Shown: positions 1 to 64,000 of the stretch, one piece after another
Layout of the letters: every line of letters begins with the position of its first letter
How positions within the stretch are numbered: position 1 is the first letter of the stretch
IMG/VR virus record: IMGVR_UViG_3300034091_000306
Origin: an uncultured virus (IMG/VR IMGVR_UViG_3300034091_000306)
Taxonomy: Duplodnaviria; Heunggongvirae; Uroviricota; Caudoviricetes
Reading direction: 5' to 3' (one strand)
Length of the DNA stretch: 64,000 nt
Position numbers and translations under genes: made by a program
Notes under the pieces: model-generated
What the model saw: only the letters and a program-made list of their open reading frames with translations
What the model was told of the DNA's origin: nothing
Databases searched by the model: none

Positions 1-185
1 CGAAGGTTGTTCTCTGCACAAACCTGCCATGCAAAATGTGCTCGAAGGCGATCGTCAACCTCGGCGGCGTTACGCGCGTCATCTACGCGAGGGACTACCG
101 CCTCAAGGATGGCCTCGAGATCTTGAAGCATGTCGGCATCGAAACGATTTGCATGATGCCGGAGGCGTTCGCGTTCGAGCCATGA
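1..185 (+). CDS. dCMP deaminase-like protein, C-terminal part (5' truncated by window edge)
   Basis: Frame from base 3 reads KVVLCTNLPCKMCSKAIVNLGGVTRVIYARDYRLKDGLEILKHVGI...*. PCxxC zinc motif followed by the typical V.Y...YR...G..L...GI tail; not in the ORF track. Confidence 0.75.
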   Translation, partial: KVVLCTNLPCKMCSKAIVNLGGVTRVIYARDYRLKDGLEILKHVGIETICMMPEAFAFEP

Positions 186-396
186 CACGCCTCGTCCGAG
201 ACATGGAGACGAGGCGCTACCGCGTGACGGCGTTCGGTCTATACGGAGAGCGCGTCCTCGCAGAGGTGAACGATCTCGAGGCTCTCGTCGCAGTGTGCGG
301 CTCCTCGACATCTGCGGTCGGGCCTCGGTCGAGGAGCTTACGAAGCGATGGTGGGGAGAGGACGAGCAGCAGATCCTGGTGTAGGCTTCTGTCACC

Positions 397-951
397 GTGA
401 CCTTCCTTCGGTGGCAGCGGAACCCTCAGACGCCAGCGGCGAACGTCGTGGTAGCGCTTCTCACCGACACGTCGATGTCGCTCGAGGATGTCAAGCAGGC
501 GGTCGAACAGGGGCCGCCCGAGCTCTGGGATGCGGTCACACGCACGATGGTCCCTCGCAAGGACGTCCTCCGCGCCCTTGCCGCGATCGTCCCACCTCCG
601 CTGATTCCCATCGGCGAGACCCTCGTCGTCTACCACGCGACGGACGGCGAGACGGCGAAGCAGCTCCTCCAGCGCGGATTCATCCCTGAGACAAAGCCAA
701 GGCGACGGGAGGGCTTCGACTACGCGCCCGGACGAGGCCTCGACGAGGGGCTGTACGTAGGCGCGACACCACGATCGGTGGATAGCTATGGCCGCGTGAT
801 ACTCGCCATCGAGATCCCTACGTCATGGTTGCACGTTCCTCAGGAGCTGGCGCAACTCGGCGAGCGCGATCCGTTGAGGGCGCTACGTTCCCACGACGGT
901 GCAGTCATCCGGACGAGGATCCCGGCGATGCTCTTCATGAGGGTTCGATGA
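397..951 (+). CDS. ADP-ribosyltransferase-fold protein (His-type) with FLRW..NP leader
   Basis: MTFLRWQRNP leader; VVYHAT...LLQRGF...GRGLDEGLYV resembles the YHxT / G.GxY strands of the ART/PARP-like fold. Confidence 0.55.
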   Translation: MTFLRWQRNPQTPAANVVVALLTDTSMSLEDVKQAVEQGPPELWDAVTRTMVPRKDVLRALAAIVPPPLIPIGETLVVYHATDGETAKQLLQRGFIPETKPRRREGFDYAPGRGLDEGLYVGATPRSVDSYGRVILAIEIPTSWLHVPQELAQLGERDPLRALRSHDGAVIRTRIPAMLFMRVR

Positions 952-1250
952 GCAATACAAGCGACATAGTGATTGGTCTACTGGTTGTAAGTGTCGCTGG
1001 AGCCGCTTTCGCCTATATCACCCAAAATAATTGGCGTACTGGTGTGCCCAAAGTTGAATTGCAGCTGATTTCGACTCCTCCGGAATGGTATTCCGTCCTT
1101 TCACGACAGCGTACTCAAAAAGCAGCGATCATCGACGCCGCTAACCGCAAATTGGCGGCGCGAGAAAAACAGGGCTTCGATGATCCGATCGTAATAATCA
1201 AACCCAAAAAAAGGGGCGGCCGATGGCTTGTAGTGCGGAGAGATCTATGA
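948..1250 (+). CDS. small membrane protein
   Basis: ATGA overlap with previous stop; N-terminal hydrophobic helix IVIGLLVVSVAGAAFAYI. Confidence 0.55.
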   Translation: MSNTSDIVIGLLVVSVAGAAFAYITQNNWRTGVPKVELQLISTPPEWYSVLSRQRTQKAAIIDAANRKLAAREKQGFDDPIVIIKPKKRGGRWLVVRRDL

Positions 1251-1696
1251 ACTTCCTCCGCTTCCAATCCAATCCCGTGATGCTTCGTGATCGTATCGCA
1301 CTCGACGGCGCGAAGGCGAAGCTCTGGGAACCGATCATGGATTGGATTCAGCGACCAAGCGAGGGAAAGGCGAACCTGATCGCAACGTACGAGAGTCTCA
1401 GCGATCGAGAGAAGTATCTACTCGATGAAGACATCCTCCATGTCTTCGAGAGGGAGTACGGCGCCGATACAGTGATCGTCTACCGTTACAGGACTCGTGA
1501 AGGAAACATGAGCGGCATGAGCGTGTCAGACGTCGAGCCGAAGTATCTTGGTACGAGCGGCTACAGAGCATTTCGCATCCATGCTTCCGATGTCCTCGCA
1601 CATTACGGACAAGACGGAGTGCCTCTCGGCAACAGACAGTTCAGGCACGAGAAGGAAATCATTCTGAAGCCTGATGCGAGGCCGGAGGCGCTATGA
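1247..1696 (+). CDS. ADP-ribosyltransferase-fold protein (R-S-E type) with FLRF..NP leader
   Basis: MNFLRFQSNP leader; IVYR ... GMSVS ... HEKEIIL matches the R / SxS / ExE pattern. Confidence 0.5.
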   Translation: MNFLRFQSNPVMLRDRIALDGAKAKLWEPIMDWIQRPSEGKANLIATYESLSDREKYLLDEDILHVFEREYGADTVIVYRYRTREGNMSGMSVSDVEPKYLGTSGYRAFRIHASDVLAHYGQDGVPLGNRQFRHEKEIILKPDARPEAL

Positions 1697-2376
1697 GCAA
1701 ATTCCTTCGCTTCACGAAGCGTAATCCAATCGAAGACGAGTACCTGTACCACGTGACGTACTATGGCCGCCTCGCGCCCATTGCGGCTAGAGGTCTTCGT
1801 CCAGGCCAACCCAGATCTATCGGCGGCGAGGTCTACGATTCGCATCGCAAGCGTAGAGTCTTTCTAACAGAAGGTGGTGGTGTCTTCTTCTGGCATAGCA
1901 GGACAGAAGCGTTCGCTGAGCACAACTCCGACAACGTCATCGAGGACGGACTAGTGCCCGTCGTTCTACGTGTTCGCAGAGCGATGCTCGAAGAGGACAA
2001 CGATCTCGAGCTCGATGAAATCGGAACGAGCGATTCAGGCGGATACGAATCGTGGATGCTTGTGGACAACATAATTCTACCGGAAGACATTGAGGTCTGG
2101 AACGGACGCCGATGGGTATCCATCGACGACTGGAACAGTGTCGATCCGACAATCGCTCTCGATGAAGAAGAGGGCGAATCGGGCGACGACGACGACGGTG
2201 AAGACGAAGGACACGTCTACGATCTCGTTCTCTTCCTGGGCCTCCTCGGGCTCTTCTGCTTCGCAAAGGCTTACACGCTCGCTACAAATGACCACGATAA
2301 GCACATCTGCGTGGGCGCTTGCGCGATCATCCTCTGCGGAATCGTCATTCGTCTCTTCGAGGTGCCGGAGACATGA
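1693..2376 (+). CDS. ART-fold (KptA/DarT-like) protein with FLRF..NP leader, acidic linker and C-terminal hydrophobic segments
   Basis: MSKFLRFTKRNP; YLYHVT...LAPIAARGLRP...VFLT...PVVLRV...ILPEDIEV. Confidence 0.55.
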   Translation: MSKFLRFTKRNPIEDEYLYHVTYYGRLAPIAARGLRPGQPRSIGGEVYDSHRKRRVFLTEGGGVFFWHSRTEAFAEHNSDNVIEDGLVPVVLRVRRAMLEEDNDLELDEIGTSDSGGYESWMLVDNIILPEDIEVWNGRRWVSIDDWNSVDPTIALDEEEGESGDDDDGEDEGHVYDLVLFLGLLGLFCFAKAYTLATNDHDKHICVGACAIILCGIVIRLFEVPET

Positions 2377-2600
2377 GCGGCAAGTGCATGGGTCCCAAGA
2401 ATCAGAAGCTGTTCGCGGAACGCTGTCTCGCTCCTGCGACGCACATCACAATCCAAGGACCGCATTGCGCCGCCTGCGCAGAAGCTCTTCGCAAATCGCT
2501 TCGCGATCCGAACACGCTCGGCAACATCCTTGCCGGCAACCGCGCGAGGACCGAGGAAGAGATCGCGCTCATGGTGAGGCTGCTGCAGTAGCCGCAGGCT

Positions 2601-2626
2601 GACCGACGGGGCACCCACAGTGGGGG
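2601..2626 (+). repeat. dispersed 26-27 bp motif, copy 1
   Basis: GACCGACGGGGCACCCACAGTGGGGG. Confidence 0.95.
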
Positions 2627-2627
2627 T

Positions 2628-3281
2628 CTAGCGCTCGCCGGAGTAGATGAGCCGCACGCGCGAGCCGCCGTGAAGCGTCGGGCCCTGGTACTGACACGGC
2701 GGAGTCGGATTGTACTGCGTGCCTGCCTTGCATCCGGTCCCCCCAGGCACGAACCCGCAAGGGGGCTGCTGCCGGGCGACGCAGATGTCGCAGCCTAGGG
2801 GAAAGAGCCCGTAGACGTTCTCGTTGCCGTGCGCTCCCTTCGGCGGGCCGAGCGTGCGCGTTCCCTTGGCGTCATCGATCTCGAGAGCGAGCTCGTTTGA
2901 GTAGCCGTCAACCAAACTTACGTCGGTGATGTCGTACCAGTTCGGGTTGTTGATGTTGATCTCGGCCTTCGTCGACGCGCACGTGACGGGCGAGTTCACG
3001 GTGAGGGTCGCGTTGAAATACTTCCCGTTCAACGGCAATTCCTGCTTCGACTTCGCCGCGAGAGGGAACGAGCAGTTGAGGCGCGTCGTGGTCGGACAAA
3101 ACGCCCACGTTGGCCCTGCCGGCAGCACGACGGAGTCGGAGCCGAACGCGATGTAGACCACGCTCCCTGCGTCCGTGTCGTTGTAGACATCGACGGTGCT
3201 CGAGGTCACGCGCGTCACGAAGAACACGACGATGAGCACGAACGCGACACCCGCGAATCCACCTGCGATCTTCTTCATCAT
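2628..3281 (-). CDS. secreted/membrane-anchored thaumatin-like Cys-rich protein
   Basis: N-terminal hydrophobic helix after MMKK; TKAEI...YDITDVSLVDGYSN resembles the thaumatin T.AEF...YDVSLVDGFN signature; many Cys. Confidence 0.6.
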   Translation of the reverse strand: MMKKIAGGFAGVAFVLIVVFFVTRVTSSTVDVYNDTDAGSVVYIAFGSDSVVLPAGPTWAFCPTTTRLNCSFPLAAKSKQELPLNGKYFNATLTVNSPVTCASTKAEININNPNWYDITDVSLVDGYSNELALEIDDAKGTRTLGPPKGAHGNENVYGLFPLGCDICVARQQPPCGFVPGGTGCKAGTQYNPTPPCQYQGPTLHGGSRVRLIYSGER

Positions 3282-3382
3282 GCGGGTGATGATAGCGCAG
3301 GTATGAATACCTGCGCACCTAGAGCCGTCCGACGTCGCACCCTCACCAACCGCCGTCGCCCTGAGCACGGCCAGCATCGCCA

Positions 3383-3408
3383 CCACCACTGTGGGTGCCT
3401 CGTCGGTC
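3383..3408 (-). repeat. dispersed motif, copy 2
   Basis: reverse complement GACCGACGAGGCACCCACAGTGGTGG. Confidence 0.93.
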
Positions 3409-3960
3409 ACCCTGTCTCGTGCGCCAAGCGTGATTGTCTTCCATGCGGCCGAGGATGACAGCGCCGACGATCGCAAGGACTACCGCGAACACGAGGAGCA
3501 GGAAGACCTGGAACGTTACTTCGGAATCGTGACGGCATTCGACGCAGGGTAATTTCTGCCCGCGATGCACGTCGCATTCGTTTGGCCACATCGTTAGCGA
3601 AGGATGCTACAAGGGAAGGTCATGATCTGCACCTCAAGTTCCCTTGACACCTCGCTTCGTTCTGCGTTGACGTCCGCCATCGAGGATCGGGACTGGGACG
3701 CTGCGGTGGATCTCTCACGAACAATCGCGCGTCGTGCGGTCAGGTGTGCAGGAACGATCGAGCCTGATCTTCGGGAAATGCTCGAGGAAGCATCGCGGAT
3801 CATCATGCGCGGGGCGTTTTCCGCCTGACTCTTGCTATACGTTGTCGTGCAGAAATTCTTCGTGTAGCCTCTTCCAGTGTCGAACGAAGCGTTTTCCGCG
3901 TCGCCCACTTGAGACGAGAACGCTTCGTGCCTACCTTGCCGACCGTCAAGAGGAGACCGC

Positions 3961-4767
3961 ATGTCATCAGACGAGAACTACGAGATGAACGCGACCTCCT
4001 CTTGCGGCTGCAAGCACGTCGCCCAAACCGCGCAGGAGGACCTCCCGAAGCTCTCCCGCGGACTCCCGGCCATCGCCGAGGGGTTCTCCGCCGAACCGCT
4101 CCTCGCTCTCGAGGACGGCGTCTACGAGTGTGCTGACGGTAGCTGCGGCACAAATCTGACGCACTCCGTCATCCCCAGCGGCATTCGGTTCGACACGGTG
4201 AGGAAGAACCCGCAGGGCCTCTACGAAGCTTCCTCAAGCACCATCATCGACATCCCGGCACAGCTCCGCGAGGCGTGGGAGGTGACGGGGCCGGCGCACG
4301 GGCCGAATCGTTCGTGTCTTCCATGGGTTCGTATCAGTCGTGATCCGCAGTCGTTCAGCGGATGTCTCGCGGCTGCGCGTCAGCTCGGACCGATGAAGTA
4401 TCCAAAATCTTGTTTCAAGCTGATGCAGAAGTGGTTCTCGACGCAAGATCAGGAAGTCTTCGTCGTTGTGCTTCTCGATACGCAGCTTCAAGTTCGCGGT
4501 GTCGGTGAAATTTCCCGCGGCGCGCGTGATAGTGTGCAGACGCCCATCCCGGACATCCTTCGACTTCCGATCGTGGAGGGCGCGAAGGCGATGATCGTGA
4601 TGCACAATCATCCGAGCGGAAAGGTCAATCCCTCAAAAGCTGATAAGGCGTTGACCAAGACACTCAAGCAGGCGTGCGACACGGTGAACATCGATCTGTT
4701 CGACCATCTCGTCGTGGGGCCAAACGAATACTTCAGCTTTGCCAACGAAGGCTTGCTGAAACACTGA
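3961..4767 (+). CDS. radC: RadC-like JAB/MPN domain protein
   Basis: QEVFVVVLLD...MHNHPSGKVNPSKADKALT...DLFDHLVVG...YFSF: HNHPSG/S..D/DH JAB motifs. Confidence 0.9.
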   Translation: MSSDENYEMNATSSCGCKHVAQTAQEDLPKLSRGLPAIAEGFSAEPLLALEDGVYECADGSCGTNLTHSVIPSGIRFDTVRKNPQGLYEASSSTIIDIPAQLREAWEVTGPAHGPNRSCLPWVRISRDPQSFSGCLAAARQLGPMKYPKSCFKLMQKWFSTQDQEVFVVVLLDTQLQVRGVGEISRGARDSVQTPIPDILRLPIVEGAKAMIVMHNHPSGKVNPSKADKALTKTLKQACDTVNIDLFDHLVVGPNEYFSFANEGLLKH

Positions 4768-4785
4768 AATCTCGGAGAGAACAAA

Positions 4786-5574
4786 ATGGCAAAGCAGATT
4801 GCGATCGTCTCGGTGGCGGATCTCAGCGGGGGTCAGTGGCAGCTCGGATCTCCCATTCCCGATCATGCGGTGAAGGGTCCGAACGGGGAAGTGACGTGGG
4901 CGTTCAAAGAAAACACAAGTATCGAGCGGATGATCCGCGTCGGTAGCTACGTGGAAATCTTTGGGCGCACCACGGACGGAAAGCCTGTTCATCAGACGCT
5001 CATGCCGCCGCTCATCAGTCTCGTCTTCTCTTCCGCTCCGCGTGCGGAATGGGAAGAGCTTCTGAATGCAATTTCTCCGGAGACAGAGCGCCTGGATGAG
5101 GTGCTCGACATCTCCGGCAACGTGTGGCGGATGAACGGTACATTTCCGGGTGACACCTCCACGACCATCGTGGCGATGGTGTCTACGGGGGAAGACACGA
5201 TCGATATCTACATCCTTCCGCATCCCGGCTCCGAGCTCGATAGGCAGGGCTTTGCAATCATCGCCACGCTCATGCCGCTCACTGTGCAACGAACGACGGC
5301 GAACAAGCTCACGCTTCAGCAGTACATGAGCATCATGCATGCTTCGCAGCAGGCGGCCGAAGAGAATGCTTTGGCGCTCTTGGAAGACGAAGAGGAGGAA
5401 GAGGAAGAGGAGGAAGAGGAGGAAGTCGAAGAGGTCGTTCAGCAGGCGGCTGCGGCGGCGCGTCCTTCGCCGCACATGCCGTCCGCAAGCGCTGTCGCTT
5501 CCGCATTCGCGCCTCCTCCCGCAGCAGCGGCGCCTCTTCCGAACGGTTCGGGATCGACGACACCCGAAACCTGA
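4786..5574 (+). CDS. hypothetical protein with poly-Glu tract and Ala/Pro tail
   Basis: 262 aa ORF, GGAGAG RBS, coding-like composition. Confidence 0.7.
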   Translation: MAKQIAIVSVADLSGGQWQLGSPIPDHAVKGPNGEVTWAFKENTSIERMIRVGSYVEIFGRTTDGKPVHQTLMPPLISLVFSSAPRAEWEELLNAISPETERLDEVLDISGNVWRMNGTFPGDTSTTIVAMVSTGEDTIDIYILPHPGSELDRQGFAIIATLMPLTVQRTTANKLTLQQYMSIMHASQQAAEENALALLEDEEEEEEEEEEEEVEEVVQQAAAAARPSPHMPSASAVASAFAPPPAAAAPLPNGSGSTTPET

Positions 5575-5620
5575 TCTTCGTTTCATTTACTCACTACCGA
5601 TCACCACGAGATACCCAATC

Positions 5621-6934
5621 ATGATCCAAGCGACGCTTGCCTATACCGCGAAGGTTGTTAGTCCGAATCATATCGGAAATCTCGCCAGTCTCATGGCGAG
5701 CATCGCGCTCGACTACGATGAGTTGCCGACGCTTGGAGCAAGTCTCGTTTCAGATACGACGGCGGCGGCTTCGAAGACTGTGACGAGAACGCTTGTCGTC
5801 AGTTTCTTCGCGATACCGAATTTTTATCCGGTGACGGATCACGCCGAGCAACCGGCGAGTATCGAGGGGAGCGTCGATCTTACGACGCTTATATACGGCG
5901 GTAGCGGAAGCCTCAACGGTCAAACGTTGATCCTCGACTACAGCGGTAGCGGCGCAGAAGTCGCGATGATGTTTGGGGCTCCGGTGAGTCCGGCAGATGC
6001 CATCGCAGAAATCAACGCAGCGTTCAATCCAAACGTCATCGCTTCCCAGGACAGCGTCACGAATGAGCTCATTCTGACGACGCTCGCGGAAGGGCCGTCG
6101 GCAAGCCTCGCCATCATCGTCGGCGGCACCGCCGTGTCGACGCTCGGTCTTACGGCAACGATTCCGCCGACGTATGCGTACGGCATCGCGGCCAATCCGT
6201 TCCGCGGCACGATCGAATCGAGCAGCCCCAATGATGCCGCGAACGGGTCCGGCCTTCAGCTCGTTCGAATCAACTACATCGATCCGAAAGGGAATGGCGG
6301 CTTCGAAGATGCGGAGATGAATGGGACTACGCCCGTCATTCTGTCGATGTCGGACAAGACGACGATCACGTCCATCGTTCCCATCACGGGAACGCCGGTC
6401 GGGCTCATCACCATCTATACCGGCGATCCTACGAAGGTCGTTCGAAGTTTCGCAACAGGCCGGTTTCTGTCACCCGGTACGCCAACGCAGACGTTCAATT
6501 CCGGCTATGCGTGCGGAGATTGTGCAGGCCAGATCCTGAACGACTTCACGGGAACGATCATTTCGACGAGCAACAATGACGGACCGAGCGGCAGCGGCGC
6601 GACGACGGTGACGATCGATTATCTGGACGCTCTCGGAAATCCGCATTCGCAAGTGGTATCGCTCAACGGCCAGACATCCGTAGTGCTTCCTACGAGCGAT
6701 CACGCCACCATCACAGCCATCACGCCGAACGTTCCGAATACCGGAATCATCACCATCTACACCGGAGACGATACGATTTCGGCGGGAGCTCCGGCAGCTA
6801 CGTTGCCGGCGAGCTTCGTCGCGAACTTCCCGAACGGTACCGATCAGACAGCGCCGTTCTGGGATCTCTACACGCATACGCTAGCAAACGGTCTCGGATC
6901 GGTCGTTAGTGCGGCGGCTCCCGTTCTAAGCTGA
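5621..6934 (+). CDS. putative virion structural protein with a duplicated ~75 aa beta module
   Basis: Thr/Ser/Gly-rich; F.GTI.S.S.ND...GSG...V.I.Y.D..GN......NG.T.V.L..SD..TIT.I.P......G.ITIYTGD occurs twice; start placed at ATG 5621. Confidence 0.6.
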   Translation: MIQATLAYTAKVVSPNHIGNLASLMASIALDYDELPTLGASLVSDTTAAASKTVTRTLVVSFFAIPNFYPVTDHAEQPASIEGSVDLTTLIYGGSGSLNGQTLILDYSGSGAEVAMMFGAPVSPADAIAEINAAFNPNVIASQDSVTNELILTTLAEGPSASLAIIVGGTAVSTLGLTATIPPTYAYGIAANPFRGTIESSSPNDAANGSGLQLVRINYIDPKGNGGFEDAEMNGTTPVILSMSDKTTITSIVPITGTPVGLITIYTGDPTKVVRSFATGRFLSPGTPTQTFNSGYACGDCAGQILNDFTGTIISTSNNDGPSGSGATTVTIDYLDALGNPHSQVVSLNGQTSVVLPTSDHATITAITPNVPNTGIITIYTGDDTISAGAPAATLPASFVANFPNGTDQTAPFWDLYTHTLANGLGSVVSAAAPVLS

Positions 6935-6945
6935 GGGTTATACCA

Positions 6946-8970
6946 ATGGCGCGTCGAAGAGTGAGTGTGGCCGACAAGAAAGTGAATCAAGAGCCGGAGG
7001 CTGATCCCGCCGAGGTGGCGAGTGAGATGTTCGGCTCGGAAGTGCCGAAGAACAGCGACGGCACGATCAAGGCGGATGCAGAGCTCGAACCGGCGCAGGT
7101 GAAACGTATTGGCGCGCTCAGTGCCGAGAGCGTGCAGCGCAATCGCGTAGAAGCGGCCAAGGTTCGAAAAGCGCGCTCCGGCGACAGTGTCCGCTGGAGC
7201 GAAGACGACGCGCGAATCATGTTCGACTACGTCAAGAAGTCGTGGCCGACCGGCGTGAAGATTCTGATCAAGCGAATCGATCACGACGAGCAGGAGTTTC
7301 GTCCTGTCGAAGTGTCTTCTCTCCGGGATTCGACGGGATTCTATGACTATGTCACGCATAATATCCACAAGAGTCACACGGCTGCTCGGTACTCTTGCGT
7401 ATTTCGAGACAGCGTCGAGCGCGGCAAAGCCTATTTGAATATGCCTGACACAACTGCAGAAACACTGAGGAATGAAACCATGGCGGGAGGAAATGGAATG
7501 CCGGGTGGTGGGATGCCGTTTCCGCCGCAGTTCCCTGGGGGATATCAGTATGGCTACCCGCAGGGAGGTTATCCGCAGCAGGGGTATCCGCAGCAGGGCT
7601 ATCCTCCGCAGTATCCTCAGCAGCAAGGCTATCCGCAGCAGCCGTACCAGCAGCAGCCGCCGTACCAGCAGCAGCCGCCGTACCAGCAGCAGCCGCCTCC
7701 TCAGCAACAACTTCCTCCGGCACCGACTCCGCAGCCGGCACCTGCGCCTGTAGCTGCCGCTCCCGTCGAGCAGCCGTACACGCAGCAACCGCAGCAGCAG
7801 CAGCCGCAGCAGCCGTATCCGCCGCAGCAGCAACAGCCCCAGCAGCCGTATCCGCAGCAGCAACAGCCACAGTATGGTTATCCGCAGTATCCGCAGCCGC
7901 CGCAGCCCGCACCGCGCGACAACGCGCTCGAGGCGCAGGTATATACAATGTACCAAGAGAATCAGAAGCAGCAGGAGTTGATTCGAAATCAGCAGTTGCA
8001 GCTGGAACGAACGCTTGGGATGTTCGAAGCGTTCATGAATCAGCAGCGTGCTGCCGTGCCTGCTCCTCAACCTCCTCAGCCGGTTCAACCGCAGCAGCCC
8101 ATCCAGCAGCAGCAACCGCCGATGCAGCAGCCCTACGGCATGGGCGGGTTCGCGCATGTGCCGCCTGGAGCGCCTCCGGCCATGAACGGTGCGGGTCCCG
8201 GCTTCGGCGCTCCGCCAGCCTACGTCCCGCCGCAAGCGCAGTCTTACGTGCAGGTTCCTCCGGGCGCTTACCCGCAGCAAATTGCGCCACAGGGCGGCTA
8301 CCCGCAGCAGCAGGGCTACCCGCAGCAACAGCAGCAGCCGCCCCAGCAGACCTATCCACAGGGTTACCCGCAACCTGGGTACAATCCGCAGCAATCGCAG
8401 CAACAGCCGCCGCAGCAGCAGCAGCCCTCCAACCCCATGGTGGCTGTGCAGCAGCAGATGCAGCAAGCCGCGCAGATGATGCAGACGGTCAAACGTATCG
8501 GTGAGGACTTCTCACGCACCTTCGCGGGTGAGACGGAACCTGAGGAGGAGTCTCCGATTCCGGGGATGCCGCCCACACCGCCGGACGAGCCGCCGCCATT
8601 CCGCACGATCCCGCTTGGACCGACGCCAGATGCGATGCAGTACGCCTACAACCCGCATGATGGGAGCCCCAACTGGCTCGGCATCGGTCTCGCGAACATG
8701 CCGAAGATCGCAGGCTGGATCGACAAGGTCGCAACCACTGTCGTGAACATGAAGCAGCGGGAGGACGCCGAGCGCGCCGCCGCGATGGGTCAAACGATCA
8801 CCGTTCCAGCGGCCGAGCAGCCGCAGTACCAGCCGCAGGCGCGACTCCCGGCGCACGTAGCGCCTGCACCTGCCCCCGCGCCACAACCGCCGCCTCCTCA
8901 GGCGCCCCCGCGTCAAGGGATCGGCTTCCCTTCGATGGCCGCCTTCAGGCATGCGATTCCGAACGGTTAG
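6946..8970 (+). CDS. Gln/Pro/Tyr-rich low-complexity protein with globular N-terminus
   Basis: 674 aa; repeats GYPQQ, YQQQPP; short coiled-coil-like segment. Confidence 0.8.
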   Translation: MARRRVSVADKKVNQEPEADPAEVASEMFGSEVPKNSDGTIKADAELEPAQVKRIGALSAESVQRNRVEAAKVRKARSGDSVRWSEDDARIMFDYVKKSWPTGVKILIKRIDHDEQEFRPVEVSSLRDSTGFYDYVTHNIHKSHTAARYSCVFRDSVERGKAYLNMPDTTAETLRNETMAGGNGMPGGGMPFPPQFPGGYQYGYPQGGYPQQGYPQQGYPPQYPQQQGYPQQPYQQQPPYQQQPPYQQQPPPQQQLPPAPTPQPAPAPVAAAPVEQPYTQQPQQQQPQQPYPPQQQQPQQPYPQQQQPQYGYPQYPQPPQPAPRDNALEAQVYTMYQENQKQQELIRNQQLQLERTLGMFEAFMNQQRAAVPAPQPPQPVQPQQPIQQQQPPMQQPYGMGGFAHVPPGAPPAMNGAGPGFGAPPAYVPPQAQSYVQVPPGAYPQQIAPQGGYPQQQGYPQQQQQPPQQTYPQGYPQPGYNPQQSQQQPPQQQQPSNPMVAVQQQMQQAAQMMQTVKRIGEDFSRTFAGETEPEEESPIPGMPPTPPDEPPPFRTIPLGPTPDAMQYAYNPHDGSPNWLGIGLANMPKIAGWIDKVATTVVNMKQREDAERAAAMGQTITVPAAEQPQYQPQARLPAHVAPAPAPAPQPPPPQAPPRQGIGFPSMAAFRHAIPNG

Positions 8971-9057
8971 CGCTGAATTTCATCGTCGATCGGCAACGCC
9001 GAATGGCTGCGTAACTCCGCGGAAGTATGGCAGCGGTTGTCGTGATAGGCTTTGGCC

Positions 9058-9630
9058 ATGTGGCCGACGTCCGACCATGACGGATCGCATGCATCTGATC
9101 TTGCCGTCCATCAAGGCGTGATCTCTTGTGTAGGCGTCGCCGCGCCCGCGCCGCCTCCGAACACGAATCCCGCCCCCAGCTCGAGCCCGACCGCGGTGGC
9201 TGCGGCGACGGCCGCTGTCGTTGTGGGCCTCATCATCGTCGTGAAGCTTGCCATCGTCTACTCGACGGCGAAGGACGTCGTTTCGACCGGCAAGCGCGCG
9301 GCAACGTGGGCGAAGAAAGAGCGCGATCAGCTTCGGGCGGCGAGGGCGGCTAAGGCCGCTGCGAAGGCGCAGGCCAAGGCTGAGAAGACAGCAGCCAAAA
9401 CAGCGAAACCGAATCCAGTGGCGACGAGCTCCACAGGTGGCCGGACGGTCGCCTACCGCGTGCGACTCGGCATCGATCCTTACAACGAGACGATCATCGC
9501 GCGTAGTGATGGTCGCGCCACTCTCGTTCGTCAACGAGTTCCGATTGCGACATTCCGACCGACGGAATATCAAAATGCGAAGATCCGATCTGGCTACGGC
9601 GAGGTCCTCGTCTTCACCGATCAGCTCTAA
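9058..9630 (+). CDS. membrane protein, TM followed by basic linker and NP motif
   Basis: hydrophobic AVVVGLIIVVKLAIVY, Lys/Ala linker, AKPNPV then small domain; start uncertain. Confidence 0.6.
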   Translation: MWPTSDHDGSHASDLAVHQGVISCVGVAAPAPPPNTNPAPSSSPTAVAAATAAVVVGLIIVVKLAIVYSTAKDVVSTGKRAATWAKKERDQLRAARAAKAAAKAQAKAEKTAAKTAKPNPVATSSTGGRTVAYRVRLGIDPYNETIIARSDGRATLVRQRVPIATFRPTEYQNAKIRSGYGEVLVFTDQL

Positions 9631-9644
9631 GAGGGATTTGTCTC

Positions 9645-10397
9645 ATGGAAGAGAATCAGAATAAGAGTGTGGGATTTGGCGCCGGAGCGCCCTTACCGCC
9701 CATCTCGACGCCCACATTAGTGCCGGCTCAGATCATAACTGATCTTCAGCTGCTCACGTCCATCGGCGAATACATCAATAGTCTCAAAGCAGGCGTTCAG
9801 AATCTACCCGACAACGTAGCGGCATTGACATCGGCGCTCACTGGAAGCACTGATCCCGTTGTTACCGATGCGCTGACGAGCATCACAAATGCTTACAACG
9901 CGGTATTCGGCAACGCTACTTTGGGTACGCCTGATGTGATGGCGGGCAATCAGCACTACGCTGTTCAAGATCTAACGAATTTCGCCAATTCATCTGTGGC
10001 GAGCTTGAACATGAATCGTGTAGCGCTTAGCACGCTGCAGAATCAAGTTGCAATACTGCAAGGTCAGGTCACAGCGCAACAGGCAACGATCGTTCAGCTC
10101 GAAGCAGGATCAGGAACAGCCGGCGGCGGCGGAGGTGGTGGCGGTAGCATTCCTCCTGTTGGCGTTCCACCAAAGCCCCCAGCAAAGCCGGCAACGAACC
10201 CAAATCAAATGTCCACGACGACATTTTTGGTCGGCGTCGCATCGGTGCTCGCGATCGGCGGTGGCGTCTGGTGGGTGGCTAGAAATGCGAAGGCAAAGGC
10301 GAAGGAAGCGCATGCCGCGGGCGCGTTCAAGCCGAAGCCTGCAGCTATCGCCGCCGCTGCGAATCCGAAGCGCCTCACAGCAGGGAGTAAACGATGA
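9645..10397 (+). CDS. coiled-coil membrane protein
   Basis: heptad segment LSTLQNQVAILQGQVTAQQATIVQLE, TM FLVGVASVLAIGGGVWWV, basic tail ending ANPKRL. Confidence 0.7.
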   Translation: MEENQNKSVGFGAGAPLPPISTPTLVPAQIITDLQLLTSIGEYINSLKAGVQNLPDNVAALTSALTGSTDPVVTDALTSITNAYNAVFGNATLGTPDVMAGNQHYAVQDLTNFANSSVASLNMNRVALSTLQNQVAILQGQVTAQQATIVQLEAGSGTAGGGGGGGGSIPPVGVPPKPPAKPATNPNQMSTTTFLVGVASVLAIGGGVWWVARNAKAKAKEAHAAGAFKPKPAAIAAAANPKRLTAGSKR

Positions 10398-11227
10398 CTC
10401 CGTGGATCGTCAGAGCCTGGTATCGCGGTCCGATCGATCCCATCCGCGACATGACGATTGATACGATCGGCACCGGCGCGGGCCTGGAGAAGATCGAAGA
10501 CGAATACAGCCGCAACATTCGTGGACGCTGGACACGATCGTTCTGGTTCGTCGCGCCGTCTCGCGCGGTGGCCGAGGATACCGTTGCGAGTCTCTATCGC
10601 GCCGGCATCCGGAAGGCCGATGCGATCCCCGGACGGGATGCGCCCGAACACGAGATCGCGGATTGGGACTGGCGCCGTGGAGCGCCCATCGCGAACCCGC
10701 TCAATCTCAGCCTCGAGAACAAGAAGCGGCTGATGATCGGCGCAGGCGTCATCGGTTTCGCTGCCATCGGCTACGCGATCTACTCGGCGATGAAGGCTGC
10801 GCCTGTAAGTAGCGGCGGCGGCGGCGCGATCGTCACGACGACGCCTGTGACTGGCGGTGGCTCATCAAGCGGCGGTAGTTCAGGTGGCGGAACCACATCG
10901 GTGGGACCCGTCACATCGGTTGTCACAGTCACAGCCGCAGACGCCGGCAAGACATTCAGTATGAATGTCGGAGACACGTTGAACGTCGTGCTCCCCGTGA
11001 CCGCGACTGTTGCCGGATACGACGTGGACACATCTACGCCCTCGGGTCCCAACATCCTTGCTGGCAGCAGCGCCGCAAACGCCTCCGGACAAACAACGAT
11101 GTCCTATACGGCGACAGCGACGGGATCAGAGACACTGAGCTTCTATTCAACCGATCTGACCGGAAGCATCGATTACACGATTCCGGCCTATATTTACACC
11201 ATCAACGTCGGTCCTGCTGTTGCCTGA
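10394..11227 (+). CDS. modular NP-TM protein with C-terminal chagasin/I42-like Ig domain
   Basis: IANPL + TM + Gly/Ser linker + TVTAADAGKTFSMNVGDTLNVVLP. Confidence 0.65.
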   Translation: MTPWIVRAWYRGPIDPIRDMTIDTIGTGAGLEKIEDEYSRNIRGRWTRSFWFVAPSRAVAEDTVASLYRAGIRKADAIPGRDAPEHEIADWDWRRGAPIANPLNLSLENKKRLMIGAGVIGFAAIGYAIYSAMKAAPVSSGGGGAIVTTTPVTGGGSSSGGSSGGGTTSVGPVTSVVTVTAADAGKTFSMNVGDTLNVVLPVTATVAGYDVDTSTPSGPNILAGSSAANASGQTTMSYTATATGSETLSFYSTDLTGSIDYTIPAYIYTINVGPAVA

Positions 11228-11237
11228 GGAAATCACC

Positions 11238-11870
11238 ATGCGCGCAGTTCTTGTTCCGGTAAAAGGACTACCACAAATAGTGAATATCGACGGATCCCTC
11301 CGATCTCTTCAGAAGCTGGTTGGCGGCTCCATAGAGCCTGTGGTGTGGAGAAAGGGATACATGGCGTGGGCCAATGAAGAAGGATTGATTCACGGTCTTC
11401 CGTACAACGACGGTCCGGTCGTCATCACGAGAAAATCGCAGGCACATTCGGGGTTGTCGGATCGCGACATCGATTACGTCATGATGGAGCTAGGAACTCC
11501 GATGGCATTTGGTACCGAAAAGGTCATCGTTCATCACGGTTCGAAATTGGGCGCATCGCTACCAGACGTGCCGGATGACGGGAATGTACACATCATCGGC
11601 GGGACGGCATTCGTGAATCGTCCGCCGCCTGGCGAACTTTCGCCATCCGCACTCCGTGCAAAGCCAAAGGCCGAACAGATCATCAACATCAACATCGAAG
11701 GCAAGCGCACACCCGTCCGTATAATCATTCGCCCTGACGGTGTCTATGCAGCCGGCGTCCAGAAGAAAGTCGGACGTACGTGGGTGAACATCATCGGCAC
11801 GGGCAATACACGTGAAGCAGCGCTCCATCAAATGCTCGCTCAATATGCAATCAGATTCGAGAGTCGGTAA
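11238..11870 (+). CDS. DUF3846-like domain protein
   Basis: SLRSLQKLVGGSIEPV...WANEEGLIHGLPYN. Confidence 0.65.
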   Translation: MRAVLVPVKGLPQIVNIDGSLRSLQKLVGGSIEPVVWRKGYMAWANEEGLIHGLPYNDGPVVITRKSQAHSGLSDRDIDYVMMELGTPMAFGTEKVIVHHGSKLGASLPDVPDDGNVHIIGGTAFVNRPPPGELSPSALRAKPKAEQIININIEGKRTPVRIIIRPDGVYAAGVQKKVGRTWVNIIGTGNTREAALHQMLAQYAIRFESR

Positions 11871-11885
11871 CTTAGGAGAACGATC

Positions 11886-12287
11886 ATGTATTACGAAGAA
11901 GAAGAGAATCCGCTGAGCAGGAACGCCAAGATCGGCATCGGTGTCGCTGTCGCTGCTGCTGTTGGACTAGCCGTCTACTTCGTCAGTAGACCTGCAGCAG
12001 CATCTCCAAACTCTTCGCAGCCAGGAGCATCCGCACCGACGACCTACATTTTGTCCGCGTCGACGCCGACACTGTCGATCGTCGATACAACCGGCATCGT
12101 CTTGCAGCTTCCGCCTGGCGCCACGTGGGCTGCAGGTTCGGTAGCCAATGCATTAGTCGGCACGAACACACCGATCACTCTTCCGGTGATGCCGCCGGGT
12201 ACTTCAGCGCAAACGGTACCGGTGTATTGGACCGATGTGAGCGGAAAGCCGCAGACGACGACCATCACGTTCTCGGTTGGTACATAA
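11886..12287 (+). CDS. NP-TM protein with small beta-rich C-terminal domain
   Basis: EEENPLS + TM + LPPGATW...VYWTDVSGKPQTTTITFSV. Confidence 0.75.
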   Translation: MYYEEEENPLSRNAKIGIGVAVAAAVGLAVYFVSRPAAASPNSSQPGASAPTTYILSASTPTLSIVDTTGIVLQLPPGATWAAGSVANALVGTNTPITLPVMPPGTSAQTVPVYWTDVSGKPQTTTITFSVGT

Positions 12288-12298
12288 AAGGAAATACG

Positions 12299-14392
12299 AT
12301 GAGCTCCGAATTTCAGCCCTCGGCCGCAAGTGCGCAAGGCATCGGCTCGACGATCATCCAGCAGACGTACCCCGACGGATCGAAGGGACTCGCCTTCTCC
12401 CTCGAACAGGTCGGCGCGCGCATGGTCAAAGGAAGATTGGACCCCCGCGTCCGATCGTGGGCGATTCGGACTTTGAAGGAAGCCGGCGATCCGCAGGGCA
12501 CCGTCAACAGGACACAAGCTTTGCTCGATGGTCTGCGGAAGGCGGCGATCTACGTCAACGATCCCGTGAATTCGGAATACATGCAGGCGGCACACGAGAC
12601 GCTGTGTTTGGACGACAAGGGATTTTGCTTCAAGGGAGGCGATTGCTTTCTCGACACCGAGATCGTCATACGTAAGACATCGATCGGAGGAACGGAGCGC
12701 GTCGCTATCAAGGACGTGAAGATCGGAGATCTCGTCTGGGGATGGAATACATGGACCGTCGTGGAAGCCGTTGCTGCGAAGGGAGAGCTATCTTTCAGTG
12801 GAATGCTCCTGGAAGGCCGCAGCAATCCGCTCTATCTGACAAAGGACCATCATGTCTTCATCAGGGATGGCGTGACGCATCGCCGTATCACGGTGAAGGA
12901 GCTACGAGTCGGCGACGAGCTTCTCACCTCCGACGAGATTCAGTCGCTCTCTCCATTCCCTGAAATCATCGAACTGCAGCATGATGTGAAGAAGGCGCAA
13001 GCCTTCGATATTCAAACGTCCGATCACTATGTCTATCTGTTAGACTACGACATCGTCGTCAGCCAATGCGACGACTTGAGCATAGCGCTAGGCTCCGCAA
13101 CCATGTCCGTAGGTATTCCTACCTACGTCGTCGCGCAGGCGTTCAACGGAGATTCTCTACCTTCTCACGTTCTCATCGGCGTCGAGGATCCGCAGTCAGG
13201 TCAGCGTTACCGCGTCGATCCCTCCACCAAGGAGAACGTCGGCTACTACAGCCACTTCACGAAGGAATGGTGGATCGATCCCATTTCGACAGCTCCGGTT
13301 TCATTGTCTGGAACTGGGAAGGTGGACGCAGACTTCGTTGGGGTCGGTCAACAAGCCTTTCAACAGGCGACCGCCGTTACCGCAGTCGCCTACAACGCGA
13401 CTGTTGCGCAGGTTCAGGCAGTCACCAAATCTCTCGCAGACGCACTCATCTCCGCAGAGTCAAAGCGCCAACTGATCGACCAAGTTTCTATCGCATTGCG
13501 GCCCGACGCACCATACGACGCGGAACCAACGACTCCGATCCAGAGCATTGCAGATTTTCCGATCGACGGGACATGGACCGCGAGCATGGCGCACGTCTCT
13601 GACGAAGTCATTGCAACGGGTCACGTCGTTCTTGCCGCTTTGAACGACGCGCTAAACGGTGCGCGTACCATCTATCTCGGCGCTAACGGTGTCGACGTCT
13701 ACATCGAAGCCAAATCGAGCGATAACACGTTCTATCAAATGGTTCTCGAGGGAGCGACCGACGGCATCCTAGGATTCATGAATCCTCTTGGAGTCATCCA
13801 AGGCGGAATAACGGTTCTCCTCGGCAAACTGCTTACGCCCGCACAAATAACTGCAGCGCAACAGGCACAAGTAGCCGGTCAACCGCCACCAGGCCTTAGC
13901 GGCGATGAAAAAAAGGGTCTGGGTCTCCCTCCCGCTGTCATCTTCGCCGGGCTGGTCACCATTGCGATTGTGACTGTCGCTGCCGCAATCGTAATCGTGA
14001 AGCTATGCACCACGCTGAACTATTATCTGGATTGGTGCACACAAAGACGACAGATCGAAGCAGCCATCGCGCTACTCAACTCCGGAAAGATCACGGTTGA
14101 TCAATACAACGCCATGACAAAGGCGGTCGCGGATCAACACGTCGCAGCGATCAACGCGCAGACCGAACAAGACAAGAACGATCCTTGGAAGGATCGCCTA
14201 GCGCAGATCGGCGACATCTTCATGTGGACCGCGATCGGCGGCGTCGCTATCGCCGGACTCATGGCGGCCGGTCCCTTCATCGCCGAAGCCGGCGCGGAAT
14301 TCCGTGCGAGGGGCGCAGCAAGACGCGCAGCCGCGCCTCCCGAACCCGCGCCCGAACACGAGCACCCTCATCTCGAACCCGAGCACGCCTAA
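12299..14392 (+). CDS. transglutaminase-like (Cys-His-Asp) protein containing a mini-intein, with C-terminal TM helices
   Basis: After intein removal GGD-CDDLSIAL...SHVLI...RVDPST gives the GDCDD / H / DP triad; two hydrophobic helices near the C-terminus. Confidence 0.8.
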   Translation: MSSEFQPSAASAQGIGSTIIQQTYPDGSKGLAFSLEQVGARMVKGRLDPRVRSWAIRTLKEAGDPQGTVNRTQALLDGLRKAAIYVNDPVNSEYMQAAHETLCLDDKGFCFKGGDCFLDTEIVIRKTSIGGTERVAIKDVKIGDLVWGWNTWTVVEAVAAKGELSFSGMLLEGRSNPLYLTKDHHVFIRDGVTHRRITVKELRVGDELLTSDEIQSLSPFPEIIELQHDVKKAQAFDIQTSDHYVYLLDYDIVVSQCDDLSIALGSATMSVGIPTYVVAQAFNGDSLPSHVLIGVEDPQSGQRYRVDPSTKENVGYYSHFTKEWWIDPISTAPVSLSGTGKVDADFVGVGQQAFQQATAVTAVAYNATVAQVQAVTKSLADALISAESKRQLIDQVSIALRPDAPYDAEPTTPIQSIADFPIDGTWTASMAHVSDEVIATGHVVLAALNDALNGARTIYLGANGVDVYIEAKSSDNTFYQMVLEGATDGILGFMNPLGVIQGGITVLLGKLLTPAQITAAQQAQVAGQPPPGLSGDEKKGLGLPPAVIFAGLVTIAIVTVAAAIVIVKLCTTLNYYLDWCTQRRQIEAAIALLNSGKITVDQYNAMTKAVADQHVAAINAQTEQDKNDPWKDRLAQIGDIFMWTAIGGVAIAGLMAAGPFIAEAGAEFRARGAARRAAAPPEPAPEHEHPHLEPEHA
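12644..13066 (+). mobile_element. mini-intein (Hint domain, 141 aa), C-terminal Gln
   Basis: starts CFLDTEIV; block B LTKDHHVF; block F AFDIQTSDHYVY; ends VVSQ before the +1 Cys. Confidence 0.85.
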
Positions 14393-14399
14393 GAACACA

Positions 14400-14426
14400 C
14401 CCCCAACTGTGGGTGCCCCGTCGGTC
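14400..14426 (-). repeat. dispersed motif, copy 3
   Basis: reverse complement GACCGACGGGGCACCCACAGTTGGGGG. Confidence 0.93.
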
Positions 14427-14459
14427 AGCGGGCACTACGCAGCGACCAAATCCAAAGCT

Positions 14460-14486
14460 GACCGACGGGGCGCCCACAGGGGTAGG
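14460..14486 (+). repeat. dispersed motif, copy 4
   Basis: GACCGACGGGGCGCCCACAGGGGTAGG. Confidence 0.9.
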
Positions 14487-14494
14487 TCGGCTAC

Positions 14495-14959
14495 ATGATC
14501 GTCGTCAAAGGCAGCAACGTGAAGTTCGAGTTGACGCGCCCTGCGGGCGCTCCCTCGGCGACGAAAAACCCGCACAAAATAGCGGGGAAAGTCATCTCTC
14601 TTCCCGCGGCCTACGGGATCATTCACGACCCGGAAGGCGAGCACTTCGACCGCTGCGAATGCTTCTTCGGACCCTACAAGTCAACGCAGCGCAAAGTCGA
14701 GATGACGTCCAAGGCGAAGGCCTACATGGGACCTTCCTATCCGGCAAGATTTGCCGTTGTTGACGTGCCTCGTGGACCGTGGAATTCTGTGGGTGAAGTG
14801 GCGCAGATCTTCTACAGGCGCCCTGGCCGCTACTCCGGAAAGTATTTCCATCCGTTCAAGGACGGGTACGCGCCGACACTCTCCAAGTGCGGACGCTTCT
14901 ATCGACTGAGTCTGCCGGGCGGCTGCATCGTCGACGATCGCGGTTTCGTCTTCCCGTAG
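14495..14959 (+). CDS. hypothetical protein
   Basis: 154 aa ORF in the structural operon; aromatic-rich, YFHPF. Confidence 0.65.
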   Translation: MIVVKGSNVKFELTRPAGAPSATKNPHKIAGKVISLPAAYGIIHDPEGEHFDRCECFFGPYKSTQRKVEMTSKAKAYMGPSYPARFAVVDVPRGPWNSVGEVAQIFYRRPGRYSGKYFHPFKDGYAPTLSKCGRFYRLSLPGGCIVDDRGFVFP

Positions 14960-15223
14960 TGCAGAGCGAAAACGTTCATGGCCGCTGAGAAATCGTATGT
15001 CGACATGATGAGAAAGTCGCGGCAAACGCAGCCGCGAGTGGCCGTTGGCGTTGTGCTTGATGCGCCCCGTCGCAAACGGACTCGGAAAATCTTGCCGGCC
15101 GTCAAGGCGACATCGAAACGAACAGGCACTAAATCTCGCTTGCAGAAAAGTCAAGACACCCATATCGTCTCTGTACCGGGGCGCACTTCCAAGCGCCAAC
15201 GCCACATCAAGAGGACTGCATCC

Positions 15224-16894
15224 ATGGCGAAGAAGAAGACCAAGCGCAACGCTCGCGGACATTTCGTCAAGTCGAATCCGCGCAAGCGCGCGAAGAAGCG
15301 TGCGGCTCCGAAGAAACGCTCGGCGAAGCGGCGCAGCTCTGGTCGCAAGACGAAGCGCGCACACGCTTCGGGGCGGAGCAAGGCGAAGCGTCGCGCGGCG
15401 ATGCGGAAGCCGGCTCCTCGCAAAATCTCGAAGCGCTTGAAGCGTGCCGCGACTGGCGAGTTCAAGGCGCGTCGTCGTCACAAGGTGCGGTCCTACGCAC
15501 GCAAGACGAAGTCGGGTCGCTCGGCCCACGTGAAGACGCACTACAGCTACGAGGAAGAAGCACCCAAACCGCGTCGTCGCCCTCGTCGGCGCGCACGCGC
15601 TCGCGAGGAGGTCGTTCAAGAGATGTACACCGCGAACCCGCGCCCCCGGCGCAAGGCAAAGAGGCGTCCGGCACGGAAGAACCCGCGGAAGCGTACGACG
15701 CATCGCAAGAAGGCGCGCCGCAATCCGACCCGGCGTTCGCGGAGCGCGTCGATTCCGGCGAAAACTCGCCGCCGCGTTCGTGGTCGAACGGTGACCCGTC
15801 CGGCGAGCGTTCGCATCACTCTCCTCGACAAGCGCGGCGGAACGCGCCGTTCGGCCAAGCGTCGATCGCCGAAGCGGCGCTCCTACAAGAAGAAGGGGCG
15901 CGGGAAGAAGCGCGCGAAGCGTACGCCTGAGCATCTCCGTCTCCCGCCGGCTTCGGCGATGATGGAGAACCCGCTCGGGTTCGGCTTCGAAGGCATGGAA
16001 GACTACGCGATGGAGAACCCGCTTTCGGGCGGGGAGCTCGCGCTGGCCTTCGTGACGGGCGGTCTCGGCATCGTCGCCGGCAGCATGCTCGATCGGTACA
16101 TCGCGACGTACGCCGGCATGGCGGCGACGGGCGGTCCTGGTCAGGCAGGTACGATGTCGAACGGCGCAGCCATCGCGGCGGCTCCCGGCATCTACCGTAT
16201 CCTCGCGCAGGCAGGGCTCGCGGCGGCGTTCATCCTTCCGGCGCACTTCGTCCATCAGCCAATGGGCCGTGCGGCTCTTCAGGGTGCTGGACTCGGCGTC
16301 GGCGTTCGTCTCGCGGGGCAGCTCCTCGAGTCGTACGTCATCCAGAAGTTCTTCGGGCTCAGCTCGGCCGGCGCCGTCACGGCGTTCGGTTCGCGGTTCT
16401 ACCCCGTCGAAATCGCGTCCACGACGCTCGCTGGGCAGTTGGCCGCTTCGCCGCCAACCGCGACTTCGGGTTCGCTTCCGACGGCTCTTACATCGCAGGG
16501 CCTTAGCGGATCGCGTCGCGCGCTCCCGTACGGGACGCGCCCGGTCGTTCAGCAGCAGGTTCAGCAGCAGCGCAATGGCGTTGCGGGCTGCGGCTTCAAT
16601 GGCAGCTGCAGCGGAAGCTGCGGTGGCGGGAACTGCGGTGGAAACACCGTAAGCGGCGGGGCTCCTGCCGCGAACGCGCTGGCGAATCTGTATCAGCAGG
16701 CCGTGAATCAGGCTCCTCCCGGCTGGATGCCGGAAGGCAATGGCCCGTGCGCATCCAACAACTGCGGTCCGCCTCCTCAGCAGCCCGTGCAGACACCGCC
16801 TCCCACGCCTCCCGCGTCCAACGTGGCGCCCCTGAGTGGCGTCAATGGTGTTGGTGTCGGCAGGATGCCGGTGTGGATCGGTAGGGACGACTGA
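15224..16894 (+). CDS. Arg/Lys-rich putative DNA-condensing core protein with membrane segments
   Basis: ~245 aa highly basic N-terminus with repeated NP (SNP, ANP, KNP, RNP, ENP x2), three hydrophobic segments, Cys/Gly/Pro tail; AAGAGGA RBS before ATG 15224 (ORF is open from 14978). Confidence 0.7.
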   Translation: MAKKKTKRNARGHFVKSNPRKRAKKRAAPKKRSAKRRSSGRKTKRAHASGRSKAKRRAAMRKPAPRKISKRLKRAATGEFKARRRHKVRSYARKTKSGRSAHVKTHYSYEEEAPKPRRRPRRRARAREEVVQEMYTANPRPRRKAKRRPARKNPRKRTTHRKKARRNPTRRSRSASIPAKTRRRVRGRTVTRPASVRITLLDKRGGTRRSAKRRSPKRRSYKKKGRGKKRAKRTPEHLRLPPASAMMENPLGFGFEGMEDYAMENPLSGGELALAFVTGGLGIVAGSMLDRYIATYAGMAATGGPGQAGTMSNGAAIAAAPGIYRILAQAGLAAAFILPAHFVHQPMGRAALQGAGLGVGVRLAGQLLESYVIQKFFGLSSAGAVTAFGSRFYPVEIASTTLAGQLAASPPTATSGSLPTALTSQGLSGSRRALPYGTRPVVQQQVQQQRNGVAGCGFNGSCSGSCGGGNCGGNTVSGGAPAANALANLYQQAVNQAPPGWMPEGNGPCASNNCGPPPQQPVQTPPPTPPASNVAPLSGVNGVGVGRMPVWIGRDD

Positions 16895-17025
16895 TTCGTG
16901 ACTCGTGAGTAGCGAGGAGCTTCTCTCCCTCCTCGCCACTCAACACTCTCTCTCTTCAACCAGAAAATTCGAAACGCAGTCAAATAGGTGACGGGCCGAG
17001 GCCCGGCGCCTGAAGGAAAAACAAA

Positions 17026-18321
17026 ATGTCGAAGAACAGCGCCGTGAAAATGTCTCCGCCCATCTCGCGTCACATCGGTCTCGGCCTGGAGCCGGACAAG
17101 ATGAAGGGCCTCGGGCAGCAGCCCCTCGAAATCCTGCAGTGCGGGATGAATCTGCTGCCGCAACTCGAGTGGACGACCATGACGGTCGAACTTCCAATCA
17201 CACAGGCGCAGATCGCGTCGACCTTCGGGCCGACGGTTCCGCTCGTGGGCGTCGGCGCGAACCCGCCCGGCGTCGCGTCGGTCGACAGCACGTTCCTACA
17301 GAACAGCTCGACGCTCCAGTGCGACATGCTCTGCATGGCGTACGGCGTTCAGCTCCTCGCGGAGCCGATCTCCTTCGCGCAGGTCGGTGTCGCAGTTCCC
17401 GCGACGGCGACGACGCCTGTGTGGTCGGCGGATGCGTTCACGCAGCTCGATCTCGTCAACGGCGCCCTCGGGCCGCTCAGCACCGAGTGTCAGCCGGCGA
17501 TCTTCCAGTACGGCCGCTCGGCGCAGCTTGCGATGTGGGAGCTGGCGCAGGCCTACAAGTTCGTGTGGACCATGTATCAGCGTCAGATCGCCGTCGAAGA
17601 GATGGTGCGTGACGTTGCCTACTTCGGTTCGCTCTCGCAGGTCTTTGGTGCGTCGGACAGCGATCAGGAGATCCAGACCTACGCGAAGAAGGCCAACGCA
17701 AACTACCGCCAGCTCGGCTCGCCGACGGTCTTCCAGCCGGCGTATTCGCGCCGTGTTGGGCAGGTTCAGACGGCGAACACCGTCACCCCCGGGAGCCCCA
17801 CCGCCCTCTTTCATGCGACGAACGACTTCACGCTCGCTGCGACTACGATCGGCGGCATCGCCGTCCAGAACACGGGCCCCGGCAACGGGCAGCGTCGGCG
17901 TCTCGCGAAGCCGCTTCTCCTCGAAGCCGGCATCAACATCGGCCTGAACCTGGAAGTGGTCGACGAGCCGCACTACCAGGCCTTCGCGCAGTACCTCGAC
18001 ATCTCGGAAGGCGTCGGCGGTCTGACGGCCATCGTGTCCTTCGACACCCAGATGAACGGTCTTTCTACCGGCACCGGCAACGCGAACACCGGTATGGAGC
18101 AGTCGTCCGACGCGGTGGCGGTCTACTCGACGCAGCAGGTCAACACCAACCGAACGATTTTCAAGGCCGGCAGCTGCTCGATCGGCGTCCAGCTCTACGG
18201 CTGGGAGCTCTGGGGCTGCTGGAAGGAATGGGCCTGCAACAACTGGCAGGGGTGCATCACCGTTCCGGGAACGGCCCCGCGCAGCGATCAGACGGCGATG
18301 TCTGGCCTTCCCCGTCGCTGA
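17026..18321 (+). CDS. candidate major capsid/structural protein
   Basis: 431 aa, no TM, beta-rich, strong C/G-ending codon bias, GAAGGA RBS, flanked by hairpins; the fold cannot be confirmed by eye. Confidence 0.45.
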   Translation: MSKNSAVKMSPPISRHIGLGLEPDKMKGLGQQPLEILQCGMNLLPQLEWTTMTVELPITQAQIASTFGPTVPLVGVGANPPGVASVDSTFLQNSSTLQCDMLCMAYGVQLLAEPISFAQVGVAVPATATTPVWSADAFTQLDLVNGALGPLSTECQPAIFQYGRSAQLAMWELAQAYKFVWTMYQRQIAVEEMVRDVAYFGSLSQVFGASDSDQEIQTYAKKANANYRQLGSPTVFQPAYSRRVGQVQTANTVTPGSPTALFHATNDFTLAATTIGGIAVQNTGPGNGQRRRLAKPLLLEAGINIGLNLEVVDEPHYQAFAQYLDISEGVGGLTAIVSFDTQMNGLSTGTGNANTGMEQSSDAVAVYSTQQVNTNRTIFKAGSCSIGVQLYGWELWGCWKEWACNNWQGCITVPGTAPRSDQTAMSGLPRR

Positions 18322-18338
18322 GAGCTTCGCTAGATGAT

Positions 18339-18378
18339 GAGTGCCCGCTGTCACACGAGAGTGGGATAGCGGGCATTC
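18339..18378 (+). terminator. stem-loop after candidate capsid gene
   Basis: GAGTGCCCGCTGTC / GATAGCGGGCATTC 14-bp stem with two G-U pairs; weak U tract. Confidence 0.5.
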
Positions 18379-18402
18379 TCACTAGAATCCCAAGGAGATG
18401 AA

Positions 18403-19014
18403 ATGGAGCCGTCCGTAAAGCCCGTCAGCCTGCAAGACCTCGCGATCTACGATCCGATCGCGGCTCTTGGGATCATTCTCGGGATTCCTCGGCTCCCGAT
18501 CTCCATGAACTGCGTGGCGTCGTTCACCTCCTTCGATACCGGCCAGGCGCCGATCGAAGGAGACCTCGACACGACGATCGTGCAGACAACGTGGATCGAC
18601 AACGTCGCGTACTCGCTTCAGCAGCCGAACGTCTTCGCCGGCAACATCCTCAAGCCCAACTACGACGCTTATTTGAAGGAGCAGCCGGGCATCTCGGTGC
18701 AACTCCAAGTTCAAAGCGGTCCCCGCTACGTCGAGAGCGTGAGCGTTACGCCGCTCGAGAACATGAGCAATCTGTTCGCGATGCGCTGGATGATGGGCTG
18801 GAAGCTCTACAAGTTCCAGAGCATCAAGGCGTTCTTCTCGCTCATGCAGGCTCCGCCGTCTACGAGCCCGAACGGGCCGCCGTACAACGTCACCCTGACG
18901 TTCAACGCTTGGCAGTTTCTGGATCACACGCTCGAGGAGCGCGGTGTCGAAGACGCGGCACGTCGCCTGCGAGCCATGGGCTTCTTCGTCCCCGAATTCA
19001 GCATCGATGACTGA
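18403..19014 (+). CDS. putative structural protein
   Basis: 203 aa, AAGGAG RBS, beta-rich. Confidence 0.6.
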   Translation: MEPSVKPVSLQDLAIYDPIAALGIILGIPRLPISMNCVASFTSFDTGQAPIEGDLDTTIVQTTWIDNVAYSLQQPNVFAGNILKPNYDAYLKEQPGISVQLQVQSGPRYVESVSVTPLENMSNLFAMRWMMGWKLYKFQSIKAFFSLMQAPPSTSPNGPPYNVTLTFNAWQFLDHTLEERGVEDAARRLRAMGFFVPEFSIDD

Positions 19015-19054
19015 TAGGTGAGTAACTACGCGCAATAGGAGGCGCGAAGCCCAA

Positions 19055-20029
19055 ATGCGCGGTATTCGCTACGAAGTCTCGACGAGCGGATTCGATCCCG
19101 CCCTACAGGGTGTATGGAGCGATCCGTACAGCGGCGTCTACGGCGTTGGATTGGTAGTGCCGCAGGTACTACCAATCGTGAGAGATCCGCAGCATCGCCT
19201 CTTGTTCGAGCTCGCCTTTCTACGAATCGGCGCCGGCAGGAAGGTGCGGCTTGTCGGGATCAGGCAGCTGCTCACAATCGCGGCGTTGCTGCCGCAACCG
19301 AGCGTTGAGACCACGCCGCCTCCGTATATCTTCGAGAAGCAAGTCACGACGCCGTTCTGGCATTTCACGGATGCGACCGTCTCGTGGCACGTGATGCGCG
19401 TTCCTCCGGGGAACAATCCAAAATACAACAAGGCGAACGCAGATGGCGTTGCCTATCGCTACGCGACAGGCAGCGCACTCCTATTCGAGAAGAATCCGAA
19501 TAGTCCGTCGTATCAGCCACCAAATGGCGGACGTCCGTTGGGCAGTCCCGTGAGTCCGTCACTCGGAAATATGCACGACATTCGCTGGCCGTGGGTCGCT
19601 GACCACGCGCAAGATTGCATGAATGTCGAGATCGAAGGTCCGTGCGACATCGTGTTCTACGCCTCGATGCAGCAGACCGATCCGAACAGTCGAACGACGA
19701 CGCCCATCACCGGACTCACATTTCCCCTCGGCACTGACAATTTGCCGACGGAAGCCGCATTCGTCGGCAACTTCGAGAATGAAGCTACGCCGGTTCCAGT
19801 GACCTACTGGCGAATCGGCGGAAGCATGATCTTCGAAGATTGCGCCATGTTCCCGTGGCCCAGGGAATTGATTGAAGACGATCCGATGGAGTGGATCGCG
19901 CCAAACAAGCGGCGTGGAGCCGTGAAGGAAGGCAGCCTGAAGCCGCCGCCTCGGGGAGCGGCGCTTGTGCGCCCCGCAACCTCGATGGCAGGCGTGCGCA
20001 AGCCTGCGGCTGCGAAGGGGACGCGATGA
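19055..20029 (+). CDS. putative structural protein
   Basis: 324 aa, AGGAGG RBS, beta/Pro-rich. Confidence 0.6.
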   Translation: MRGIRYEVSTSGFDPALQGVWSDPYSGVYGVGLVVPQVLPIVRDPQHRLLFELAFLRIGAGRKVRLVGIRQLLTIAALLPQPSVETTPPPYIFEKQVTTPFWHFTDATVSWHVMRVPPGNNPKYNKANADGVAYRYATGSALLFEKNPNSPSYQPPNGGRPLGSPVSPSLGNMHDIRWPWVADHAQDCMNVEIEGPCDIVFYASMQQTDPNSRTTTPITGLTFPLGTDNLPTEAAFVGNFENEATPVPVTYWRIGGSMIFEDCAMFPWPRELIEDDPMEWIAPNKRRGAVKEGSLKPPPRGAALVRPATSMAGVRKPAAAKGTR

Positions 20030-20204
20030 ACAGCGACAACCCCTGGATTCCTATCGCTATCGGGGTTCTCGGCTTGGCGACCGGACTGGGATTGGCTTGG
20101 GTCGTAACGCGGCCGAAATCCATTGAGCATTTGGCACAAGAGAAGCTGATGGAAGACGCTGTGAAGAATCACGTGAAGCGGTTGAAGTCAAAACGAGGTC
20201 GGCG

Positions 20205-22541
20205 ATGAATTCGATTGTTCTTCAGCCTGGAGCGATGTCGGCGACCGTCTATTTGGATGGATTGACGATTTATTTGCCGCAGGGCGCTGTTTGGAATGGA
20301 GGGCTTGGGACTGCCGGCACTTCGGCGCCAGTTATTCTTTCCGGTACTGCATATACTACCGGCACAAATACATATACCATTCAGTGGACAGACGCTAATC
20401 ATGCGCTGTGGTTTACGCCTTTGACGTTGATCTTTACCGGAACGGCTGCGCCGCCAACTGTACCGCCAACACCGCCGCCCGCGCCGCCGCCCACGACGCC
20501 GCCCACGATTCTGGCTCTCCTTCAAGCCGCAGAGCAAGTAGGGAAGCTGTACAACTCCCACGGCGCATCTGTCATCTGTACCGGATCTATCAACAATGTT
20601 CCGCTCGGCAAGAGCGCTGTCACCGCATTTCAGAATGCGTGGAACGCAGCGGCGGGGGCCGGTACGTTGGTGGGTATCATCGCTCCATCGTATCCGGCAT
20701 TCCCGACATTTCTGGCTACGAATGGAACATATGACTATTTCACAGCTCACGCATTCATCCGCTTTGCAACAGCTGCGCGATTCTATCCGCAGTTCATTCC
20801 GCCTCCCTGTCCTACGCCGGTAACGACGACGGTTCCGCCGCCGCGAAGACCTGTTCCTACACCACAAAACAGAACCGGCTCCCACGGCGGCGTCATAGAG
20901 GGTCTGGGCGATGTTGGTCTAGGATCAACAATTACAGTCACCGCCGGACAATCAGGTAAAACGATTCAAATGAGTGTTGGCGACACACTTGTTGTTGAGT
21001 TGCCGCAGCCTCCGAACACATTTGGGTATAAACTCTCAGTTACTGGTAATGTCATATCGGCGCCTGTCGGCATCAGTGAATACTATTCATTTCAAGGAGT
21101 TACTACAGAGACAGGTGTAGGAACACTTGTATTTACGCCAAACTATATTCTAGTTCCTGGAGGGCCTGCCGCTCCACCTACGATCGTGTTCTTTATTGCA
21201 GTGTCTCCATCACAGGCTCAACCTACGCAGAGCGGCAGTGGTGGCGGCGGCGGTTATGTTCTTCCTCCTGCACGGCCCGGACACTACTTGGAAGGAGTCA
21301 AAGCAAACATCCCCGCACCGCAATCTCCTATCGCCCTCGGCTACCGCAGTGAGTACGACAACTACGACGGCGTTGATAGCAACGTCTACGTCAGCGAGTG
21401 GGGCCGCTACGGCAACGTCATGGCTGGCGGCCGGTACGGCGGTCCCAATGGCGGCGGGTTCCGCGACGACTTCAACTACCCTCAGGCGAAGCACCCCGTC
21501 GAAGGACACGCGACGGGCGTTGGTGCGATGCGACGCTTTGCGGTCGCCGCCGCTCCGACCGATCTCTCCACGATCACGAACGCCGTTCCGACGTTCAATC
21601 AGATTCTGTCTCTTCTCAAAGGGCAGACGGATCCGACGGATCCGAATGTCAAAGAGGCCGTGCTGGCGCTCATGACGGGCGCCGCTCCACTTGCAGCGTC
21701 TACCGCTGCAGTCGCGAGCACGCTTACAGCGCCTCCCGCATCTGTGTCTACTGCGACTACGCAGGCAAGCAGCGCGGCAAGCGACATCGCATCCATCCTC
21801 GCGCAGTTCACGGCGGGAACGGCAACAGCGGCCGGCGTGGCGCAGCTCCTCACGGACACACAGGCGCTCGGTAGTGGTGCTATTGCCGTTCTATCGGCGT
21901 ACTACGCGCAGGTTGTCATCAACGACGGATGCCCCGGTGTGCCGGCGGACATCACGAATTTTCAGAATGCGCTAAATCTGGTTGTTACCACTCACATCTC
22001 TTCGGTGACAGCGATTGCACCATCCGGCGTTCTCGACACGCAGACGATTGCAGCGATCAATGCGATCTATCCAGGACAGGCGCCAAATTGCACGGCAATA
22101 GTGCCGCCTCCCATTGTACCAACGCCGCCGCTACCGCCGTCCGGTCCGACAGGAGGTCCTCCTCCTACTCCTCCGCCACCAACGCCTGTACCTACCAGCA
22201 GCACGACAACGACAGTGCTCACGGTCGTCGGTGTGGTCGCAGCGCTGGGCGCCATAGGTGGACTCGTCTACGCGATCAACAAGAAGCCGATGAAGAATCC
22301 GGTCGGATCCTTCGGTCCTGAGGACGACGACTACATCATCCAAGACAGCAGGTACGGCGGGTACGACGTGTACCAGGGTCGAAAAGGCATCGGGCACTAC
22401 CCCGGTATGAACGCCGCTCTTCGCTACATCCACGCGCACATGGAACACGAGCAGTTCTATCCGAACATCTTCTACGTGAACGAGCGCGGAAATATCGATC
22501 TGCTTGACCAGCACGGCAACATCATCGAGTCGCGCGTCTGA
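20205..22541 (+). CDS. large multidomain membrane-anchored protein (PG-binding-like helices, I42-like Ig domain, TM, NP + C-terminal domain)
   Basis: AVTAFQNAWN and ITNFQNALN..SGVLDTQT helices; AGQSGKTIQMSVGDTLVVELP; TM then KKPMKNPV. Confidence 0.7.
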   Translation: MNSIVLQPGAMSATVYLDGLTIYLPQGAVWNGGLGTAGTSAPVILSGTAYTTGTNTYTIQWTDANHALWFTPLTLIFTGTAAPPTVPPTPPPAPPPTTPPTILALLQAAEQVGKLYNSHGASVICTGSINNVPLGKSAVTAFQNAWNAAAGAGTLVGIIAPSYPAFPTFLATNGTYDYFTAHAFIRFATAARFYPQFIPPPCPTPVTTTVPPPRRPVPTPQNRTGSHGGVIEGLGDVGLGSTITVTAGQSGKTIQMSVGDTLVVELPQPPNTFGYKLSVTGNVISAPVGISEYYSFQGVTTETGVGTLVFTPNYILVPGGPAAPPTIVFFIAVSPSQAQPTQSGSGGGGGYVLPPARPGHYLEGVKANIPAPQSPIALGYRSEYDNYDGVDSNVYVSEWGRYGNVMAGGRYGGPNGGGFRDDFNYPQAKHPVEGHATGVGAMRRFAVAAAPTDLSTITNAVPTFNQILSLLKGQTDPTDPNVKEAVLALMTGAAPLAASTAAVASTLTAPPASVSTATTQASSAASDIASILAQFTAGTATAAGVAQLLTDTQALGSGAIAVLSAYYAQVVINDGCPGVPADITNFQNALNLVVTTHISSVTAIAPSGVLDTQTIAAINAIYPGQAPNCTAIVPPPIVPTPPLPPSGPTGGPPPTPPPPTPVPTSSTTTTVLTVVGVVAALGAIGGLVYAINKKPMKNPVGSFGPEDDDYIIQDSRYGGYDVYQGRKGIGHYPGMNAALRYIHAHMEHEQFYPNIFYVNERGNIDLLDQHGNIIESRV

Positions 22542-22561
22542 TCCCCAAATAGAGGAACACC

Positions 22562-23854
22562 ATGAAACTTTTTCCGCAGCAGTACAGGGTTCAGCCGGGC
22601 GACACGCTGGGCAGCATCGCATACAAGTTCACCGGCAACACGAACCGGTACGTCGAGCTCGTCATGGCCAACCCGCAGCTACCGACGACGGTAGTGAACC
22701 GGCAGATCACGTTCCTGAACAACATCTATCCGGGGCAGCTGCTCAACATCCCGTACGACTGGGGTTCGTCGACGGGCGTCGCTCAGCCGACAGTTCGTGT
22801 CGAGCCGCGTGTTGCATACGCGAACGCGCAGCTGCTTCGTAGCGGAGGCGGCGGCGGTCGTGCGGGCGGTCACGGAGGCGCAGGCGGCAGTCACGGCAGC
22901 ATGCGCGGAATGGGTGATCTATTCCGCGCCGGCCTCGGCGATCCGATGAGCGATGGAACGGCGGCGGCCCTCGTCGCTGCGTTCAATGCCGACAACGGCG
23001 TTACGGTCTGTACAGGTAGTCCAATCGTCAATGGAATTCGCCAGCCTAACGCCGCCGTTCTTGCTTTTCAGCAGTCCTACAACGGCTCTACGACGGGACA
23101 GAAACTCGATGAGGACGGCCTCTATGGACCGAACTGCGCGACAGCGCTTGCCAACACACTCGCCGCGGCCGGCTCGAGTCTTCAGGCGCCTGGTGACTGC
23201 ACCAACTTCACGGCGCCATCGCCTGTACTCAGCACTGCGCCTGATCTCAACTTCATTGCCAACGAGGTCGCAGGCGATTTCACGCTATGCAACGGCTACA
23301 ACGCCAATGTCGCTGCGTTCCAAGATGCCTACAACGCCAAGACAGGAAGCACGCTTGGCCAGACACAAGACTACGGCTTCTACACAGAGCCGACCGCGGC
23401 AGCCATGCTGGACACCGCGAATGTCACCCTTCAAAGCGGCCTGACGGCTCCTGCCGCGTGTCCGTTTCCGGAGCCGGCAGGTCCCGGAAGCATCTCGACG
23501 CCGGGCGGCGCTGTGACGCCTCCCCCGCCGCCGCCACCGTTCATTCCGCCGACGCAGCCCACGCAACCAACGAGCACCACCGCTACCACGACGACGAACT
23601 ACACGCCGTGGATCATCGGCGCTCTCGCGGTCCTCGCAGGCGCGGGCGGTCTCTACTACATGAACCGGCACAAGCACACGGCTAGCAGCAGTCCGACGCT
23701 CGGCCCGAGCTCGCATCCGGCGGCGACGCCAGCCGTTCACCGCATGCTCGCGCGCGGGGGGCATCAGGTACGGCGAGCAGGACATGCTGTTGCGCATCAT
23801 GCGCGCGCGGCAGCGCACCGCGCTCGAGCGGCGATTCACCACGCGACGAGGTAA
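22562..23854 (+). CDS. LysM + peptidoglycan-binding-like membrane-anchored protein
   Basis: YRVQPGDTLGSIAYKF...ANPQL...IYPGQLLNIP (LysM); AVLAFQQSYN...LDEDGLYGPNC; C-terminal TM and His/Arg tail. Confidence 0.85.
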   Translation: MKLFPQQYRVQPGDTLGSIAYKFTGNTNRYVELVMANPQLPTTVVNRQITFLNNIYPGQLLNIPYDWGSSTGVAQPTVRVEPRVAYANAQLLRSGGGGGRAGGHGGAGGSHGSMRGMGDLFRAGLGDPMSDGTAAALVAAFNADNGVTVCTGSPIVNGIRQPNAAVLAFQQSYNGSTTGQKLDEDGLYGPNCATALANTLAAAGSSLQAPGDCTNFTAPSPVLSTAPDLNFIANEVAGDFTLCNGYNANVAAFQDAYNAKTGSTLGQTQDYGFYTEPTAAAMLDTANVTLQSGLTAPAACPFPEPAGPGSISTPGGAVTPPPPPPPFIPPTQPTQPTSTTATTTTNYTPWIIGALAVLAGAGGLYYMNRHKHTASSSPTLGPSSHPAATPAVHRMLARGGHQVRRAGHAVAHHARAAAHRARAAIHHATR

Positions 23855-23861
23855 TCCGATT

Positions 23862-24404
23862 ATGCTCGCCCACAACTCAAGTCAAAAGACTGTACGCTAT
23901 TCAGGCGGTAGAATGCATACAGTAGTCACATATACCGATAAGATGGGACGCAGGAGAGTGCGGCACTATCGTTGGGGAAGCGGTTGGGCAAAAACCCGCT
24001 ACACAGGACCGCCTCCTAGCGAAAGTAATAGCTACGAAGAGAACCCCATCTCCACGACGCAGTGGATGATCGGCGGCGCCGCGGTTCTTGGCATCGGTGG
24101 CCTCATCTACTACCTCACGACGAAGTCTTCTAGCGGCGGAGGAGGAAAAGGAGGAACCAATCCAACACCCGGATCGGTCGTCCTTCAATCCGGCGCTCAA
24201 TCAATCACCATTCCCAAAACCGGACAACTGACGCTCACCCTTCCACCAGGAGGTACGTGGATTGGTGGGACGAATGCCGGTACGTCAACACCCGTTGTCT
24301 TCCAAAGCAGCGCATTCAAGGCAGCAGATACTGTACCCATTTCACTCGTTTGGAACTTGAACGGAGTCGCGCAGACCACATTCCTGACGATCACAGTGCA
24401 GTAA
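23862..24404 (+). CDS. NP-TM protein with small beta-rich C-terminal domain
   Basis: EENPIS + TM + LPPGGTW...WNLNGVAQTTFLTITVQ. Confidence 0.7.
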   Translation: MLAHNSSQKTVRYSGGRMHTVVTYTDKMGRRRVRHYRWGSGWAKTRYTGPPPSESNSYEENPISTTQWMIGGAAVLGIGGLIYYLTTKSSSGGGGKGGTNPTPGSVVLQSGAQSITIPKTGQLTLTLPPGGTWIGGTNAGTSTPVVFQSSAFKAADTVPISLVWNLNGVAQTTFLTITVQ

Positions 24405-24408
24405 TCGA

Positions 24409-25575
24409 ATGTCCAACGCCCCCACACCGCCTTCGGGCATCACTCTCATCTCCAACGTCCCGGCACCTCCGTCGACGAATTGGGTGCCGTGGTTTGTCGG
24501 CGGTGTCGCGCTCGCAGCGGCCGGAGCTCTCTCGTACGTCGCGCTTCAACGCAGAGCGCTACGAAATCCAATCGCTGATCTAGGAGATCCCGAAGTCATT
24601 CACATGAGTGACGGGCGCCTTCGTTACAAGTTCCTTCACGGCATCTACATCGAGAAGAGACTCATCGCGGGAACACGCCACATCGAATTCACCGCATGGC
24701 AGGTCGGTGAAGCCGGCGCGAAGTCTCGTTTGCTTGGAACGTCATCGTCTATGGACGGTGCCAAAGCCATCGCTCGTGAACGCGGGGAGAGCACACAGGA
24801 ATTCCTCGCTCGAATCGGAATGAGGAATCCGACCATCACCGTCTCCCTCACACCCGAAGAGCAGGCAGCCCTGCAGCGATCGATCGAGAAGAACCAGGCG
24901 GCTCTGCAGAGTCATATCGCGAAGGGACAAATGACCTTCGGCGGCAGCATGGTTCAGGCGAAGCCGAATCCGATCGGCAAATACAACATCTCTGAGTTCT
25001 TGTGGTCATCGTTCATCTCTCCTGCGCATAGACGTGCACTCGAGAATGACATTCGACTCCACGGGCACATGCGTGACAAGCGCACGTACGACAAGTGGAA
25101 GCGCGTGTTGACCAAAGACGCTCAACGACGATGGAAGGCTAACCCGATACGAAGCACCCACGAACGTCGGGAGATGGAGGATCTGCTACAGCGCTACGGC
25201 TACGATCCCGCCTACGCAGCAGATCTTCGACATGAAGGAATGGGCCCATACGAGCTCGAGAGCAGACTCAAGAACCGTCCAGGAAGCATCGGCAGCCTCG
25301 AGTACACGCACAACATCCATCGAATCCGCAGGAATCCTACTGACCGACGAGGCACCCACAGCGGGGGGTACGCGGCGTACAGGGCCGCACTCGCGGACCA
25401 GCTCATCAATCGCTACGGGTTCACCTACGGCCAGGCTTCGAACATCCTAGACATGACGTCGTCTGAGTTTCCCTCCGCATTCGCGGCCGGTCTATATGAT
25501 CACGGCGTCAAGGTGTCGACTGCAGCGCGACTTATCTACAAAACAGTGCGTATGACTACAAGACCGTTCACTTGA
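24409..25575 (+). CDS. TM-anchored polyprotein-like ORF with five NP-separated modules
   Basis: N-terminal TM then LRNPI, MRNPT, KPNPI, KANPI, RRNPT. Confidence 0.7.
   Translation: MSNAPTPPSGITLISNVPAPPSTNWVPWFVGGVALAAAGALSYVALQRRALRNPIADLGDPEVIHMSDGRLRYKFLHGIYIEKRLIAGTRHIEFTAWQVGEAGAKSRLLGTSSSMDGAKAIARERGESTQEFLARIGMRNPTITVSLTPEEQAALQRSIEKNQAALQSHIAKGQMTFGGSMVQAKPNPIGKYNISEFLWSSFISPAHRRALENDIRLHGHMRDKRTYDKWKRVLTKDAQRRWKANPIRSTHERREMEDLLQRYGYDPAYAADLRHEGMGPYELESRLKNRPGSIGSLEYTHNIHRIRRNPTDRRGTHSGGYAAYRAALADQLINRYGFTYGQASNILDMTSSEFPSAFAAGLYDHGVKVSTAARLIYKTVRMTTRPFT
25342..25368 (+). repeat. dispersed motif, copy 5 (in frame, DRRGTHSGG)
   Basis: GACCGACGAGGCACCCACAGCGGGGGG. Confidence 0.93.
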
Positions 25576-25933
25576 AGGAGACACCACCATGAGCAGTGCC
25601 AGCCGTCGTCGAAAGCATCCGCGTCACTCCACCGCCCCGCGCCAGCTCATCGATCAGGCGCTCATTTCCTCCAACACCAACCCGCAGAAGCGCGTCCTCA
25701 ACGGCGGCCCTGCAAACCGCTCCGTCGTCGACGGTGCGCTCAAGAAGTGAGGGATCGGCCATGGTGAAAGAAATCCTGCTGCCCTGCGGCGGCCGTCGGT
25801 GCTGCCCCAAGGTCTCCTTCAACGAGGACGGCTCGATCGACCTCATCGACACCGATGACGGGAAGAACGAGCGCATCCACCTGAGCTCGGACCAGGCAAA
25901 GTTGCTCAAGGAGCAGCTCATCGAGAACATCTG

Positions 25934-26200
25934 ATGCTCCTCGCGTTCGCAGGTCTGGTGTCGGCAACGATCATCTTTGTGAAGAGCACGCTCTTCGCGA
26001 AGATTCGATCGGTCTACCCGACATTTTTGTCGTGTGCGCTCTGCGTCGGCTTCTGGATCGGGCTCTTCGGCTCGATATTTTGGCGTGACCGCGAAGCGCT
26101 TACCTTGCACGTCGCGCTCACCCACTTCTTCACGGCGTGCATCGTCAGCGTTCTCTCCATGACGTGTGCCCTCATCCTTCATCGACTGGACGAAGCATGA
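25934..26200 (+). CDS. DUF1360-like small membrane protein
   Basis: FLSCALCVGFWIG within hydrophobic helices. Confidence 0.55.
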   Translation: MLLAFAGLVSATIIFVKSTLFAKIRSVYPTFLSCALCVGFWIGLFGSIFWRDREALTLHVALTHFFTACIVSVLSMTCALILHRLDEA

Positions 26201-26542
26201 AGACCGTCGGCGTTCGCTATGAAGTGATCACGGCTGTCGCCGAGAGGGAGACCACCTCGGACTGGTTCCGAACGCAGCGCGCCGCAGAGCGCGTGGCCGT
26301 ACGCCGAGCCACAGACGGCTACCACTCTCTCATCCTTGAACACACCATACGAAATCTCGGAGGAGCCGGACCGCGACGAAGCGACGAGCGCGTGCCGCCA
26401 CCACCAGGATGGAACCGACGATGAACACCGCAGCACCCGGTAGCCGTCCTTTCTGGATGGCCGACGAAGACATCAAGGGCCCGTCCACGATGCGGCTCAT
26501 GCCGTCTGTCCCGCAGGCGCGGCGCGCGGCGTCACCATCCAC

Positions 26543-26568
26543 CCCCCACTGTGGGTGCCTCGTCGGTC
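26543..26568 (-). repeat. dispersed motif, copy 6
   Basis: reverse complement GACCGACGAGGCACCCACAGTGGGGG. Confidence 0.95.
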
Positions 26569-26635
26569 ACGACGACATGCCAGATCTGTCCTTCACGATC
26601 GATCTCGCCAACCCCGATCTCGACGAGAAAGACTA

Positions 26636-27088
26636 ATGGGCTACAACGCGGTCATTCCTGGGCGCCTCTATATGGGCAGTGATCCATCTGGCGCTTATCT
26701 CTCCGTCGACACGCTCGTTCTCACGGCAATGGAGCATCAGTCAAATATCTACAGCGGCCCCAAAACCATTCTTCATGTGCCGCTCAACGATGACGGATCT
26801 CCAATCACGCAGAACGAGGTGCGTCTAGCGCTTCACGCGAGCAAGGACGTTGCGCGTAGAGTTCGACGAGGTGAGAAAGTCCTCGTGACCTGTCACATGG
26901 GGAAGAATAGGTCTGGGCTCGTCTCTGCGCTTACGCTCGTGAACCTCGGAGCCTCTGCCTCGACCGCGATTCGTACGGTTCGTGCAGCCCGTGGTCAAGC
27001 AGCCCTGCGAAACCGTGACTTCTTCGATCTCGTACACTTGCATGGTAGTGCGTACGGACGACAGCCTCAGGCGATGCTATGTACATGA
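26636..27088 (+). CDS. dual-specificity / protein-tyrosine phosphatase family protein
   Basis: LYMGS...HVPLNDD...KVLVTCHMGKNRSG (CX5R loop)...AIRTVRAAR. Confidence 0.85.
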   Translation: MGYNAVIPGRLYMGSDPSGAYLSVDTLVLTAMEHQSNIYSGPKTILHVPLNDDGSPITQNEVRLALHASKDVARRVRRGEKVLVTCHMGKNRSGLVSALTLVNLGASASTAIRTVRAARGQAALRNRDFFDLVHLHGSAYGRQPQAMLCT

Positions 27089-27092
27089 AGTC

Positions 27093-27578
27093 ATGGCCCT
27101 TACCGACAGCCTCATCGATCTCTTCCGAACAACGGGGGGTGGTGCAGGGTACGCAGGCACCTTCATCGCTGCACTCGTCTACAAGCGTATCAGCAGCGCA
27201 AAAGCTGCGGCCACAAACGCAAAGAAGCTCGTCGAAGCACTCGAAGTCAAGGTTACCACTCTTACCGCCGACGTCGCCGGTCTCAAGAATACGATCACGA
27301 GCGAAGTCGCAAGCGTCCGAAACTTCGCTGCAAATGAACTCGATGCCCTCAAACGAAGCGTTGCCGGCCTCGTACGAGGAAGCCAGTCCGACGTGGCCAT
27401 CGTTCCCGATCAGAAGACTCTCGAACGGATCACGACCCTAGAAACACGGATCTCCTCTCTGGAGGATGACTTCGATGCATCACGCGCGGAAGATCGAAAA
27501 TCGTGGGAAGAAATTCTACGGGCCGTCGGGCGGATTGAAGGTCGTCTCGGTAGTGGTAATAGAAGCGATAGCGAATAG
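27093..27578 (+). CDS. TM + coiled-coil protein
   Basis: N-terminal hydrophobic segment, heptads, ends VGRIEGRL. Confidence 0.6.
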   Translation: MALTDSLIDLFRTTGGGAGYAGTFIAALVYKRISSAKAAATNAKKLVEALEVKVTTLTADVAGLKNTITSEVASVRNFAANELDALKRSVAGLVRGSQSDVAIVPDQKTLERITTLETRISSLEDDFDASRAEDRKSWEEILRAVGRIEGRLGSGNRSDSE

Positions 27579-27758
27579 GGAAAAGAGGCACGCCATGAGT
27601 GGGGAACCTGACCGAAAGCCTCAGCAGATTCGACAGATGAAACGCCGCGATTCGCACCGTGAGTTGCAAGCTGTTCGTGAAGCGGTTCTCGAGAAGATCG
27701 ATAAGATCGAAGATGAGATGGGATCGAAACGACCGCCGCCTATGGATGAGGAAAACAA

Positions 27759-28199
27759 ATGAGAACACGACACGGAGCTTTTGCGACAGGTAACTACTCT
27801 CCGGTACCTGGAGCGAATGGTGGCGGTGCTGCTACTGCATTGGCAACGCTTCTTGCGAACAACGCCGTTGCTTTTGGCGCTCTTGGCCCGGCGACGACAA
27901 TCTCACACACCATCACAAACTTTCCTAGCCTTGATGGCAGCCTAGTCATTTCGGCATTCATGAATGTTGAAGACGCGACGCCTGGGGAGCTTGTTCAGTT
28001 TACACTGCGCATTCAGGGACTCCCTGTTTTAGGGTCAAACGCCATCGCGGATGCTGCCGGATACGCGACAGTGACGTTCCCATATATCGGGTCTACATCG
28101 GGAGGTCCGATTACCATCGAGATATCTGCGACAGCGGCGCACAATCTTACAAGCGCGGCCGGACGCAACTTCCTGATGGTGACGCAGCTGCCGAACTGA
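27759..28199 (+). CDS. putative structural beta-sandwich protein
   Basis: 146 aa, Ala/Thr/Gly-rich. Confidence 0.55.
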   Translation: MRTRHGAFATGNYSPVPGANGGGAATALATLLANNAVAFGALGPATTISHTITNFPSLDGSLVISAFMNVEDATPGELVQFTLRIQGLPVLGSNAIADAAGYATVTFPYIGSTSGGPITIEISATAAHNLTSAAGRNFLMVTQLPN

Positions 28200-28208
28200 G
28201 GAAATTTC

Positions 28209-28562
28209 ATGGACCCCAATTCGCTACTCGTTGGTGGACTCATCTACGTCGGCATCCCCGTCACGGTCGGAGCTATCGAAGGCGTCGAGGCTGGAAAGAC
28301 GACGGCTGCGGTTGCGGTAGGTGCAGGCCTCGGTGGCTACGTCGGCGCGGCGATCGGCGCGATGGTTTCCGCGTCGACGACGAGTTCAAACACGAGTGTT
28401 GAGACAGCGATTGGAGCCGGTGTCGTTTCGATTGAAATCGGCGCGCTCGTCGGCGCTGTTCTTGGCGGCCTTGGTGGATATAAAGCGTGGCAGGCCTACA
28501 AGCACACGAATGTACCGAGCCATGTGATGGAAAATCCGCGAAGGAAGCGTGTGCGCGCGTGA
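28209..28562 (+). CDS. glycine-zipper membrane protein ending MENPRRKR
   Basis: GAGLGGYVGAAIGA and GALVGAVLGGLGG. Confidence 0.65.
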   Translation: MDPNSLLVGGLIYVGIPVTVGAIEGVEAGKTTAAVAVGAGLGGYVGAAIGAMVSASTTSSNTSVETAIGAGVVSIEIGALVGAVLGGLGGYKAWQAYKHTNVPSHVMENPRRKRVRA

Positions 28563-28579
28563 GTAACAAGAGGCAACAA

Positions 28580-29077
28580 ATGAAACTCCGAACATTTCTG
28601 CTGTGCGTATTTGTCTTCCTGCTACCAATCCTCGCCTTCGCGCAAGCGCTGCCGCCTCCTATCGCAAACAACCCGAACAGCGCCGCACTCGTTGGATGGT
28701 GCGCATTCGGCTACATGATCTTGGGGCCGCTCGTCAGCGTGTTTCGACCCGACAATACGTTCTTGCCGTTCTCTGTGTCGATCAAGATACGCGGATGGAT
28801 CATGACGGGCGGCGGGTTGATCGAGGCCATTCTCCTCGCCGTCTACGGCGGTCAACCTTGGAAGCTCGCAATTTTGACGGGTGCCGTGAGCGCCTTCACT
28901 GCGTTCGCAGGTCACGGCGTTCGAACATTGCCGGGGGCAAGCGCTGGTGAAGCGTTTCAGCAAAAGAGCGGTCGGCCGCCTAAGTCGCCTACCGATACCA
29001 CACCTTCTCCGCCCACCGACGCTCCGCCCACCGAGCCTGAAGCGCCTCTACCCGCACCGCCCGCCATTCCCAAATGA
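28580..29077 (+). CDS. multi-pass membrane protein (holin-like topology)
   Basis: four hydrophobic segments, Pro-rich tail. Confidence 0.55.
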   Translation: MKLRTFLLCVFVFLLPILAFAQALPPPIANNPNSAALVGWCAFGYMILGPLVSVFRPDNTFLPFSVSIKIRGWIMTGGGLIEAILLAVYGGQPWKLAILTGAVSAFTAFAGHGVRTLPGASAGEAFQQKSGRPPKSPTDTTPSPPTDAPPTEPEAPLPAPPAIPK

Positions 29078-29495
29078 GGACGGTTCCTCGCTACAAACGA
29101 AATGCGATGACGGGACGCGACCTGGCGGTCGGAACGGTAACAGCCGCAGCTGTTTACTTCATCGGCATTCCGCTTGTCTTGGGAGGACTCTTCATCGGAT
29201 ACCTCATCCTTCATCCCAACCAAGCGCCGTGACGCTCTCGCAGTTCATCGCATTCTGCATTGGAGCGACGATCCTTGGATGTGCATGGGCGCGAGCGACC
29301 TTTTCAAACGACGGCTACGACTGCACGGGAAAGTGCCCAGACACGATGGAATGTCACACGATGGTCTGCATGCCGCTCGATGGGACGCGGGCGCCATTGA
29401 GAGATGCGAGCGTAGACGCACCGTGAGTCTGCTGCATTACGTTGTATAGCAACACGGTCCGGGTTAGACTTCCCTTCGACCTTCCACGGTGCGGT

Positions 29496-29522
29496 GACCG
29501 ACGAGGCACCCACAGATGGGGG
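29496..29522 (+). repeat. dispersed motif, copy 7
   Basis: GACCGACGAGGCACCCACAGATGGGGG. Confidence 0.95.
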
Positions 29523-30145
29523 TCGTTCGCGGGGAGAGGAGCCGCGCGCGCCATGGCTAAGGAAATTCCGCCGGTACTGGACATCTTGAAGAACTTCGGG
29601 AAGCAAGTCGCCACGGCCGCCATCGAGAACGCTGCGGAGGGCGTCCTGGACGAGTTCCAAGGCGTCTTGCGCAAGGCCGACAGCCATATCGCCGGGGCCC
29701 GCGGCAGGGCCGCTGAGAGGCGCCGGGAGCGCGCCCGGGCCGGAGAGCAGGACCCTGAGATCGCGGTCACGGTCGTCGAGTCCGAGACCTCACGGAAGCG
29801 CAAGAAACGCGCGTAGGATGGTGTCGCCATGTCTAGAAAGCCTGCCACCAAGCAGCTCGTGAAACGTCTCGATCGCGCGAAGCAGGACCTCGAGCGAGGA
29901 TTCCAGATCGCTTTCGACAAGGCGTACAAGATGCTGATCGATCTTGGATTCGGTCCGAACTACGCCGAGCTCGCGGCGACCGACATCGCAGATGATTATA
30001 CAAATGGTTTGATGGAGGGTGAGTTTGCAGATCGTCCCATCTGGCACGAAGACGACTATCAACCGCCGGGCGGCGACGACGAAGACGACGTACTTGAAGA
30101 GGAAGAGGAAGAAGAGGAAGAGGAAGAAGGGGAGGAGGAAGACGA

Positions 30146-30418
30146 ATGAAACCTCTCCTCATTCTTTTCTCTCTTCTTCTCATCATCGGCGCAAGCTGCG
30201 CTCCCGGCATCCACGCATGGACCGACGCCGACACGCGCAAAGCGACCGACATCGTTCATGCAGCCGACGGGCAGCTCGCTCTCTGTCCTTCCGATGGCGG
30301 CCCGTGCAAGGCCGACGACATGCGTGCGCTTGGCGACGTTGTTCGGTGCAAATCAGCAAGTCTCCTCTACACACATAGACAGCCAGTGCCCGATGACGCA
30401 GGCGGGGGTTGCAACTAA
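30146..30418 (+). CDS. putative lipoprotein
   Basis: MKPLLILFSLLLIIGASC lipobox-like signal. Confidence 0.55.
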   Translation: MKPLLILFSLLLIIGASCAPGIHAWTDADTRKATDIVHAADGQLALCPSDGGPCKADDMRALGDVVRCKSASLLYTHRQPVPDDAGGGCN

Positions 30419-30720
30419 ATGACCGACAGCGAAGATCTGTCCAAGCTCACGGAGTCGCAGATCTTTGCGCGGCTTACGCTCATCGCGCCTCACCGCTCAC
30501 CGGATGATTGGCGCCGCGCGCTGAATCTCCCCGAGCCTTTTCGTACGCAGACGCTTCAGGCGTGGCTCGATAGCGGGGATGACTGGACGCAGAATCCTGA
30601 TCACTTCGCCAACGTGGTGGCGCTCGTCAACGCGCTTGTACAAGGGGTGAGTGCGCTGGGTAGCGTCGCAGGAGCTGTTGCATCGATCGTTGCGCTCAAA
30701 GCTCTTTGAGGAGTATTCAA

Positions 30721-31524
30721 ATGCGAAGCCACGCGCTCTATCGACACTACACCGAAGAAAATCCGGCTCTCACGCCTACGGAGATCGCGCTCGGTGTTGG
30801 AGCCGTGGTCGGCATCGGGACGCTCATCTACTTCGCTACAAGGCCGCCTGCGCCTGCAGCATCTTCGACGTCGACGCTGACACCCGGCACGGTTACGGGA
30901 GCAGCCGTCGTTCTACAAGCCGGCAATCAGACGGTGAACATTCCTGCAGGGGGAATAACGATTTCACTCCCTGCCGGAGCCGCCTGGGTAGGCGCTGCGG
31001 CAGGATCTCCGCCGTCCATCGTCTTTCCTCCTCCGGCGCCGAGCACGCAAGGCAGCAGCGAGACCGTTTCGCTTCAGTGGAGTCTGAATGGCGTTACGAA
31101 CACGACAAACTTGACGCTCACCGTTGGTACGCTTCCAGGCGGCGTGGGCGGTCTCGGCAACGTACCGATTCCGATCCTTGGAACGCTGCGTCCCGGCGCG
31201 ATCATCTTTCCCGGTCAGGGTCTCTGGGCGCCGACGAGGAATCACGTCCTCACGCTCCAGACGGACAACAATCTAGTCATCTACGACGCGGCATGGAATG
31301 CGATTTGGGCTTCGAACACACGCGGCTCCGGCGCTGTGCGTGGCTACATGCAGACTGACGGGAACTTCGTGCTCTACAAGTCAACGACGTCCATGGCGCC
31401 GAGTCAGGCCGTGTGGTCGACGGGAACGTACGGGCACCCGGGCGCGTGGTGCGCGATGCAGAACGACGGCAACTTCGTCATCTACGACGTGAACGGCAAC
31501 GCGCTGTGGGCGACCGGCACATGA
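30721..31524 (+). CDS. NP-TM protein with C-terminal bulb-type (mannose-binding) B-lectin domain
   Basis: EENPAL + TM + beta domain + GVGGLG + three QxDxNxVxY motifs (QTDNNLVIY, QTDGNFVLY, QNDGNFVIY). Confidence 0.9.
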   Translation: MRSHALYRHYTEENPALTPTEIALGVGAVVGIGTLIYFATRPPAPAASSTSTLTPGTVTGAAVVLQAGNQTVNIPAGGITISLPAGAAWVGAAAGSPPSIVFPPPAPSTQGSSETVSLQWSLNGVTNTTNLTLTVGTLPGGVGGLGNVPIPILGTLRPGAIIFPGQGLWAPTRNHVLTLQTDNNLVIYDAAWNAIWASNTRGSGAVRGYMQTDGNFVLYKSTTSMAPSQAVWSTGTYGHPGAWCAMQNDGNFVIYDVNGNALWATGT

Positions 31525-31956
31525 CCGTCGACAATCCGCTTGTCATCGGTCTCGGTATCGGCTTCGGCATTAGTGTCGGATCGGCCGTCACAAGTTGGGC
31601 GATCCAATCGCTCACGAATGTCGTCAACGGGGTCTTCGAGAATATGCGCTACCGTGCGATGGGTGTCTCGGAGCAGGTGATCCTCGATCACGTTCCACGT
31701 ATGGAGAAGCGCGGACCGATGTACGCTTGCCGCGCGAAGTGCCCCATCTGTACCGATCTCGGGCTCATGCCGCTGATTCCGCTCGACACGTCGCAAGGCG
31801 CATTTCCGCCCCCGCCGCCTCCTACGCCCTAGGTCCTCGGCACGTAGAAGGTCGTGTTCGAGCTCCAATACTCCGCGAGCGCGTCATCGAGCGCCTGTCC
31901 TTCCAAGCCTCGTTGCCAGTCCTCGAGCGGATCCTTCACACGGTGACCCCAACCAT

Positions 31957-32511
31957 TCACTTGTCGATCCCCTGATAATCCGTCATACGAATCATGTGCT
32001 GATTGAAGTGCGCTATACCAAGAGTGCGCGGGTGCCCTGTCACCCGTCGAATACGAATATTGGGAATCTCCATCCCCCGCAACGTGGGAGTACCTAATAG
32101 TCGTTTGGCTTCATCAATGAGATTGACTCCCGCCAGCACAAGCGCCCTTGGCGTGGGACAGGTCCTAGGTTCACGGCGCCGTCGTGGAGGCGGGGGCGGC
32201 GGTACGTAACGCGGAGACGGCGGCGGCGCATAGCGCGGAGGCGGCTCGTAAGGCCGTCCGATGTACTCCGGCGGAATTGTCCCGGCTGTCGGATAGGCCA
32301 TCGGAGTAGGCGCGCATTCCACGGGAGGAACGATCCATCGACCCGTTCCATCCGAGAATATTTCGCGGATCGTGATGGGTCCCGTCCTCTCGAGCTGCTT
32401 CGCAACGTCGGGAACCGTTGTGATGTCCGTGACCGTGACGGCTTCCGTGGGAGACGTGATCACGTACGAAGATGTCTCAACAGGATTCGCGAAGCGTAGA
32501 AAAGCGTGCAT
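31957..32511 (-). CDS. FLRF-NP leader protein; probably truncated
   Basis: MHAFLRFANPV; N-terminal domain paralogous to 58244..59851; the tail (IRIRR...TLGIAH...IRM) resembles the start of a SprT-like domain but stops before any HExxH. Confidence 0.55.
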   Translation of the reverse strand: MHAFLRFANPVETSSYVITSPTEAVTVTDITTVPDVAKQLERTGPITIREIFSDGTGRWIVPPVECAPTPMAYPTAGTIPPEYIGRPYEPPPRYAPPPSPRYVPPPPPPRRRREPRTCPTPRALVLAGVNLIDEAKRLLGTPTLRGMEIPNIRIRRVTGHPRTLGIAHFNQHMIRMTDYQGIDK

Positions 32512-32545
32512 CACAGCTCCTTCAAAGCGTCCTGCCCATTATCGG

Positions 32546-33331
32546 TTATATGTACTTCCGCGGCCCGAAACCTCTAGGCAATCTGTACACACCGGGACCT
32601 GCTCGTAGATGAACCTCGATCTGGAGAGACGACTTTCGATTTGCCAGAGCTTTGTATTGTTCTGCAAGCGGATCGGACAACTTCCATGTCTCCGTCGGCG
32701 TCTCGTAGCCGCGTCCCGCGTCGATGAACTTCGTGCTCAGCGCTGACATCTTCTTGTCGCTGCTGTCCAATTCCTTGTTGATTGCCGCGGCCGACATGAA
32801 CTTCGGGTCTGGCCGCTCGCCACCACGAGGGTTAGGAAGTGGATGGCCGATCATCGAATGCTTCGATGCATACAAAATTGTCCCGACGATGAGTCCTCCG
32901 CCCGCGAACGCTAATACCGCCGGCATCCAATTCATCGGAGGCGGCGAGGTTTCCTGTTGATACTGCTTCGCTTCTGCCGGACTGACCGGTGCGTAATAGT
33001 CGAGCGTCGCGTAGTATAGCTGCCCCGAGCTAGTCGGTAGCGTCGTCGAAATACCAGGCCACGTCGCGATGACCCAGAACGCATTTGGTGAAGAGCCAGA
33101 AGGAAGTCCGGTCTCCTGAAGCACACCGGAAATCGCCTGCATCACGTCTGGCGGCGGAGCACCGATGGAAGTGATGTTCCACCCCAGACCTTCAAGGAAG
33201 GTCTGCGTTTGATCATCGGTCCACGTGTTCGGGACGATGACCGCAAAGCGGTAGCGCCCGCCGGGTTGAACGACGCGATCGATCTCGGGCTCCCATTCGA
33301 AGTTCTGAACGGGCGAAGTCATCGCGGACAT
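32546..33331 (-). CDS. membrane protein, TM followed by NP + helical domain
   Basis: WMPAVLAFAGGGLIVGTILYA then PLPNPR. Confidence 0.7.
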   Translation of the reverse strand: MSAMTSPVQNFEWEPEIDRVVQPGGRYRFAVIVPNTWTDDQTQTFLEGLGWNITSIGAPPPDVMQAISGVLQETGLPSGSSPNAFWVIATWPGISTTLPTSSGQLYYATLDYYAPVSPAEAKQYQQETSPPPMNWMPAVLAFAGGGLIVGTILYASKHSMIGHPLPNPRGGERPDPKFMSAAAINKELDSSDKKMSALSTKFIDAGRGYETPTETWKLSDPLAEQYKALANRKSSLQIEVHLRAGPGVYRLPRGFGPRKYI

Positions 33332-34075
33332 GGCTCACTCCTTCGGCAATGAGAGACGTACTTTCAAGAGGCGCAGCTCGCCGAGGAGATCGTCGCAGCG
33401 CACTTGAACGTCGGTCAGATTGTCGAGCGCCTGTGCGTGCTGCAGTCGAAGATCGACGTAGTCTCTTGCGATGAGCGCAAAATATTTCGCATCTGCGGAT
33501 GCTGTCCTGTCGCTGATCACTGCATCAGCGCGTTGCCGAATCACCTCGACGCTGTCGCGGAGGATCGGCTTCAGCTTGCCGATGGTGTCTCGTTCGTCGG
33601 GCGGCATGAGGACGGCGGCCATGGAAAAAGTCTACCCGATTCCTTCGAAACCGTCGCTTGGTAGCGACGTAGCGTCGATCGATCGGAGGGCGCCCTCCAA
33701 GGCTAGGCCGGCGGCGGAGCGCTCTGCGTGCTCCGCAGCAGACGTGTCGAGGAGGCTGCCCGACCACGACTCGTCGCCGCGGACCTGAAAAGCGACGCAG
33801 CTGCATCCATGCCCAACGCGCGTCGCGTGCGGCTCCATGCAGGCGTGAGGGCGCTTGTTTCGATGATCGCCGAGTTCGTGGCCGCAGAGACACTTCGTGG
33901 TGAGTTTCAAGGGCTTCTTCATAGTCGTCGAACCGTAGATCGTTAGAGACACACTGGAAAGACGAACGGCGTGCGAACCATTTCGCACGCCGTCGCCTGA
34001 GCAGTAGGGTTCCGAAACGAGAGCACCCTACCACTGTCTGCTATACGGCGTCATGCAGAAAATTTCAACCGGACC

Positions 34076-34230
34076 ATGGATCGGGCTGCTGTCTTCGTTG
34101 ACGCCGGCTACTTGTTCGCCCAGGGCTCGATCCTCCTCATGGCACGAAGCTAAAGCGCGGCGAGGTCACGCTCGATGAGGCGAAGGTGCTCGCGTTCTTG
34201 AGCGCGCTTTCTGCCCGGGCGTGGCCCATG
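34076..34230 (+). pseudogene. NYN/LabA-like nuclease remnant (frameshifted, truncated)
   Basis: MDRAAVFVDAGYLFAQGSILL then, in a shifted frame, HGTKLKRGEVTLDEAKVLAFL. Confidence 0.6.
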
Positions 34231-34261
34231 TCCATCAGCCTTCGGCGCAGGTCGCAAGGCC

Positions 34262-34286
34262 AAAAAAAAAGGGGCCGAAAAGCCCC
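34262..34286 (-). terminator. intrinsic terminator
   Basis: minus strand GGGGC-TTTTCG-GCCCC followed by T9. Confidence 0.75.
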
Positions 34287-34737
34287 ATGTAGACGTCGAC
34301 CATCCAAAAAAGGTAGCTCGGTCGGCGCATCGCGGAACTTAGGCGATTTCTTCCAGTTGTCAACCGCAATACCGAACCGCACCCGACCTCAATCGGGCGA
34401 GTGCAGGGAGGATTTTTTCGTTCACTCCGATTCAGGCGGATCCCTCGGAGGAGGCGTCATCGTGCCAGAGCTTTTTTTGCCGAGCAGCCAGCGGCTTGCG
34501 CTGTCAAGACGATTTCGAAGACGTCCGAGCGGTGCGGCGGCGTCGATCGATCCCTTGAGTGAAATCTCGAAGTCATCGATCGCAGCACGCATACGCGAGG
34601 TTGCATCCAACGCCATCGCAACCTCGTGCGGTTTCGTCGAGATCCGAGCCAGTACAAGTGCCGAGATCCAATCACAAAAAGTCAGCATGAAGAGATCGCG
34701 CGGTTCGAGCGAGGGCATCGCCAACGCAGCGTAGCAC

Positions 34738-34764
34738 CCCCCATCTGTGGGCGCCCCGTCGGTC
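34738..34764 (-). repeat. dispersed motif, copy 8
   Basis: reverse complement GACCGACGGGGCGCCCACAGATGGGGG. Confidence 0.93.
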
Positions 34765-34788
34765 CCATGTTCATGTTAGCCTTGACAA

Positions 34789-36558
34789 ATGAGCGCAGCC
34801 CTTCGATCCAACCCCCGATCGCCCTTCGTCGACGCAGGTCATGCGAAGCAAAATCTCATCCTCTACGCGATGCACACGAGCGCGCTCTACGACGCGCGCG
34901 TTCGGCTCGACAAGCTGATCAAGCGCCAGATCGAGACGGGACACTATTCGATCGAGGGAGGTCAGAAGCTCTGGCGTGGGTGGTTCGATCACGCGGCGGC
35001 TTTGTACCAGAAGGAATTCGGCGGTGATTCGTCGATTCGTTTCCCCGACGCTGTCAGGAACGCCGCAACGAAGGAGTGGGAGGAGACCGAACGAGAGTAC
35101 ATCGCCGAGGGATCGACGCCGGCAGGGAAACCCTTCGAGGGAGAGAAGCCGAACCCACTCGCTCGTCAGGGCTACAGGCGCCGTGCGGCGCTCAACAAAG
35201 ACCTCGAGCGCTACTACTCGGGGTGCATGACCGGTCACTCTGCGAAGCGTTTCAAATCGAAGGCGCGGCGTGAATCGTACTGTTCGGCGGTGAGTTGGAA
35301 GGTCGCGCGTCAAGCGGGACGCTATCCCGACTACTTCAAGGGCGTGCGGAGCAATCCCGTCTATGGCGCCTATGCTCTCGTCATCGCCGCGATTCCGTCT
35401 GGTAAGGCGACGCATGTAGAGGCAGAAGTCGTTGACGTCACCGCGACACGCGAAGCCGCGATGAGGGAACTTGCGATCCAGCAACGACGAACGGTCGGCA
35501 TGGATTCAGCGGGTATGGCGTGGGCTGTCGTTCGCTTGCCGCATACAGATGTGCCGCGAGGAACCGTCGTACGTGTTCCCGTGAAGGGGTTGAAGTTCTC
35601 GTTCGATGATGCAGGGAGCATGTCGATCAAGCGCAATCCGATCGATCGTCAGCTGACCAAGCTAGAAGCTGGAGAACTCCGAAAAGTAGCGAACAACGAA
35701 GGAATGCTCGACAGCGATCAGCTCATGATTCGTCGCCGTCTCGCGGACATGGGCTATCTCGACAAAGATTTGAGGTTGACCGCAAAGGGTCGCGCGTACT
35801 TCGTCGTGATCAAGGAGACTCCGATGCCGATGATGACGATGATCAAGAATCCGCTGCCGTGTCCTTGTGAGAAGAATCCAATTCTGACTTGGACGACTAA
35901 TCAGTACGGACGTTTTCCATACACGGCTGCTGTCACTCCAAGCGGCACCTATGTAATCAACAAGGCGTTCATGCAGATGGCTGAGAATGCATACACACTT
36001 CAGTTGATGCGTGGCGGCAGGTCTCTATCGCTCGGAGATTATCGTAGTATCGCTGAAGCGAAAGCTGTTGCACAACATGATATAGATAGCGGGAAGATCC
36101 ACAACTTCGGTATGGCGCGTGAGAATCCGCTCAAGAACCCCCTCAGCACCCCTGTAAAGACCGGAATCATCGTTGCGGGTGTCGTCTTCGTTGCAGGTCT
36201 CATTTACGCAATGACGACGAAGACCGCGTCAGCAGCGCCCGCTTCAAGTTCACCGTCAACACCGCTACAACCGCCAATACAACCACCGCCTGTACAACCG
36301 CCGGTTGTTGTTACACCGTCGGCAGTAAAACCGGTGACTTTGGAACCAGTAAACTTCCAAATCGTATATCTCCTTGGCGCCACGACTGTGTTGGTTAGTC
36401 TTCCGGCAGGAGGGGTGTGGGCATCAGCGGTGGGATCAAATGCGGCTGGACCTGCAGGCACATCTACGCCTGTATCGCTTCCGGTAGGTATATTTGATTT
36501 CTTCTGGACCGATTCGAGCGGAAATCCACAACATACAACCATGAGCATTTCTGCCTAG
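34789..36558 (+). CDS. polyprotein-like ORF with eight NP motifs, then TM and beta domain
   Basis: RSNPR, KPNPL, RSNPV, KRNPI, KNPL, KNPI, RENPLKNPL + TM + LPAGGVW...FWTDSSGNPQHTT. Confidence 0.8.
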   Translation: MSAALRSNPRSPFVDAGHAKQNLILYAMHTSALYDARVRLDKLIKRQIETGHYSIEGGQKLWRGWFDHAAALYQKEFGGDSSIRFPDAVRNAATKEWEETEREYIAEGSTPAGKPFEGEKPNPLARQGYRRRAALNKDLERYYSGCMTGHSAKRFKSKARRESYCSAVSWKVARQAGRYPDYFKGVRSNPVYGAYALVIAAIPSGKATHVEAEVVDVTATREAAMRELAIQQRRTVGMDSAGMAWAVVRLPHTDVPRGTVVRVPVKGLKFSFDDAGSMSIKRNPIDRQLTKLEAGELRKVANNEGMLDSDQLMIRRRLADMGYLDKDLRLTAKGRAYFVVIKETPMPMMTMIKNPLPCPCEKNPILTWTTNQYGRFPYTAAVTPSGTYVINKAFMQMAENAYTLQLMRGGRSLSLGDYRSIAEAKAVAQHDIDSGKIHNFGMARENPLKNPLSTPVKTGIIVAGVVFVAGLIYAMTTKTASAAPASSSPSTPLQPPIQPPPVQPPVVVTPSAVKPVTLEPVNFQIVYLLGATTVLVSLPAGGVWASAVGSNAAGPAGTSTPVSLPVGIFDFFWTDSSGNPQHTTMSISA

Positions 36559-36570
36559 AAGGAGTCGACG

Positions 36571-37251
36571 ATGATGAATCCGGTAACGTCATGTGCGTGT
36601 GAAGGAACAGACGGTCCTTCAATTTTGAGTGAGCTTCGTCAAGCGGCGCAGCGTCGAGGAATCATCAATGTGTCTTCCGTTGCGACGATCGATCTCGTTC
36701 GTTACGTGCAAGCACTTCGTACGGGTGGATCTGTCGAACGTTGGAGTCTCGCTCGTCAGCGCATGTACAACCACGAACTAAGACAACTTGGTGTATCTAC
36801 AGCACGTGAAAATCCCATCAGTACTCCCGTGAAGACGGGAATCATCGTTGCGGGTGTCGTCTTCATTGCAGGTCTCGTCTATGCGATGACGACGAAGTCT
36901 GCGTCCGCAGCGACCAGTCTAACGCCCATCTTCGTGACCGATCCTGTAGGCGGCCAGGCTATCCTGCTCACTCCCGGCAATATGGGGAGCATCAACGTCG
37001 TCAGCTCGGCGAGTTCGTCGCCGACGAGCGCCGTTCAACCTCAAATTTTCAACATCCTGGCACCATCGGGCGGGCGCATCCTCAACGTCGCGAGTTCGAA
37101 CACGAACGTCCTGTCTAGTATGGCCGGATCGACATTGACGGCCGAGGTGGCTCTTGGATCTGCGCTGCTCCCCGGTACGACGATCATTACGGTGTCGTGG
37201 TCCTTGAACGGCGCACAGCAGACATCGTCGTTTGTCGTCATCGCAAACTGA
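36571..37251 (+). CDS. NP-TM modular protein
   Basis: RENPISTPVKTGIIVAGVVFIAGLVYAMTTK, near-identical to the anchor of the previous gene. Confidence 0.75.
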   Translation: MMNPVTSCACEGTDGPSILSELRQAAQRRGIINVSSVATIDLVRYVQALRTGGSVERWSLARQRMYNHELRQLGVSTARENPISTPVKTGIIVAGVVFIAGLVYAMTTKSASAATSLTPIFVTDPVGGQAILLTPGNMGSINVVSSASSSPTSAVQPQIFNILAPSGGRILNVASSNTNVLSSMAGSTLTAEVALGSALLPGTTIITVSWSLNGAQQTSSFVVIAN

Positions 37252-37259
37252 TCTAGGAG

Positions 37260-37880
37260 ATGAGCATGAATCTCGTCGCGAATCCGATCGAAGCATCAGC
37301 TGCTGAACGTCGCTGGGCACGAGAGGCTGTACGTATGGGGCGCTTCCTTGCACGGCATCAGATCGAGCGAGGTAATGGCAGGCAGATGAGCACAGAAAAA
37401 GCGATCGAGTTCTTCGAACGCTTTCACGGCTTCCCGCACTGGGCGGCGGAAATTGCGGCTGTCTCCTACGAGGACACGTGGGCAAAGCTTGTTGGAAGTC
37501 AGATGAATCCTCTCAGTCTCGAAGGGATGAAGGAGAATCCCCTCGGCGAGGGCATTCTCGCACTCATCGGTCTCGCGACCCTCGGAACCATCGCGTACTT
37601 TTGGTACAAATCAAGCGTACCTCCGACAACGACCAATCTGTCTGTAACGGTTCAACCAGGACCGATGACGGTGTCTGCGAACGGCGCGTTGAACGTCTAC
37701 GCTGTTCTTCCCTCAGGAGGAACATGGCTCACTGCCTCGAACAACACATCACTCGACGTAGGATCGATCAATCCGATCTTGATCGCCGGGCCATATCCTG
37801 CCACACCGGTAGCATTTTCGTGGTTGTCTCCTGCAACAGGGAACGTTCCGCAGACAACAACGCTCACCGTGAATCAGTAA
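37260..37880 (+). CDS. NP-TM modular protein
   Basis: VANPI, QMNPL, KENPL + TM + LPSGGTW...PQTTTLTV. Confidence 0.75.
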   Translation: MSMNLVANPIEASAAERRWAREAVRMGRFLARHQIERGNGRQMSTEKAIEFFERFHGFPHWAAEIAAVSYEDTWAKLVGSQMNPLSLEGMKENPLGEGILALIGLATLGTIAYFWYKSSVPPTTTNLSVTVQPGPMTVSANGALNVYAVLPSGGTWLTASNNTSLDVGSINPILIAGPYPATPVAFSWLSPATGNVPQTTTLTVNQ

Positions 37881-37881
37881 A

Positions 37882-38574
37882 ATGCAAGTCATCAAAGCCG
37901 AAGATCTCCTCGACGTCGCCGATGAGGCGCAGCACTGGTATGCCGCCCAAGGCGATCCGGTCTACGCGCTAGTTTCGAGTGTCTATGCAGGACAGGACGT
38001 ACCGCTCGACGTTGCTGAGGATGCGCTCCGTAATCTGGAGAGAGACTACAGGAAGGCGAAGAAGCGTCTATCTGCTGATGCGCAACGAGATCATGATCTC
38101 TACAAGCTCGAAGAAGCGATTTACGAATTGCGGCTGTTGATCAACGAGGTCCGTACGCATGCGGCACGCTTGCCGAATCCCCTAAGCCTCCGCACCAAGG
38201 AGTATCTCCTCGGGGGAGGTCTTCTCGCAGCCGTCATCGGTGTCGCCGTTCTGCTCCGCAGCAAAACACCTCCGCCGCCCGTGAAAATCGTCACGGTGAC
38301 AGGTTCTGGGCCCGTCACACTCAACGTAGGCGATGTCCTCACGGTCGCCCTCCCGCTGGTGTCGAGCGGGAACCTCTACGCCGCATCACCATATCCTCAG
38401 GCCTACGTGAAGGAGGGATCACAAAGCGTGACCGGTCTTACGATGACGCAGAGCTGGATCATGCAGACTGCCGGCACGGTGACGATCACTTACCAAGAAA
38501 TGCTCAACGCCTTCGGGACGGGCTATGTCGCATCGAACACTCCTCCTGTCGTCATCACCATCACGGTGCAGTGA
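37882..38574 (+). CDS. NP-TM modular protein with I42-like Ig domain
   Basis: LPNPLS + TM + VTLNVGDVLTVALP. Confidence 0.7.
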   Translation: MQVIKAEDLLDVADEAQHWYAAQGDPVYALVSSVYAGQDVPLDVAEDALRNLERDYRKAKKRLSADAQRDHDLYKLEEAIYELRLLINEVRTHAARLPNPLSLRTKEYLLGGGLLAAVIGVAVLLRSKTPPPPVKIVTVTGSGPVTLNVGDVLTVALPLVSSGNLYAASPYPQAYVKEGSQSVTGLTMTQSWIMQTAGTVTITYQEMLNAFGTGYVASNTPPVVITITVQ

Positions 38575-39338
38575 TGAGCGAGTATCTCGTCGAATACTTG
38601 AACGATCGTGGAAATGTTCCAGGTATCGGTCCCGAACGAGGCGTAAAGCGCTTCAACGGGATCAGCCGGTACACAAGTCCGCACGGCAGCTATCGCTATG
38701 TCATGTATGTGAATGGCACGCCTGTCTCGGCGCTCCAAGTCGTCTCTCGTGACGGCGTCCACGCGAAGATCGCCAACGTGTACACGGTTCCAGCAGAGCG
38801 TAGAAAGCGCTTCGCCGAGACTTTGCTCATGAAAGCACGCACGGACTTCAATACGGTCGAACACGCCGATCCTGAGATGCTCACGTCTACAGGTAAGCGC
38901 TGGCGCGACACGGTCAAGGAGAACCCCATCGATCGCTACTGGTACTGGATCGGTGCCGGCGCTGCGGTCATCGGCACCTACGCCATCTGGCAGTATCTGA
39001 ATGCAACAGCGCAGGCGAAGCTCGAGTCGAGCGTTCCGCCAGGAGTGCCGCTTACATTCCAGCCGACTGACGAAACGGATCTATACGTCGTGCCGACTTC
39101 TAGGGAAAATGTCATGCTCTCATTGAGCTCAACAAACAAGATGCTCAATTACATCAACTTGCACTTCGCGCCGAATGGGCAGCTTTCAAGTAGCGACACG
39201 ACAGCGATCTCGATCGATCCGACAGCTACTGGTGCAAAGGTAACAGCGCTCGCTCTTGGCGGCGCGGTGATTACGATCAACTACGATGATCCGTCGGGGA
39301 AAAGCGACGCGATTATTGGTGTAAGCGTGTACGAATGA
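38571..39338 (+). CDS. GNAT-like domain + NP-TM + beta domain
   Basis: AKIANVYTVPAERRKRFAETLL resembles GNAT motif A; KENPI + TM. Confidence 0.65.
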   Translation: MMSEYLVEYLNDRGNVPGIGPERGVKRFNGISRYTSPHGSYRYVMYVNGTPVSALQVVSRDGVHAKIANVYTVPAERRKRFAETLLMKARTDFNTVEHADPEMLTSTGKRWRDTVKENPIDRYWYWIGAGAAVIGTYAIWQYLNATAQAKLESSVPPGVPLTFQPTDETDLYVVPTSRENVMLSLSSTNKMLNYINLHFAPNGQLSSSDTTAISIDPTATGAKVTALALGGAVITINYDDPSGKSDAIIGVSVYE

Positions 39339-39537
39339 ACAACACCGCCGAATTCGAACGTTCAGGACAGCGCCTGCTTCAGTACATGAAGCAATTCAAG
39401 AAGACGTTGTCTCGACGGGACATGCGCATGATCAGGATCGGCATGCGCGCTTCGCACATCGAGGAAGCCCTGTCGACGGGAGACACGGAGCGCGCGAATT
39501 CGCACCTCAAGCAGATGATCAAGGACCTGAAGCACGT

Positions 39538-39888
39538 ATGAAAACGCTTCCATACAACCGATACATCACGAAGATCGCCGATCATTTGGTCGATGACTAC
39601 AATTTGCATCCCGATGATGCGGTGGAGCTCATCGACATGAATCAGCGGAATGTCATCCACTGGTATGGAAGTGCGACACCAAAATTGGTGGCGTACCAGT
39701 TGATGCTTCAGCTGCGGAGCATGGTCACAGCGAATCCGATCGACGTACCGCACGTTGCGTTGACGCTGGGCGCGGTGAGCGCACTAGCTGTCGGAGTCTT
39801 CCTGATCGCCGAAGCTGTGAAGCAGATGAACCAACCCGTGCCAGAACCAGGCTACGTCTACAACCCGCCGACGACACTCTACGTTTGA
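39538..39888 (+). CDS. NP-TM small protein
   Basis: TANPIDVPHVALTLGAVSALAVGVFLIA. Confidence 0.65.
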   Translation: MKTLPYNRYITKIADHLVDDYNLHPDDAVELIDMNQRNVIHWYGSATPKLVAYQLMLQLRSMVTANPIDVPHVALTLGAVSALAVGVFLIAEAVKQMNQPVPEPGYVYNPPTTLYV

Positions 39889-39905
39889 ATTTCTAGGAGA
39901 TTCTA

Positions 39906-40226
39906 ATGGGTACCCTTCTACGATTTCAGCCGGCTGACCGACGAGGTGCCCACAGTGGGGGGTCGTTGTGGTTCGTGGAGGCGGGCTGGCACGGCATCGA
40001 CTGGCCGATGCGGGACGCGCTCACGAAGCGCGTTCGGGGTAGTGTGGGATCCGGGATGGACATGACGTCCAAGCGCTACGACATCACATGGACGGCAAAG
40101 ACAGAGAAACGTGCGCGGGCCATCGCGTCGAAGATCGGTGAAGCGGTCTACGGCGAAAATGATCTGCGCGTACGCCATGGCGTTCCTGTGACGCACGTTC
40201 GTTTGAACGTCTATCGAGGAGATTGA
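39906..40226 (+). CDS. hypothetical protein with LLRFQP leader
   Basis: MGTLLRFQPA immediately followed by the motif-encoded DRRGAHSGG. Confidence 0.6.
   Translation: MGTLLRFQPADRRGAHSGGSLWFVEAGWHGIDWPMRDALTKRVRGSVGSGMDMTSKRYDITWTAKTEKRARAIASKIGEAVYGENDLRVRHGVPVTHVRLNVYRGD
39936..39962 (+). repeat. dispersed motif, copy 9 (in frame)
   Basis: GACCGACGAGGTGCCCACAGTGGGGGG. Confidence 0.93.
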
Positions 40227-40228
40227 TC

Positions 40229-40918
40229 ATGAGCGGCTTTTTGCAGCTGAATCCGCGCCCCAAGATCAAGGTCCCTGCGCAGCCGGGCGACGTCGTCCTC
40301 CTTACACCCGGCGCTCTATCAGATCCTAATGGACGCATTCACTGGTGGAAGTTCGTGATGGACTTCGGAAGACCGGACGGAACGCGCGGTACGTCGAATT
40401 GGCTCGTCGCTAGTCACAAATATGCGGCGCGACACAACTTCGATCCTGAAACATTTCAGATAATCGGTGACGTTACCTGGGAGGCAGAATTTACGTCTCC
40501 TGATGGCGGCATCAATGCAGATGTGTTTCTTGGCTTTATGCAAGGAGAGCGTGAGCGTCCGAACCCCGTCGGCCCCGTGGCCGCGGTCAACACCTACGCC
40601 GCGCTCCGCAACCGCGCCAAGACGTACGGCCTGACCGATCGTGACCTCGAGCTCCTCGGCGACATCGCGCGGCCGTTCGGGCAGCGGAGGATGCCGTTTC
40701 CGGGCGCTAGCAGCGCGTATGATCGGCGGTACGCAAAATTACTCCAGGCGGGCTTGACGCATCTCAAGTCGCCGGCTCCTGGTGTGGTCATCGATCACTT
40801 TCTCCTCACCGATGATGGGAAACGGCTCTTGACCGGTGAAGGACACGGTCGACGGAGACTGAGGTCGCCGTATGTTCGTCCGCGGAAGCTCGGATCTTCA
40901 GCGTTGACCAATCGATGA
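40229..40918 (+). CDS. two-module protein with FLQLNP leader and internal NP
   Basis: MSGFLQLNPR ... ERPNPV. Confidence 0.6.
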   Translation: MSGFLQLNPRPKIKVPAQPGDVVLLTPGALSDPNGRIHWWKFVMDFGRPDGTRGTSNWLVASHKYAARHNFDPETFQIIGDVTWEAEFTSPDGGINADVFLGFMQGERERPNPVGPVAAVNTYAALRNRAKTYGLTDRDLELLGDIARPFGQRRMPFPGASSAYDRRYAKLLQAGLTHLKSPAPGVVIDHFLLTDDGKRLLTGEGHGRRRLRSPYVRPRKLGSSALTNR

Positions 40919-41109
40919 GCAACTTTCTCCGCTTTCAGAACCCGGCAATCTCACACACGGAGCACAGCCGCAGGGCGATGCAAAAGCTGCGTGCTCGTCG
41001 TAGAGAGGCCGGACTCTGTCCCTATTGCGGAACTCCAGCGACGCATGGATCGGTCTGTCAGAAGCATCATGAGCTGCGGAAGAAGCGTTGGGACGAGCAA
41101 GGGTACTAA
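40915..41109 (+). CDS. small Zn-finger protein with FLRF-NP leader
   Basis: MSNFLRFQNPA...GLCPYCG...CQKH. Confidence 0.65.
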   Translation: MSNFLRFQNPAISHTEHSRRAMQKLRARRREAGLCPYCGTPATHGSVCQKHHELRKKRWDEQGY

Positions 41110-41717
41110 TGAAAGCTAGCGAAGCCCAGCAATTGTATCGTCGTAGTGAAGCGGCGTGGTTCGCCGCGCAAGACTTCACTGATCTACTGCAACTCAATAT
41201 TCAGTTTCTGTCTTGTAGAATTGTGGTTCATCCACAGGTTCATCCATCGATAGAAGACATAGCGCGTAGCAAATACCCCGGTCAATGCGAGGAAACTTCG
41301 GCGATACGATCGCGGCTGATCGAAATCAACCGGTTCGGGTTCTTCACGGAACAGTCCCAGCCTGGTTTGGTGCAAACCGGTCCTTGGGGCATCATTTGTC
41401 AGCGAGCCTTCGTTGACGGCTTCGTTACAAAACAGACTGCGTATGCGCTAGCCGAAATACGCGATGTCGGATGTGATGTGATCGTTGGATCGAAAAATAA
41501 GCGTGTTGCCGTCACAACGCAGGCTTCTCCAGGGAAAAAGCCTAAACCGTTCACGTGGGTTGGCTACGGGACGTCGGCGTCGGACTACCGTAATCGTATT
41601 GGCGCTTCAGCCTTAGCTGATGATCTACGTACGCATGTATTCGTGGCTGTGTACGATCGCGTATGGAACAGAAACAATGTTCTATGGAACGCGGTACTTG
41701 CCGTGTTGAAACGATGA
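41109..41717 (+). CDS. DUF6919-like protein
   Basis: EET..I..RLIEINRFGFFTEQSQPG...QRAFVDGF. Confidence 0.55.
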   Translation: MKASEAQQLYRRSEAAWFAAQDFTDLLQLNIQFLSCRIVVHPQVHPSIEDIARSKYPGQCEETSAIRSRLIEINRFGFFTEQSQPGLVQTGPWGIICQRAFVDGFVTKQTAYALAEIRDVGCDVIVGSKNKRVAVTTQASPGKKPKPFTWVGYGTSASDYRNRIGASALADDLRTHVFVAVYDRVWNRNNVLWNAVLAVLKR

Positions 41718-42280
41718 CCTGGGAACGCTACTTCGATCGCTCCGCAGAGTTCGTCTACAAGGGCGCCCTCCCGGAGATGCCGGACATTGTCGATCGCATG
41801 TTACGCGCTCATGCAGAACCGCCTCTGGCCTACATGGGAACAGGCATGACGTCGGTGGTGATTTGCGACCGTCGAGGAAATGCCTTCAAGACGGCGCGAC
41901 GTCTGGACGCAATCAGTGCGGTCTTCCTGAACGACGAGGCGGAGTGGCTCCAGACGGCATCCAAGGTCATCGGCGTCAAGGAGCACGTCGCCAAATTCAA
42001 GGACTTCTATCCGAACCTACTCGTCATCAAGCGTGAGTGTCCTGTGCAGGCGGAAGACTGGTGGCGCCATCGCGGCGAGGAGTGGGCGCTTCACCGTGCC
42101 ATCGAAGCGAAGATGATCCCACACGGCTGGACGGCGCCGGAGTTCAAAGAGGACTCCTACGTCATCACAAGTAGCGGTCCTCATTCGTGGTGGAAGATTG
42201 GTGGAGCGCGGTTCGGCTTGGTTCGTCGCGCGGGCAAGGATCGGGGCTCACCGGACGTGTGTGGACTGTCGCAGCGATGA
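41714..42280 (+). pseudogene. protein-kinase-like fold, C-terminally truncated
   Basis: YMGTGMTSVV (Gly loop), AFK, DEAEWL, VIKRE, FKEDSY...GP; the frame then runs into the pentamer array with no DFG-like Asp. Confidence 0.45.
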
Positions 42281-42682
42281 GTGTCGGTGCGGCGTGTTTC
42301 GTCGCAGCGGCCTGGTATCGCGTGGCGCGGGAAGTCGCCTTGACTTGACTCGGCTAATGTCGTGAGGACTCGGCTTGTATGAGATCTGGCATGTCGAATT
42401 GAAAGGAATGGATGGGCGCGGCATGTCGTATCGGCTAGATGCGGAATCTCGTCGCGTTGGCTGGATTAGTGCGGAATTGACACGTCGAATAGGCGGGGAC
42501 GGGAATGTCGCGGCGTGAAATGTCGCACGGACACGGGCGCGATTGGTGTGGCGTGAAATGTCACATGGGCCGATTGGGAGCGGCGCGGCAAGTCGCATCG
42601 ACTAGGTATGACATGGCATATCGCTTCGGTTCGATAAGGTTCGGTTTGTCATATTGGCGCGCGGCGGCCTAGCGTAGTAAGC
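42197..42682. repeat. array of GG-NNN pentamers grouped into ~16 units by GTCG delimiters; candidate guide-RNA locus
   Basis: GTCG/GTCA/ATCG at 42225, 42268, 42301, 42334, 42359, 42393, 42425, 42451, 42484, 42507, 42522, 42560, 42592, 42620, 42648; example unit GTCG CAGC GGCCT GGTAT CGCGT GGCGC GGGAA GTCG. Confidence 0.85.
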
Positions 42683-42702
42683 CAAATAGGCTAGCGAATA
42701 GG

Positions 42703-43365
42703 CTAGCGAATCTTCGCAAATTCGATGACGTCGAACTTGCCGTGTCCTTGGGAGCGATCGGCGCCGAGACCGTTCTCTTGACCGAGAACGAGCATCATAC
42801 GGACCTCCTTCTCGCCGACGTGTCGCTTCTCCTTCGGATCGGTCCGGAGGACCCAGATCGCAAAATTGATCGTCACCTTCTCAACGTAATCCACCCTTTT
42901 TATTGCTGTGCGCGGCCCTTGCGCAGTCGTCACGTGGATCGGTCCTTCGTGCATGCCGTCCGGCTTCATCTTTCCGAGGAAGATGCGATCGTCGGCGTCC
43001 GGGCCCTTGATCTCGAAGCCGTGTTGTAGGATCTGCTTGCTGCCTACCTTCTCGATGAAGATGCGGCGGAGCGATGCGCACTCCTTGAAAAGAGCCTTCA
43101 CCTGCCGCGACCAGATGAAGAGACCTTTTTTCTCATCGGCCGGGAAGCCGTTCCAGCTCTTCTCCTCTGTCGGCTCGAGAAGCGCCTCCCGCGCCTCTTT
43201 CTCTTGTGCTGTTGTCGTTTCGTCATTGTGCCCCGTCGTGGCCGCAATCCATCCCTTGAGGAGATCAGGATTTTTCGGCTGTCCGCCGCGAATCTGATCG
43301 CGCAGGCGAATCGTCACGTTGTACACGTCGTACAGCTCGGTCGTCTCGAATCCTTTGAGTGTCAT
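42703..43365 (-). CDS. stand-alone Cas7-like RAMP superfamily protein
   Basis: N-terminal strand YNVTIRL..I.GG.P; FI.SRQVKALFKECA helix; C-terminal Gly-rich loop GLGADRSQGHGKFDV typical of RAMPs; 220 aa. Confidence 0.8.
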   Translation of the reverse strand: MTLKGFETTELYDVYNVTIRLRDQIRGGQPKNPDLLKGWIAATTGHNDETTTAQEKEAREALLEPTEEKSWNGFPADEKKGLFIWSRQVKALFKECASLRRIFIEKVGSKQILQHGFEIKGPDADDRIFLGKMKPDGMHEGPIHVTTAQGPRTAIKRVDYVEKVTINFAIWVLRTDPKEKRHVGEKEVRMMLVLGQENGLGADRSQGHGKFDVIEFAKIR

Positions 43366-43833
43366 CTGCTCTCCGTCTTGTCATTACTGTCGTTCTTCAC
43401 TGGATGCCGCCGCCCACAGCGGCAACGCCACTCGATGATCTCACCGGCATCATCGGTGATCGGTGTCTCGGGCTTGTGATCGCACCCGAAGATGTCTTCG
43501 CACATCAAATCTCTACGTCTAGTCATCCGCTCCACCACCCTATCCCGCAAGTTGTCCGTCTCAGCTTCGAACGATTCGATCGTAATCGTCTCGTTCGGAT
43601 GCTCCCGACACCACGAACGATGCGTATAACCAATGCGATCGGCTATCGCGCACGATCCGCACACGCCGCAGAGACCCCCGTGCTCAGGACATTCCCATCC
43701 AACCAAGAACCGTTGCACGCCTACACCGATATCCACCTCCTCGTAACACGGCTCCGCGTCTTTGCCGCACGAACACGTCACCGGAGGATCGGCCGCCGCG
43801 CGAACCCCATCTGTGGGTGCCCCGTCGGTCATC
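43362..43833 (-). CDS. Cys-rich Zn-binding protein upstream of the RAMP gene
   Basis: CSC, CPEH, CGVCGSC, CREH, CRC; ATGA overlap with the RAMP start; begins with motif-encoded MTDGAPTDG; start uncertain. Confidence 0.55.
43805..43830 (-). repeat. dispersed motif, copy 10
   Basis: reverse complement GACCGACGGGGCACCCACAGATGGGG. Confidence 0.93.
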
Positions 43834-44011
43834 GAATCATCACCAATGCTCATGTCCTGCGAAGCCTTCAACAAGATGTGTTTTCGTGTTTGTACGTATG
43901 CAAACTACCTCACGCATACCGGCATCTATTTTATCGATCAGACGAATGCCGTTCATGACAAGCGCTCCAGCACGATTGGGATCAAATTTAGACAATAATC
44001 GAATTGGACGG

Positions 44012-44156
44012 AGACTTTAGCCTGTCGCCAACAGCGCCAACGACGCGATCGGCCGCGTCCAGCCGGTGCATTTTCGTCGAAACCAACCAGTACGTGTCCT
44101 TTCCGTACGGATTCGATCGGCACCCAACGCAGGTCGGCGGTCAAAACACGTGTCAA
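44012..44156 (-). pseudogene. orphan intein N-terminal fragment
   Basis: TRVLTADLRWVPIESVRKGHVLVGFDE...RRWR..RQAKV matches the start of a Hint domain but lacks the first Cys and the C-terminal half. Confidence 0.6.
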
Positions 44157-45903
44157 CGTTTTTTCCCCATCGGTCGCGGACGACGATCCTCTTTCGTCAC
44201 CTTCCCGATCTTCACGGAGGGCGGCTCCGCGATTGGTTTGGCGACTGCGGGCCGCGAGGAAGGACGAACGGAAACACGAAACTCGTGCGTCTCCGTCTCG
44301 TGCTTGAGGATCTTCGCGACCTTCTCTTTCAAGCCAAGGAACGCGCGCCAAGCATCAGAACCCCTAACGAGGCCGAGTTTTCGTGCACGCGCTCTGATCT
44401 TCATGAACCGTCGTCGACGCCATCTGGGCATTTTCAATCCTCTCCTTCTGCGAGCTTCAAACGTGATTTGAGCCAGGCCATGTGAAACGCGCACGGCTTC
44501 AATGCCATGACCGTAGTTCCTTCGCACGAACACTTGTTCGAGAAATTGAGCGCGCCTTTCAATTTCCCCTCAAGTATCTTGTTGGTTGCCACGAGCTTCT
44601 TTGATCGCATCGGTGAGACTCTTCTCATCACCATCGAGCACGCTGCGGAGTGCGTCCCATGCAGCGGCGACTTTTTGATTGTCAGTCATTCATCGACGAC
44701 TTACCTTTCGACGTAGAGCCGCTCTACGGATCATCCTTCGGGTTCTGATCCCCACGCGCATAGCGCTCGGCGACACGCTTACACTTCTGCAGTATGTCGA
44801 TCATCTCGTCGATGTCACTCATAGAGGTCGCGATCATGATCGCTTCGTCGGATACGTTGGCAGAGACCTCGATCGTTCCTCGAGCGCTGATCGTCAACCC
44901 GACTACCATTTCGCCGTCGTCAGTCTCCCACGCGGTTTGGAAGGGTTTCATCAATGCTGCGGTGTACGCGATTGGATTTGTTGCTGTAGCGCTTCTAGTT
45001 GTGTGCGATAGGCGTATGCCTCTTGCGAAGCAATCAGCAACTGATCGCATCCCCGACGAAGTAGTGCGGCGAGGCGAGAATCGCCGGCATCGCTCGCTTT
45101 GATGGCTCTGTTCCAAAGCTGTTTGTAGACGGTATAGCGAGGATGCTCTGTTCCGTCATTTACTTCGATGAGAGGACTCATACGACGGCTCATTTGCGTT
45201 TCTTCTTTCGCTTACTCGCGGCCCGCCTCTGGTGTCGCTGCGCGAATCTGTTCGACATTCCAGTATTTGACTTCACAGTATGTTCGCTTCATCGCTTCGA
45301 ATGCGACGCACTGAACATCCCAAACAGCCTTCGTTCGTACGACTTCGGCGAGAGCCGCGACGACCTTTTCATTCATGCATCACCTTGTCGATCATCGTCT
45401 CGATCTTCGTCGCGACATGGTTGCGAACGAAGCCGCCACTCATGACTTCCTGGAGAGTGTCGTAACTCGTTCGGAGGATCACGGTCGCCTTATACTGATT
45501 CGTGCTACAGACATAACGCCGAAGCCGGGTGACGTGCCTCGGCGAGACCTGTCTCTTGTTGACGTTCATCGCGAACGCACCGGCATCTTCGCCAGCTCCT
45601 CAGCTGCGACGACGAGCAGCGCAGCGAAACCGCGTGCCTCACCTACCGTGAGTAGAGGTCGAGGCCCCTCGCCCCCTCGAAGGAGGACACCGCGCTCGCC
45701 ATTCGTGTCACTGCGCACGAAGCGTTCTACGTTCGTCTCAAACGACTCTGGTGCGACGACGCTGACCGCGAAGCCGCCCGCCTTCCCGATGCTTCTCTCC
45801 ATGGACCGCTACCGCCTTCCCCGAGGAGCACCTTGCCCGAGGTCCCTAGGTGATGCAAGAAAAATCTTGATGCAAGGCGATGCACGGGCTAGGCTGCTGA
45901 TCC

Positions 45904-46086
45904 ATGAGCAAGTCCAAGACGCGCGACGTCTCAACTCTCGTCCAGACACACGTTCCAAAGCCGTTCGCCGTTGCTCTCCGCGAGAAGGCTTCGAAGGAAG
46001 GCATTTCCGTCGCTGCGTGGGTGCGTCGGTTGATCATGGTGAACATGCCGCAGGTTGACCGACGAGGCACCCACAGTGGGGGGTGA
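45904..46086 (+). CDS. ribbon-helix-helix (CopG/Arc-like) regulator
   Basis: LVQTHVPKPFAVALREKASKEGISVAAWVRRLI. Confidence 0.65.
   Translation: MSKSKTRDVSTLVQTHVPKPFAVALREKASKEGISVAAWVRRLIMVNMPQVDRRGTHSGG
46057..46083 (+). repeat. dispersed motif, copy 11 (in frame, last nine codons)
   Basis: GACCGACGAGGCACCCACAGTGGGGGG then TGA. Confidence 0.95.
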
Positions 46087-46239
46087 GGTCTGGTTCAAGA
46101 GAGTCCGGTCTCCGCTGATCAGGATGATCATTTGGGGCTGGATCTGCTGCTGGCTCCTCGCGAAGCATTGGTTTCTAGCGGGGCTCGCGATGACGGTTCG
46201 TGGGGCGAAGCAACTCGTGGAGAGGGTGAGGAGGCTTGG

Positions 46240-46959
46240 ATGAACGTGGGGAGCGAGTCTGCGGCGGGGAGTCCGGCAGACAAGGCGGTCGAAGCGATCA
46301 TCGAGATGATCGTCGTCACGCTTCATAGTGACAAGGCGGGTCGGTTCGCGGACGCAGAGCGGCTCTGTACTCTCGGGCAGACGTTGATGCGTCTGCGGGC
46401 GAGCAGCGTGGCAGAGGTCCGTGAGCTTGATCGTGGCGGCGAGATGCAGCAGCACGTAGGAGTGGGCGGCTACAACGCGGTCGGTCTGATGGGCGCGCCG
46501 GTCCAAATGGCGATGAATCATCCGGTACAACGAGTGAACAATGTCGTCGCGGCCTACGGTAACGGCTACAACGATCAAGCCGAGTTACAGCGGAACTTGA
46601 TGATGACGCTAGGGCCGCTGGCTGCGACGTACTCGGAACAACAACGCGCGGCCGCCGCAGCCTCTGAAGCTGCGGAATTGAAAACTCTAATGGCGCTCCG
46701 TGAAAAAACGAAGACCGCGCATCACGCGACGATCGATCTGCGGATCGAAAAATTGATAGATCAAATGGAGGCTCGTAATGGTGCAAAGTCCGGGACGTTG
46801 GTTGATTCCGTCATTCCACGGGGACATTCGCCTGGAGAGCTCGAAGCCGGGAGAAACGACGCTCCACGTCTACGAGCTGACGGCGGCAGAGGAGGCGGCG
46901 ATGAAGGGGGTGCGGGAGCGGGCCCTCCGATCGGGACTCCTGTCCAAGCCGTGGTGTAG
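46240..46959 (+). CDS. hypothetical helical protein
   Basis: GAGGAGG RBS; 3' end overlaps the next ORF by ~180 nt. Confidence 0.55.
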   Translation: MNVGSESAAGSPADKAVEAIIEMIVVTLHSDKAGRFADAERLCTLGQTLMRLRASSVAEVRELDRGGEMQQHVGVGGYNAVGLMGAPVQMAMNHPVQRVNNVVAAYGNGYNDQAELQRNLMMTLGPLAATYSEQQRAAAAASEAAELKTLMALREKTKTAHHATIDLRIEKLIDQMEARNGAKSGTLVDSVIPRGHSPGELEAGRNDAPRLRADGGRGGGDEGGAGAGPPIGTPVQAVV

Positions 46960-47680
46960 TGAGCAGGCCTTCCTTCCGCTCACCAACGCCGCCTACCGGA
47001 CGAAAGATGGTCTGACTGTCACGCTCGCGGCCTACATCGAAGACGTCGAGCGTCTTTTGTCGAAGGCGCTTCGTCCCGAGCGTCAGCTTGTTCGTGCGGT
47101 GAAGTTCTCGGACGGAAAGCTCGAGGAGTTCGTTCCCGAGCACCCCTACCGCGCCTCGACGACGCCGCTCACGTCGCCGAAGACGCCGCCACCCGCAACC
47201 GTAGAGTCCACGTCCACGGCTCTCGTGGAGCGCGTCAAGGAAGCCGTAGCTGTGACCGTCGCGCGCCCTGTCAACGGCTGTCCCATGCCCGACTTCCCCG
47301 AGGTCGACGTTCGCGCGAGCCGCGTCCTAGAGACGTTCTTGTCGTCGGAGCAGATTCGCGACTACCGGAGCGAAGGAGCCTTCATTACGGTCGGCGCTGA
47401 CACGGGGCGCCGGTACCTCGTGTGCAACCGCGAGAAGCCGGCCTTGATGCGCAAGCAGCTCATGGGGCGCCAGCTCTACGATCTCGATCGCCAGATCCCC
47501 ATCTGCGTGCATGACTGGGTCGTGCCACCCCCTGAGGAGATGTTGGCCCTGCATCTCTGCCTGACGCTGCCAGGGCGCGAGTCTGAGCTGCTCTCGCTAC
47601 CGGAGATCGATCCGCGACTCGCGTTCGAGGACAGAGATCCGTACGCCATCACGAATGCCGAAGGCCGGAGGCTCGGATGA
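46778..47680 (+). CDS. hypothetical protein
   Basis: 300 aa, GGAGG RBS, ASRVLETFLSSEQIRDY..EGAFITVG..TGRRY..., ICVH. Confidence 0.7.
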   Translation: MVQSPGRWLIPSFHGDIRLESSKPGETTLHVYELTAAEEAAMKGVRERALRSGLLSKPWCSEQAFLPLTNAAYRTKDGLTVTLAAYIEDVERLLSKALRPERQLVRAVKFSDGKLEEFVPEHPYRASTTPLTSPKTPPPATVESTSTALVERVKEAVAVTVARPVNGCPMPDFPEVDVRASRVLETFLSSEQIRDYRSEGAFITVGADTGRRYLVCNREKPALMRKQLMGRQLYDLDRQIPICVHDWVVPPPEEMLALHLCLTLPGRESELLSLPEIDPRLAFEDRDPYAITNAEGRRLG

Positions 47681-47702
47681 AAGAGCTTCGGGAGAAAGAA
47701 TC

Positions 47703-48386
47703 ATGACTGAACCGATCGATACGATCCGGGAGCGCATCCTCGAAGAACAGTACGGCTTCGAAGACCTCGATCCCGTTCTGAAGAAGGGGATCCTCGACAA
47801 GGTCCTCCGAGACGCCCGCGCGATGACGCTCGCCTTCGACGCACTCGTCAAAAAACTCAAATCGCATCCCCCGAACATTTACATGCCGGTGAAGGTTCCT
47901 GGCCCGCGTGAGTGGCACAAATGGGACCAATTCACGCCGCGCGAGCGCCTCGTCCTTCGTCAGTTGGATACTGAAAGCGAGATGTGCGAACTCTCCGCGG
48001 AGATCGCGACAAGCAGTAGTAAAGAGACGGCGCAGACCGAAGAGACGATCGAGTCGATCAAGCTTACCTCCGAGGACATGATGTGGCTCTGGGGAGCGGC
48101 GGGAGAGCTGCTCCTCGGTGGCGATGCGCCGGAGGTAAAGCTGGCGAAGACCATCCGTGAGAGCGACGATCGATTGGATTTGATTCAGCAGTTGCGCATC
48201 GATTTGCAGAATGCGGCGCATCGGCTCGATCAGCACATGCGAGATCTGACGATTGCGCTAGAAGCGCTGGACAAGGTCGCCGTCGAATCGACGAAGCTGG
48301 TTCTTCGACATTCGATAGCGCACATGAAGGAACTGCGCGCGCAGATCGACGTCGCGGCCGTTCGCACCACGAATTCGGCGCCATGA
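47703..48386 (+). CDS. hypothetical coiled-coil protein
   Basis: 227 aa, GGAGA RBS. Confidence 0.6.
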   Translation: MTEPIDTIRERILEEQYGFEDLDPVLKKGILDKVLRDARAMTLAFDALVKKLKSHPPNIYMPVKVPGPREWHKWDQFTPRERLVLRQLDTESEMCELSAEIATSSSKETAQTEETIESIKLTSEDMMWLWGAAGELLLGGDAPEVKLAKTIRESDDRLDLIQQLRIDLQNAAHRLDQHMRDLTIALEALDKVAVESTKLVLRHSIAHMKELRAQIDVAAVRTTNSAP

Positions 48387-48942
48387 ATCGCGTGGAGTTC
48401 GCCGCATATCAGCGGAAGCGTCGTGCGAGGCTTCACGCGATCGGGAAATGCGTGCAGTGTCAGCGTTCGACCGACCTGTATCGCTGCAAACGATGTCGCG
48501 ATCTGGAGAAAACGGCCAAGGTGCTTCGTGAGATCTGAGCTTGTCTGCTTCATCTGCCGTCTGCGCGTCCCCGCGCGTAATGGTTCACGTCAGCCTCACG
48601 CCACTCGGCGTGCATCGCGATGAGCATGCTCACGGTGAGGGTTCGAGGGCGGTTCATGGCGGCGAACCTTCGCTTGATTCGTCGTCCAGATCACGCGAGG
48701 AATCATCGGCGCGGAAATATCCGTCTGAGCGACGCCTCTCAGCAGTGTCGGCGATTTCAATCCGAAGATCTTCGCCGTGCTCGAGATGTGCAATCACGAA
48801 ATTTGCGGCGATCTTTCGACCTGCAGCATCCCGAGATCCGTAGCCAAACGAAGAGCCGGCGCCGCTTCGCTGACCGAGATGGTGGATGAGCTTGCAGGTA
48901 TCGCAGACGACGTTGAAATCGGTACTCATGTCATTGAGCCTT

Positions 48943-49350
48943 TCAATCTTGAAAGAAGATCTCGTGGATTTCACGCAGCGCCTCTCGCAATCTGCCCATC
49001 TCGATGCAGTCGCAGAGATCCAGCACCGATCGCGCAAACAGCGCTTCCTCCTTTGAGGGGAATACAGGCGGCACGCTCCCTACGTAGCTATTGAACCGCG
49101 ACTCGTACCGTCGCACGACGATGACGGCCTTCTCCTGCGCACTTCGAACGAAACGGCTATAGCCCTGGCGCCAGTCGGCGCAGGTCTGATGGAGGTGAAA
49201 CGAGAACGGCTCACGATCGTAGATCCCGCTCGCGTAGTGATATTGCTCGTTCGGTTGAATCAGATCGCCGCACTCGTCGCAGCGATGGCGCTTTCGAGCC
49301 TTACGAACAGTGCATGAATACACCTCGGCGGTGTCGCATTCGCAGCTCAT
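48943..49350 (-). CDS. phage-type Zn-ribbon protein
   Basis: RKARKRHRCDECGDLIQPNEQY...HQTC. Confidence 0.6.
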   Translation of the reverse strand: MSCECDTAEVYSCTVRKARKRHRCDECGDLIQPNEQYHYASGIYDREPFSFHLHQTCADWRQGYSRFVRSAQEKAVIVVRRYESRFNSYVGSVPPVFPSKEEALFARSVLDLCDCIEMGRLREALREIHEIFFQD

Positions 49351-50859
49351 GACGCCTTCTCCTGAAATGTGATCTTCACCTCGACACGACAGAGGGCGCC
49401 GCCGACGTTGGCAAGGCAGCGCCACGTGCCATCCCCCATGAGCACGGCTTTGCCGATGTAGCGAATGCCTTTAGCGTCGACGTGCCCATCGACGTCGAAT
49501 TCGGTCTGCGTTCGAAGCTCGAGCTGAGTCATTTCGCCCTCTTCTTCGTCGGGCGCATCTTGCATTCGGGACATGAGTGCTTCTTGCACATCGGAAGATC
49601 GCCGTCGGGATCAGGATGATCGGCTACGACCGGTTCGCGGCAGTGGATGTCGCCGCCGTCGTCACCTTCGGCGCACCGTTCGTGCGGCGTTCTCACTTCG
49701 TCTCCCTTCGTCAGAAGATCAAGAACCGCGCGAACCTGCTCAATCAGCTTCTCCGCGGAGTCGGGTCGAAAGAACACTTGGAGCGGCTTGTCACTGACGC
49801 CGTGGATCTTCAAGCAGACGCGGGGCGGCTTTCGAGTAAGACCGACCTGCCAGCCGCCTACCTTCGTCTCTCGATCCCAGGGACGACCGCGATCTTTGAT
49901 CGTTTGGTCACAATTCACCTCGCAGAAGCTTCTTTCGAAAAGCCGTCGACGCTCGTCGACGCTCGTCGCTGACTGGGCCGGCGTCGTACTGCGTCTCGTC
50001 GATGTCGTAAGCCGCGAAGCTCTCAGGAACAGGAACGGCTACGTACGGACCGCTTGGATTCTCGTTGTTCGACACGAACGCTTCAAGCTTGGCCGCGCGT
50101 TCGGTGAAGGTGAAACATCCTGGTCCTTGCTGGTAGCACCAGTCCAATAGCCCGCTCGGTCTTCGAAAGGCGATGCCCCAACCTTGTTGCTTAGGTTCCA
50201 TGAGCGGAGCGAATTTGTAGTTGCTCATCGCCCCGCTCCATCCGTCCACGACAAGATCGATCGCGCGAACGCGCGCGCCTCCACAGGCAACAGGTAGGCC
50301 TCTGCTACTCGCCCCCCAGAGCTAACTGTGATGCGTGCAACGGTCATCCCGTCGATGACGTCGAACGAGATCACAGCCGTTTCGATAGCGGGACGATTCG
50401 GATTTGGAACCAGATCCATTCGAAGGTTCATCGCGTCCCCGCATCGCTCGAATCGAGCAGCTTCACCTCACACGCGACGCCGAAGTCCCCGGCGGCGACG
50501 TAGAGGACCTGTCCACGATCGTCGATCGTTCGGTAGACGCGGCAGTCTTGAACGTGCGCGACGAGGACGGCCTTGGGCAAGTTCTCGCGCGATCTCTCGT
50601 TCGCGTCGATGTGGAGATAGAGCCCGCTAAGACATCGATGCCTCGTTGAAAAAAAATAGATTACGCACCCCCACGACACTGCGCAGATGAACGCAAACGC
50701 GGGCGAGCCGATCCAACCTTTCTTGCGGCATTCGAATCGTCGCAGACATTCGATTCTGCTGTCATCAAGCATCTCAAGTCCTCCTGTCGTGAATCCGATC
50801 TTGATCAGACCGTTCGTTGCACGAAGAACGTATGAGATGCCTACTGAGCGCCTCATCGA

Positions 50860-51093
50860 TCATCGTGCCCCTGCCGCCCCGACTTTCTTCGCCCCACGCA
50901 TCTTCAGTGCATGCTCGAGACCGCGCAGCGCCATTTCGATGACGGTGCCGGCGGTGATCGAGTCGTGATCCTCGGGACGAAATTCCTCAGGCGCCGAGTC
51001 AGCGCCGTGCTTCACGAGGTGCTCACGTACCTTCTGCAATCGATCAGCGTGCGCACGCGAAACGGTGATCGAGACGAAGTCTTTCGGCGGCAT
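50860..51093 (-). CDS. small putative DNA-binding regulator
   Basis: VSITVSRAHADRL...TAGTVIEMALRGL (RHH-like), heads a minus-strand run of small ORFs. Confidence 0.45.
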   Translation of the reverse strand: MPPKDFVSITVSRAHADRLQKVREHLVKHGADSAPEEFRPEDHDSITAGTVIEMALRGLEHALKMRGAKKVGAAGAR

Positions 51094-51494
51094 GAAGGTA
51101 CCGTACCGATTACCGTTGCGTACGTCAAGTACTGTCTGCTAAGGTACAAAAACGCCTGAAAACGCGCGAGGCGCGAGGGAGATGACATGATCACCGGCTA
51201 TGCCGACCACTACGAAGACCCCGAGAAGAAGCCTGAAAACCCGCGGGAAGCGCTGAGCGAGCGTGAACGCGCGCTCTGCGGGCGTGTGATTGATCTCGCG
51301 GCGCTCCTCCTCGTCACTGACGTCAAATCACTCGAGAAGATCGCGGCGTTCCTCCTCCGTGAGGGAGGAAACTCGAAGGTCTTCGCAGTCGCCGAGGAGA
51401 CCGTGCGCGAGGCGATGGACGTGCGTCTGGAGTGAGATCAGCTGTGGGGGCTCGAAGCCTCACGACCGATAGCCTACACTTATCGGATCCAACC

Positions 51495-52496
51495 ATGAAC
51501 GACCCGATCGACTCGAAGAACAACCTCATGACGGGAGTGAGCACATCTCTCGTCGTCGAGAACCTCGAAACCCTCGTTGCGGGAGTCAAAGAGCTCGTCG
51601 ACGCCGCCGACGCAGGCGCGACAACGCGCGCGTACGCCGCCGACTGGCGAGTTTTCGAGGCGTGGTGCACTTCGAAGCGACTTCCCGTGACGTTGCCCAT
51701 CGATCCCGACATCGTCGCGACGTACCTGCGCGCCCTCTACAACCGAGGCCGGAAGGTGAAGACGATCGAACGGGCACTTGCCGGCATCGTGCATCGTCAC
51801 CGCGCCGCAGACGCGGAGTGGTTGACCCCCGATCGCATCCGTAGGGAAATTCGAGGCATTCGGAAGACGCGCCGAAAGGCAGGTGAGCGTCCCACCAAGA
51901 AGACCGCGCTCACGAAAGACAAGCTTGTCACGTTTCTCGCGCAATTCGGCTCGAAACTCATCGATTTACGTGATCGAGCACTCCTCCTGCTGACGTGGGA
52001 CACCGCCTCACGCGAGTCCGAGACCGTAGGCCTCGAGATCACCGACATCACCTTCGTTCCTCAGCAGGGCCTGGTGATCGAGCCGCGCTCAACGAAAACC
52101 GATCAGGAGGGGAAAGACAGCGCACAAGCCGTCGAATTTGCAGCCGATCCTGCGCTGTGCCCGATCGTTGCCCTTCGCGCATGGCTCGAGGCCGCAAACA
52201 TCACCGAAGGGCCTATTTTTCGTCCGATCACCAAGCAGGGGAAGGTGCAGGCGACGCAGCTGTCGACGCGCGCGTTCCGTGTGATCGTCAAAAAACGCGC
52301 CGCTGCCGCGGGATTTGATGCCGCGACGTTCAGCGGCCACTCCCTTCGCTCGGGGTGGATCACCGAAGCGCGACGCGCTGGACGTGACATGACGGCGATC
52401 ATGAGCCGCTCGAAGCACAAGAGCGAGGCGATGGTCCGCGAGTACATCCACTACGAGGATCTCTTCAAGAAGAACGCCTCGAAGGGGCTCCTCTGA
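51495..52496 (+). CDS. tyrosine recombinase/integrase (Cre-like)
   Basis: TTRAYAADW N-terminal domain; RDRALLLL...SRESE, STKTDQEG, FSGHSLRSGW, HKS..MVREY: R-K-H-R-H-Y catalytic set. Confidence 0.93.
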   Translation: MNDPIDSKNNLMTGVSTSLVVENLETLVAGVKELVDAADAGATTRAYAADWRVFEAWCTSKRLPVTLPIDPDIVATYLRALYNRGRKVKTIERALAGIVHRHRAADAEWLTPDRIRREIRGIRKTRRKAGERPTKKTALTKDKLVTFLAQFGSKLIDLRDRALLLLTWDTASRESETVGLEITDITFVPQQGLVIEPRSTKTDQEGKDSAQAVEFAADPALCPIVALRAWLEAANITEGPIFRPITKQGKVQATQLSTRAFRVIVKKRAAAAGFDAATFSGHSLRSGWITEARRAGRDMTAIMSRSKHKSEAMVREYIHYEDLFKKNASKGLL

Positions 52497-53715
52497 TGAA
52501 CGAGATCCCGCCCGGCTTCGAAGACGTGCTGTCTAGCTACGGACCCGTCCTCATCGACATGGACTGCGGGGAACCGATCGCGTGGGGCTTCAAGATCCAC
52601 AAGTATCTCGGTCCAGAACGCTTCGAATCTCTGCGGAAATTCGGGCATTTGCAGTGCATCGTGATGGGTGAATGGGCGCTTGTTACGAAGTGGCTGACGC
52701 CCGATGAGGCACGCGCGAAGTACGGCGAGGTGACGAGGATCGAGACGGGCCCGCAGGGTGGATTTCGATCGGTCACCTACGGGATGCGAACGTTCATGAA
52801 CAGGCGGATGCGCCCGTCTCGCGGACATCGCTCGCCGCGAAGAACCTGAAGGCGAAGAAGTTCTGGGCGGCGGTCTGTGCGACGTGCCGGATGCTCCAGA
52901 GCGTCGAAGATCATCAGCGTGCGATTCGTGCGCTCTACAAGAAGATCGAACAGCGAAGGATGCGAGGTCTTTGAAGCCCATGACGCAGAAAAACGCTGAA
53001 AAAACCAAGGCGCGCGCGCTTCAAGAGCGCACGGGGTGGACCTATCAAGAGTGCCTCCTCCGCGTTCGTACGCTGACGCCGGAGGCGCTCGACATCCTGA
53101 TCAAGGTGCGTGCGGGGAGCGCATGACGACGAAGCTTCTCCACGACAACTGCATCGGTTGCCTTGCGCAAACGGAACACGATGCAACAGACGCGGTGCTC
53201 GTGCTTGTCTCCGTACTCTACAGCGGAGACCTCGAGATCAGCGATATTTACGGGGATTTGTGCTTCCTTCACCGCCGTATCGTTGACGGCGCAGCGAAGG
53301 AGATTCTTGAGGAGAGGAAGAGACGATGAGCCGACCGATCAAGGAACGCACTACGAGCTGTGCTGTCTGCACGAAGATGATCACGTTCGAATCCGTGACG
53401 TCGCCGCATCCTGAGGCGCCGGAGCTGTTTCGCATGATGCATGGATCGATCGCGTGGATCGGGCTCACGAGCGGTGCGAACAGCGATCACGCGAGCGTGA
53501 TCATGTGCTGCGACGGCGACTGCGTACAGAAGCTACTCGCAGAACAATACGATCCGAAGGCGACGATCGATCGCTTGATCGAGGAAAGAGGACTCGACGG
53601 CGCAGCATGGAAAATCCTAGAAAACGCACGTGAGTGCCTGCGACAGATTCCAATCGACAGCCCGATGTGGCTCGACATGGTGGAGATCTTCAAACGACGT
53701 GAAGAAATGCAAGTT

Positions 53716-53742
53716 GACCGACGAGGCACCCACAGTGGGGGG
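53716..53742 (+). repeat. dispersed motif, copy 12 (in frame in ORF 53326..53841)
   Basis: GACCGACGAGGCACCCACAGTGGGGGG. Confidence 0.95.
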
Positions 53743-55024
53743 CTGCGGCGTTGTCGGGGGTGGGGGATTTACGCGATGGCTCAGTGCTCAGAGCTTGGAG
53801 TGCATGATTTCGTCGCGGTTAGTGCGAAGGAGGAACCGTGATCGCGCGCGATTTCGGCCTCGCTTTGATCGTCGTCGCGCACAGCAAGGGCCTCGTCCTT
53901 TGCTACGACGGGCCCGATTTCCTCAGGGAGGTCATCCGGGATGACTACGTCGTCGGAGGCGAATTCACGCTCGAAAACGTCGATCACGCGCCGCTCGCAG
54001 ATGGCGTCTACGTCGGTGAGCTGCTCCTCGTCGACGATGGTCCTGGTGACTGGTCGGGCTCGCGCGAGGTCGCTTTGCAGATGCGCAACGCGCGCCCTGC
54101 GACGCTCGAAGAGTGGACCGCGCATCTGAACGGCGAGTGGGCGTGGGAGCCGTTCGTCCGTGAACCGCGGCCGAATCGAGAGCTTCCGCGATCGACACCG
54201 CGTCAGCGCTGCACAGGCTGCGGCGAGTACGCCGACGAACTGCGTCCTGATCGCTGCGCGGGTCACAATGACGCTGGACACAACGACATCGACGTCGATG
54301 AGAACGGGATGGCGATCCCACGCACGTCGACCACACCTGAAAAAGATGCCGTCGATTTTTTCGAGCGTCGGGCGCCCCTCGGAGACGACGAATGAGCCTC
54401 GAATCGATCGAAGCGAGGATCGCGAAGATCGCGCCGCTTTTGGAAACTGGCGCCATCGAAGAGGCGCTACATCTTGCGTTGATCGTCGCGACGATCGATG
54501 CGCCTGAGCTGATTGCGTGGATCAAGCGCGACCCTCCTCCGGACGTTCGGATCGACTTCTACGCCTTGCCGTACGAGACGCTCACGCGCCTCGCACACGA
54601 GAGCGGGCGCGTCTTCGAGGAAGCTTCGGCGCATGAGAGGCATGTCGGAGCACCGCTCGAATACTCGTGCTTGCCGGCGTGTGAATTTTGCCGTCGCCGT
54701 CGCGAAGAGGATTCATGAGCATCGAAGCGATCGAACAGCGACTCGCGGAGCTACAGCGCTTGTACGAGGACGAGCCTGTCGCAACCCTCTCTGACGGCGT
54801 CGCCTCCCTCGCGCTTACGATGGCGCTCGAGGACGTGCCGGTGTTGATCACGCTGCTACGTATGATCCGCCAGCGCGACGGCCTCGAACCGGGCGTCTCG
54901 ATCTGTCCGTCGAACGAAATGGATGTTCACGCGAAGGGTCTCGGCCCCCAGCACTGCGTGTCGTGTCTTCAGGCGCGTGTGAAAGCGCTCGAAGCAGAAG
55001 TTGCAACCTACAAGGAGACTGATC

Positions 55025-55621
55025 ATGTCTGAAGATGAATCGAAGCCGCTTCGTCTGAACGAGCCTGCGCCAGACTTTCTCGCTGCTGCTACGACGGGCT
55101 TTGTACAACTCGTCGACTTCGCCGGGCGCTGGCTCGTGCTGTTCTCGTACGTGAACGACTTCACGCCCGTCTGTACGAGCGAGGTCGTTGCCTTCGCGGA
55201 AAGGGCGAAGGACTTCGAGAAGCGCGGCGTGAAACTCGTAGGCCTCAGCGCGGATGGAATCCACGCGCACATCGCGTGGCTCAATAGCGACACGATGCCG
55301 GCAAAGATCCCGTTCCCGATCATCGCGGATTTGGAGGGTGAGATCGCGCGCGCTTACGGCATGGTTCATCCCGCAAGCCCGGCGAGCGGCGTTCGCTCAA
55401 GGGGCCCCGTGCGAGTGAATCGTTGCACGTTCGTGATCGATCCCGCGCAGAACGTCCGCGCGATGATCCACTACCCGATGACGGTCGGGCGCAGCGTCGA
55501 GGAGATCCTTCGCGTCGTCGACGCACTCATGTACGGCGACGAGACGGGGCTAAACACTCTCGCGAATTGGAAGGCCGGTGAGAAGGGCGTCGCTCCTCCG
55601 CCGACGACGATCGAGCGATGA
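55025..55621 (+). CDS. peroxiredoxin (AhpC/Prx family)
   Basis: APDF...WLVLFSY..DFTPVCTSE...GLSAD..H.AW...PFPIIAD...YPMTVGRSVEEILRVVDAL. Confidence 0.92.
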   Translation: MSEDESKPLRLNEPAPDFLAAATTGFVQLVDFAGRWLVLFSYVNDFTPVCTSEVVAFAERAKDFEKRGVKLVGLSADGIHAHIAWLNSDTMPAKIPFPIIADLEGEIARAYGMVHPASPASGVRSRGPVRVNRCTFVIDPAQNVRAMIHYPMTVGRSVEEILRVVDALMYGDETGLNTLANWKAGEKGVAPPPTTIER

Positions 55622-56779
55622 CGCTCTGTTCGATCTGCGGGCTTCACGAGATAGACGCGCACGAGTGGGTGCGCACGAACTGGCGATCGATCACAGGGCG
55701 CCTGGCGATTCCCCTTTCGACGGAGCAACGAGAGTGGCTTGCAGCAGCGCGAGGGGAGCGTCCCGCGATGCGGATCGGCGACTGTCTTGGCGTGGCAAGC
55801 CCGCCACTCGCCCCGTACCTTCGCGGCGCGGGGGTCGGAGCGGAGCCGCCGCGGGTCCTCTGGGATGAAGCAACGAGCCAACGCCTTCGCGATGCTGGCC
55901 TAGGCGACTTCGAGGTACATCCCCGCTGGCGCGAGGCAATGGCGACGATCGTTCGCGAGGGACCCGCCGCCGTGAGCGCCGCACGCATTGCGTTCGGTCC
56001 TGACCCCGAGGAGAGAGGCGCGAAGGGCTCGCCCGCCGCTCCAGGCAAGCCGCAACGCACTCCTGGCGAACGGCGCCCCGAGGGTGAACCGTACCCCGAG
56101 GGAGCCTGGACGGCCGCCGAGTTAGCGCCGTACCTTCGTGGCGCTGGCGTACAATCTCCTACCGACGACTTTCTGGCGCGGCACACGCCGAGCTGCCGAT
56201 GCCAGATCTGCTCAGGGGCTTACCGCGAAATGGGGCCGTCCGGCGCGCAGGCGCCTCCAGGAACGACGACCGCCTCCGAGGACGGCCCTCGGGGCGTCCC
56301 CGCGTCTGAGGGCCGCGTAGCGGCAATCGAGGTCCCGGCGAGCCCGACGTGCTCCGGAGGCCGACTGACCGCCCTGCACGGCCCCCTCGCGGGGCGGCCC
56401 TACGTTCCTGCGATGCGACCACTCTACTGCCCGATTTGTGGGCGACATCGAACGGTTAGCGTCGATCTCCGCCGGTTCCTACACACGGGGAGCGTGAAGC
56501 ATCGGCCGTGCGCTGCCTGCATGCGCACACACGGCGGACCACGCCACCACGCGGGACGGACGCCGTGAGCGCGCTCCCCCCGCCGATCGTTCCTCACCCT
56601 CACGTCGAGCTGGACAGCAACGGGAGCCCCCTCGCTTTCGCGTTCGATAACGCGGACTTGATCGACGCCGATCTCGCACGAGAGCGTGCGATCCTAGGCG
56701 TTCCTGCGACGGATCGCGTGGGGGGCGAGGGAACGATCCCGCTGTTCCAAGCCCGCGGCAGCGTAGATCCTCACCGCCG

Positions 56780-57586
56780 ATGACTTGGAAGCCGCGATCC
56801 AAACGATTTCAGCGCGTTCAGGCCCTGCAAGCGACGGTCGAATGTGCCGTCGACGCGCGGGTCGCCGCCGACGAAGCGCTCGGCGTCACGACGTCACGGC
56901 GGACGCGCCAGCGGGTCGCGGCGCTCTGCCGATGCCGGCGATGTCACCCCCCTACGACCGACGAATGCCCTGCGGTCACCGAAATCCAGAGTGAGGATGC
57001 TATCCGCGCGTCACTACAACGAAAGCGAAAGATTCTCTCCGACTGCTTCTATTGTGGAGCGGACGTCACCGCGTCCGGAGCGCGCATTCTGGACGCGATG
57101 ACACCCGCGCGCCTCGGCGGCGCGAACGATCCGCGGAACCGCGTCCCCGCCTGCCGACGCTGCGCCGCAATCAAGCAGGCGAAGACCTCGGAAGAGTACC
57201 GCGTCATTCTCGCGAAAACACGCGGGACCCCTACCGTTTTCCACGGCGAAAGCGGAGCTAGGCCGCGATGTCCCCGCTACCCGCACGACGGTGAATTCGC
57301 ATTCCGCGCGGCAGGCCGACGGGGGACGCACGCCGACTTTCCGTGCGTCCGCGGTCCGGAGCTCGTGAGGATCCTGGGGTGGACGGACGCCACGACGGAC
57401 GCCCGTGGATCGAGGATCGAAACGGCCTTCACCCCGGAATTTCTCGCGCGGATGATCGTAAAGCAGGCGCTAGTACCGCCGTTCCCGTGCGCGACGGCGC
57501 CCGAGATCACCGAGGTCGCGCCGCTCCCCTCGCCGCTCCGGCGCCGCGGGCGCAACGTGCTCCCTAGGCGATTCGTCCGTCACTAG
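56780..57586 (+). CDS. HNH-like endonuclease domain protein, active site degenerate
   Basis: CFYCG...LDAMTPARLGGANDPRNRVPACRRCAAIK; DH is replaced by DA and CN by CA. Confidence 0.6.
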   Translation: MTWKPRSKRFQRVQALQATVECAVDARVAADEALGVTTSRRTRQRVAALCRCRRCHPPTTDECPAVTEIQSEDAIRASLQRKRKILSDCFYCGADVTASGARILDAMTPARLGGANDPRNRVPACRRCAAIKQAKTSEEYRVILAKTRGTPTVFHGESGARPRCPRYPHDGEFAFRAAGRRGTHADFPCVRGPELVRILGWTDATTDARGSRIETAFTPEFLARMIVKQALVPPFPCATAPEITEVAPLPSPLRRRGRNVLPRRFVRH

Positions 57587-57643
57587 TGACTTTTCCGCGC
57601 GCAAAGCGCCGTAAACACGTGGCAAACGACCGCACGCAATAGA

Positions 57644-57669
57644 CCCCCACCGTGGGTGCCTCGTCGGTC
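57644..57669 (-). repeat. dispersed motif, copy 13
   Basis: reverse complement GACCGACGAGGCACCCACGGTGGGGG. Confidence 0.93.
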
Positions 57670-58153
57670 TCGGTGGAGCATGCGCGGGGGTCCGCCGTAC
57701 CGCGTACACGTCGGGATCGTCGTCGATTCACGCCTGCTTTCCAGGGCAAATCGCCGAGGATTCCCGCGCGCGGTCCGCATGGGCGGATCTCGCAGGATTC
57801 GCCGGATCTCGGAACGTCTCGAAATGCGCGCTCTACGCGCGGTTTTCATGCGGATCTAACCCGGATCTAGGCCGCGTTTTGCCGCATTTCCGGCGCGGAA
57901 GGTTGCTAGAAGGGTGCTAGGGGGCATTTTGGGGCGTACCGAGGCGCTCCTAGGAGGCTCCTAGTCTGCTCCGGGGACGTCGCAAGGGACGCGAGATGCC
58001 CCGAACCTGTACCGATCTGCTCCGATCGCGTTCTGCTTTCGCTCCAATTCGCCAGAATTCGCTAGCTGGCGCGCAGTTTTCGCACCTAGTGCGAAGCACT
58101 CTTCGCACTAACAGCTTGACGCGATGCAATAATATCAATGACTTGCACGTCGC

Positions 58154-58182
58154 TTGACACGGGCGAGCGTAGTGCATAACTT
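58154..58182 (+). promoter_or_regulatory. sigma70-type promoter
   Basis: TTGACA - 17 nt - TAACTT in an AT-richer patch, ~60 nt upstream of ATG 58244. Confidence 0.6.
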
Positions 58183-58243
58183 ATCCGTGGGCGAATCCTC
58201 GCCCGCCAGGGCGCGATCCGCCCGATTGCCAAGGGGACTAGCA

Positions 58244-59851
58244 ATGCACACCTACATTGTCACGAATGGGAAAGAGACCGCGCACGTGCGCGACATGGCG
58301 GCCGTCATGGCGACCGCAGAGACCCTCGCGGAGGGGGGAACCGTCGCGATCTGGGAACGGTTCGCCGACGGGGGGACGCGAAGCATGGTCAATCCGGCGG
58401 GCCACGCGCTTCCTGCGACGTTGCCGGAGCTGAAAGGCGACGTGACGGCGCCCCCGAGCGCGCCGGAGCCGGTCAAGGTGGCGCCCCCGAGCGCGCCGGA
58501 GCCGGTCAAGGCGCCCCCCGCGGCGCCCCCAAGCGCGCCGGCAGTCACGGTGCAGCGGAGCGACGTGGACGCGAGCGCGAAGGCCAGGATTGATCATCAG
58601 CAGAACGTGCTTCGGGCCGCTGGCGTGACCGGTGTGGGGTACAAGGGCGACGGCCACGACGGGGGGCAATTCTTCACGAATGGGACGCGCACCGACGTCG
58701 CCAAGATGGCCCGCGAGGCGCGCCAGCATGCGGCGCTCATGCCTTTCTCCCACGCGGCGGAGGAGCTACGCGCTCGCGTCCAGTCGGAAGGACGTCGCGA
58801 CGTGGAAGTTACCGCCCGCGACTTCGCCCGCTCGATCAAGTCGAATGGCAAGGTGACGGCGGGCGGTCTCAAGGTGACCGAGCAGGCGATCCGTGGCGTC
58901 ATCGCCCGGATCGAGTCGCCCGCGATCGGGCATCTCCTCGGCTTGCGCGACCGCATCGCGGCGGCCGTCGAGTGCGAACGCGCGAAGCCGGAAGGTGAGC
59001 GCGATTTCAGCAAGCCGCACGCCGATCGTGCGGAGCTGGCTCGGATCCTCGCGTACGAGTGCGAGCGTGCGGGAGACGTTCGGTTGCAGCTCCGCACGCG
59101 AGAGGCGCTCGGCGACATCTTTGCGATCGTCTCGCCGGGGTACGTCCCCGCGGACGCGCCGGCCGTCATCCCCGAGATCCTCAAGGCGAACCTTCCCCGC
59201 GACGCGAAAGGCTCGTGGAGCTACGATCCGGTGTCCACGCGCTGGGAGCTTACCGCGTCGATCTGGACGCCTACGCCCGCGGCGGAGATGGCGGTCGGCG
59301 AGGCGTTCAAGGGGTACGTGACTCTCGGGTCCAAAGACAACGGGGGCGGTCGGTTCAAGGGTGGGGGCGGGATCACTCTCATCCGTTGCGTGAACGCTTC
59401 CACCTATAACGCGACTACCGCGGACGTCGCCCGGCGCCACGTGGGGCGAATCATGAGCGACGTTGATCGCATGGTCGCGGGCGGGCTCAAGGCGATCGAT
59501 GCACTCTGCGTCGCGTGGGGCCGGAACCGTGCGGATGAGATCCTGCTTCCCGTCATCGCGGAGAAGCGCGTCACGATCGAGGACGCGATCCCGGGATTCT
59601 GGCGCTGGCTGCTCCGCGATCAATCGAGCGAGCTACAGGGCGTGCTTCCCGGGCGGAGCGAGGCGCACGTCACCGAGCTGACGCGGGCCTTCGCAGCGGA
59701 GCGTCGCGACCCGTCGCGGCTCGTGCGGTCCGATCTGGCGCAAGGGTTCACGCGCTACATTCAAGGGCAACCGGTGGACGTCCGTCGCGACGCAGAGAGC
59801 GCAATCGGCTCGTGGCTCGTGAACGGGAAGCCGGTAGGCTTCCGCGCCTAA
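58244..59851 (+). CDS. DUF932-like protein
   Basis: IFAIVSPGY...V.LGSKDNGGG.....G..LIRCVNA...RRHVG pattern; APPSAPEPVK tandem linker; AAGGGGAC RBS. Confidence 0.6.
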   Translation: MHTYIVTNGKETAHVRDMAAVMATAETLAEGGTVAIWERFADGGTRSMVNPAGHALPATLPELKGDVTAPPSAPEPVKVAPPSAPEPVKAPPAAPPSAPAVTVQRSDVDASAKARIDHQQNVLRAAGVTGVGYKGDGHDGGQFFTNGTRTDVAKMAREARQHAALMPFSHAAEELRARVQSEGRRDVEVTARDFARSIKSNGKVTAGGLKVTEQAIRGVIARIESPAIGHLLGLRDRIAAAVECERAKPEGERDFSKPHADRAELARILAYECERAGDVRLQLRTREALGDIFAIVSPGYVPADAPAVIPEILKANLPRDAKGSWSYDPVSTRWELTASIWTPTPAAEMAVGEAFKGYVTLGSKDNGGGRFKGGGGITLIRCVNASTYNATTADVARRHVGRIMSDVDRMVAGGLKAIDALCVAWGRNRADEILLPVIAEKRVTIEDAIPGFWRWLLRDQSSELQGVLPGRSEAHVTELTRAFAAERRDPSRLVRSDLAQGFTRYIQGQPVDVRRDAESAIGSWLVNGKPVGFRA

Positions 59852-59861
59852 GGTGAGGGGT

Positions 59862-59935
59862 GGGGGAGCGCTTCGCGGCGCTCCCCCGTCCGATCGAGCC
59901 TTCGAAACGTAACGGCGTGGAAGGCTCGATCGGGC
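59862..59935 (+). other. intergenic double stem-loop element A
   Basis: GGGGGAGCGC/GCGCTCCCCC then GTCCGATCGAGCCTTC/GAAGGCTCGATCGGGC. Confidence 0.75.
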
Positions 59936-60625
59936 GAAGGCCCGAGATAGGAGAGGAGCGACGCGCGCGAGCGCTGTAGGGGGAGAGAATCGAGAAGCGC
60001 GCGCGAGCGCGGAAGGCGGAGATCTATTTTCGAAGGGGACAATCATGGGAGCATTCGCGACAACGATCACGCGAGCGGACGCGGTTTACCTGCTGTCATT
60101 GCTCGCGCCTAGTTCAGCGTCGAGTTACGTGGAAGGCCTGGCGAGCGACGCGCGCGCCGGACGTTCGGTGATTCCTTGGTACACGACGGACGGTTGCGAG
60201 GTCGGCGCGTTCATGCGCGGCAAGCGTGTGCGCTTCTACGTGAAGGGCAACGCCCACGATGGATCGGACGTGCGCGCATGCCTCGCACGTCTCGGGGGAC
60301 GCGATGACACGAGCGAGGGGCGCGCTCACTCGCTGGAACGGGAGGATCCGTCATGACGAAAATCGAGCGAGCAAGCCAGCAAGTCAACATTGCGATCGAA
60401 GCGGTCGCACACGCGGCGCGCGAGGTCGGCGAGGTCGCTACCTGCAACCCCGGCGAACCGTGGCGCGTACCAGGCCCGGAAATGCGCGAGATGCGCGCCG
60501 CTCTCAAAGCCTGGACGGACGCGACGAACGGCTTTCTACGCCTCGTAGGACGGCCCGAGGCGAACGAACCGGAAGGGGAAGGGGGGAAGGAAGGGGACGC
60601 GCCGGTCCCCGCGTAGCGTGGCGCT

Positions 60626-60742
60626 GGGGAGCGCTGTTAGCGGTGCAGCGCTCCCCCGTCCAAGGCGATCCGTTAGACACGGCTTCGCCGTTTAGTCCCC
60701 CCTTCGCGGCGGGGCTCTGCGGTCTAGCGGATCGCCTTGGGC
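60626..60742 (+). other. intergenic double stem-loop element B
   Basis: GGGGAGCGCTG/CAGCGCTCCCC then GTCCAAGGCGATCCGTTAGAC/GTCTAGCGGATCGCCTTGGGC. Confidence 0.75.
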
Positions 60743-60775
60743 GATTACACACGCACAACGTGGAAGGGGACTACC

Positions 60776-61381
60776 ATGTCACAAGCAATCATCGAAAAGG
60801 TCAAAAAGCTACGCCAGCTTGCGCAAAGCTCCAACGCGAATGAGGCGGCAAATGCCGCGGCGGCGGCGGAGCGTCTCATACAGGAGCACCGGATCGCGGA
60901 GGCGGAGCTGGAGAGCGAAACCGAAGAGAGCGTCACGCCGATCACGGACTACCTAGTCGAGCCTGGTACAAGCGCCATTTCTTGGCGCGCTCAACTCATC
61001 TCGGCGCTTTGCAAAGGCTACTCGTGCGCCGTATGGCAATCGAGCAAGCGCGTCGAAGGGACCTACCGCACGAAACTCGCGTGGGGCGTCGTCGGCGCGC
61101 CGGATGACGTCGCGACCGTCAAGTATCAATACGCCTTTTTGACGATCGAGATCATCCGCCTTGCGGCGGAGCACCCTATCAAGTTGAAGGGTAAGCGCGA
61201 ATTCAACGGCGCGGGGCCTGGTACCGTTGTCGCCCACGTCGCGAGCGTCGCGGAGTACCTAGCGCTCGCCTGCGATAGGGATGGATGCCGGGATCCGGCG
61301 CTTCGCTTGTGGACGGGTACAAGCCCCGTCGGCGAGCGCGTGCGGATGAAAGACTATAGCGAGCGCGAGGTGCAATCGTGA
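60776..61381 (+). CDS. DUF2786 domain protein
   Basis: IIEKVKKLRQLAQSSNANEAANAAAAAERLIQEHRI. Confidence 0.8.
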   Translation: MSQAIIEKVKKLRQLAQSSNANEAANAAAAAERLIQEHRIAEAELESETEESVTPITDYLVEPGTSAISWRAQLISALCKGYSCAVWQSSKRVEGTYRTKLAWGVVGAPDDVATVKYQYAFLTIEIIRLAAEHPIKLKGKREFNGAGPGTVVAHVASVAEYLALACDRDGCRDPALRLWTGTSPVGERVRMKDYSEREVQS

Positions 61382-61598
61382 GCAGCCTCGTAAAGGACGA
61401 GCTGAAATGCGGAGAGTGTGGAAAAGACACATTCAAGCTCTACACAATAGCGAATGAGAACGCGGGACGCCTCGGGGGCGGTCCACGATTCGAAGGCGAG
61501 ATCCGTGTAAAATGTGTGACTTGTGGGGAGGTCTCGAAAATCACGTCCGCGCGACCCGCAATCGAGACTGAGGGGACCCTCTGCGGAGGGTGGGGAAA

Positions 61599-62738
61599 AT
61601 GAGTCAACCGAAATGGGAATTCATCGCGAACCTCGGCGACGCGAATCCGATCGAGTACGGCGGTTATTTCCTCTACAAGGATTCAACCGGCGCCTACGAT
61701 TTCGAGGCGGAGCTGCTAGAGGAACCGGAAGACGCCGATTCCAAAAAAGCGAAGTGGACGGTTCGGCGCGTTTGCCTGGACCGCTGCAAGCTGCAACGGT
61801 CGGAGGACGGCGAGCGCATCTATCTCGTCTCCTACGCTTACGATCCTGCGACGTATCCGCACGCGCTTTCGCAGTATGCGGAATGGTTCGCGAAGGATCT
61901 TGACGGTGTCGCGAGCACGATCGGCTCGACTCGTGAGGAACTAGAGCACGCGCTTTGCGCCGAGGACGGCGGAGAACGTGCGTGGGCATATAGGGCAATC
62001 GCAGACACCTACGGATGGGACAATTTCGATTCGTATCCTCTCTTTCTCACGAAGGAAGAGGTCGAGGCGCGCTACACCGACGGCGAGCTAGGCGATAACT
62101 ACGCGCTCGATGACGCGGTTAGCCTGAAAAGCGAACACACACGCGAGGGGCGTTACGCTCTCCGCGCCGTGCATTGCCTGAACGCGGGTCAATACGGCGC
62201 CGACGCGAAGCCGGGCGACTTGATCCAATTCGCCTACCCGAGCAGTCCCGATCACGTGAACCTGGCGCGCGTGCTCGCTCGCGTGGACGCGCCAAGCGAG
62301 GGGCCTAACAGACGCCGCATGGGATGGCTCGCCGTCGTCGAGCTGAGTGTATCTCTCGGCTCCGCGTTCGTTCGATGGATCGATCCCGCGTGGGTGAAGT
62401 CGTGCGGCAAGATCCCGCAAGATATGCTCGCCTGGTTTTTCGCCGACAAGTTGCCGGGCCTTCCGGCGATTCTGAAGCTCGATTCGCTCGGGGCACTCTC
62501 CGATCACTACGTCGCGAAGTACAAGGGCTCATGCGAGCGGTGCATCTGTACGCATCAGCGCGCGCGTTGTAGCGAGTGCGGCGGATCCTTCACGGTGAGC
62601 GTGAAGAACGGTGTCGGAGTCACGGAGCACGACGGCGACACGATCGACGGAATCGATCACGAGAAAGACGCCGATCACACGGCGTACGAGGCGGACGGTA
62701 GCGGATGGCTGCGTCGTCATCCTGGGAGTGACGAATGA
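61599..62738 (+). CDS. hypothetical multidomain phage-type protein
   Basis: 379 aa ORF in the coupled early-like operon; LGDANPIEYGG N-terminal domain. Confidence 0.65.
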   Translation: MSQPKWEFIANLGDANPIEYGGYFLYKDSTGAYDFEAELLEEPEDADSKKAKWTVRRVCLDRCKLQRSEDGERIYLVSYAYDPATYPHALSQYAEWFAKDLDGVASTIGSTREELEHALCAEDGGERAWAYRAIADTYGWDNFDSYPLFLTKEEVEARYTDGELGDNYALDDAVSLKSEHTREGRYALRAVHCLNAGQYGADAKPGDLIQFAYPSSPDHVNLARVLARVDAPSEGPNRRRMGWLAVVELSVSLGSAFVRWIDPAWVKSCGKIPQDMLAWFFADKLPGLPAILKLDSLGALSDHYVAKYKGSCERCICTHQRARCSECGGSFTVSVKNGVGVTEHDGDTIDGIDHEKDADHTAYEADGSGWLRRHPGSDE

Positions 62739-63118
62739 GCGCCCTTCGCTACTCCGGCGAGGTTACGATTCGCGTCACGTGGATCGACACTCCCGGGCGA
62801 AACAATCACGGGGGGCACTACCGCTGCACTCTCTCGCGCACCATAAACAAGGGTACGCAATGGGAGAAGCGCGTTAGCACCACGCAATACGTAGGAGCGC
62901 CGGCCTTCCTAGAGCGTGGCGTCGGGATCGACTCTAGCGAAGCCTTCGATGACACGGCACATGCCGCGCTCTCCTTCGCTAGCAACGAAGAGACCGCCGA
63001 GGATGACGATCCGAACGGATGGGCGGAGCACGCCGCATACAAGGCGGACGGTAGCGGATGGCTGATTGCTAGGGCGCCTGCGAAGCGCTGGGGGAAGGAA
63101 GAGGCGACGACGTCATGA
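62735..63118 (+). CDS. hypothetical protein
   Basis: ATGA-coupled; shares AYxADGSGWL with the previous gene. Confidence 0.6.
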   Translation: MSALRYSGEVTIRVTWIDTPGRNNHGGHYRCTLSRTINKGTQWEKRVSTTQYVGAPAFLERGVGIDSSEAFDDTAHAALSFASNEETAEDDDPNGWAEHAAYKADGSGWLIARAPAKRWGKEEATTS

Positions 63119-63405
63119 AAATCGATTCCGCGGCAGCGATCAAGCGAATCCCGCTCGGGACTCGCCTTTACCTGATTCGTTCGCTCAAGGGCCCGCAGGC
63201 GCCGAGCGCTCGCATCGTCAAGCAGGTACGAAGCGCCGACGTCATCGTCACAATCGACGATCCAACGAATAAGAATCACGGGCGCGACTCTTACATGGAT
63301 CTCCGTGGCGTCCGCGTCGAGCCGCGCGAGGACGGCTTCGCGCTCTACGAGAAAGAGGCTAACGAAGTCTGCGCGGAGTATCGGTTTCACGAGGTGGCGC
63401 CATGA
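63115..63405 (+). CDS. hypothetical protein
   Basis: ATGA-coupled 96 aa ORF. Confidence 0.55.
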   Translation: MKIDSAAAIKRIPLGTRLYLIRSLKGPQAPSARIVKQVRSADVIVTIDDPTNKNHGRDSYMDLRGVRVEPREDGFALYEKEANEVCAEYRFHEVAP

Positions 63406-64000
63406 CACGCAAGCTGCAAGATCCGCTCGACGCCTATCGCGTCTCGCGAACACCGAAGAACGCGATCAAACCGTGTCCTCATCCTGGCGTGTATCATCTA
63501 GGGAGTGACGGGCTAACTGTCGTTCGTCCTCATCCGCAGGCCGATTCGTGCTTCGCACGCGAGCAAGGCTACGTCATTCTGAAAATTGAAGCGTGGGCTC
63601 GCGAAGCTGGCCCGGCGATCGTCGCTGCGTTGAACGCTGCGGGCGTGAAGGTGGGACGATGAATACGTCAAAGCATGTGCCCGAGCTAAACATCGTGGAA
63701 TGGGAGAAAGCCGGGGACGGCTATCTCATCGTAACAATCAACGTGTGCGGCTGTCCGATGCACCTGGAAGCGCACGGCGTAGCGTGGCGCCACGACGACG
63801 GAACGATCACGTCGGATCGCCCGGACACCGGGTTACAGATCCCTTTCGGGGAAGATTCACAATTCGATGAGCTGAACCGCGCTTTCTCATGTGATGGCCC
63901 CCAGCAAACGGTCACGATCGACGGCAAGCTTTACGTCCTTTTCGCGAGCGCGCAGGGGGAATAATGAGACGCTTTCGCGTTACTTTGGAGTTAGAACTAG

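Follow-up and report, generated by a model that had tools for sequence, protein, structure and literature searches.

Dispersed asymmetric DNA sites form the backbone of the few well-understood regulatory networks of phages, such as those of L5, P1 and T7. In phage P1, the operators of the C1 repressor are asymmetric 17-bp sequences that occur at dispersed places of a large phage- or plasmid-like genome and that overlap recognizable promoters. The promoters of the single-subunit polymerases of T7, T3 and SP6 consist of about 20 or more contiguous, near-invariant and asymmetric bases followed by Gs, occur in a dozen or so copies, all in the direction of the genes, and depend on a polymerase gene. 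For cluster A mycobacteriophages, the published account of the repressors of L5 (gp71) and TipsytheTRex describes 13-bp asymmetric sites, with more than 20 per genome, which reside in promoters and short intergenic spaces in one orientation relative to transcription and which are bound by the immunity repressor (PMC9283540). The start-associated sequences (SAS) of cluster K mycobacteriophages are also 13 bp long and are described as located 3-7 bp from the start codon, almost all in one orientation (PMC3203893), and the PeSL cassettes of T4-type phages, as far as they are characterized in two reports, combine a sigma-70 promoter with a stem-loop in AT-rich DNA, all oriented gene-wise (PMC2839356; PMC4122927).

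Here we describe a GC-rich asymmetric motif of 26-28 bp with a G-run of variable length at one end, which is dispersed over a 64-kb stretch of DNA (the window) of a roughly 140-kb contig from peat that is virus-like, very novel and part of a family of soil and peat viruses of 110-160 kb with hardly any annotation. The motif exceeds the asymmetric operators used for comparison in both length and conservation, and it is found at the heads as well as the tails of units and at the junctions of modules. With the P1 operators it shares the scattered arrangement of asymmetric sites, some of which are paired in inverted orientation, whereas length and sequence differ. It resembles the promoters of T7, T3 and SP6 in its near-invariant asymmetric block, which is followed by Gs and found in about a dozen copies, but antisense copies make up 4 of the 13 and the window yielded no polymerase gene. 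The cluster A sites, to the extent that their description allows, are comparable in being present in many dispersed asymmetric copies in promoters or short intergenic spaces, and in being lineage-specific and absent from the host (PMC9283540), which for the motif refers to the GTDB species representatives. Their orientation is tied to transcription, as may be that of the motif, of which most but not all copies follow the local genes. The number of copies is similar to that of cluster A, with 13 in 64 kb of the contig, eight of them in non-coding DNA. Differences from the described cluster A sites concern the length (26-28 compared to 13 bp), a 1-nt indel and the variable G-run (PMC9283540), and extend to the four reversed copies, three of which abut stop codons, and to the immunity repressor, for which no homolog (HTH plus second domain) was recognized by Pfam, PHROGs or NCBIfam. 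Like the SAS, as these are described, the motif is an asymmetric phage-specific repeat upstream of starts that contains a Shine-Dalgarno-like GAGG and is probably absent from the host, whereas it is placed at variable distances of 19 to 247 nt from the start, with some copies next to stops (PMC3203893).

A discrete motif restricted to one lineage

Searching the window for GACCGACGRGGYRCCCAC with up to two mismatches allowed yielded 13 matches, every one of them exact, with seven on the plus and six on the minus strand, while 100 shuffles contained 0.08 matches on average and at most one. The same 13 places in both orientations had been listed in a first-pass annotation, which used the low coordinate for minus-strand copies (here designated by their high coordinate). 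The 20-mer GACCGACGRGGYRCCCACAG is found without mismatch at 12 sites and with one mismatch at the last (57669-, which reads CACGG). No site in the window shows two to four mismatches to this sequence and the five sites with five mismatches correspond to background, a gap that defines the motif family as discrete. The left part GACCGACG, which had been proposed to be invariant, is indeed unchanged in all 13 copies, and CCCACAGTGGG is exact in five. The suspected 1-nt insertion in the right part was found as an additional base (T or A) ahead of TGGGG in four copies (14426-, 29496+, 34764- and 43830-), and the right part deviates in four others (3408-, 14460+, 25342+ and 57669-). Variation in the core is confined to transitions (A/G at positions 8, 12 and 18 and C/T at position 11), and inner dyads are limited to GGYRCC and CCCAC-A-GTGGG. 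As already noted in the first-pass annotation, flanks are unrelated past about 28 bp, inspection by eye shows no target duplications (5 of 5 inverted pairs), and copies are absent from the capsid-like block (14487-25341) and from the early-like region beyond 57669. The concern that the copies might be an artefact of assembly is ruled out by three contigs from another assembly (L045, L047 and L055), which match the window at 99.96-100% identity and cover four copies, and by contigs of sequencing runs that cross the copies at 25342, 29496, 34764 and 43830 without differences.

Beyond the window, searches confine the motif to this lineage. It has no matches in IMG/VR and is absent from GenBank phages, from 674 kb surrounding a homologous gene in 36 distant relatives, and from three complete distant relatives, which also lack a dispersed long word of any kind. 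Among GTDB genomes, with one representative per species, we found eight single matches, none with a TGGGG tail, where about nine are expected by chance according to our own arithmetic, and not one full copy in any of these genomes; the motif is thus not a known host repeat of the REP/BOX type, as had been considered. An assignment to REP/BIME elements with a RAYT was also rejected, as a single copy is not palindromic, no GTDB representative holds a full copy and the window contains no Y1 transposase, and so was a CRISPR repeat or solitary unit, as genome and metagenome scans revealed no locus with more than two copies within 600 bases. The motif does recur in small contigs that derive from the same samples of peat. 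In one of them (L013), the syntenic counterpart of the copy at 29496 has retained 28 of 29 bases between flanks that cannot be aligned, and together with the zero to one mismatches and the lack of degenerate copies, this preservation testifies to strong constraint on the core. In its restriction to a lineage, the motif behaves as do rapidly changing systems of immunity or regulation, and unlike core machinery.

Placement of the copies at gene borders

The positions of the copies follow gene borders and their strand is linked to that of the genes. Based on our own codon-usage gene calls, which were partly curated after the motif was seen, non-coding DNA (13% of the window) holds 8 of 13 copies (random mean 1.6), a co-oriented start follows within 60 nt downstream in six (random 0.45), and the stop of an opposing gene is found within 60 nt of the end of the G-run in three (random 0.64, P 0.025). 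Copies within genes occupy the final 10-78 codons and, in genes carrying them (25342 and 46057), homologs, where present, stop just short of the motif. Orientation matches that of local genes in 9 of 13 copies, which is not significant alone, and in all five distinct copies of related contigs. Across these 18 copies, start codons at +19 to +57 are found in 10, and in three copies (3408-, L078- and L083) ORFs of 184-253 codons open at a GTG or ATG inside the motif. The four copies that are reversed relative to the genes are 2601+, 14426-, 26568- and 57669-.

Along the window, copy 1 (2601-2626, plus) is located 10 nt past the stop of the plus-strand ORF 2373-2591, with the end of its G-run abutting the stop (2628-2630) of the convergent minus-strand gene 2628-3389. 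Copy 2 (3383-3408, minus) is found in the last third of the minus-strand ORF 3343-3591, and a GTG at +19 or ATG at +31 opens this convergent gene, which both copies bracket as a single gene. Copies 3 and 4 form a doublet, whose left arm (14400-14426, minus) resides 7 nt past the stop (14392) of a long plus-strand gene into which it points back, whereas the first base of the right arm (14460-14486, plus) precedes by 35 nt the ATG at 14495, which opens a structural (tail-like) gene block that has this copy at its head and no other. Copy 5 (25342-25368, plus) is contained in the ORF 24409-25575, 78 codons ahead of its stop, and copy 6 (26542-26568, minus) is antisense within the plus-strand ORF 26409-26636, in which the stop codon overlaps with the beginning of a phosphatase gene. 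Two intergenic copies follow, copy 7 (29496-29522, plus) with an ATG 57 nt downstream at 29553, and copy 8 (34737-34764, minus), which is 25 nt away from the start of a divergent plus-strand gene at 34789 and 40-46 nt ahead of a minus-strand ORF (34724-34422). Copy 9 (39936-39962, plus) is placed 48 nt past the stop of 39538-39888 and the next plus-strand gene has in-frame starts at +30 and +39, while copy 10 (43805-43830, minus) heads the minus-strand unit 43781-42248 with a GTG at +49. Copy 11 (46057-46083, plus) encodes the last 10 codons of a ribbon-helix-helix gene (45904-46086) and copy 12 (53716-53742, plus) is embedded in the ORF 53326-53841, 41 codons ahead of its stop, with the next start (53838) at a distance of 122 nt. 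Finally, copy 13 (57644-57669, minus; the CACGG variant) lies in a non-coding stretch of 650 nt (57590-58243), 56 nt past the stop of the plus-strand gene 56780-57586 into which it points back, and together with copy 12 it brackets the plus-strand genes 53838-57586. An iteron-like non-coding region adjoins this last copy.

This placement bears on the earlier suggestion of a genome-wide protein-binding site, of which the regulatory option offers the best reading, whereas partition, condensation and packaging sites need no tie to gene borders and direction and are disfavoured by it. A structural DNA site serving one of these three functions or the arrest of replication forks would be consistent with a long specific sequence being dispersed in many copies and with the iteron-like DNA beside copy 13, but we regard it as highly improbable, given that such sites require no relation to starts, stops or strand, that the copies show no strand bias along the window (seven plus and six minus, alternating) and that multiple packaging sites would lead to cutting of the genome.

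Module borders and possible exchange

Several copies coincide with places where the window departs from its relatives. Homology breaks beside three of them: protein homology ends six codons ahead of the motif at 25342, agreement of the window with contigs from two other runs is lost at 26533 next to 26568-, and the right flank of 29496 breaks with respect to L013. Moreover, inverted copies exactly bound single-gene units in the window (2601-3408) and in the related contig L078 (82-708), and in the relative G002 the gene of the first unit is found at an unrelated place, with packed genes at the position of the 14400-14486 doublet. Outward-facing copies flank a conserved core block (3961 to about 23850), and the order of orientations results in five adjacent inward-facing pairs. 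These features would be in line with the motif forming cassette ends or linkers for recombination, where inverted copies with TG...CA outer ends bracket accessory gene modules and a recombinase, or homologous exchange between copies, moves or swaps these modules, any effect on transcription being secondary. The T preceding the motif in 11 of 13 copies of the window, and in 15 of 18 if those of relatives are added, would fit the same scheme, for which the PeSLs of T4-type phages, as portrayed in the two reports, offer a precedent of border repeats driving the shuffling of modules (PMC2839356; PMC4122927). In these accounts, PeSLs resemble the motif as repeated short elements at the borders of variable genes that bracket ORFs (PMC2839356; PMC4122927) and that are found at insertion or replacement junctions between relatives, hence at points of exchange, as is the motif at three junctions; unlike the PeSLs described, the motif has no host-type promoter and no hairpin in a single copy, is GC-rich and is used in both orientations.

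We nevertheless consider a primary function as cassette end to be fairly unlikely. The alternation of orientations is not significant (10 runs compared to 7.5 expected, sd 1.7), the inverted pairs lack target duplications and the window a transposase domain, and no real joint between copies was seen at a depth of only about 3-6. In two other runs, a shared segment ends inside a cassette with the motif missing, and the motif and its cargo thus do not travel as one unit. The ends of a transposon or MITE were rejected, since inverted pairs exist but none of five carries a duplication and no transposase domain is present in the window, and a tiny mobile element in the classical sense is not supported, there being no extended repeat unit either. 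Core sites of tyrosine recombinases (lox/dif/att type) consist of two inverted arms of 11-13 bp around a spacer of 6-8 bp. The motif lacks such a dyad, and homologs of the tyrosine recombinase encoded at 51444-52496 are present in the relatives G001 and G002, which are both devoid of the motif; the first-pass proposal of a recombination site for this Cre-like enzyme is therefore not supported. A more specific version, in which the 28-bp word is the end of an undescribed cassette system of large soil phages that captures, moves or swaps genes or small modules such as 2601-3408 and L078 82-708, would involve a dedicated recombinase or nucleic-acid-guided enzyme and a site that also insulates the cassettes transcriptionally; we judge it to be quite unlikely. 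If the motif were a cassette end, it would reveal how large soil phages trade accessory genes. In view of the bracketed cassettes and the homology breaks, the motif may have a role in the exchange of modules.

Proposed transcriptional control and a candidate reader

We tentatively favour, at somewhat less than even confidence, the reading of the motif as a lineage-specific and orientation-dependent protein-binding site that controls transcription at the borders of units in the manner of an operator or stoperator. We infer that one sequence-specific DNA-binding protein of the element docks on the motif and acts on transcription depending on its orientation. On gene-wise copies just upstream of starts, the protein would govern whether transcription enters the genes that follow, whereas on reverse-sense copies at stop codons it would stop read-through coming from the side of the G-run. 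A transcript across the two inverted copies that are separated by 33 nt would form a long hairpin between the gene blocks on either side, and because the same 28 bp recur at many borders, the motif would also act as a point of exchange, or recombination linker, between modules. If one protein reads the motif, both would together constitute a compact, orthogonal and orientation-dependent transcription switch or insulator.

Certain properties count against an operator. At 26-28 near-invariant bp, the motif exceeds the compared asymmetric operators (13 bp in L5 and 17 bp in P1) and its length would better suit the promoter of a single-subunit polymerase or base pairing between nucleic acids. A roadblock acting from the side of the G-run at 26568- would cut off downstream genes, and an adjoining host-type promoter for an operator to control is missing, as no -35/-10 pair was found in or beside the motif, with a weak 8-of-12 match within 120 nt in 4 of 13 copies. 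The lack of a built-in or neighbouring host-type promoter also counts in favour of a binding site, although one canonical TTGACA-N17-TAACTT heads the early-like operon; so does the failure to find a T7-type polymerase or sigma factor in the window.

It is conceivable, though on balance unlikely, that the motif is itself a phage-specific promoter, in which a polymerase, sigma-like factor or activator dedicated to it recognizes the 20 conserved bases, with transcription starting at or just before the G-run to produce leaderless or short-leader mRNAs, and antisense RNA from antisense copies. Such a promoter would account for the lack of associated host-type promoters, for a conserved block leading into a G-run, for a length, asymmetry and all-or-none conservation resembling T7-type promoters, for the start codons at +19 to +57, for the ORFs beginning inside the motif and for the structural block being headed by its single copy. 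It would, on the other hand, have to tolerate a 1-nt indel directly ahead of the supposed start and leave 4 of 13 copies facing the 3' ends of convergent genes or lying antisense in a gene, and two single genes would be transcribed from both ends. In addition, neither a T7-type polymerase nor a sigma factor was found among the window ORFs scanned (98 and 59 in two scans), and no sigma region 2 was found in five complete relatives; a search of the latter for the single-subunit RNA polymerase domain PF00940 also gave no matches, although control genomes were likewise silent. The three complete relatives hold no conserved long promoter-like word, and a system of this type thus appears not to be in use in the family.

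A function at the level of RNA would make sense of copies residing chiefly on the sense strand in leaders, where they might be recognized by an RNA-binding protein or nuclease as nut-like or processing sites, and of sense and antisense copies on one transcript, which would pair into long duplexes that are cut or that stabilize the mRNA. The plus-strand transcript of the doublet (14400-14486) contains both arms and folds between two gene blocks into a 22-bp stem at -60 kcal/mol (z -5.8), units bracketed by inverted copies would have complementary ends, and the transitions in the core are partly tolerated by wobble pairs. A single copy, in contrast, folds weakly (a stem of 3-6 bp at -9 to -16 kcal/mol, without compensatory changes as judged from pairs by eye) and finds no match in Rfam, and we consider this explanation to be very doubtful.

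Returning to a protein-binding transcription signal, the ribbon-helix-helix protein of 60 amino acids encoded on the plus strand (45904-46086) is the only recognizable small DNA-binding protein found adjoining a copy, and is a candidate reader of the motif. Be it a regulatory site or a cassette end, the motif offers a direct handle, as its 28 bp could serve as bait in the search for the regulator of this uncultured phage. The ribbon-helix-helix gene ends in copy 11, and homologs of its product end ahead of the tail that is encoded by the motif.

A sharply delimited repeat and its occurrence

By scanning the window with GACCGACGRGGYRCCCAC and allowing up to two mismatches, we obtained 13 matches, all of them exact and divided between both strands (seven on the plus and six on the minus strand), against a mean of 0.08 matches in shuffled sequences. 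In this way, every one of the dispersed copies that the first-pass annotation had described in both orientations was recovered at its place. The 20-base core is found at 12 sites with no mismatch and at one site with a single mismatch, and since sites with two to four mismatches are absent from the window, where the background starts at five, the motif constitutes a family that is sharply separated from the remaining sequence. The aligned consensus t-GACCGACG-R-GG-Y-R-CCCACAG-(W)-TGGGGG(G)-t contains eight invariant bases on its left side, a degenerate palindrome (GGYRCC) in its centre and a terminal run of four to seven G's, with one additional base preceding TGGGG in four copies, and the variation in its core consists exclusively of transitions. 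Sequence shared between copies ends at about 28 bp, beyond which they have nothing in common, and we have thus rejected an extended repeat unit. An assembly artefact is excluded because copies are covered, without differences, by contigs of another assembly and of public runs. A second repeated word, CGACGATCGA, is short and occurs seven times within genes.

Outside the window, no copy was detected in either IMG/VR or GenBank phages. A search of one genome per GTDB species yielded eight single matches, a number that by our own arithmetic is about the level of chance, and none of them extends into the TGGGG part. In JGI metagenomes, three contigs carrying the motif are pieces of the window itself, while five others (L013, L017, L078, L083 and L087) contain the full motif in five distinct copies and share no nucleotide similarity with the window. 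Two of these contigs, L013 and L017, show protein-level relatedness to the window, and the copy of L013 is found at the syntenic place of copy 29496, with 28 of 29 motif bases identical and flanks that cannot be aligned. Arrays of the motif were observed in neither the GTDB species genomes nor the JGI metagenomes. In the 36 IMG/VR loci of distant relatives (674 kb), no site came closer to the motif than three mismatches, and three complete relatives contain no dispersed long word, with their best 10-mers reaching z of about 10-12 vs 35 in the window. Repeated words in the 36 loci were considered as analogous motifs and dismissed as collagen-like or other coding repeats. Since the motif is found in contigs of the L013 type and absent from IMG/VR, GenBank phages, the distant loci and the complete relatives, it is conserved in a narrow lineage without being a trait of the family at large.

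Position and orientation relative to genes

All border counts rest on gene calls from a self-trained codon model with hand curation of some calls, partly after the motif had been seen; on this basis, non-coding DNA, which makes up 13% of the window, holds eight of the 13 copies (random mean 1.6). A co-oriented start codon is located within 60 nt of the first base of six copies (random mean 0.45), the stop of a gene entering from the side of the G-run lies within 60 nt of three (random mean 0.64, P 0.025), and nine copies show either of these border features (random mean 1.1). Copies inside ORFs reside within the final 10 to 78 codons. Homology of the protein encoded at 24409-25575 ends beside copy 25342, with the alignment to its relative P0018 stopping six codons before the motif, and homologs of a ribbon-helix-helix protein end before its motif-encoded tail. 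Because in both copies with homologs the similarity ceases just before the motif, the copies in ORFs appear likewise to be placed at old gene ends, with the ORFs merely reading on through them. Two of the motif's sense frames are free of stops. A coding motif was rejected, as two of the three sense frames are inherently open and the ORFs in these two frames are similar in length. A stop/SD/start cassette was rejected as well, since the TGA at -1 terminates a long ORF in just 2-3 copies and only in 3 of 13 does the GTG/ATG at +19/+20 start an ORF of at least 50 codons. In the overlap of L087 and L078, a repeat protein, whose repeat we take to resemble that of KGG stress proteins, contains a motif copy within its final 20 codons and continues through it.

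The motif points in the direction of the local genes in 9 of 13 copies in the window and in all five copies of the related contigs. Among the reversed copies, here named by the coordinate of their first motif base and their strand, 2601+ adjoins the stop of a convergent gene, 14426- is located 7 nt past the stop of a long upstream gene, 57669- is found 56 nt past a stop and 26568- runs antisense within a small ORF. Copies 3408- and 2601+ exactly bracket a single gene (3389-2628), a different single gene is bracketed likewise by inverted copies in L078, and the plus-strand genes at 53838-57586 are enclosed by 53716+ and 57669-. As viewed from the bracketed units, the G-run ends face inwards.

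Candidate roles of the motif

The tie to gene borders and strand, the conservation across diverged flanks, the restriction to one lineage and the lack of a host promoter inside the motif are jointly consistent with a cis signal that belongs to transcription units and is read by a dedicated factor. Host-type promoters were detected neither within the motif nor regularly beside its copies, and since the canonical promoter TTGACA-N17-TAACTT (58154-58182) heads the early-like operon, the host polymerase seems to use ordinary promoters. The surrounding region 57590-58243, a GC-rich non-coding stretch of 650 nt with five CGGATCT words (57787-57870), may be an origin or control region. On the minus strand at 34262-34363, between two minus-strand units, the sequence TTGACA-N17-TAAGTT is followed after ~50 nt by a clean intrinsic terminator (GGGGCTTTTCGGCCCC + T9), which could delimit a small RNA some 65 nt long. 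The sigma-54 promoter consensus is GG-N10-GC, and we rejected such a promoter, as the motif contains GG-N10-GG and, by eye, a variable spacing. RNA polymerase or sigma domains were found in none of the window ORFs scanned and sigma region 2 in none of five complete relatives; a search with PF00940 was without matches, as was its control.

A phage-specific promoter, which we rank second and regard as rather unlikely, would account well for the length of the motif, its all-or-none conservation, its G-run and its short and variable distance to starts. The first rank is tentatively assigned to a polar protein-binding site, a reading to which we attribute somewhat less than an even chance, since operator/stoperator-type systems are lineage-specific, signs of an own polymerase or sigma factor are lacking in the wider family and reversed copies right after stops suit barriers against read-through, not promoters. 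The bound protein would act as on the operators and stoperators of cluster A mycobacteriophages (PMC9283540). The only visible candidate binder is, by inference, the ribbon-helix-helix protein, whose gene (45904-46086) ends in copy 46057.

Several copies coincide with borders of genomic modules. Two other peat runs yielded contigs that match the window over 25896-26533 and part from it 6 nt ahead of copy 26568-, and copy 29496 has its left but not its right neighbour in common with L013. Copies 3408- and 25342+, both pointing away, lie on either side of the block from 3961 to about 23850, which is syntenic with the complete distant relative G002, and the gene of the 2601-3408 cassette is located elsewhere in G002. 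Tyrosine-recombinase sites contain a dyad, which is lacking in the motif, and the recombinase gene is also present in relatives devoid of the motif, arguing against the link to the Cre-like recombinase that had initially been considered. The concurrently suggested tiny mobile element is disfavoured by the lack of target duplications and of a transposase. In four peat DNA runs mapped as contigs on 25001-45000 (depth about 1-6), a joint between copies from 25368 to 26543 was discarded, as its shorter side of 26 letters equals the motif length and is indistinguishable from a fold-back or alignment artefact, and neither of two further joints is located at copies. Cassette ends or recombination linkers, for which the PeSL cassettes of T4-type phages provide a precedent of repeated border motifs able to drive module exchange (PMC2839356; PMC4122927), are placed third and considered doubtful. 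Module exchange at the motif would likely be a side effect whichever reading holds.

A role at the RNA level, which we consider improbable, finds its main support in the doublet at 14400-14486, where two copies are placed back to back with 33 nt between them and are predicted to form a 22-bp stem in the plus transcript (-60 kcal/mol, z -5.8). A single copy shows no convincing fold, and the motif matches neither Rfam families nor tRNA. At the place of the doublet, G002 contains tightly packed, overlapping genes without a gap. In the window, the coding potential within 14250-14500 moves from the frame of a 755-aa gene to another plus frame (ORF 14304-14498) about 110 nt before the stop of the gene, which may reflect an overlap, a frameshift or an indel. 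Least probable is a structural DNA site, which would leave the tie of the motif to genes unexplained.

The element and its relatives

In family-profile searches, most window ORFs remained without any match. Recognisable proteins include DUF3846, DUF6919, DUF2786, an HNH protein, a tyrosine recombinase, a lectin-like protein and a LysM protein with weak baseplate-hub matches that adjoins a weak tape-measure match, besides the accessory genes for RadC (3961-4767), a peroxiredoxin (AhpC/TSA, 55001-55618) and a dual-specificity phosphatase (26636-27088), whose start codon shares bases with the stop codon of the small ORF before it (TAATG). A conserved protein of 431 aa (17026-18318) is encoded on a 140,646-base contig and has a relative of 75% identity on one of 159,591 bases. 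Alignment searches in IMG/VR identified its homologs in 36 loci (L097-L132) with 33-38% identity, whose contigs range from 4 to 128 kb and mostly exceed 50 kb; all five records looked up are rated complete (109-128 kb), two of them with terminal repeats. The protein marks out a family of uncultivated viruses, and the window covers less than one half of a large and scarcely known peat virus of a prokaryote, which is probably tailed.

The structure model of the 431-aa protein (pLDDT 59.8), a putative beta-sandwich or jelly-roll, gave no Foldseek match at E 0.001 or better, and its best VIA Z, obtained for beta-sandwich and jelly-roll proteins with some capsid proteins among them, was 6.2. Weak PHROG matches (tape measure, E 0.056; LysM/baseplate hub, 7.7e-5) point to a tail module. 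Since the fold matches are weak, the label 'capsid-like' of the first-pass annotation is unproven, and the RAMP protein it had named was not found. PDB sequence searches with four large proteins returned nothing useful, and an Atlas search returned viral hypothetical clusters only, all below 0.9.

In many relatives, the gene of the 431-aa protein is closely preceded by a conserved word that resembles a hairpin (…GGCCCAGGAAACGGCG…). Long genes with collagen-like Gly-X-Y repeats are located downstream of the structural block in L100, L103, L104 and L132 (at about 13-21 kb in each locus), and one such repeat gene directly follows the motif copy of L013. The lectin-like protein (30706-31521) matches the putidacin L1 bacteriocin family below the family cut-off, and in L017 a motif copy is found about 350 nt upstream of a homologous gene. 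Finally, a gene of 674 aa (6946-8970) contains runs of CAGCAGCAGC and GCAGCAGCCGCC at 7570-8420, which encode a low-complexity stretch rich in Q and A.

Follow-up and report, generated by a model that had tools for sequence, protein, structure and literature searches.

An Asn-Pro motif marks the seams between exchangeable modules of membrane-anchored proteins in an uncultured virus-like element

Introduction

Short cut-site codes, like polyproteins, typify eukaryotic viruses and the head maturation of a few large phages. In T4-type phages, head-maturation proteases remove leader tags; T4 gp21 with its capsid-targeting sequences and phiKZ-type gp175 represent such systems in large tailed phages, where the sites end in Glu and the cutter is an assemblin-type serine protease inside the prohead. 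Asn-Pro autoproteolysis occurs in FlhB/EscU (NPTH) and in reovirus mu1 (N42-P43), and Sortase B-type signals combine NPQTN or NPKTG with a hydrophobic helix and a basic tail, placed C-terminally after a secreted passenger with a signal peptide. To our knowledge, no membrane-tethered, freely reshuffled polyprotein system with an Asn-Pro core has been described, and no such phage or virus system was among the papers listed in literature searches on Asn-Pro cleavage.

RsgI anti-sigma factors carry an Asn-Pro pair in the turn between strands beta1 and beta2 of a periplasmic domain, and the same paper also names reovirus mu1 and VP5 (PMC10328401). Polyvalent proteins of phages and conjugative elements hold 2-15 recognisable conflict-related enzyme or DNA-binding domains per polypeptide, and an MPTase peptidase is often among them (Iyer et al. 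2017, PMC5512222).

Here we analyse a 64,000-nucleotide stretch of DNA (hereinafter the window) from an uncultured virus, IMGVR_UViG_3300034091_000306, in which the dipeptide Asn-Pro (NP) lies at the seams of many proteins and suggests an undescribed cutting or docking code.

Results

Asn-Pro is enriched on one side of membrane helices

We chose 94 open reading frames (ORFs) in the window, 49 of which start within positions 9058-40918, where a preliminary description had proposed that NP punctuates about 20 proteins into modules. These 49 ORFs contain 58 NP against 29.9 expected from composition, a count beyond the maximum of 51 reached in 2000 within-protein shuffles (mean 30.8, sd 5.3), with L, I or V following the pair in 31 of the 58; the remaining 45 ORFs hold 19 NP against 16.4 expected. 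The NP pattern is thus confirmed, and is stronger than first reported.

All 13 proteins said to carry NP upstream of a hydrophobic helix do so, 0-13 residues before a membrane helix (Table 1; proteins are named by their first coordinate). The claim of NP after a helix held in part: it stands for 20205 (10 residues), 24409 (7) and 32546 on the minus strand (11), is looser for 28209, where NP lies 24 residues past the third helix, and is ambiguous for 9058 and 9645, in each of which one NP precedes the helix by 9-12 residues and another follows it by 28-52. The five NP described in 24409..25575 are all present, and 34789..36558 has nine rather than eight, eight before the helix and the ninth in the beta domain. 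Among the module types, the basic domain is real, as are beta domains of the lectin and Ig-like kinds, and the GNAT-like assignment corresponds to a Pfam match below cut-off (E 0.006).

Table 1 Features of the window discussed in the text. NP positions are nucleotide coordinates of the codons; the last column gives the Asn residue ahead of the helix.
Feature	Coordinates	Strand	NP codons	Pre-helix Asn
Minimal family member: MYYEEEENP-LS, Gly/Ala-rich TM helix, S/P linker, small beta domain	11886..12287	+	11907-11912	N8
Family member, 100-aa N-terminal module ahead of NP-TM-linker-beta	10394..11227	+	10694-10699	N101
Family member	23862..24404	+	24042-24047	N61
Family member; beta domain, then lectin-like (B_lectin / putidacin L1-like) domain	30721..31524	+	30760-30765	N14
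Multi-module protein: eight NP seams in N-terminal 450 aa, TM, linker, beta domain	34789..36558	+	36136-36141 (pre-helix)	N446, N450
Family member, MMNP start	36571..37251	+	36811-36816	N81
Family member, NP at residues 8, 83 and 93 (tandem NPLSLEGMKENPLGE) ahead of TM	37260..37880	+	37536-37541 (pre-helix)	N93
Family member	37882..38574	+	38176-38181	N99
Family member, weakly GNAT-like N-terminal module	38571..39338	+	38922-38927	N118
Arg/Lys-rich basic domain (~330 aa, four RxNP), MENPLGF...MENPLSGGEL, hydrophobic Gly/Ala-rich domain	14978..16894	+	16016-16021 (before hydrophobic part)	N347 (long ORF; listed earlier as 15224)
Short NP-TM protein (MNSDNP-W..TM)	20026..20208	+		N5
Short NP-TM protein (MTVDNP-LVIG..)	31521..31832	+		N5
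65-aa helical module, NP, TM	39538..39888	+	39733-39738	N66
Reverse order: N-terminal family-type beta domain, long external part, TM, KKPMKNP, 80-aa C-terminal module	20205..22541	+		
Reverse order: short external N-terminus, TM, QRRALRNP, five NP-bounded modules	24409..25575	+		
TM, LPNP 11 residues later	32546..33331	-		
Soluble two-module protein: leader MIMSGFLQLNP, module, ERPNP, module	40223..40918	+		
Protein with N-terminal leader MTFLRWQRNP	397..951	+		
Transglutaminase/papain-like protein, two C-terminal TM helices; candidate enzyme of the preliminary description	12299..14392	+		
Intein-like insertion of 141 aa, immediately upstream of the invariant catalytic Cys (CDD)	12644..13066	+		
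Conserved beta-sandwich (jelly-roll-like) core protein, used to find relatives	17026..18321	+		

Counts in 17 single-pass proteins of the window give 35 NP on the NP side, where 5.2 are expected, and 5 on the beta-domain side, where 14.8 are; the side is defined by one NP per protein, and with those 16 removed the NP side still carries 19 against 5.2. In the database family described below, N-terminal extensions contain 38 NP against 7.3 expected, and the parts beyond the helix 33 against 33.3. K+R falls from 2.59 ahead of the helix to 1.04 beyond it, so that the NP side is probably cytoplasmic. NP is non-random, and its excess is confined to one, K/R-bearing side of the membrane in the window and database-family counts alike.

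A duplicated anchor family with a six-residue seam signal

Nine of the 13 proteins share one module, in which NP precedes a Gly/Ala-rich helix that leads through a Ser/Thr/Pro linker to a small beta domain. Among these nine paralogues (23-41% identity; alignment A2, which like A5 has 23862 as its reference row), N and P are the only invariant columns. A profile search with the shared module retrieved 139 clusters among 1.84 billion proteins, and NP lies just upstream of the helix in 78 of 117 non-window members with a helix, the profile including the NP columns and hence slightly favouring NP-bearing matches. Of the 39 members lacking NP, 37 have 15 residues or fewer before the helix, and among members with an N-terminal extension NP occurs in 78 of roughly 80. 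No SP, TP or DP was seen in place of NP before the helix in the database family. We read the family as a lineage-specific, much-duplicated set of single-pass membrane proteins of an uncultured peat-soil virus-like element, in which variable small modules are followed by NP, the Gly/Ala-rich helix, the linker and a small Ig-like beta domain.

The seam consensus is [R/K]-E-N-P-[L/I]-[S/T], with R/K at -2 in 43, E at -1 in 32, L/I at +2 in 64 and S/T at +3 in 51 of 80, and such specificity over six positions has a width typical of a site that another protein would read. The motif is not limited to the paralogous anchors and is common to seams between unrelated modules. Tandem seams are also seen, separated by spacers that are too short to form a fold (NPLKNPL, NPLSFEGMKENPL and MNPLSNPIS), some motifs sit at the very N-terminus adjoining the helix, and unrelated short leaders, whether Arg-rich, acidic or FLRF-type, end in NP. 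The FLRF..NP tag of 397..951 recurs at 1247 (inside ORF 1223-1696), in 1693-2376, in 31957-32514 (minus strand), in 40223 and in 40915-41109. In homologues of 14978..16894, LSNP[LM]S is kept in three relatives (L002, L008 and L034) and absent from three (L004, L009 and L020).

Modules are exchanged at the seams

As had been proposed, modules are swapped at NP boundaries: homologues insert, delete, permute and re-fuse them at the seams. Each of the five indels of at least 60 aa in alignments A1 and A4 has an NP no more than 9 residues from each of its ends. One module stands first after the helix in the window protein and last in P0153; P0002 has modules of 34789 fused ahead of an entire 36571, itself starting MMNP; and P0060 joins the first module of 40223 to a TM-beta anchor like that of 10394. 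P0067 shares the 37260 module together with its tandem seam, and P0071 is a homologue of 38571 with the same seam. Such free module order would fit independently acting units. This shuffling needs no role of NP in recombination, since only junctions within linkers survive selection and every linker here has NP. Met is in excess just upstream of internal seams, at positions -4 to -1, with 9 of 26 where 2.5 are expected and 15 of 83 where 6.9 are. As a separate observation, this family gives unusually clean evidence for module permutation, a kind of rearrangement that ordinary multidomain proteins rarely show.

In a structure model of 34789 all nine NP fall in stretches with pLDDT below 50, between better-predicted blocks, a pattern that may arise by chance about 3 times in 100 given the poor model (mean pLDDT 42.1; 395 of 589 residues below 50). 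In the same model, a helix spanning residues 123-147 starts exactly at P123, and after NP8, NP189 and NP283 the next element begins 5-8 residues on and is once a strand.

A transglutaminase-like protein does not track the motif

The preliminary description had named 12299..14392 as the enzyme to assay for cleavage. Its N-domain has the Cys-His-Asp core (C257, H290 and D307, invariant in alignment A6) and the fold of a transglutaminase-like/papain-fold cysteine enzyme (PF01841); the L002 homologue matches Transglut_core clusters of the Atlas at 0.90 by features and TM 0.75-0.79 by structure. Pfam gave no match to the split window protein and no Hint or intein match to its 141-aa insert; homologues in the distant relatives L002 and L004 are intein-free, and that in L009 has its own LAGLIDADG insert. 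The protein 12299..14392 is a possible cysteine protease. It does not track the NP system, because its homologues occur in relatives in which NP enrichment and the anchor family were not found: 36 IMG/VR loci (L009 included) hold 480 NP against 442.2, not enriched overall, and the anchor family was found neither in these loci nor in the MAGs holding L002-L004. Its proposed role in cutting at NP gains no specific support. Pfam, PHROGs and NCBIfam searches of the 64-kb window, which belongs to a contig with a further 76 kb, returned no other recognisable protease.

The protein 17026..18321 was compared with the vertical jelly-roll capsid proteins of membrane-containing viruses (PRD1, SH1 and P23-77 types), using a model with pLDDT 59.8 and pTM 0.62. 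Its best Foldseek E values are 0.41 against PDB and 0.011 against BFVD, and its best VIA Z is 6.2, with SPV1, PRD1 P3, P23-77 VP17 and HCIV-1 at Z 5.5-5.9 amid many generic sandwiches. It is taken here as a jelly-roll-like beta-sandwich core protein, for which a part in the capsid would be putative.

Discussion

The best explanation of these observations, which we hold tentatively and at less than even confidence, is that the NP seam is read in trans by an endoprotease at the inner face of the membrane. NP would be the invariant core of a six-residue signal on the probably cytoplasmic face, the same signal joining small soluble modules to each other and short leaders to protein bodies. The multi-module proteins would then be membrane-tethered polyproteins, from which the putative protease would release free small proteins and leave a bare anchor with its outer beta domain, module order being immaterial. 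The one-sided enrichment, the invariance of N and P, the six-position flanks, the positions of indel ends, the permutations, the tandem seams and the NP-ending leaders, which recall the tags removed in T4-type phages, all back this reading, as does, weakly, the place of the NP pairs between better-predicted blocks of the 34789 model. Counted against it are the outcome of the protease searches in the window, where the transglutaminase-like protein was the sole candidate and does not track NP, MxNP starts, from which trimming 1-5 residues has no obvious use, and the fact that N-P-x-[S/T] is a textbook helix N-cap box, with one helix of the model starting right at P123.

The same specificity and one-sidedness would equally suit docking without cleavage, which we consider somewhat unlikely: a hub at the inner face (a matrix, capsid or assembly factor) would bind [R/K]ENP[L/I][S/T] as a short linear motif and so recruit anchors and modules to the assembly site or particle, with repeats adding avidity. 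Tandem copies and N-terminal motifs adjoining the helix suit binding better than cutting, but docking does not require free module permutation or the seams of soluble modules far from the membrane (40223). Docking and cutting may also coexist, as with leader tags whose targeting function precedes their removal. An unlikely alternative is that NP-[L/I]-[S/T] is a structural linker only, a helix N-cap or turn opening every module as well as the juxtamembrane helix, spread by duplication and recombination and unread by any partner. Asn is a good N-cap residue and Pro is favoured at the first helix position; the helix starting at P123 in the 34789 model agrees with this, the Met excess upstream of internal seams fits fusion of former N-termini, and part of the pre-helix pattern is inherited, since the nine anchors are paralogues. 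Yet in ordinary caps S, T, D, N and G replace one another, whereas N-P is invariant here at such low identity and nearly so in the extended members; a hydrophobic +2 and R/K-E at -2/-1 are not cap features; the elements that follow NP8, NP189 and NP283 only after 5-8 residues, once as a strand, speak against a cap; and the motif extends to seams between unrelated modules.

Asparagine cyclisation, the route of self-cleavage at Asn-Pro in FlhB/EscU, reovirus mu1 and RsgI, would use the same scissile pair, here invariant in A2 and present in 78 of 117 family members with a helix. We judge it improbable: the known cases need a folded domain, while the linkers here are varied and apparently unstructured between unrelated modules (the 34789 model being weak), and NP is followed by no conserved His or Thr and by no TH. 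RsgI is likewise single-pass and cut next to its helix, but its pair is periplasmic, on the membrane side opposite to the seams (PMC10328401). That the signal acts at the DNA level, AAY-CCN codons serving as a recombination or other nucleotide motif with the dipeptide as a by-product, is hardly credible. Modules are indeed exchanged at seams, and AAT outnumbers AAC in NP by 49:28 against 195:373 elsewhere, but all eight codon pairs are used, the AAT bias is genome-wide (13 other amino acids likewise favour NNT codons ahead of CCN, pooled odds ratio 4.8), the protein-level excess is tied to frame and side, and six bases give no recombination homology; codon-pair use and the general NNT-before-CCN bias contradict it. 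Ribosome skipping of the 2A type (D-x-E-x-N-P-G|P) was also considered and rejected: the 94 window ORFs contain neither NPG nor NPGP, and the family contains no NPGP.

Should cleavage or binding take place at the seams, some 130 clusters of unnamed database proteins would share one logic, a simple rule would delimit modules in these dark genomes, and a minimal recognition motif would be at hand for tests. A broader and rather doubtful proposal is that a virus-like DNA element of prokaryotes attaches dozens of small proteins, free-standing in other settings, to anchors as polyproteins, released or loaded via a two-residue Asn-Pro code at the inner membrane face, NP-flanked modules being added, dropped and reordered in plug-and-play fashion. 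Were it true, it would add a new proteolytic or docking code, together with a novel organisation of accessory genes in bacterial or archaeal viruses.

Comparison with known systems

The seams resemble Sortase B signals in having NP-x-[S/T]-x, a hydrophobic helix a few residues on and then K/R. A sorting signal of the NPQTN type was rejected: the N-terminal side is Arg-rich, with leaders that have no hydrophobic signal peptide, K/R are more frequent before the helix than after it, and a linker and a beta domain of at least 90 aa follow it. Unlike RsgI, FlhB/EscU and mu1, each with one conserved folded domain, the element has dozens of seams in unrelated linkers on a K/R-rich side.

Like polyvalent proteins, the window proteins place many unrelated effector-like domains in one mobile-element polypeptide, release by proteolysis being presumed for the former (PMC5512222). 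Those are arrays of enzymes, large and soluble, in which zincin-like peptidase domains are embedded, and they are not known to share a seam motif, whereas the modules here measure 40-100 aa, share one conserved seam and are mostly tethered to an anchor with an outer Ig-like domain. Membership of that class was rejected, as Pfam, PHROGs and NCBIfam assigned neither 34789 nor 24409 to a family and detected no peptidase, and the modules are small and unnamed. RadC-type genes lie in the neighbourhood, as they do with polyvalent proteins (PMC5512222).

Compared with T4 gp21 and phiKZ gp175, the window differs in the Asn-Pro core of its seams, in the membrane anchoring of its proteins and in that cutting is putative; Pfam, PHROGs and NCBIfam searches of the 64-kb window detected no assemblin-type protease or tailed-phage hallmark gene. 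It resembles them in combining varied leaders with swappable bodies, and in placing one very short motif at leader-body and inter-module boundaries across many unrelated proteins of a single virus.

Asn-Pro is enriched on one side of membrane helices

The 49 ORFs of 9058-40918 contain 58 Asn-Pro (NP) dipeptides versus 29.9 expected from composition, and 2000 within-protein shuffles of the same ORFs yield 30.8 ± 5.3 (maximum 51). The remaining 45 of the 94 ORFs selected in the window hold 19 NP versus 16.4 expected. NP lies 0-13 residues ahead of a hydrophobic helix in 13/13 proteins for which this placement had been reported. The reported placement after a helix is upheld for the ORFs starting at 20205, 24409 and 32546 (minus strand) and loosely for 28209; for 9058 and 9645 the arrangement is ambiguous. 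When 17 single-pass proteins are cut at the helix, the NP side carries 35 NP versus 5.2 expected, compared with 5 versus 14.8 on the opposite side; the NP side was assigned by one NP per protein, and without those 19 NP are left on the NP side.

A membrane anchor family retains the dipeptide

Nine proteins of the window share a C-terminal anchor module consisting of NP, a Gly/Ala-rich helix that ends in an aromatic residue followed by K/R, a Ser/Thr/Pro/Gly linker and an 80-90-aa beta domain with the pattern L-x-L-P-x-G-x-x-W ... W ... G-x-x-Q-T-T. Pairwise identity among the nine is 23-41%, and the N and the P are the only invariant columns of their alignment (A2). Because the modules are paralogous, part of the pre-helix NP pattern is inherited; N and P are specifically retained by selection among these paralogues.

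Searching 1.84 billion representative proteins with the nine-module profile returned 139 matches at E ≤ 0.001, eight of them from the window itself. A helix is predicted in 117 of the 121 non-window matches of at most 450 aa to which the NP tally was restricted, and NP lies no more than 13 residues upstream of it in 78/117, a count in which the NP columns of the profile give NP-bearing matches a slight advantage. Among the 39 proteins without NP, 37 start within 15 residues ahead of the helix and either have no N-terminal extension or a start called too late; the exceptions are P0111 and the fragment P0043, which lacks the anchor. A count independent of the profile comes from the 35 N-terminal extensions of at least 30 aa, in which 38 further NP lie upstream of the pre-helix NP, versus 7.3 ± 2.5 (maximum 17) in 1000 shuffles. 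Beyond the helix, 80 parts hold 33 NP versus 33.3 expected.

The logo of 80 pre-helix sites reads R/K at -2 (43), E at -1 (32), N, P, L/I at +2 (64) and S/T at +3 (51), and Arg-rich leaders such as M-x-RRRRRR-NP open many family members. Mean K+R per 15 residues is 2.59 ahead of the helix versus 1.04 past it, being higher on the N side in 52/78 proteins and lower in 8/78. Since the NP side is the richer in K+R, the positive-inside rule places it probably in the cytoplasm and the beta domain outside.

Several further features adjoin the anchors and seams (NP-bearing junctions). In the family members 30721, P0022 and P0027, the outer end of the anchor bears a lectin-like domain (B_lectin; putidacin L1-type, below cut-offs). 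A Cys-x-Cys pair, which may bind metal or be lipidated close to the membrane, adjoins seams in 34789-36558 (residues 354-365), 36571-37251 (residues 3-11), P0002, P0077 and P0103, with the strings NPLPCPCEKNP, MMNPVTSCACEG, NENPCGCKENP and MPCSCRQENP. Six ORFs (397, 1247, 1693, 40223 and 40915 on the plus strand, 32514 on the minus strand) open with the leader M-x(1-4)-F-L-[RQ]-[FWL]-x(0-3)-N-P, which seems to be a shared N-terminal tag with a seam at its end; ORF 39906 opens with the leader-like MGTLLRFQP, without the Asn.

Modules are exchanged at NP seams

Module shuffling at NP boundaries, as the preliminary description had proposed, is borne out by insertion, deletion, permutation and fusion or fission in homologues of the window proteins. 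Two proteins, P0002 and P0003, are homologous to the product of 34789-36558. P0002 carries an additional 63-aa module between ...KPNPIAR and ...WPNPIAR, P0003 is without a 98-aa module bounded by two NP, and further blocks of 60 and 96 aa differ likewise. The last 214 residues of P0002 match the full-length product of 36571-37251, which starts with MMNP: proteins have fused or split precisely where a seam lies. In P0153, a homologue of 24409-25575, the first post-helix module is missing by an NP-to-NP deletion and a copy of it stands at the C-terminus behind RRNP, an arrangement that by sequence comparison amounts to a permutation. All five indels of at least 60 aa in alignments A1 and A4 end no more than 9 residues from NP at both ends (4/4, 7/3, 2/9, 3/1 and 2/4 residues), at an NP density of about 1 per 65 residues. 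In addition, P0060 joins the first module of the soluble protein 40223-40918 to an anchor via ...ERMNP, and GY[ND]P-AYAELLQREGMGPYEL... modules occur in differing company in P0126, P0129, P0027 and 24409.

Some seams follow one another in tandem, and the spacers between them are much too short to form a fold. AlphaFold gave a poor model of 34789 (mean pLDDT 42.1; three sequences). In it, 9/9 NP fall in stretches below 50 pLDDT between better blocks, and a single helix starts right at the Pro, whereas the others start 5-8 residues further on. This poor model weakly suggests that the seams are linkers, with no universal helix cap.

The candidate enzyme is not tied to NP

The transglutaminase-like protein 12299-14392, which had been put forward as a candidate for cutting at NP, combines an N-terminal domain in which Cys, His and Asp are invariant with two C-terminal helices; it is membrane-bound and could face the seams. 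Its homologue at the related locus L002 matches Transglut_core clusters of the Atlas, mostly viral (feature score 0.90, structure TM 0.75-0.79). The protein is, however, also conserved in lineages where neither NP enrichment nor the anchor family was found, and nothing therefore ties it to NP. A 141-residue insertion directly N-terminal of the catalytic Cys begins with Cys, ends in Ser-Gln and is followed by Cys; it is missing from the L002 and L004 homologues, and the L009 homologue (L009:6250-7881) bears a LAGLIDADG-containing insertion. From these features the insertion, which is recognized solely through comparison with its homologues, looks like an intein. Inteins usually end in His-Asn, whereas the insertion ends in Ser-Gln, and Pfam gave no Hint or intein match for it.

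The element and its core genes

Few of the 94 ORFs could be named (see the table). They are densely packed, predominantly on the plus strand, at a G+C of 58-60%, and a tRNA search of the window found none.

Features of the window and the basis of their naming
Feature	Coordinates	Strand	Basis
RadC	3961-4767		Pfam/PHROGs/NCBIfam
Gln/Pro-rich protein	6946-8970	+	
DUF3846	11220-11870		Pfam/PHROGs/NCBIfam
Insertion in 12299-14392	12644-13066	+	
Arg-rich core protein	14978-16894	+	
Syntenic core	17026-20029	+	
LysM	22562-23854		Pfam/PHROGs/NCBIfam
Dual-specificity phosphatase	26555-27088		Pfam/PHROGs/NCBIfam
Lectin-like domain	30721-31524	+	Pfam/PHROGs/NCBIfam
Tyrosine integrase	51432-52496		Pfam/PHROGs/NCBIfam
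DUF6919, peroxiredoxin, HNH, DUF2786			Pfam/PHROGs/NCBIfam

A 140.6-kb contig carries the window's proteins, and contigs of 159.6, 149 and 111.7 kb carry close relatives. Four peat metagenome runs contain near-identical DNA; their contigs are short, and the joints, with sides of fewer than 30 letters at 80% likeness, are uninformative. None of the sequencing runs listed that hold parts of the window is an RNA run. In IMG/VR, 36 viral contigs encode relatives of the core protein 17026-18321 (33-38% identity); these contigs measure 4-127 kb and mostly reach at least 50 kb. Further relatives are encoded on contigs that were binned into MAGs from three different phyla. Given these relatives and the DNA in peat runs, we term it an uncultured, virus-like element. 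Neither tblastn of three window proteins against phage records nor viral-contig scans with 12299-14392, A1 and A5 (the alignment referenced to 23862) gave a match, and the sole locus from the A1 metagenome scan, L001, is spurious, being antisense of a transketolase-like ORF; A2 offers no segment of sufficient conservation for such scans.

Structure prediction models 17026 as a beta sandwich (pLDDT 59.8, pTM 0.62). The best structural matches of this model are weak and unspecific; they include, at Z 5.5-5.9, jelly-roll capsid proteins of membrane-containing viruses, and unrelated sandwiches score as high. No clear fold match was obtained for this model and nothing usable from the Atlas; sequence searches of solved structures with 17026 and 12299 gave no match. 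A capsid role of 17026 is putative, and hence so is the "viral membrane" of the preliminary description.

The syntenic core is shared with L002, L003, L005 and L009 and includes Gln/Pro-rich, LysM, transglutaminase-like, 150-aa, Arg-rich, 430-aa beta-sandwich, 200-aa and 300-aa proteins, with no Walker A ATPase close by and no named virion gene. A Walker A motif is found in 0 of the 94 window ORFs, and none is conserved near the core gene in the 36 loci. Third-position G+C of 17026 and 18403 is 0.83-0.86. The conserved Gln/Pro-rich protein, also present as L002:702-2264, has a very long low-complexity middle, and QQ occurs 66 times versus 14 expected in ORFs outside 9058-40918.

Within 10 kb on either side of the core gene in the 36 IMG/VR contigs, NP occurs 480 times versus 442.2 expected, and [RKE]NP[LIVM] 26 times per 207,616 aa, compared with 14 per 10,667 aa in the window region. 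The A2 profile found no anchor family in the three MAGs or the 36 IMG/VR loci, which are incomplete or partial samples. Among the core genes of relatives, only the Arg-rich protein at times retains a seam, LSNP[LM]S ahead of its hydrophobic domain, present in L002, L008 and L034 and absent from L004, L009 and L020. This conserved protein, with homologues at L002:8093-9853, L004:2976-4613 and L009:8101-9831, has a 250-330-aa Arg-rich tract (PRRRRRR repeats in relatives) followed by a Gly/Ala-rich hydrophobic domain, and may be a membrane-bound nucleic-acid-binding protein.

Possible roles of the seams

Together, these results require a signal that is read at the protein level, on one membrane side and whatever the neighbouring modules. 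A nucleotide motif is rejected because all eight NP codon pairs are in use; AAT is favoured in NP (odds ratio 3.3) as an instance of a general NNT-before-CCN rule, which also holds for another 13 amino acids (pooled odds ratio 4.8), and a DNA-level signal is hardly credible. The rule itself extends over the whole window: for 14 amino acids, a T-ending codon is preferred over a C-ending one when a Pro codon of any kind comes directly next (pooled odds ratio ~4.8). Known protein signals also fail: there are 0 NPG as in a 2A site, the topology is wrong for a sortase-type signal, with a domain past the helix, and by eye neither G|F..E of prepilins nor RRxFLK of Tat signals is present, the NP-to-helix spacing varying over 0-13 residues. 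Met is in excess at -4 to -1 of internal seams (9/26 versus 2.5 expected; 15/83 versus 6.9 expected). Internal translation from these Met codons is rejected, an SD-like sequence lying upstream of 1/15 such ATGs, compared with 39/94 annotated starts and 52/358 other internal ATGs; the surplus of Met may be left over from earlier N-termini or may belong to the motif.

Our tentative first choice is that a trans-acting protease would cut the seams. We draw this reading from the freedom of module order, from leaders that are short and end in NP, from a specificity spanning six residues and from the occurrence of sites in tandem. Docking at NP without cleavage we regard as doubtful, and a purely structural cap or linker as rather unlikely. 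Self-cleavage at Asn-Pro of the RsgI, FlhB or mu1 kind would share the dipeptide; it requires a dedicated fold (PMC10328401), whereas the seam linkers are varied and have no such fold, which leaves it very improbable. The NP system appears to be a junction code in viral proteins, its cutting or docking role being putative.

Head-maturation proteases of large phages use leader tags and short cut sites, and NP seams resemble such site codes in being a recurring short motif. The logic is also near that of the polyvalent proteins of mobile elements (PMC5512222). The defining features of polyvalent proteins and those of the fold-dependent Asn-Pro lyases (PMC10328401) are not found in the NP system. 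What is unusual in it is the Asn-Pro core, the membrane-tethered layout and the very clear module permutation.

Follow-up and report, generated by a model that had tools for sequence, protein, structure and literature searches.

A stand-alone RAMP protein related to Vipr

What kind of system is formed by a lone Cas7-like gene and an adjoining array of 5-nt units, and which strand of that array would carry its guides? Both questions are raised by the window analyzed here, a 64-kb stretch of viral DNA in which a 220-aa ORF (42703..43365, minus strand) lies next to such an array. VIPR systems are CRISPR-related RNA-guided systems that were first described in 2026; Class 1 CRISPR has been proposed to descend from them, and their targeting has so far been tested for the GGY/NN type II alone. 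The overall reading that we consider reasonably probable is that of a phage-borne VIPR system of a large divergent branch, with C-rich, handle-capped short guides.

The vipr-like gene is intact, and the C terminus of its product (GLGADRSQGHGKF) carries the RAMP Gly-rich loop, just as the initial annotation had described it. An AlphaFold2 model built from 120 sequences (pLDDT 91.3) has the Cas7/Csm3-type fold, with an RRM core, a thumb at residues ~137-162, and the G-loop at residues 198-209. Its top PDB matches were Cmr/Csm3/Cas7 chains (Foldseek E 5e-7), with which it aligned over 162 residues at an rmsd of 3.5 (Z 12.6; VIA-align). Searches of Pfam and PHROG returned no family for the protein, the best hit of a PDB sequence search had an E of 0.3, and HHalign against the single SUSP1 protein scored 0.1%. 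In the deposited SUSP1 genome, the GGY/NN arrays that flank vipr, together with the residue numbering of the structural preprint, served to locate the gene, and a profile of 50 of its at least 120 relatives was then aligned with one of 85 members of the family of the 220-aa protein. This comparison scored 96% (E 4.9e-9, 128 columns; HHalign), and searches across the two profiles gave 24 of 265 and 23 of 120 matches at an E of <1e-3. Kinship with Vipr is thus detectable by profile-versus-profile comparison only and was missed by single-sequence comparisons. Together with the fold, it bears out the proposed stand-alone Cas7-like RAMP with VIPR kinship: the 220-aa protein is homologous to Vipr and only distantly related to type II.

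A punctuated array of 5-nt units adjoins the gene

The candidate guide array (42210..42653, putatively minus strand) consists of 15 units; each starts with a YGC-GAC-like handle and continues as NN-(NYC-NN)n. On the opposite strand the handles appear as 15 delimiters at positions 42225, 42268, 42301, 42334, 42359, 42393, 42425, 42451, 42484, 42507, 42522, 42560, 42592, 42620, and 42648, which read GTCG (12), GTCA (2), or ATCG (1). Remeasurement returned the spacings given before, namely, 43, 33, 33, 25, 34, 32, 26, 33, 23, 15, 38, 32, 28, and 28 nt, 8 of the 14 being 8+5n. Units out of the 8+5n phase are worn by indels, and the last unit is cut off. The longest in-phase unit on the delimiter map spans 43 nt and holds eight dinucleotides (42231..42273, minus strand). 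The suggested check for a 5-nt period, run on positions 42210-42680 with 2,000 dinucleotide shuffles of the same stretch, gave a lag-5 autocorrelation of 0.414 versus 0.274 ± 0.020, a value reached by none of the shuffles. Likewise, periodic-C runs (36 versus 9.5) and handle-plus-anchor motifs (11 versus 1.7) were never as frequent in the 2,000 shuffles, and this 471-nt stretch ranked first in the window. The GTCG count taken alone is marginal (13 versus 7.0, with a maximum of 14 in 1,000 shuffles). A 5-nt array with 8+5n punctuation is therefore far beyond chance.

Some features of the array had to be redrawn. The pentamer had been described as GG plus three variable bases; the first G is indeed fixed (35 of 39 in-phase repeats), but the second varies (26 of 39). 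Since the fixed base is the first G, a C on the gene strand, the dominant variants are GA, GT, and GC rather than AG, TG, and CG. The array had been drawn from 42197 onward; it is real, but its left edge lies at ~42210, since positions 42180-42215 are the coding sequence of a broken gene. That region had also been said to hold no credible ORF, which stands with the qualification that a plus-strand ORF (41663-42280) enters it, although as a frameshifted run-on only. The broken gene (41714..42215, plus strand) belongs to a small family, encodes 232 aa in its relatives, and carries a frameshifting deletion of ~65 nt at ~42181: the ORF from 41714 follows its homologues to residue 156, skips 21 residues, and resumes in another frame, with 12 of 12 residues at 42180-42215 identical to the homologues before it runs into the array. 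It is joined to the array edge via a common GGTTCG, and the abutting coding remnant indicates that the array was cut off at a rearrangement junction. The window thus holds an intact vipr-like gene beside an array that is partly worn and has lost one end. No relative of the broken gene was found in the viral collection and no family in Pfam; from its motifs, we take it to be possibly kinase-like.

Between the vipr-like stop codon and the first handle lies a putative short leader of degenerate pentamers (42654..42702, minus strand), with an 11-12-nt tandem duplication that overlaps the end of the gene. An Rfam search of the array, which included hammerhead-type RNA, returned no match; neither strand folded better than shuffles (z 0.95 and -0.84); and no sigma-70 promoters or terminators were found at the array. 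Two adjacent units at 42513-42565 (minus strand) begin with the same 13 bases, which points to duplication of a unit, and similar duplicates occur in one related locus (L002). Far from the gene, about five CC-periodic pentamers at 34365-34400 (plus strand) are possibly an orphan unit and possibly chance.

Gene and array are conserved together in a viral family

The 220-aa protein has 205 close homologues, and its family profile matched 1,522 clusters at 50% identity (E up to 0.001). Atlas clusters of the family are 92-100% viral, with relatives in IMG/VR and in phage Mae-JY09. Arrays were surveyed in 100 entries, i.e., 98 related loci, the window, and Mae-JY09, with some contigs represented twice. 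The expected co-occurrence of homologues and arrays held: a GG-period-5 array was present opposite the gene strand in 88 of the 100 loci, down to 29% protein identity. By strand, 83 loci had it opposite only, 5 on both strands, and 1 on the gene strand only; none was detected in 11, several of which have short flanks or a drifted motif. The 88 loci with an array opposite the gene carry it downstream (55), upstream (19), or on both sides (14). Conversely, when viral contigs were scanned for arrays first, 17 stretches came up, and 14 of them had a family gene within 2.5 kb, in all 14 cases on the C strand; the other three were two chance matches in coding DNA and one short orphan array. Short delimited units, as proposed, are a conserved building block, for 506 of 904 distinct units (up to 70 nt) measured 8+5n, with modes at 28, 33, and 38 nt. 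Conservation of the anchor in unfiltered length classes was 93-100% for its first G and 73-88% for its second. Close relatives have lost or exchanged whole units (L005/L006 and L001/L003). Fold, homology to Vipr, and a conserved adjacent punctuated pentamer array together indicate a VIPR system, and we hold membership of the locus in the VIPR family to be very likely.

The deposited Microcystis phage isolate Mae-JY09 (PP395641, 37713-38976; protein WWT39994.1) has the same design, namely, a gene with 29% identity and, behind it, the same punctuated array, neither of them annotated; we found no literature on this phage. Elsewhere, small ORFs or gaps split long arrays, which resume in the same orientation (L029 at ~4810-5090, L009, and L018), and a short handle-punctuated array without a family gene within 2.5 kb is a possible orphan guide (L210, ~2480-2560).

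The gene strand is the likelier guide strand

The initial annotation had read guides from the G-rich strand, antisense to the gene, and to judge by comparative sequence data it probably took the wrong one. We consider it likely that the array is co-transcribed with the gene; the RNA would then be C-rich and the guide would be that of the gene strand. In the competing account, which we think unlikely, the VIPR system is the same and its guides come from the G-rich antisense strand, with GGN/NN repeats and a 3′ GUCG end, transcribed from antisense promoters or by read-through. Its GG pentamer resembles the canonical GGY/NN, its handle would sit at the 3′ end, like the tail of canonical vrRNAs, and in the window a plus-strand operon enters the array, from which the G strand could arise by read-through. 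Furthermore, the methods and the legends of Figs. S17 and S18 in the VIPR preprint (10.64898/2026.04.26.720920) describe staggered vrRNA arrays of NNNGG/NNNNG repeats in which vrRNAs overlap by 1 nt, and the last G of GTCG also opens the next unit. This G-strand reading is probably the one in which the published staggered arrays were annotated.

Canonical loci provide a control for strand. With 12 near-identical SUSP1 relatives set aside, 67 canonical Vipr loci remained, and 66 of them have the GG array on the gene strand, as it is in SUSP1, whose vrRNAs were sequenced (10.64898/2026.04.26.720920). A strand-neutral detector, which obtained enough signal in 93 of 99 family loci, called C as the gene-strand anchor in 90 of these 93 and G in 65 of the 67 canonical loci. 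Read on the G strand, the family repeats have a pyrimidine as third base in 56% of cases versus 86% in canonical arrays; the purine in the remaining 44% weighs against a G-strand guide, as GGY>GGA is among the changes reported to abolish SUSP1 silencing. Moreover, the GG anchor reduces to a single base there, and members that have drifted to GT on that strand exist.

Array geometry also favors the gene strand. In 61 arrays from nonduplicate loci (20 upstream and 41 downstream of the gene), the array fills the gap between a stop codon and a ribosome-binding site (RBS). The end of an upstream array lies 18-114 nt ahead of the gene match and often directly at the RBS; downstream, 22 of the 41 arrays begin no more than 56 nt past the gene, several of them at the stop codon. 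On the gene strand, 26 of the 61 arrays lead into an RBS with a start codon, and on the G strand 2 do; 16 of these 26 are upstream arrays, the start being mostly that of vipr itself. In 44 of 61, the first element at the gene-strand 5′ end of the array is a handle. A G-strand guide would require an antisense transcript in nearly every locus, even across an RBS gap of 16-60 nt. Against the gene strand speaks that the far neighbors of downstream arrays were convergent about as often as co-directional (15 versus 16 by crude ORF calls). Dinucleotide frequencies gave weak and ambiguous indications of register and strand, correlating with sense codon positions 1-2 (r 0.58) and antisense positions 2-3 (r 0.63).

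The residues that read the guide in SUSP1 Vipr are informative as well. According to the structural preprint (10.64898/2026.04.26.720927), H17 and D177 read G1, R138 and W178 read G2, and a pocket that contains R179 and excludes purines holds Y3. In our alignment of canonical Vipr proteins, H17 is conserved in 45, D177 in 43, W178 (W/Y) in 47, and R138 in all of 50. The family counterparts are A202 for D177 (A/S in 82 of 85), a variable D203 for W178, and D159 for R138 (D/E in 80 of 85), the last in a low-confidence thumb register where a one-residue shift alters the match; a Gly-Gly pair, matched by position outside the aligned block, corresponds to the H17 region. R179 is kept as R204 (82 of 85). 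As aligned, the family protein has lost the residues predicted to read G, which speaks against a G-strand guide, and has kept the arginine of the putative pyrimidine pocket. The invariant C occupies position 3 of the gene-strand triplet. This C is retained in L061 and L068, where the gene strand reads GAC/CAC/TAC-NN, and it is third in the gene-strand GGC/NN repeats of L052 (7 of 7) and L049 (19 of 21).

These four loci show further peculiarities. In L061 and L068 the arrays that drifted to NAC/NN lie downstream of the gene, the L061 delimiter is ACACTATGAC, and in both proteins GS replaces GG after the first strand. The canonical-looking GGC/NN arrays of L052 (313-352) and L049 (28-161) stand beside a C-anchored array, the former directly upstream of the gene.

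Unit grammar and a putative mode of action

With the gene strand as guide, the RNA unit is likely YGCGAC-NN-(NYC-NN)n, a pattern drawn from sequence comparison, with 5-7 dinucleotides versus 9-16 in canonical guides. CGCGAC (236) and TGCGAC (123) are the commonest among 954 handles. Each unit would comprise a 6-8-nt 5′ handle ending in GCGAC and four to six repeats of NYC/NN. By analogy with SUSP1, one protomer may cover each 5-nt repeat, with the triplet buried, its third base C in the conserved pyrimidine pocket, and NN exposed. At the handle two triplets would stand back to back, shifting the register by 3 and bounding the filament; because such triplets break the register, each unit would carry its own short filament, whether it is cut out or left on a long transcript.

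We give about even chances to a mode of action, modeled on known VIPR, in which the 5-7 dinucleotides pair with double-stranded DNA under a one-base skip and repress genes of competing mobile elements. The skip would specify 10-14 bases over 14-20 bp, and the repression of competitors is taken over from type II; family loci have no nuclease partner in common. Such a 10- to 14-base specification is low specificity, and the NN at either end of a unit are biased, so that the real information may be 8-12 bases only. The evidence that the NN after C is the read pair is modest: it shows the strongest neighbor dependence (χ2 73 versus 29), the frequency correlations given above are weak, and the base after NN does not avoid stop codons (51 versus 55 expected) and thus does not behave as a read codon base. 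The idea that the array was copied from contiguous codons was rejected.

Searches for targets

The annotation had the variable bases spell a gapped target. This found no support, as all searches stayed at chance, with little power for 10-16 bases. Under seven rules, 251 units had 10 perfect matches in the local database versus 6.7 for the control, and the other rules performed alike; an excess of 8 versus 2 in the first 140 of these units (10 rules) was lost in the full set. Three viral scans returned eight, zero, and six matches, none of which extend. The eight came from the 1-nt-skip pattern of the unit at 42231..42273, and none reached into neighboring units. One unit searched in 301 Anaerolineae-class genomes had no match versus one for a single shuffled control, three-base rules were no better than control, and units of different lineages did not converge. 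Two candidates were discarded. When eight window units were compared with the rest of the window, one 10/10 match at 53297 (3-base skip, 32 tests) was attributable to chance. A unit of L004 matched the start of another vipr gene at 15 of 16 positions, but unrelated GC-rich coding DNA holds matches just as good, and the skip did not fall on the wobble base.

That the one-base-skip rule gave no targets is one of the points in favor of gene-strand C-rich guides with another code or substrate, i.e., three bases per repeat, a different skip, multiunit action, or RNA targets in type III-like fashion. The three positions per repeat are about equally variable, the G-loop is CRISPR-like (weak matches to Csm4 in 21 of 85 family members versus 0 of 50 canonical Vipr), and the protein scores slightly nearer to Csm3 than the canonical Vipr model (Z 12.6 versus 10.8), a gap of 1-2 Z units, which is suggestive only. 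We nevertheless judge this alternative improbable. No rule beat its control, and the 5-nt step equals the Vipr step. With regard to a three-base code, the third variable base is independent of NN and differs somewhat more often between similar units (26 versus 16 and 16, p 0.07).

In a very different proposal the array acts as a decoy or scaffold that titrates its own or a rival Vipr, pairs with rival GGY/NN vrRNAs (CC:GG), or has a regulatory effect on its own operon. The reverse complement of GGY/NN nearly matches NCC/NN, L049 and L052 also hold canonical arrays, the array would be part of an mRNA, and decoy and vrRNA-targeting vrRNAs are described in another preprint (10.64898/2026.10.15.759431). 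Against this, the variable positions are hypervariable and units are swapped between close relatives, as expected of information-carrying guides; a dedicated RAMP nearly always adjoins the array; and members with NAC/NN would be unable to pair with GG. We regard such a role as very improbable.

Relationship to known systems

Short gene-strand guides, our preferred reading, can be set against the systems in print. SUSP1 type II has GGY anchors, separate vrRNAs of ~100 nt, a 3′ pseudoknot tail, and a vap gene, as described in two preprints (10.64898/2026.04.26.720920 and 10.64898/2026.04.26.720927). The locus shares with it a homologous RAMP, the 5-nt repeat, a gene-strand pyrimidine before NN, and the pocket arginine; it differs in its C anchor, its 5′ handle, its short abutting units, its lack of a conserved vap, and the replacement of H17, D177, W178, and R138 in the family protein. 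Neither a gene-strand GGY/NN array, nor 9-16 repeats with a structured 3′ tail, nor a conserved vap was found. By fold, homology, locus, and array, this is a VIPR locus and not a type II one.

A closer likeness is that to the staggered arrays, compared here through the text and legends of the first of these preprints (10.64898/2026.04.26.720920), which give no delimiter sequence, unit length, or strand for them. A stand-alone RAMP, a viral context, a relaxed triplet, and abutting pentamer-coded units without a long structured tail are common to both, and the GTC|G junction fits units with 1 nt overlapping. Because one and the same G closes GTCG and opens the following unit, the locus may belong to this published kind; it departs from it in having 5-7 rather than 9-16 dinucleotides and in evidence that favors the C-rich gene strand. 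Noncanonical GAC/NN and CAC/NN arrays are also in print (10.64898/2026.10.21.760802); they resemble L061 and L068 with C at triplet position 3, and the part of that source available to us makes no mention of NCC/NN, of an 8+5n handle, or of the strand relative to the gene. The texts of the VIPR preprints, figures and tables aside, hold no statement on C-anchored gene-strand arrays with a YGC-GAC handle in the parts consulted.

Type III Csm3/Cas7 proteins, the top structural matches, come with crRNAs that in TtCsm bear an 8-nt 5′ handle, AUUGCGAC (PMC8157118); the array handle ends in GCGAC and adds 8 nt per unit. This likeness rests on 5-6 bases, may be chance, and is suggestive only. Unlike in type III, no cas10, cas1, cas6, or repeat-spacer array is visible in the window, and the code is gapped at 5 nt rather than written in contiguous spacers.

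A bolder scenario, which we consider unlikely, is that the pyrimidine-anchored branch arose by inversion of a guide array and gained the 8-nt handle, that, with its Csm3-like G-loop and thumb, it is a living VIPR-to-type III intermediate, and that the published G-strand annotations are wrong. An inverted GGY/NN array would read RCC/NN, keeping the pyrimidine at position 3 and addressing the same DNA site on the other strand. The 8-nt 5′ handle ending in GCGAC would divide one transcript into many short guides and would be a forerunner of the crRNA 5′ tag. Separately, in L084 an array segment with its delimiters (3585-3658) is inverted within an otherwise normal array; such arrays do flip.

If the gene-strand reading is true, the family constitutes a widespread branch with a different guide alphabet, matched by changes in the base-reading residues, and with a compact multiguide array bearing a 5′ handle. 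It bears on how RAMP filaments change their guide chemistry and on how repeat-delimited multiguide arrays arise. Our contribution is the case for the strand, made against a control, together with the residue changes that match it and the grammar of the handle.

Neighboring genes and the wider window

A Cys-rich ORF upstream of the vipr-like gene (43362..43874, minus strand) overlaps its start in an ATGA coupling, which makes co-transcription of the two probable. It has no Pfam or PHROG family, its top Atlas score of 0.82 is a lead only, and no homologue was found among the neighbors of the 98 related loci; it is not a conserved vap partner. A search for vap-type partners found no neighbor common to the divergent loci and none that they share with the window.

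The earlier statement on cas genes holds over the 64-kb window, which is part of a 140.6-kb contig: no cas gene was seen among the ORFs scanned (mostly at least 200 aa) and no CRISPR-type repeat array. Accordingly, neither the cas operon nor the repeat-spacer array of Class 1 CRISPR-Cas (type III/IV) was found there, and a six-frame profile search of the window revealed no second RAMP. Recognizable genes encode RadC-like JAB (3961-4767), LysM (22562-23854), tyrosine integrase (51432-52496), and HNH (56780-57586) proteins. No capsid or terminase gene was recognized in the window, and Pfam and PHROG offer no family for most of the other long ORFs, which fits an uncharacterized large phage-like element. 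Among the latter surroundings, a run of co-directional hypothetical genes (34789-39888, plus strand) encodes proteins with recurring "NP" junctions (RENP, KNPL, and ENPI) followed by a hydrophobic segment, and two of these proteins share the near-identical block NP(L/I)STPVKTGIIVAGVVF.
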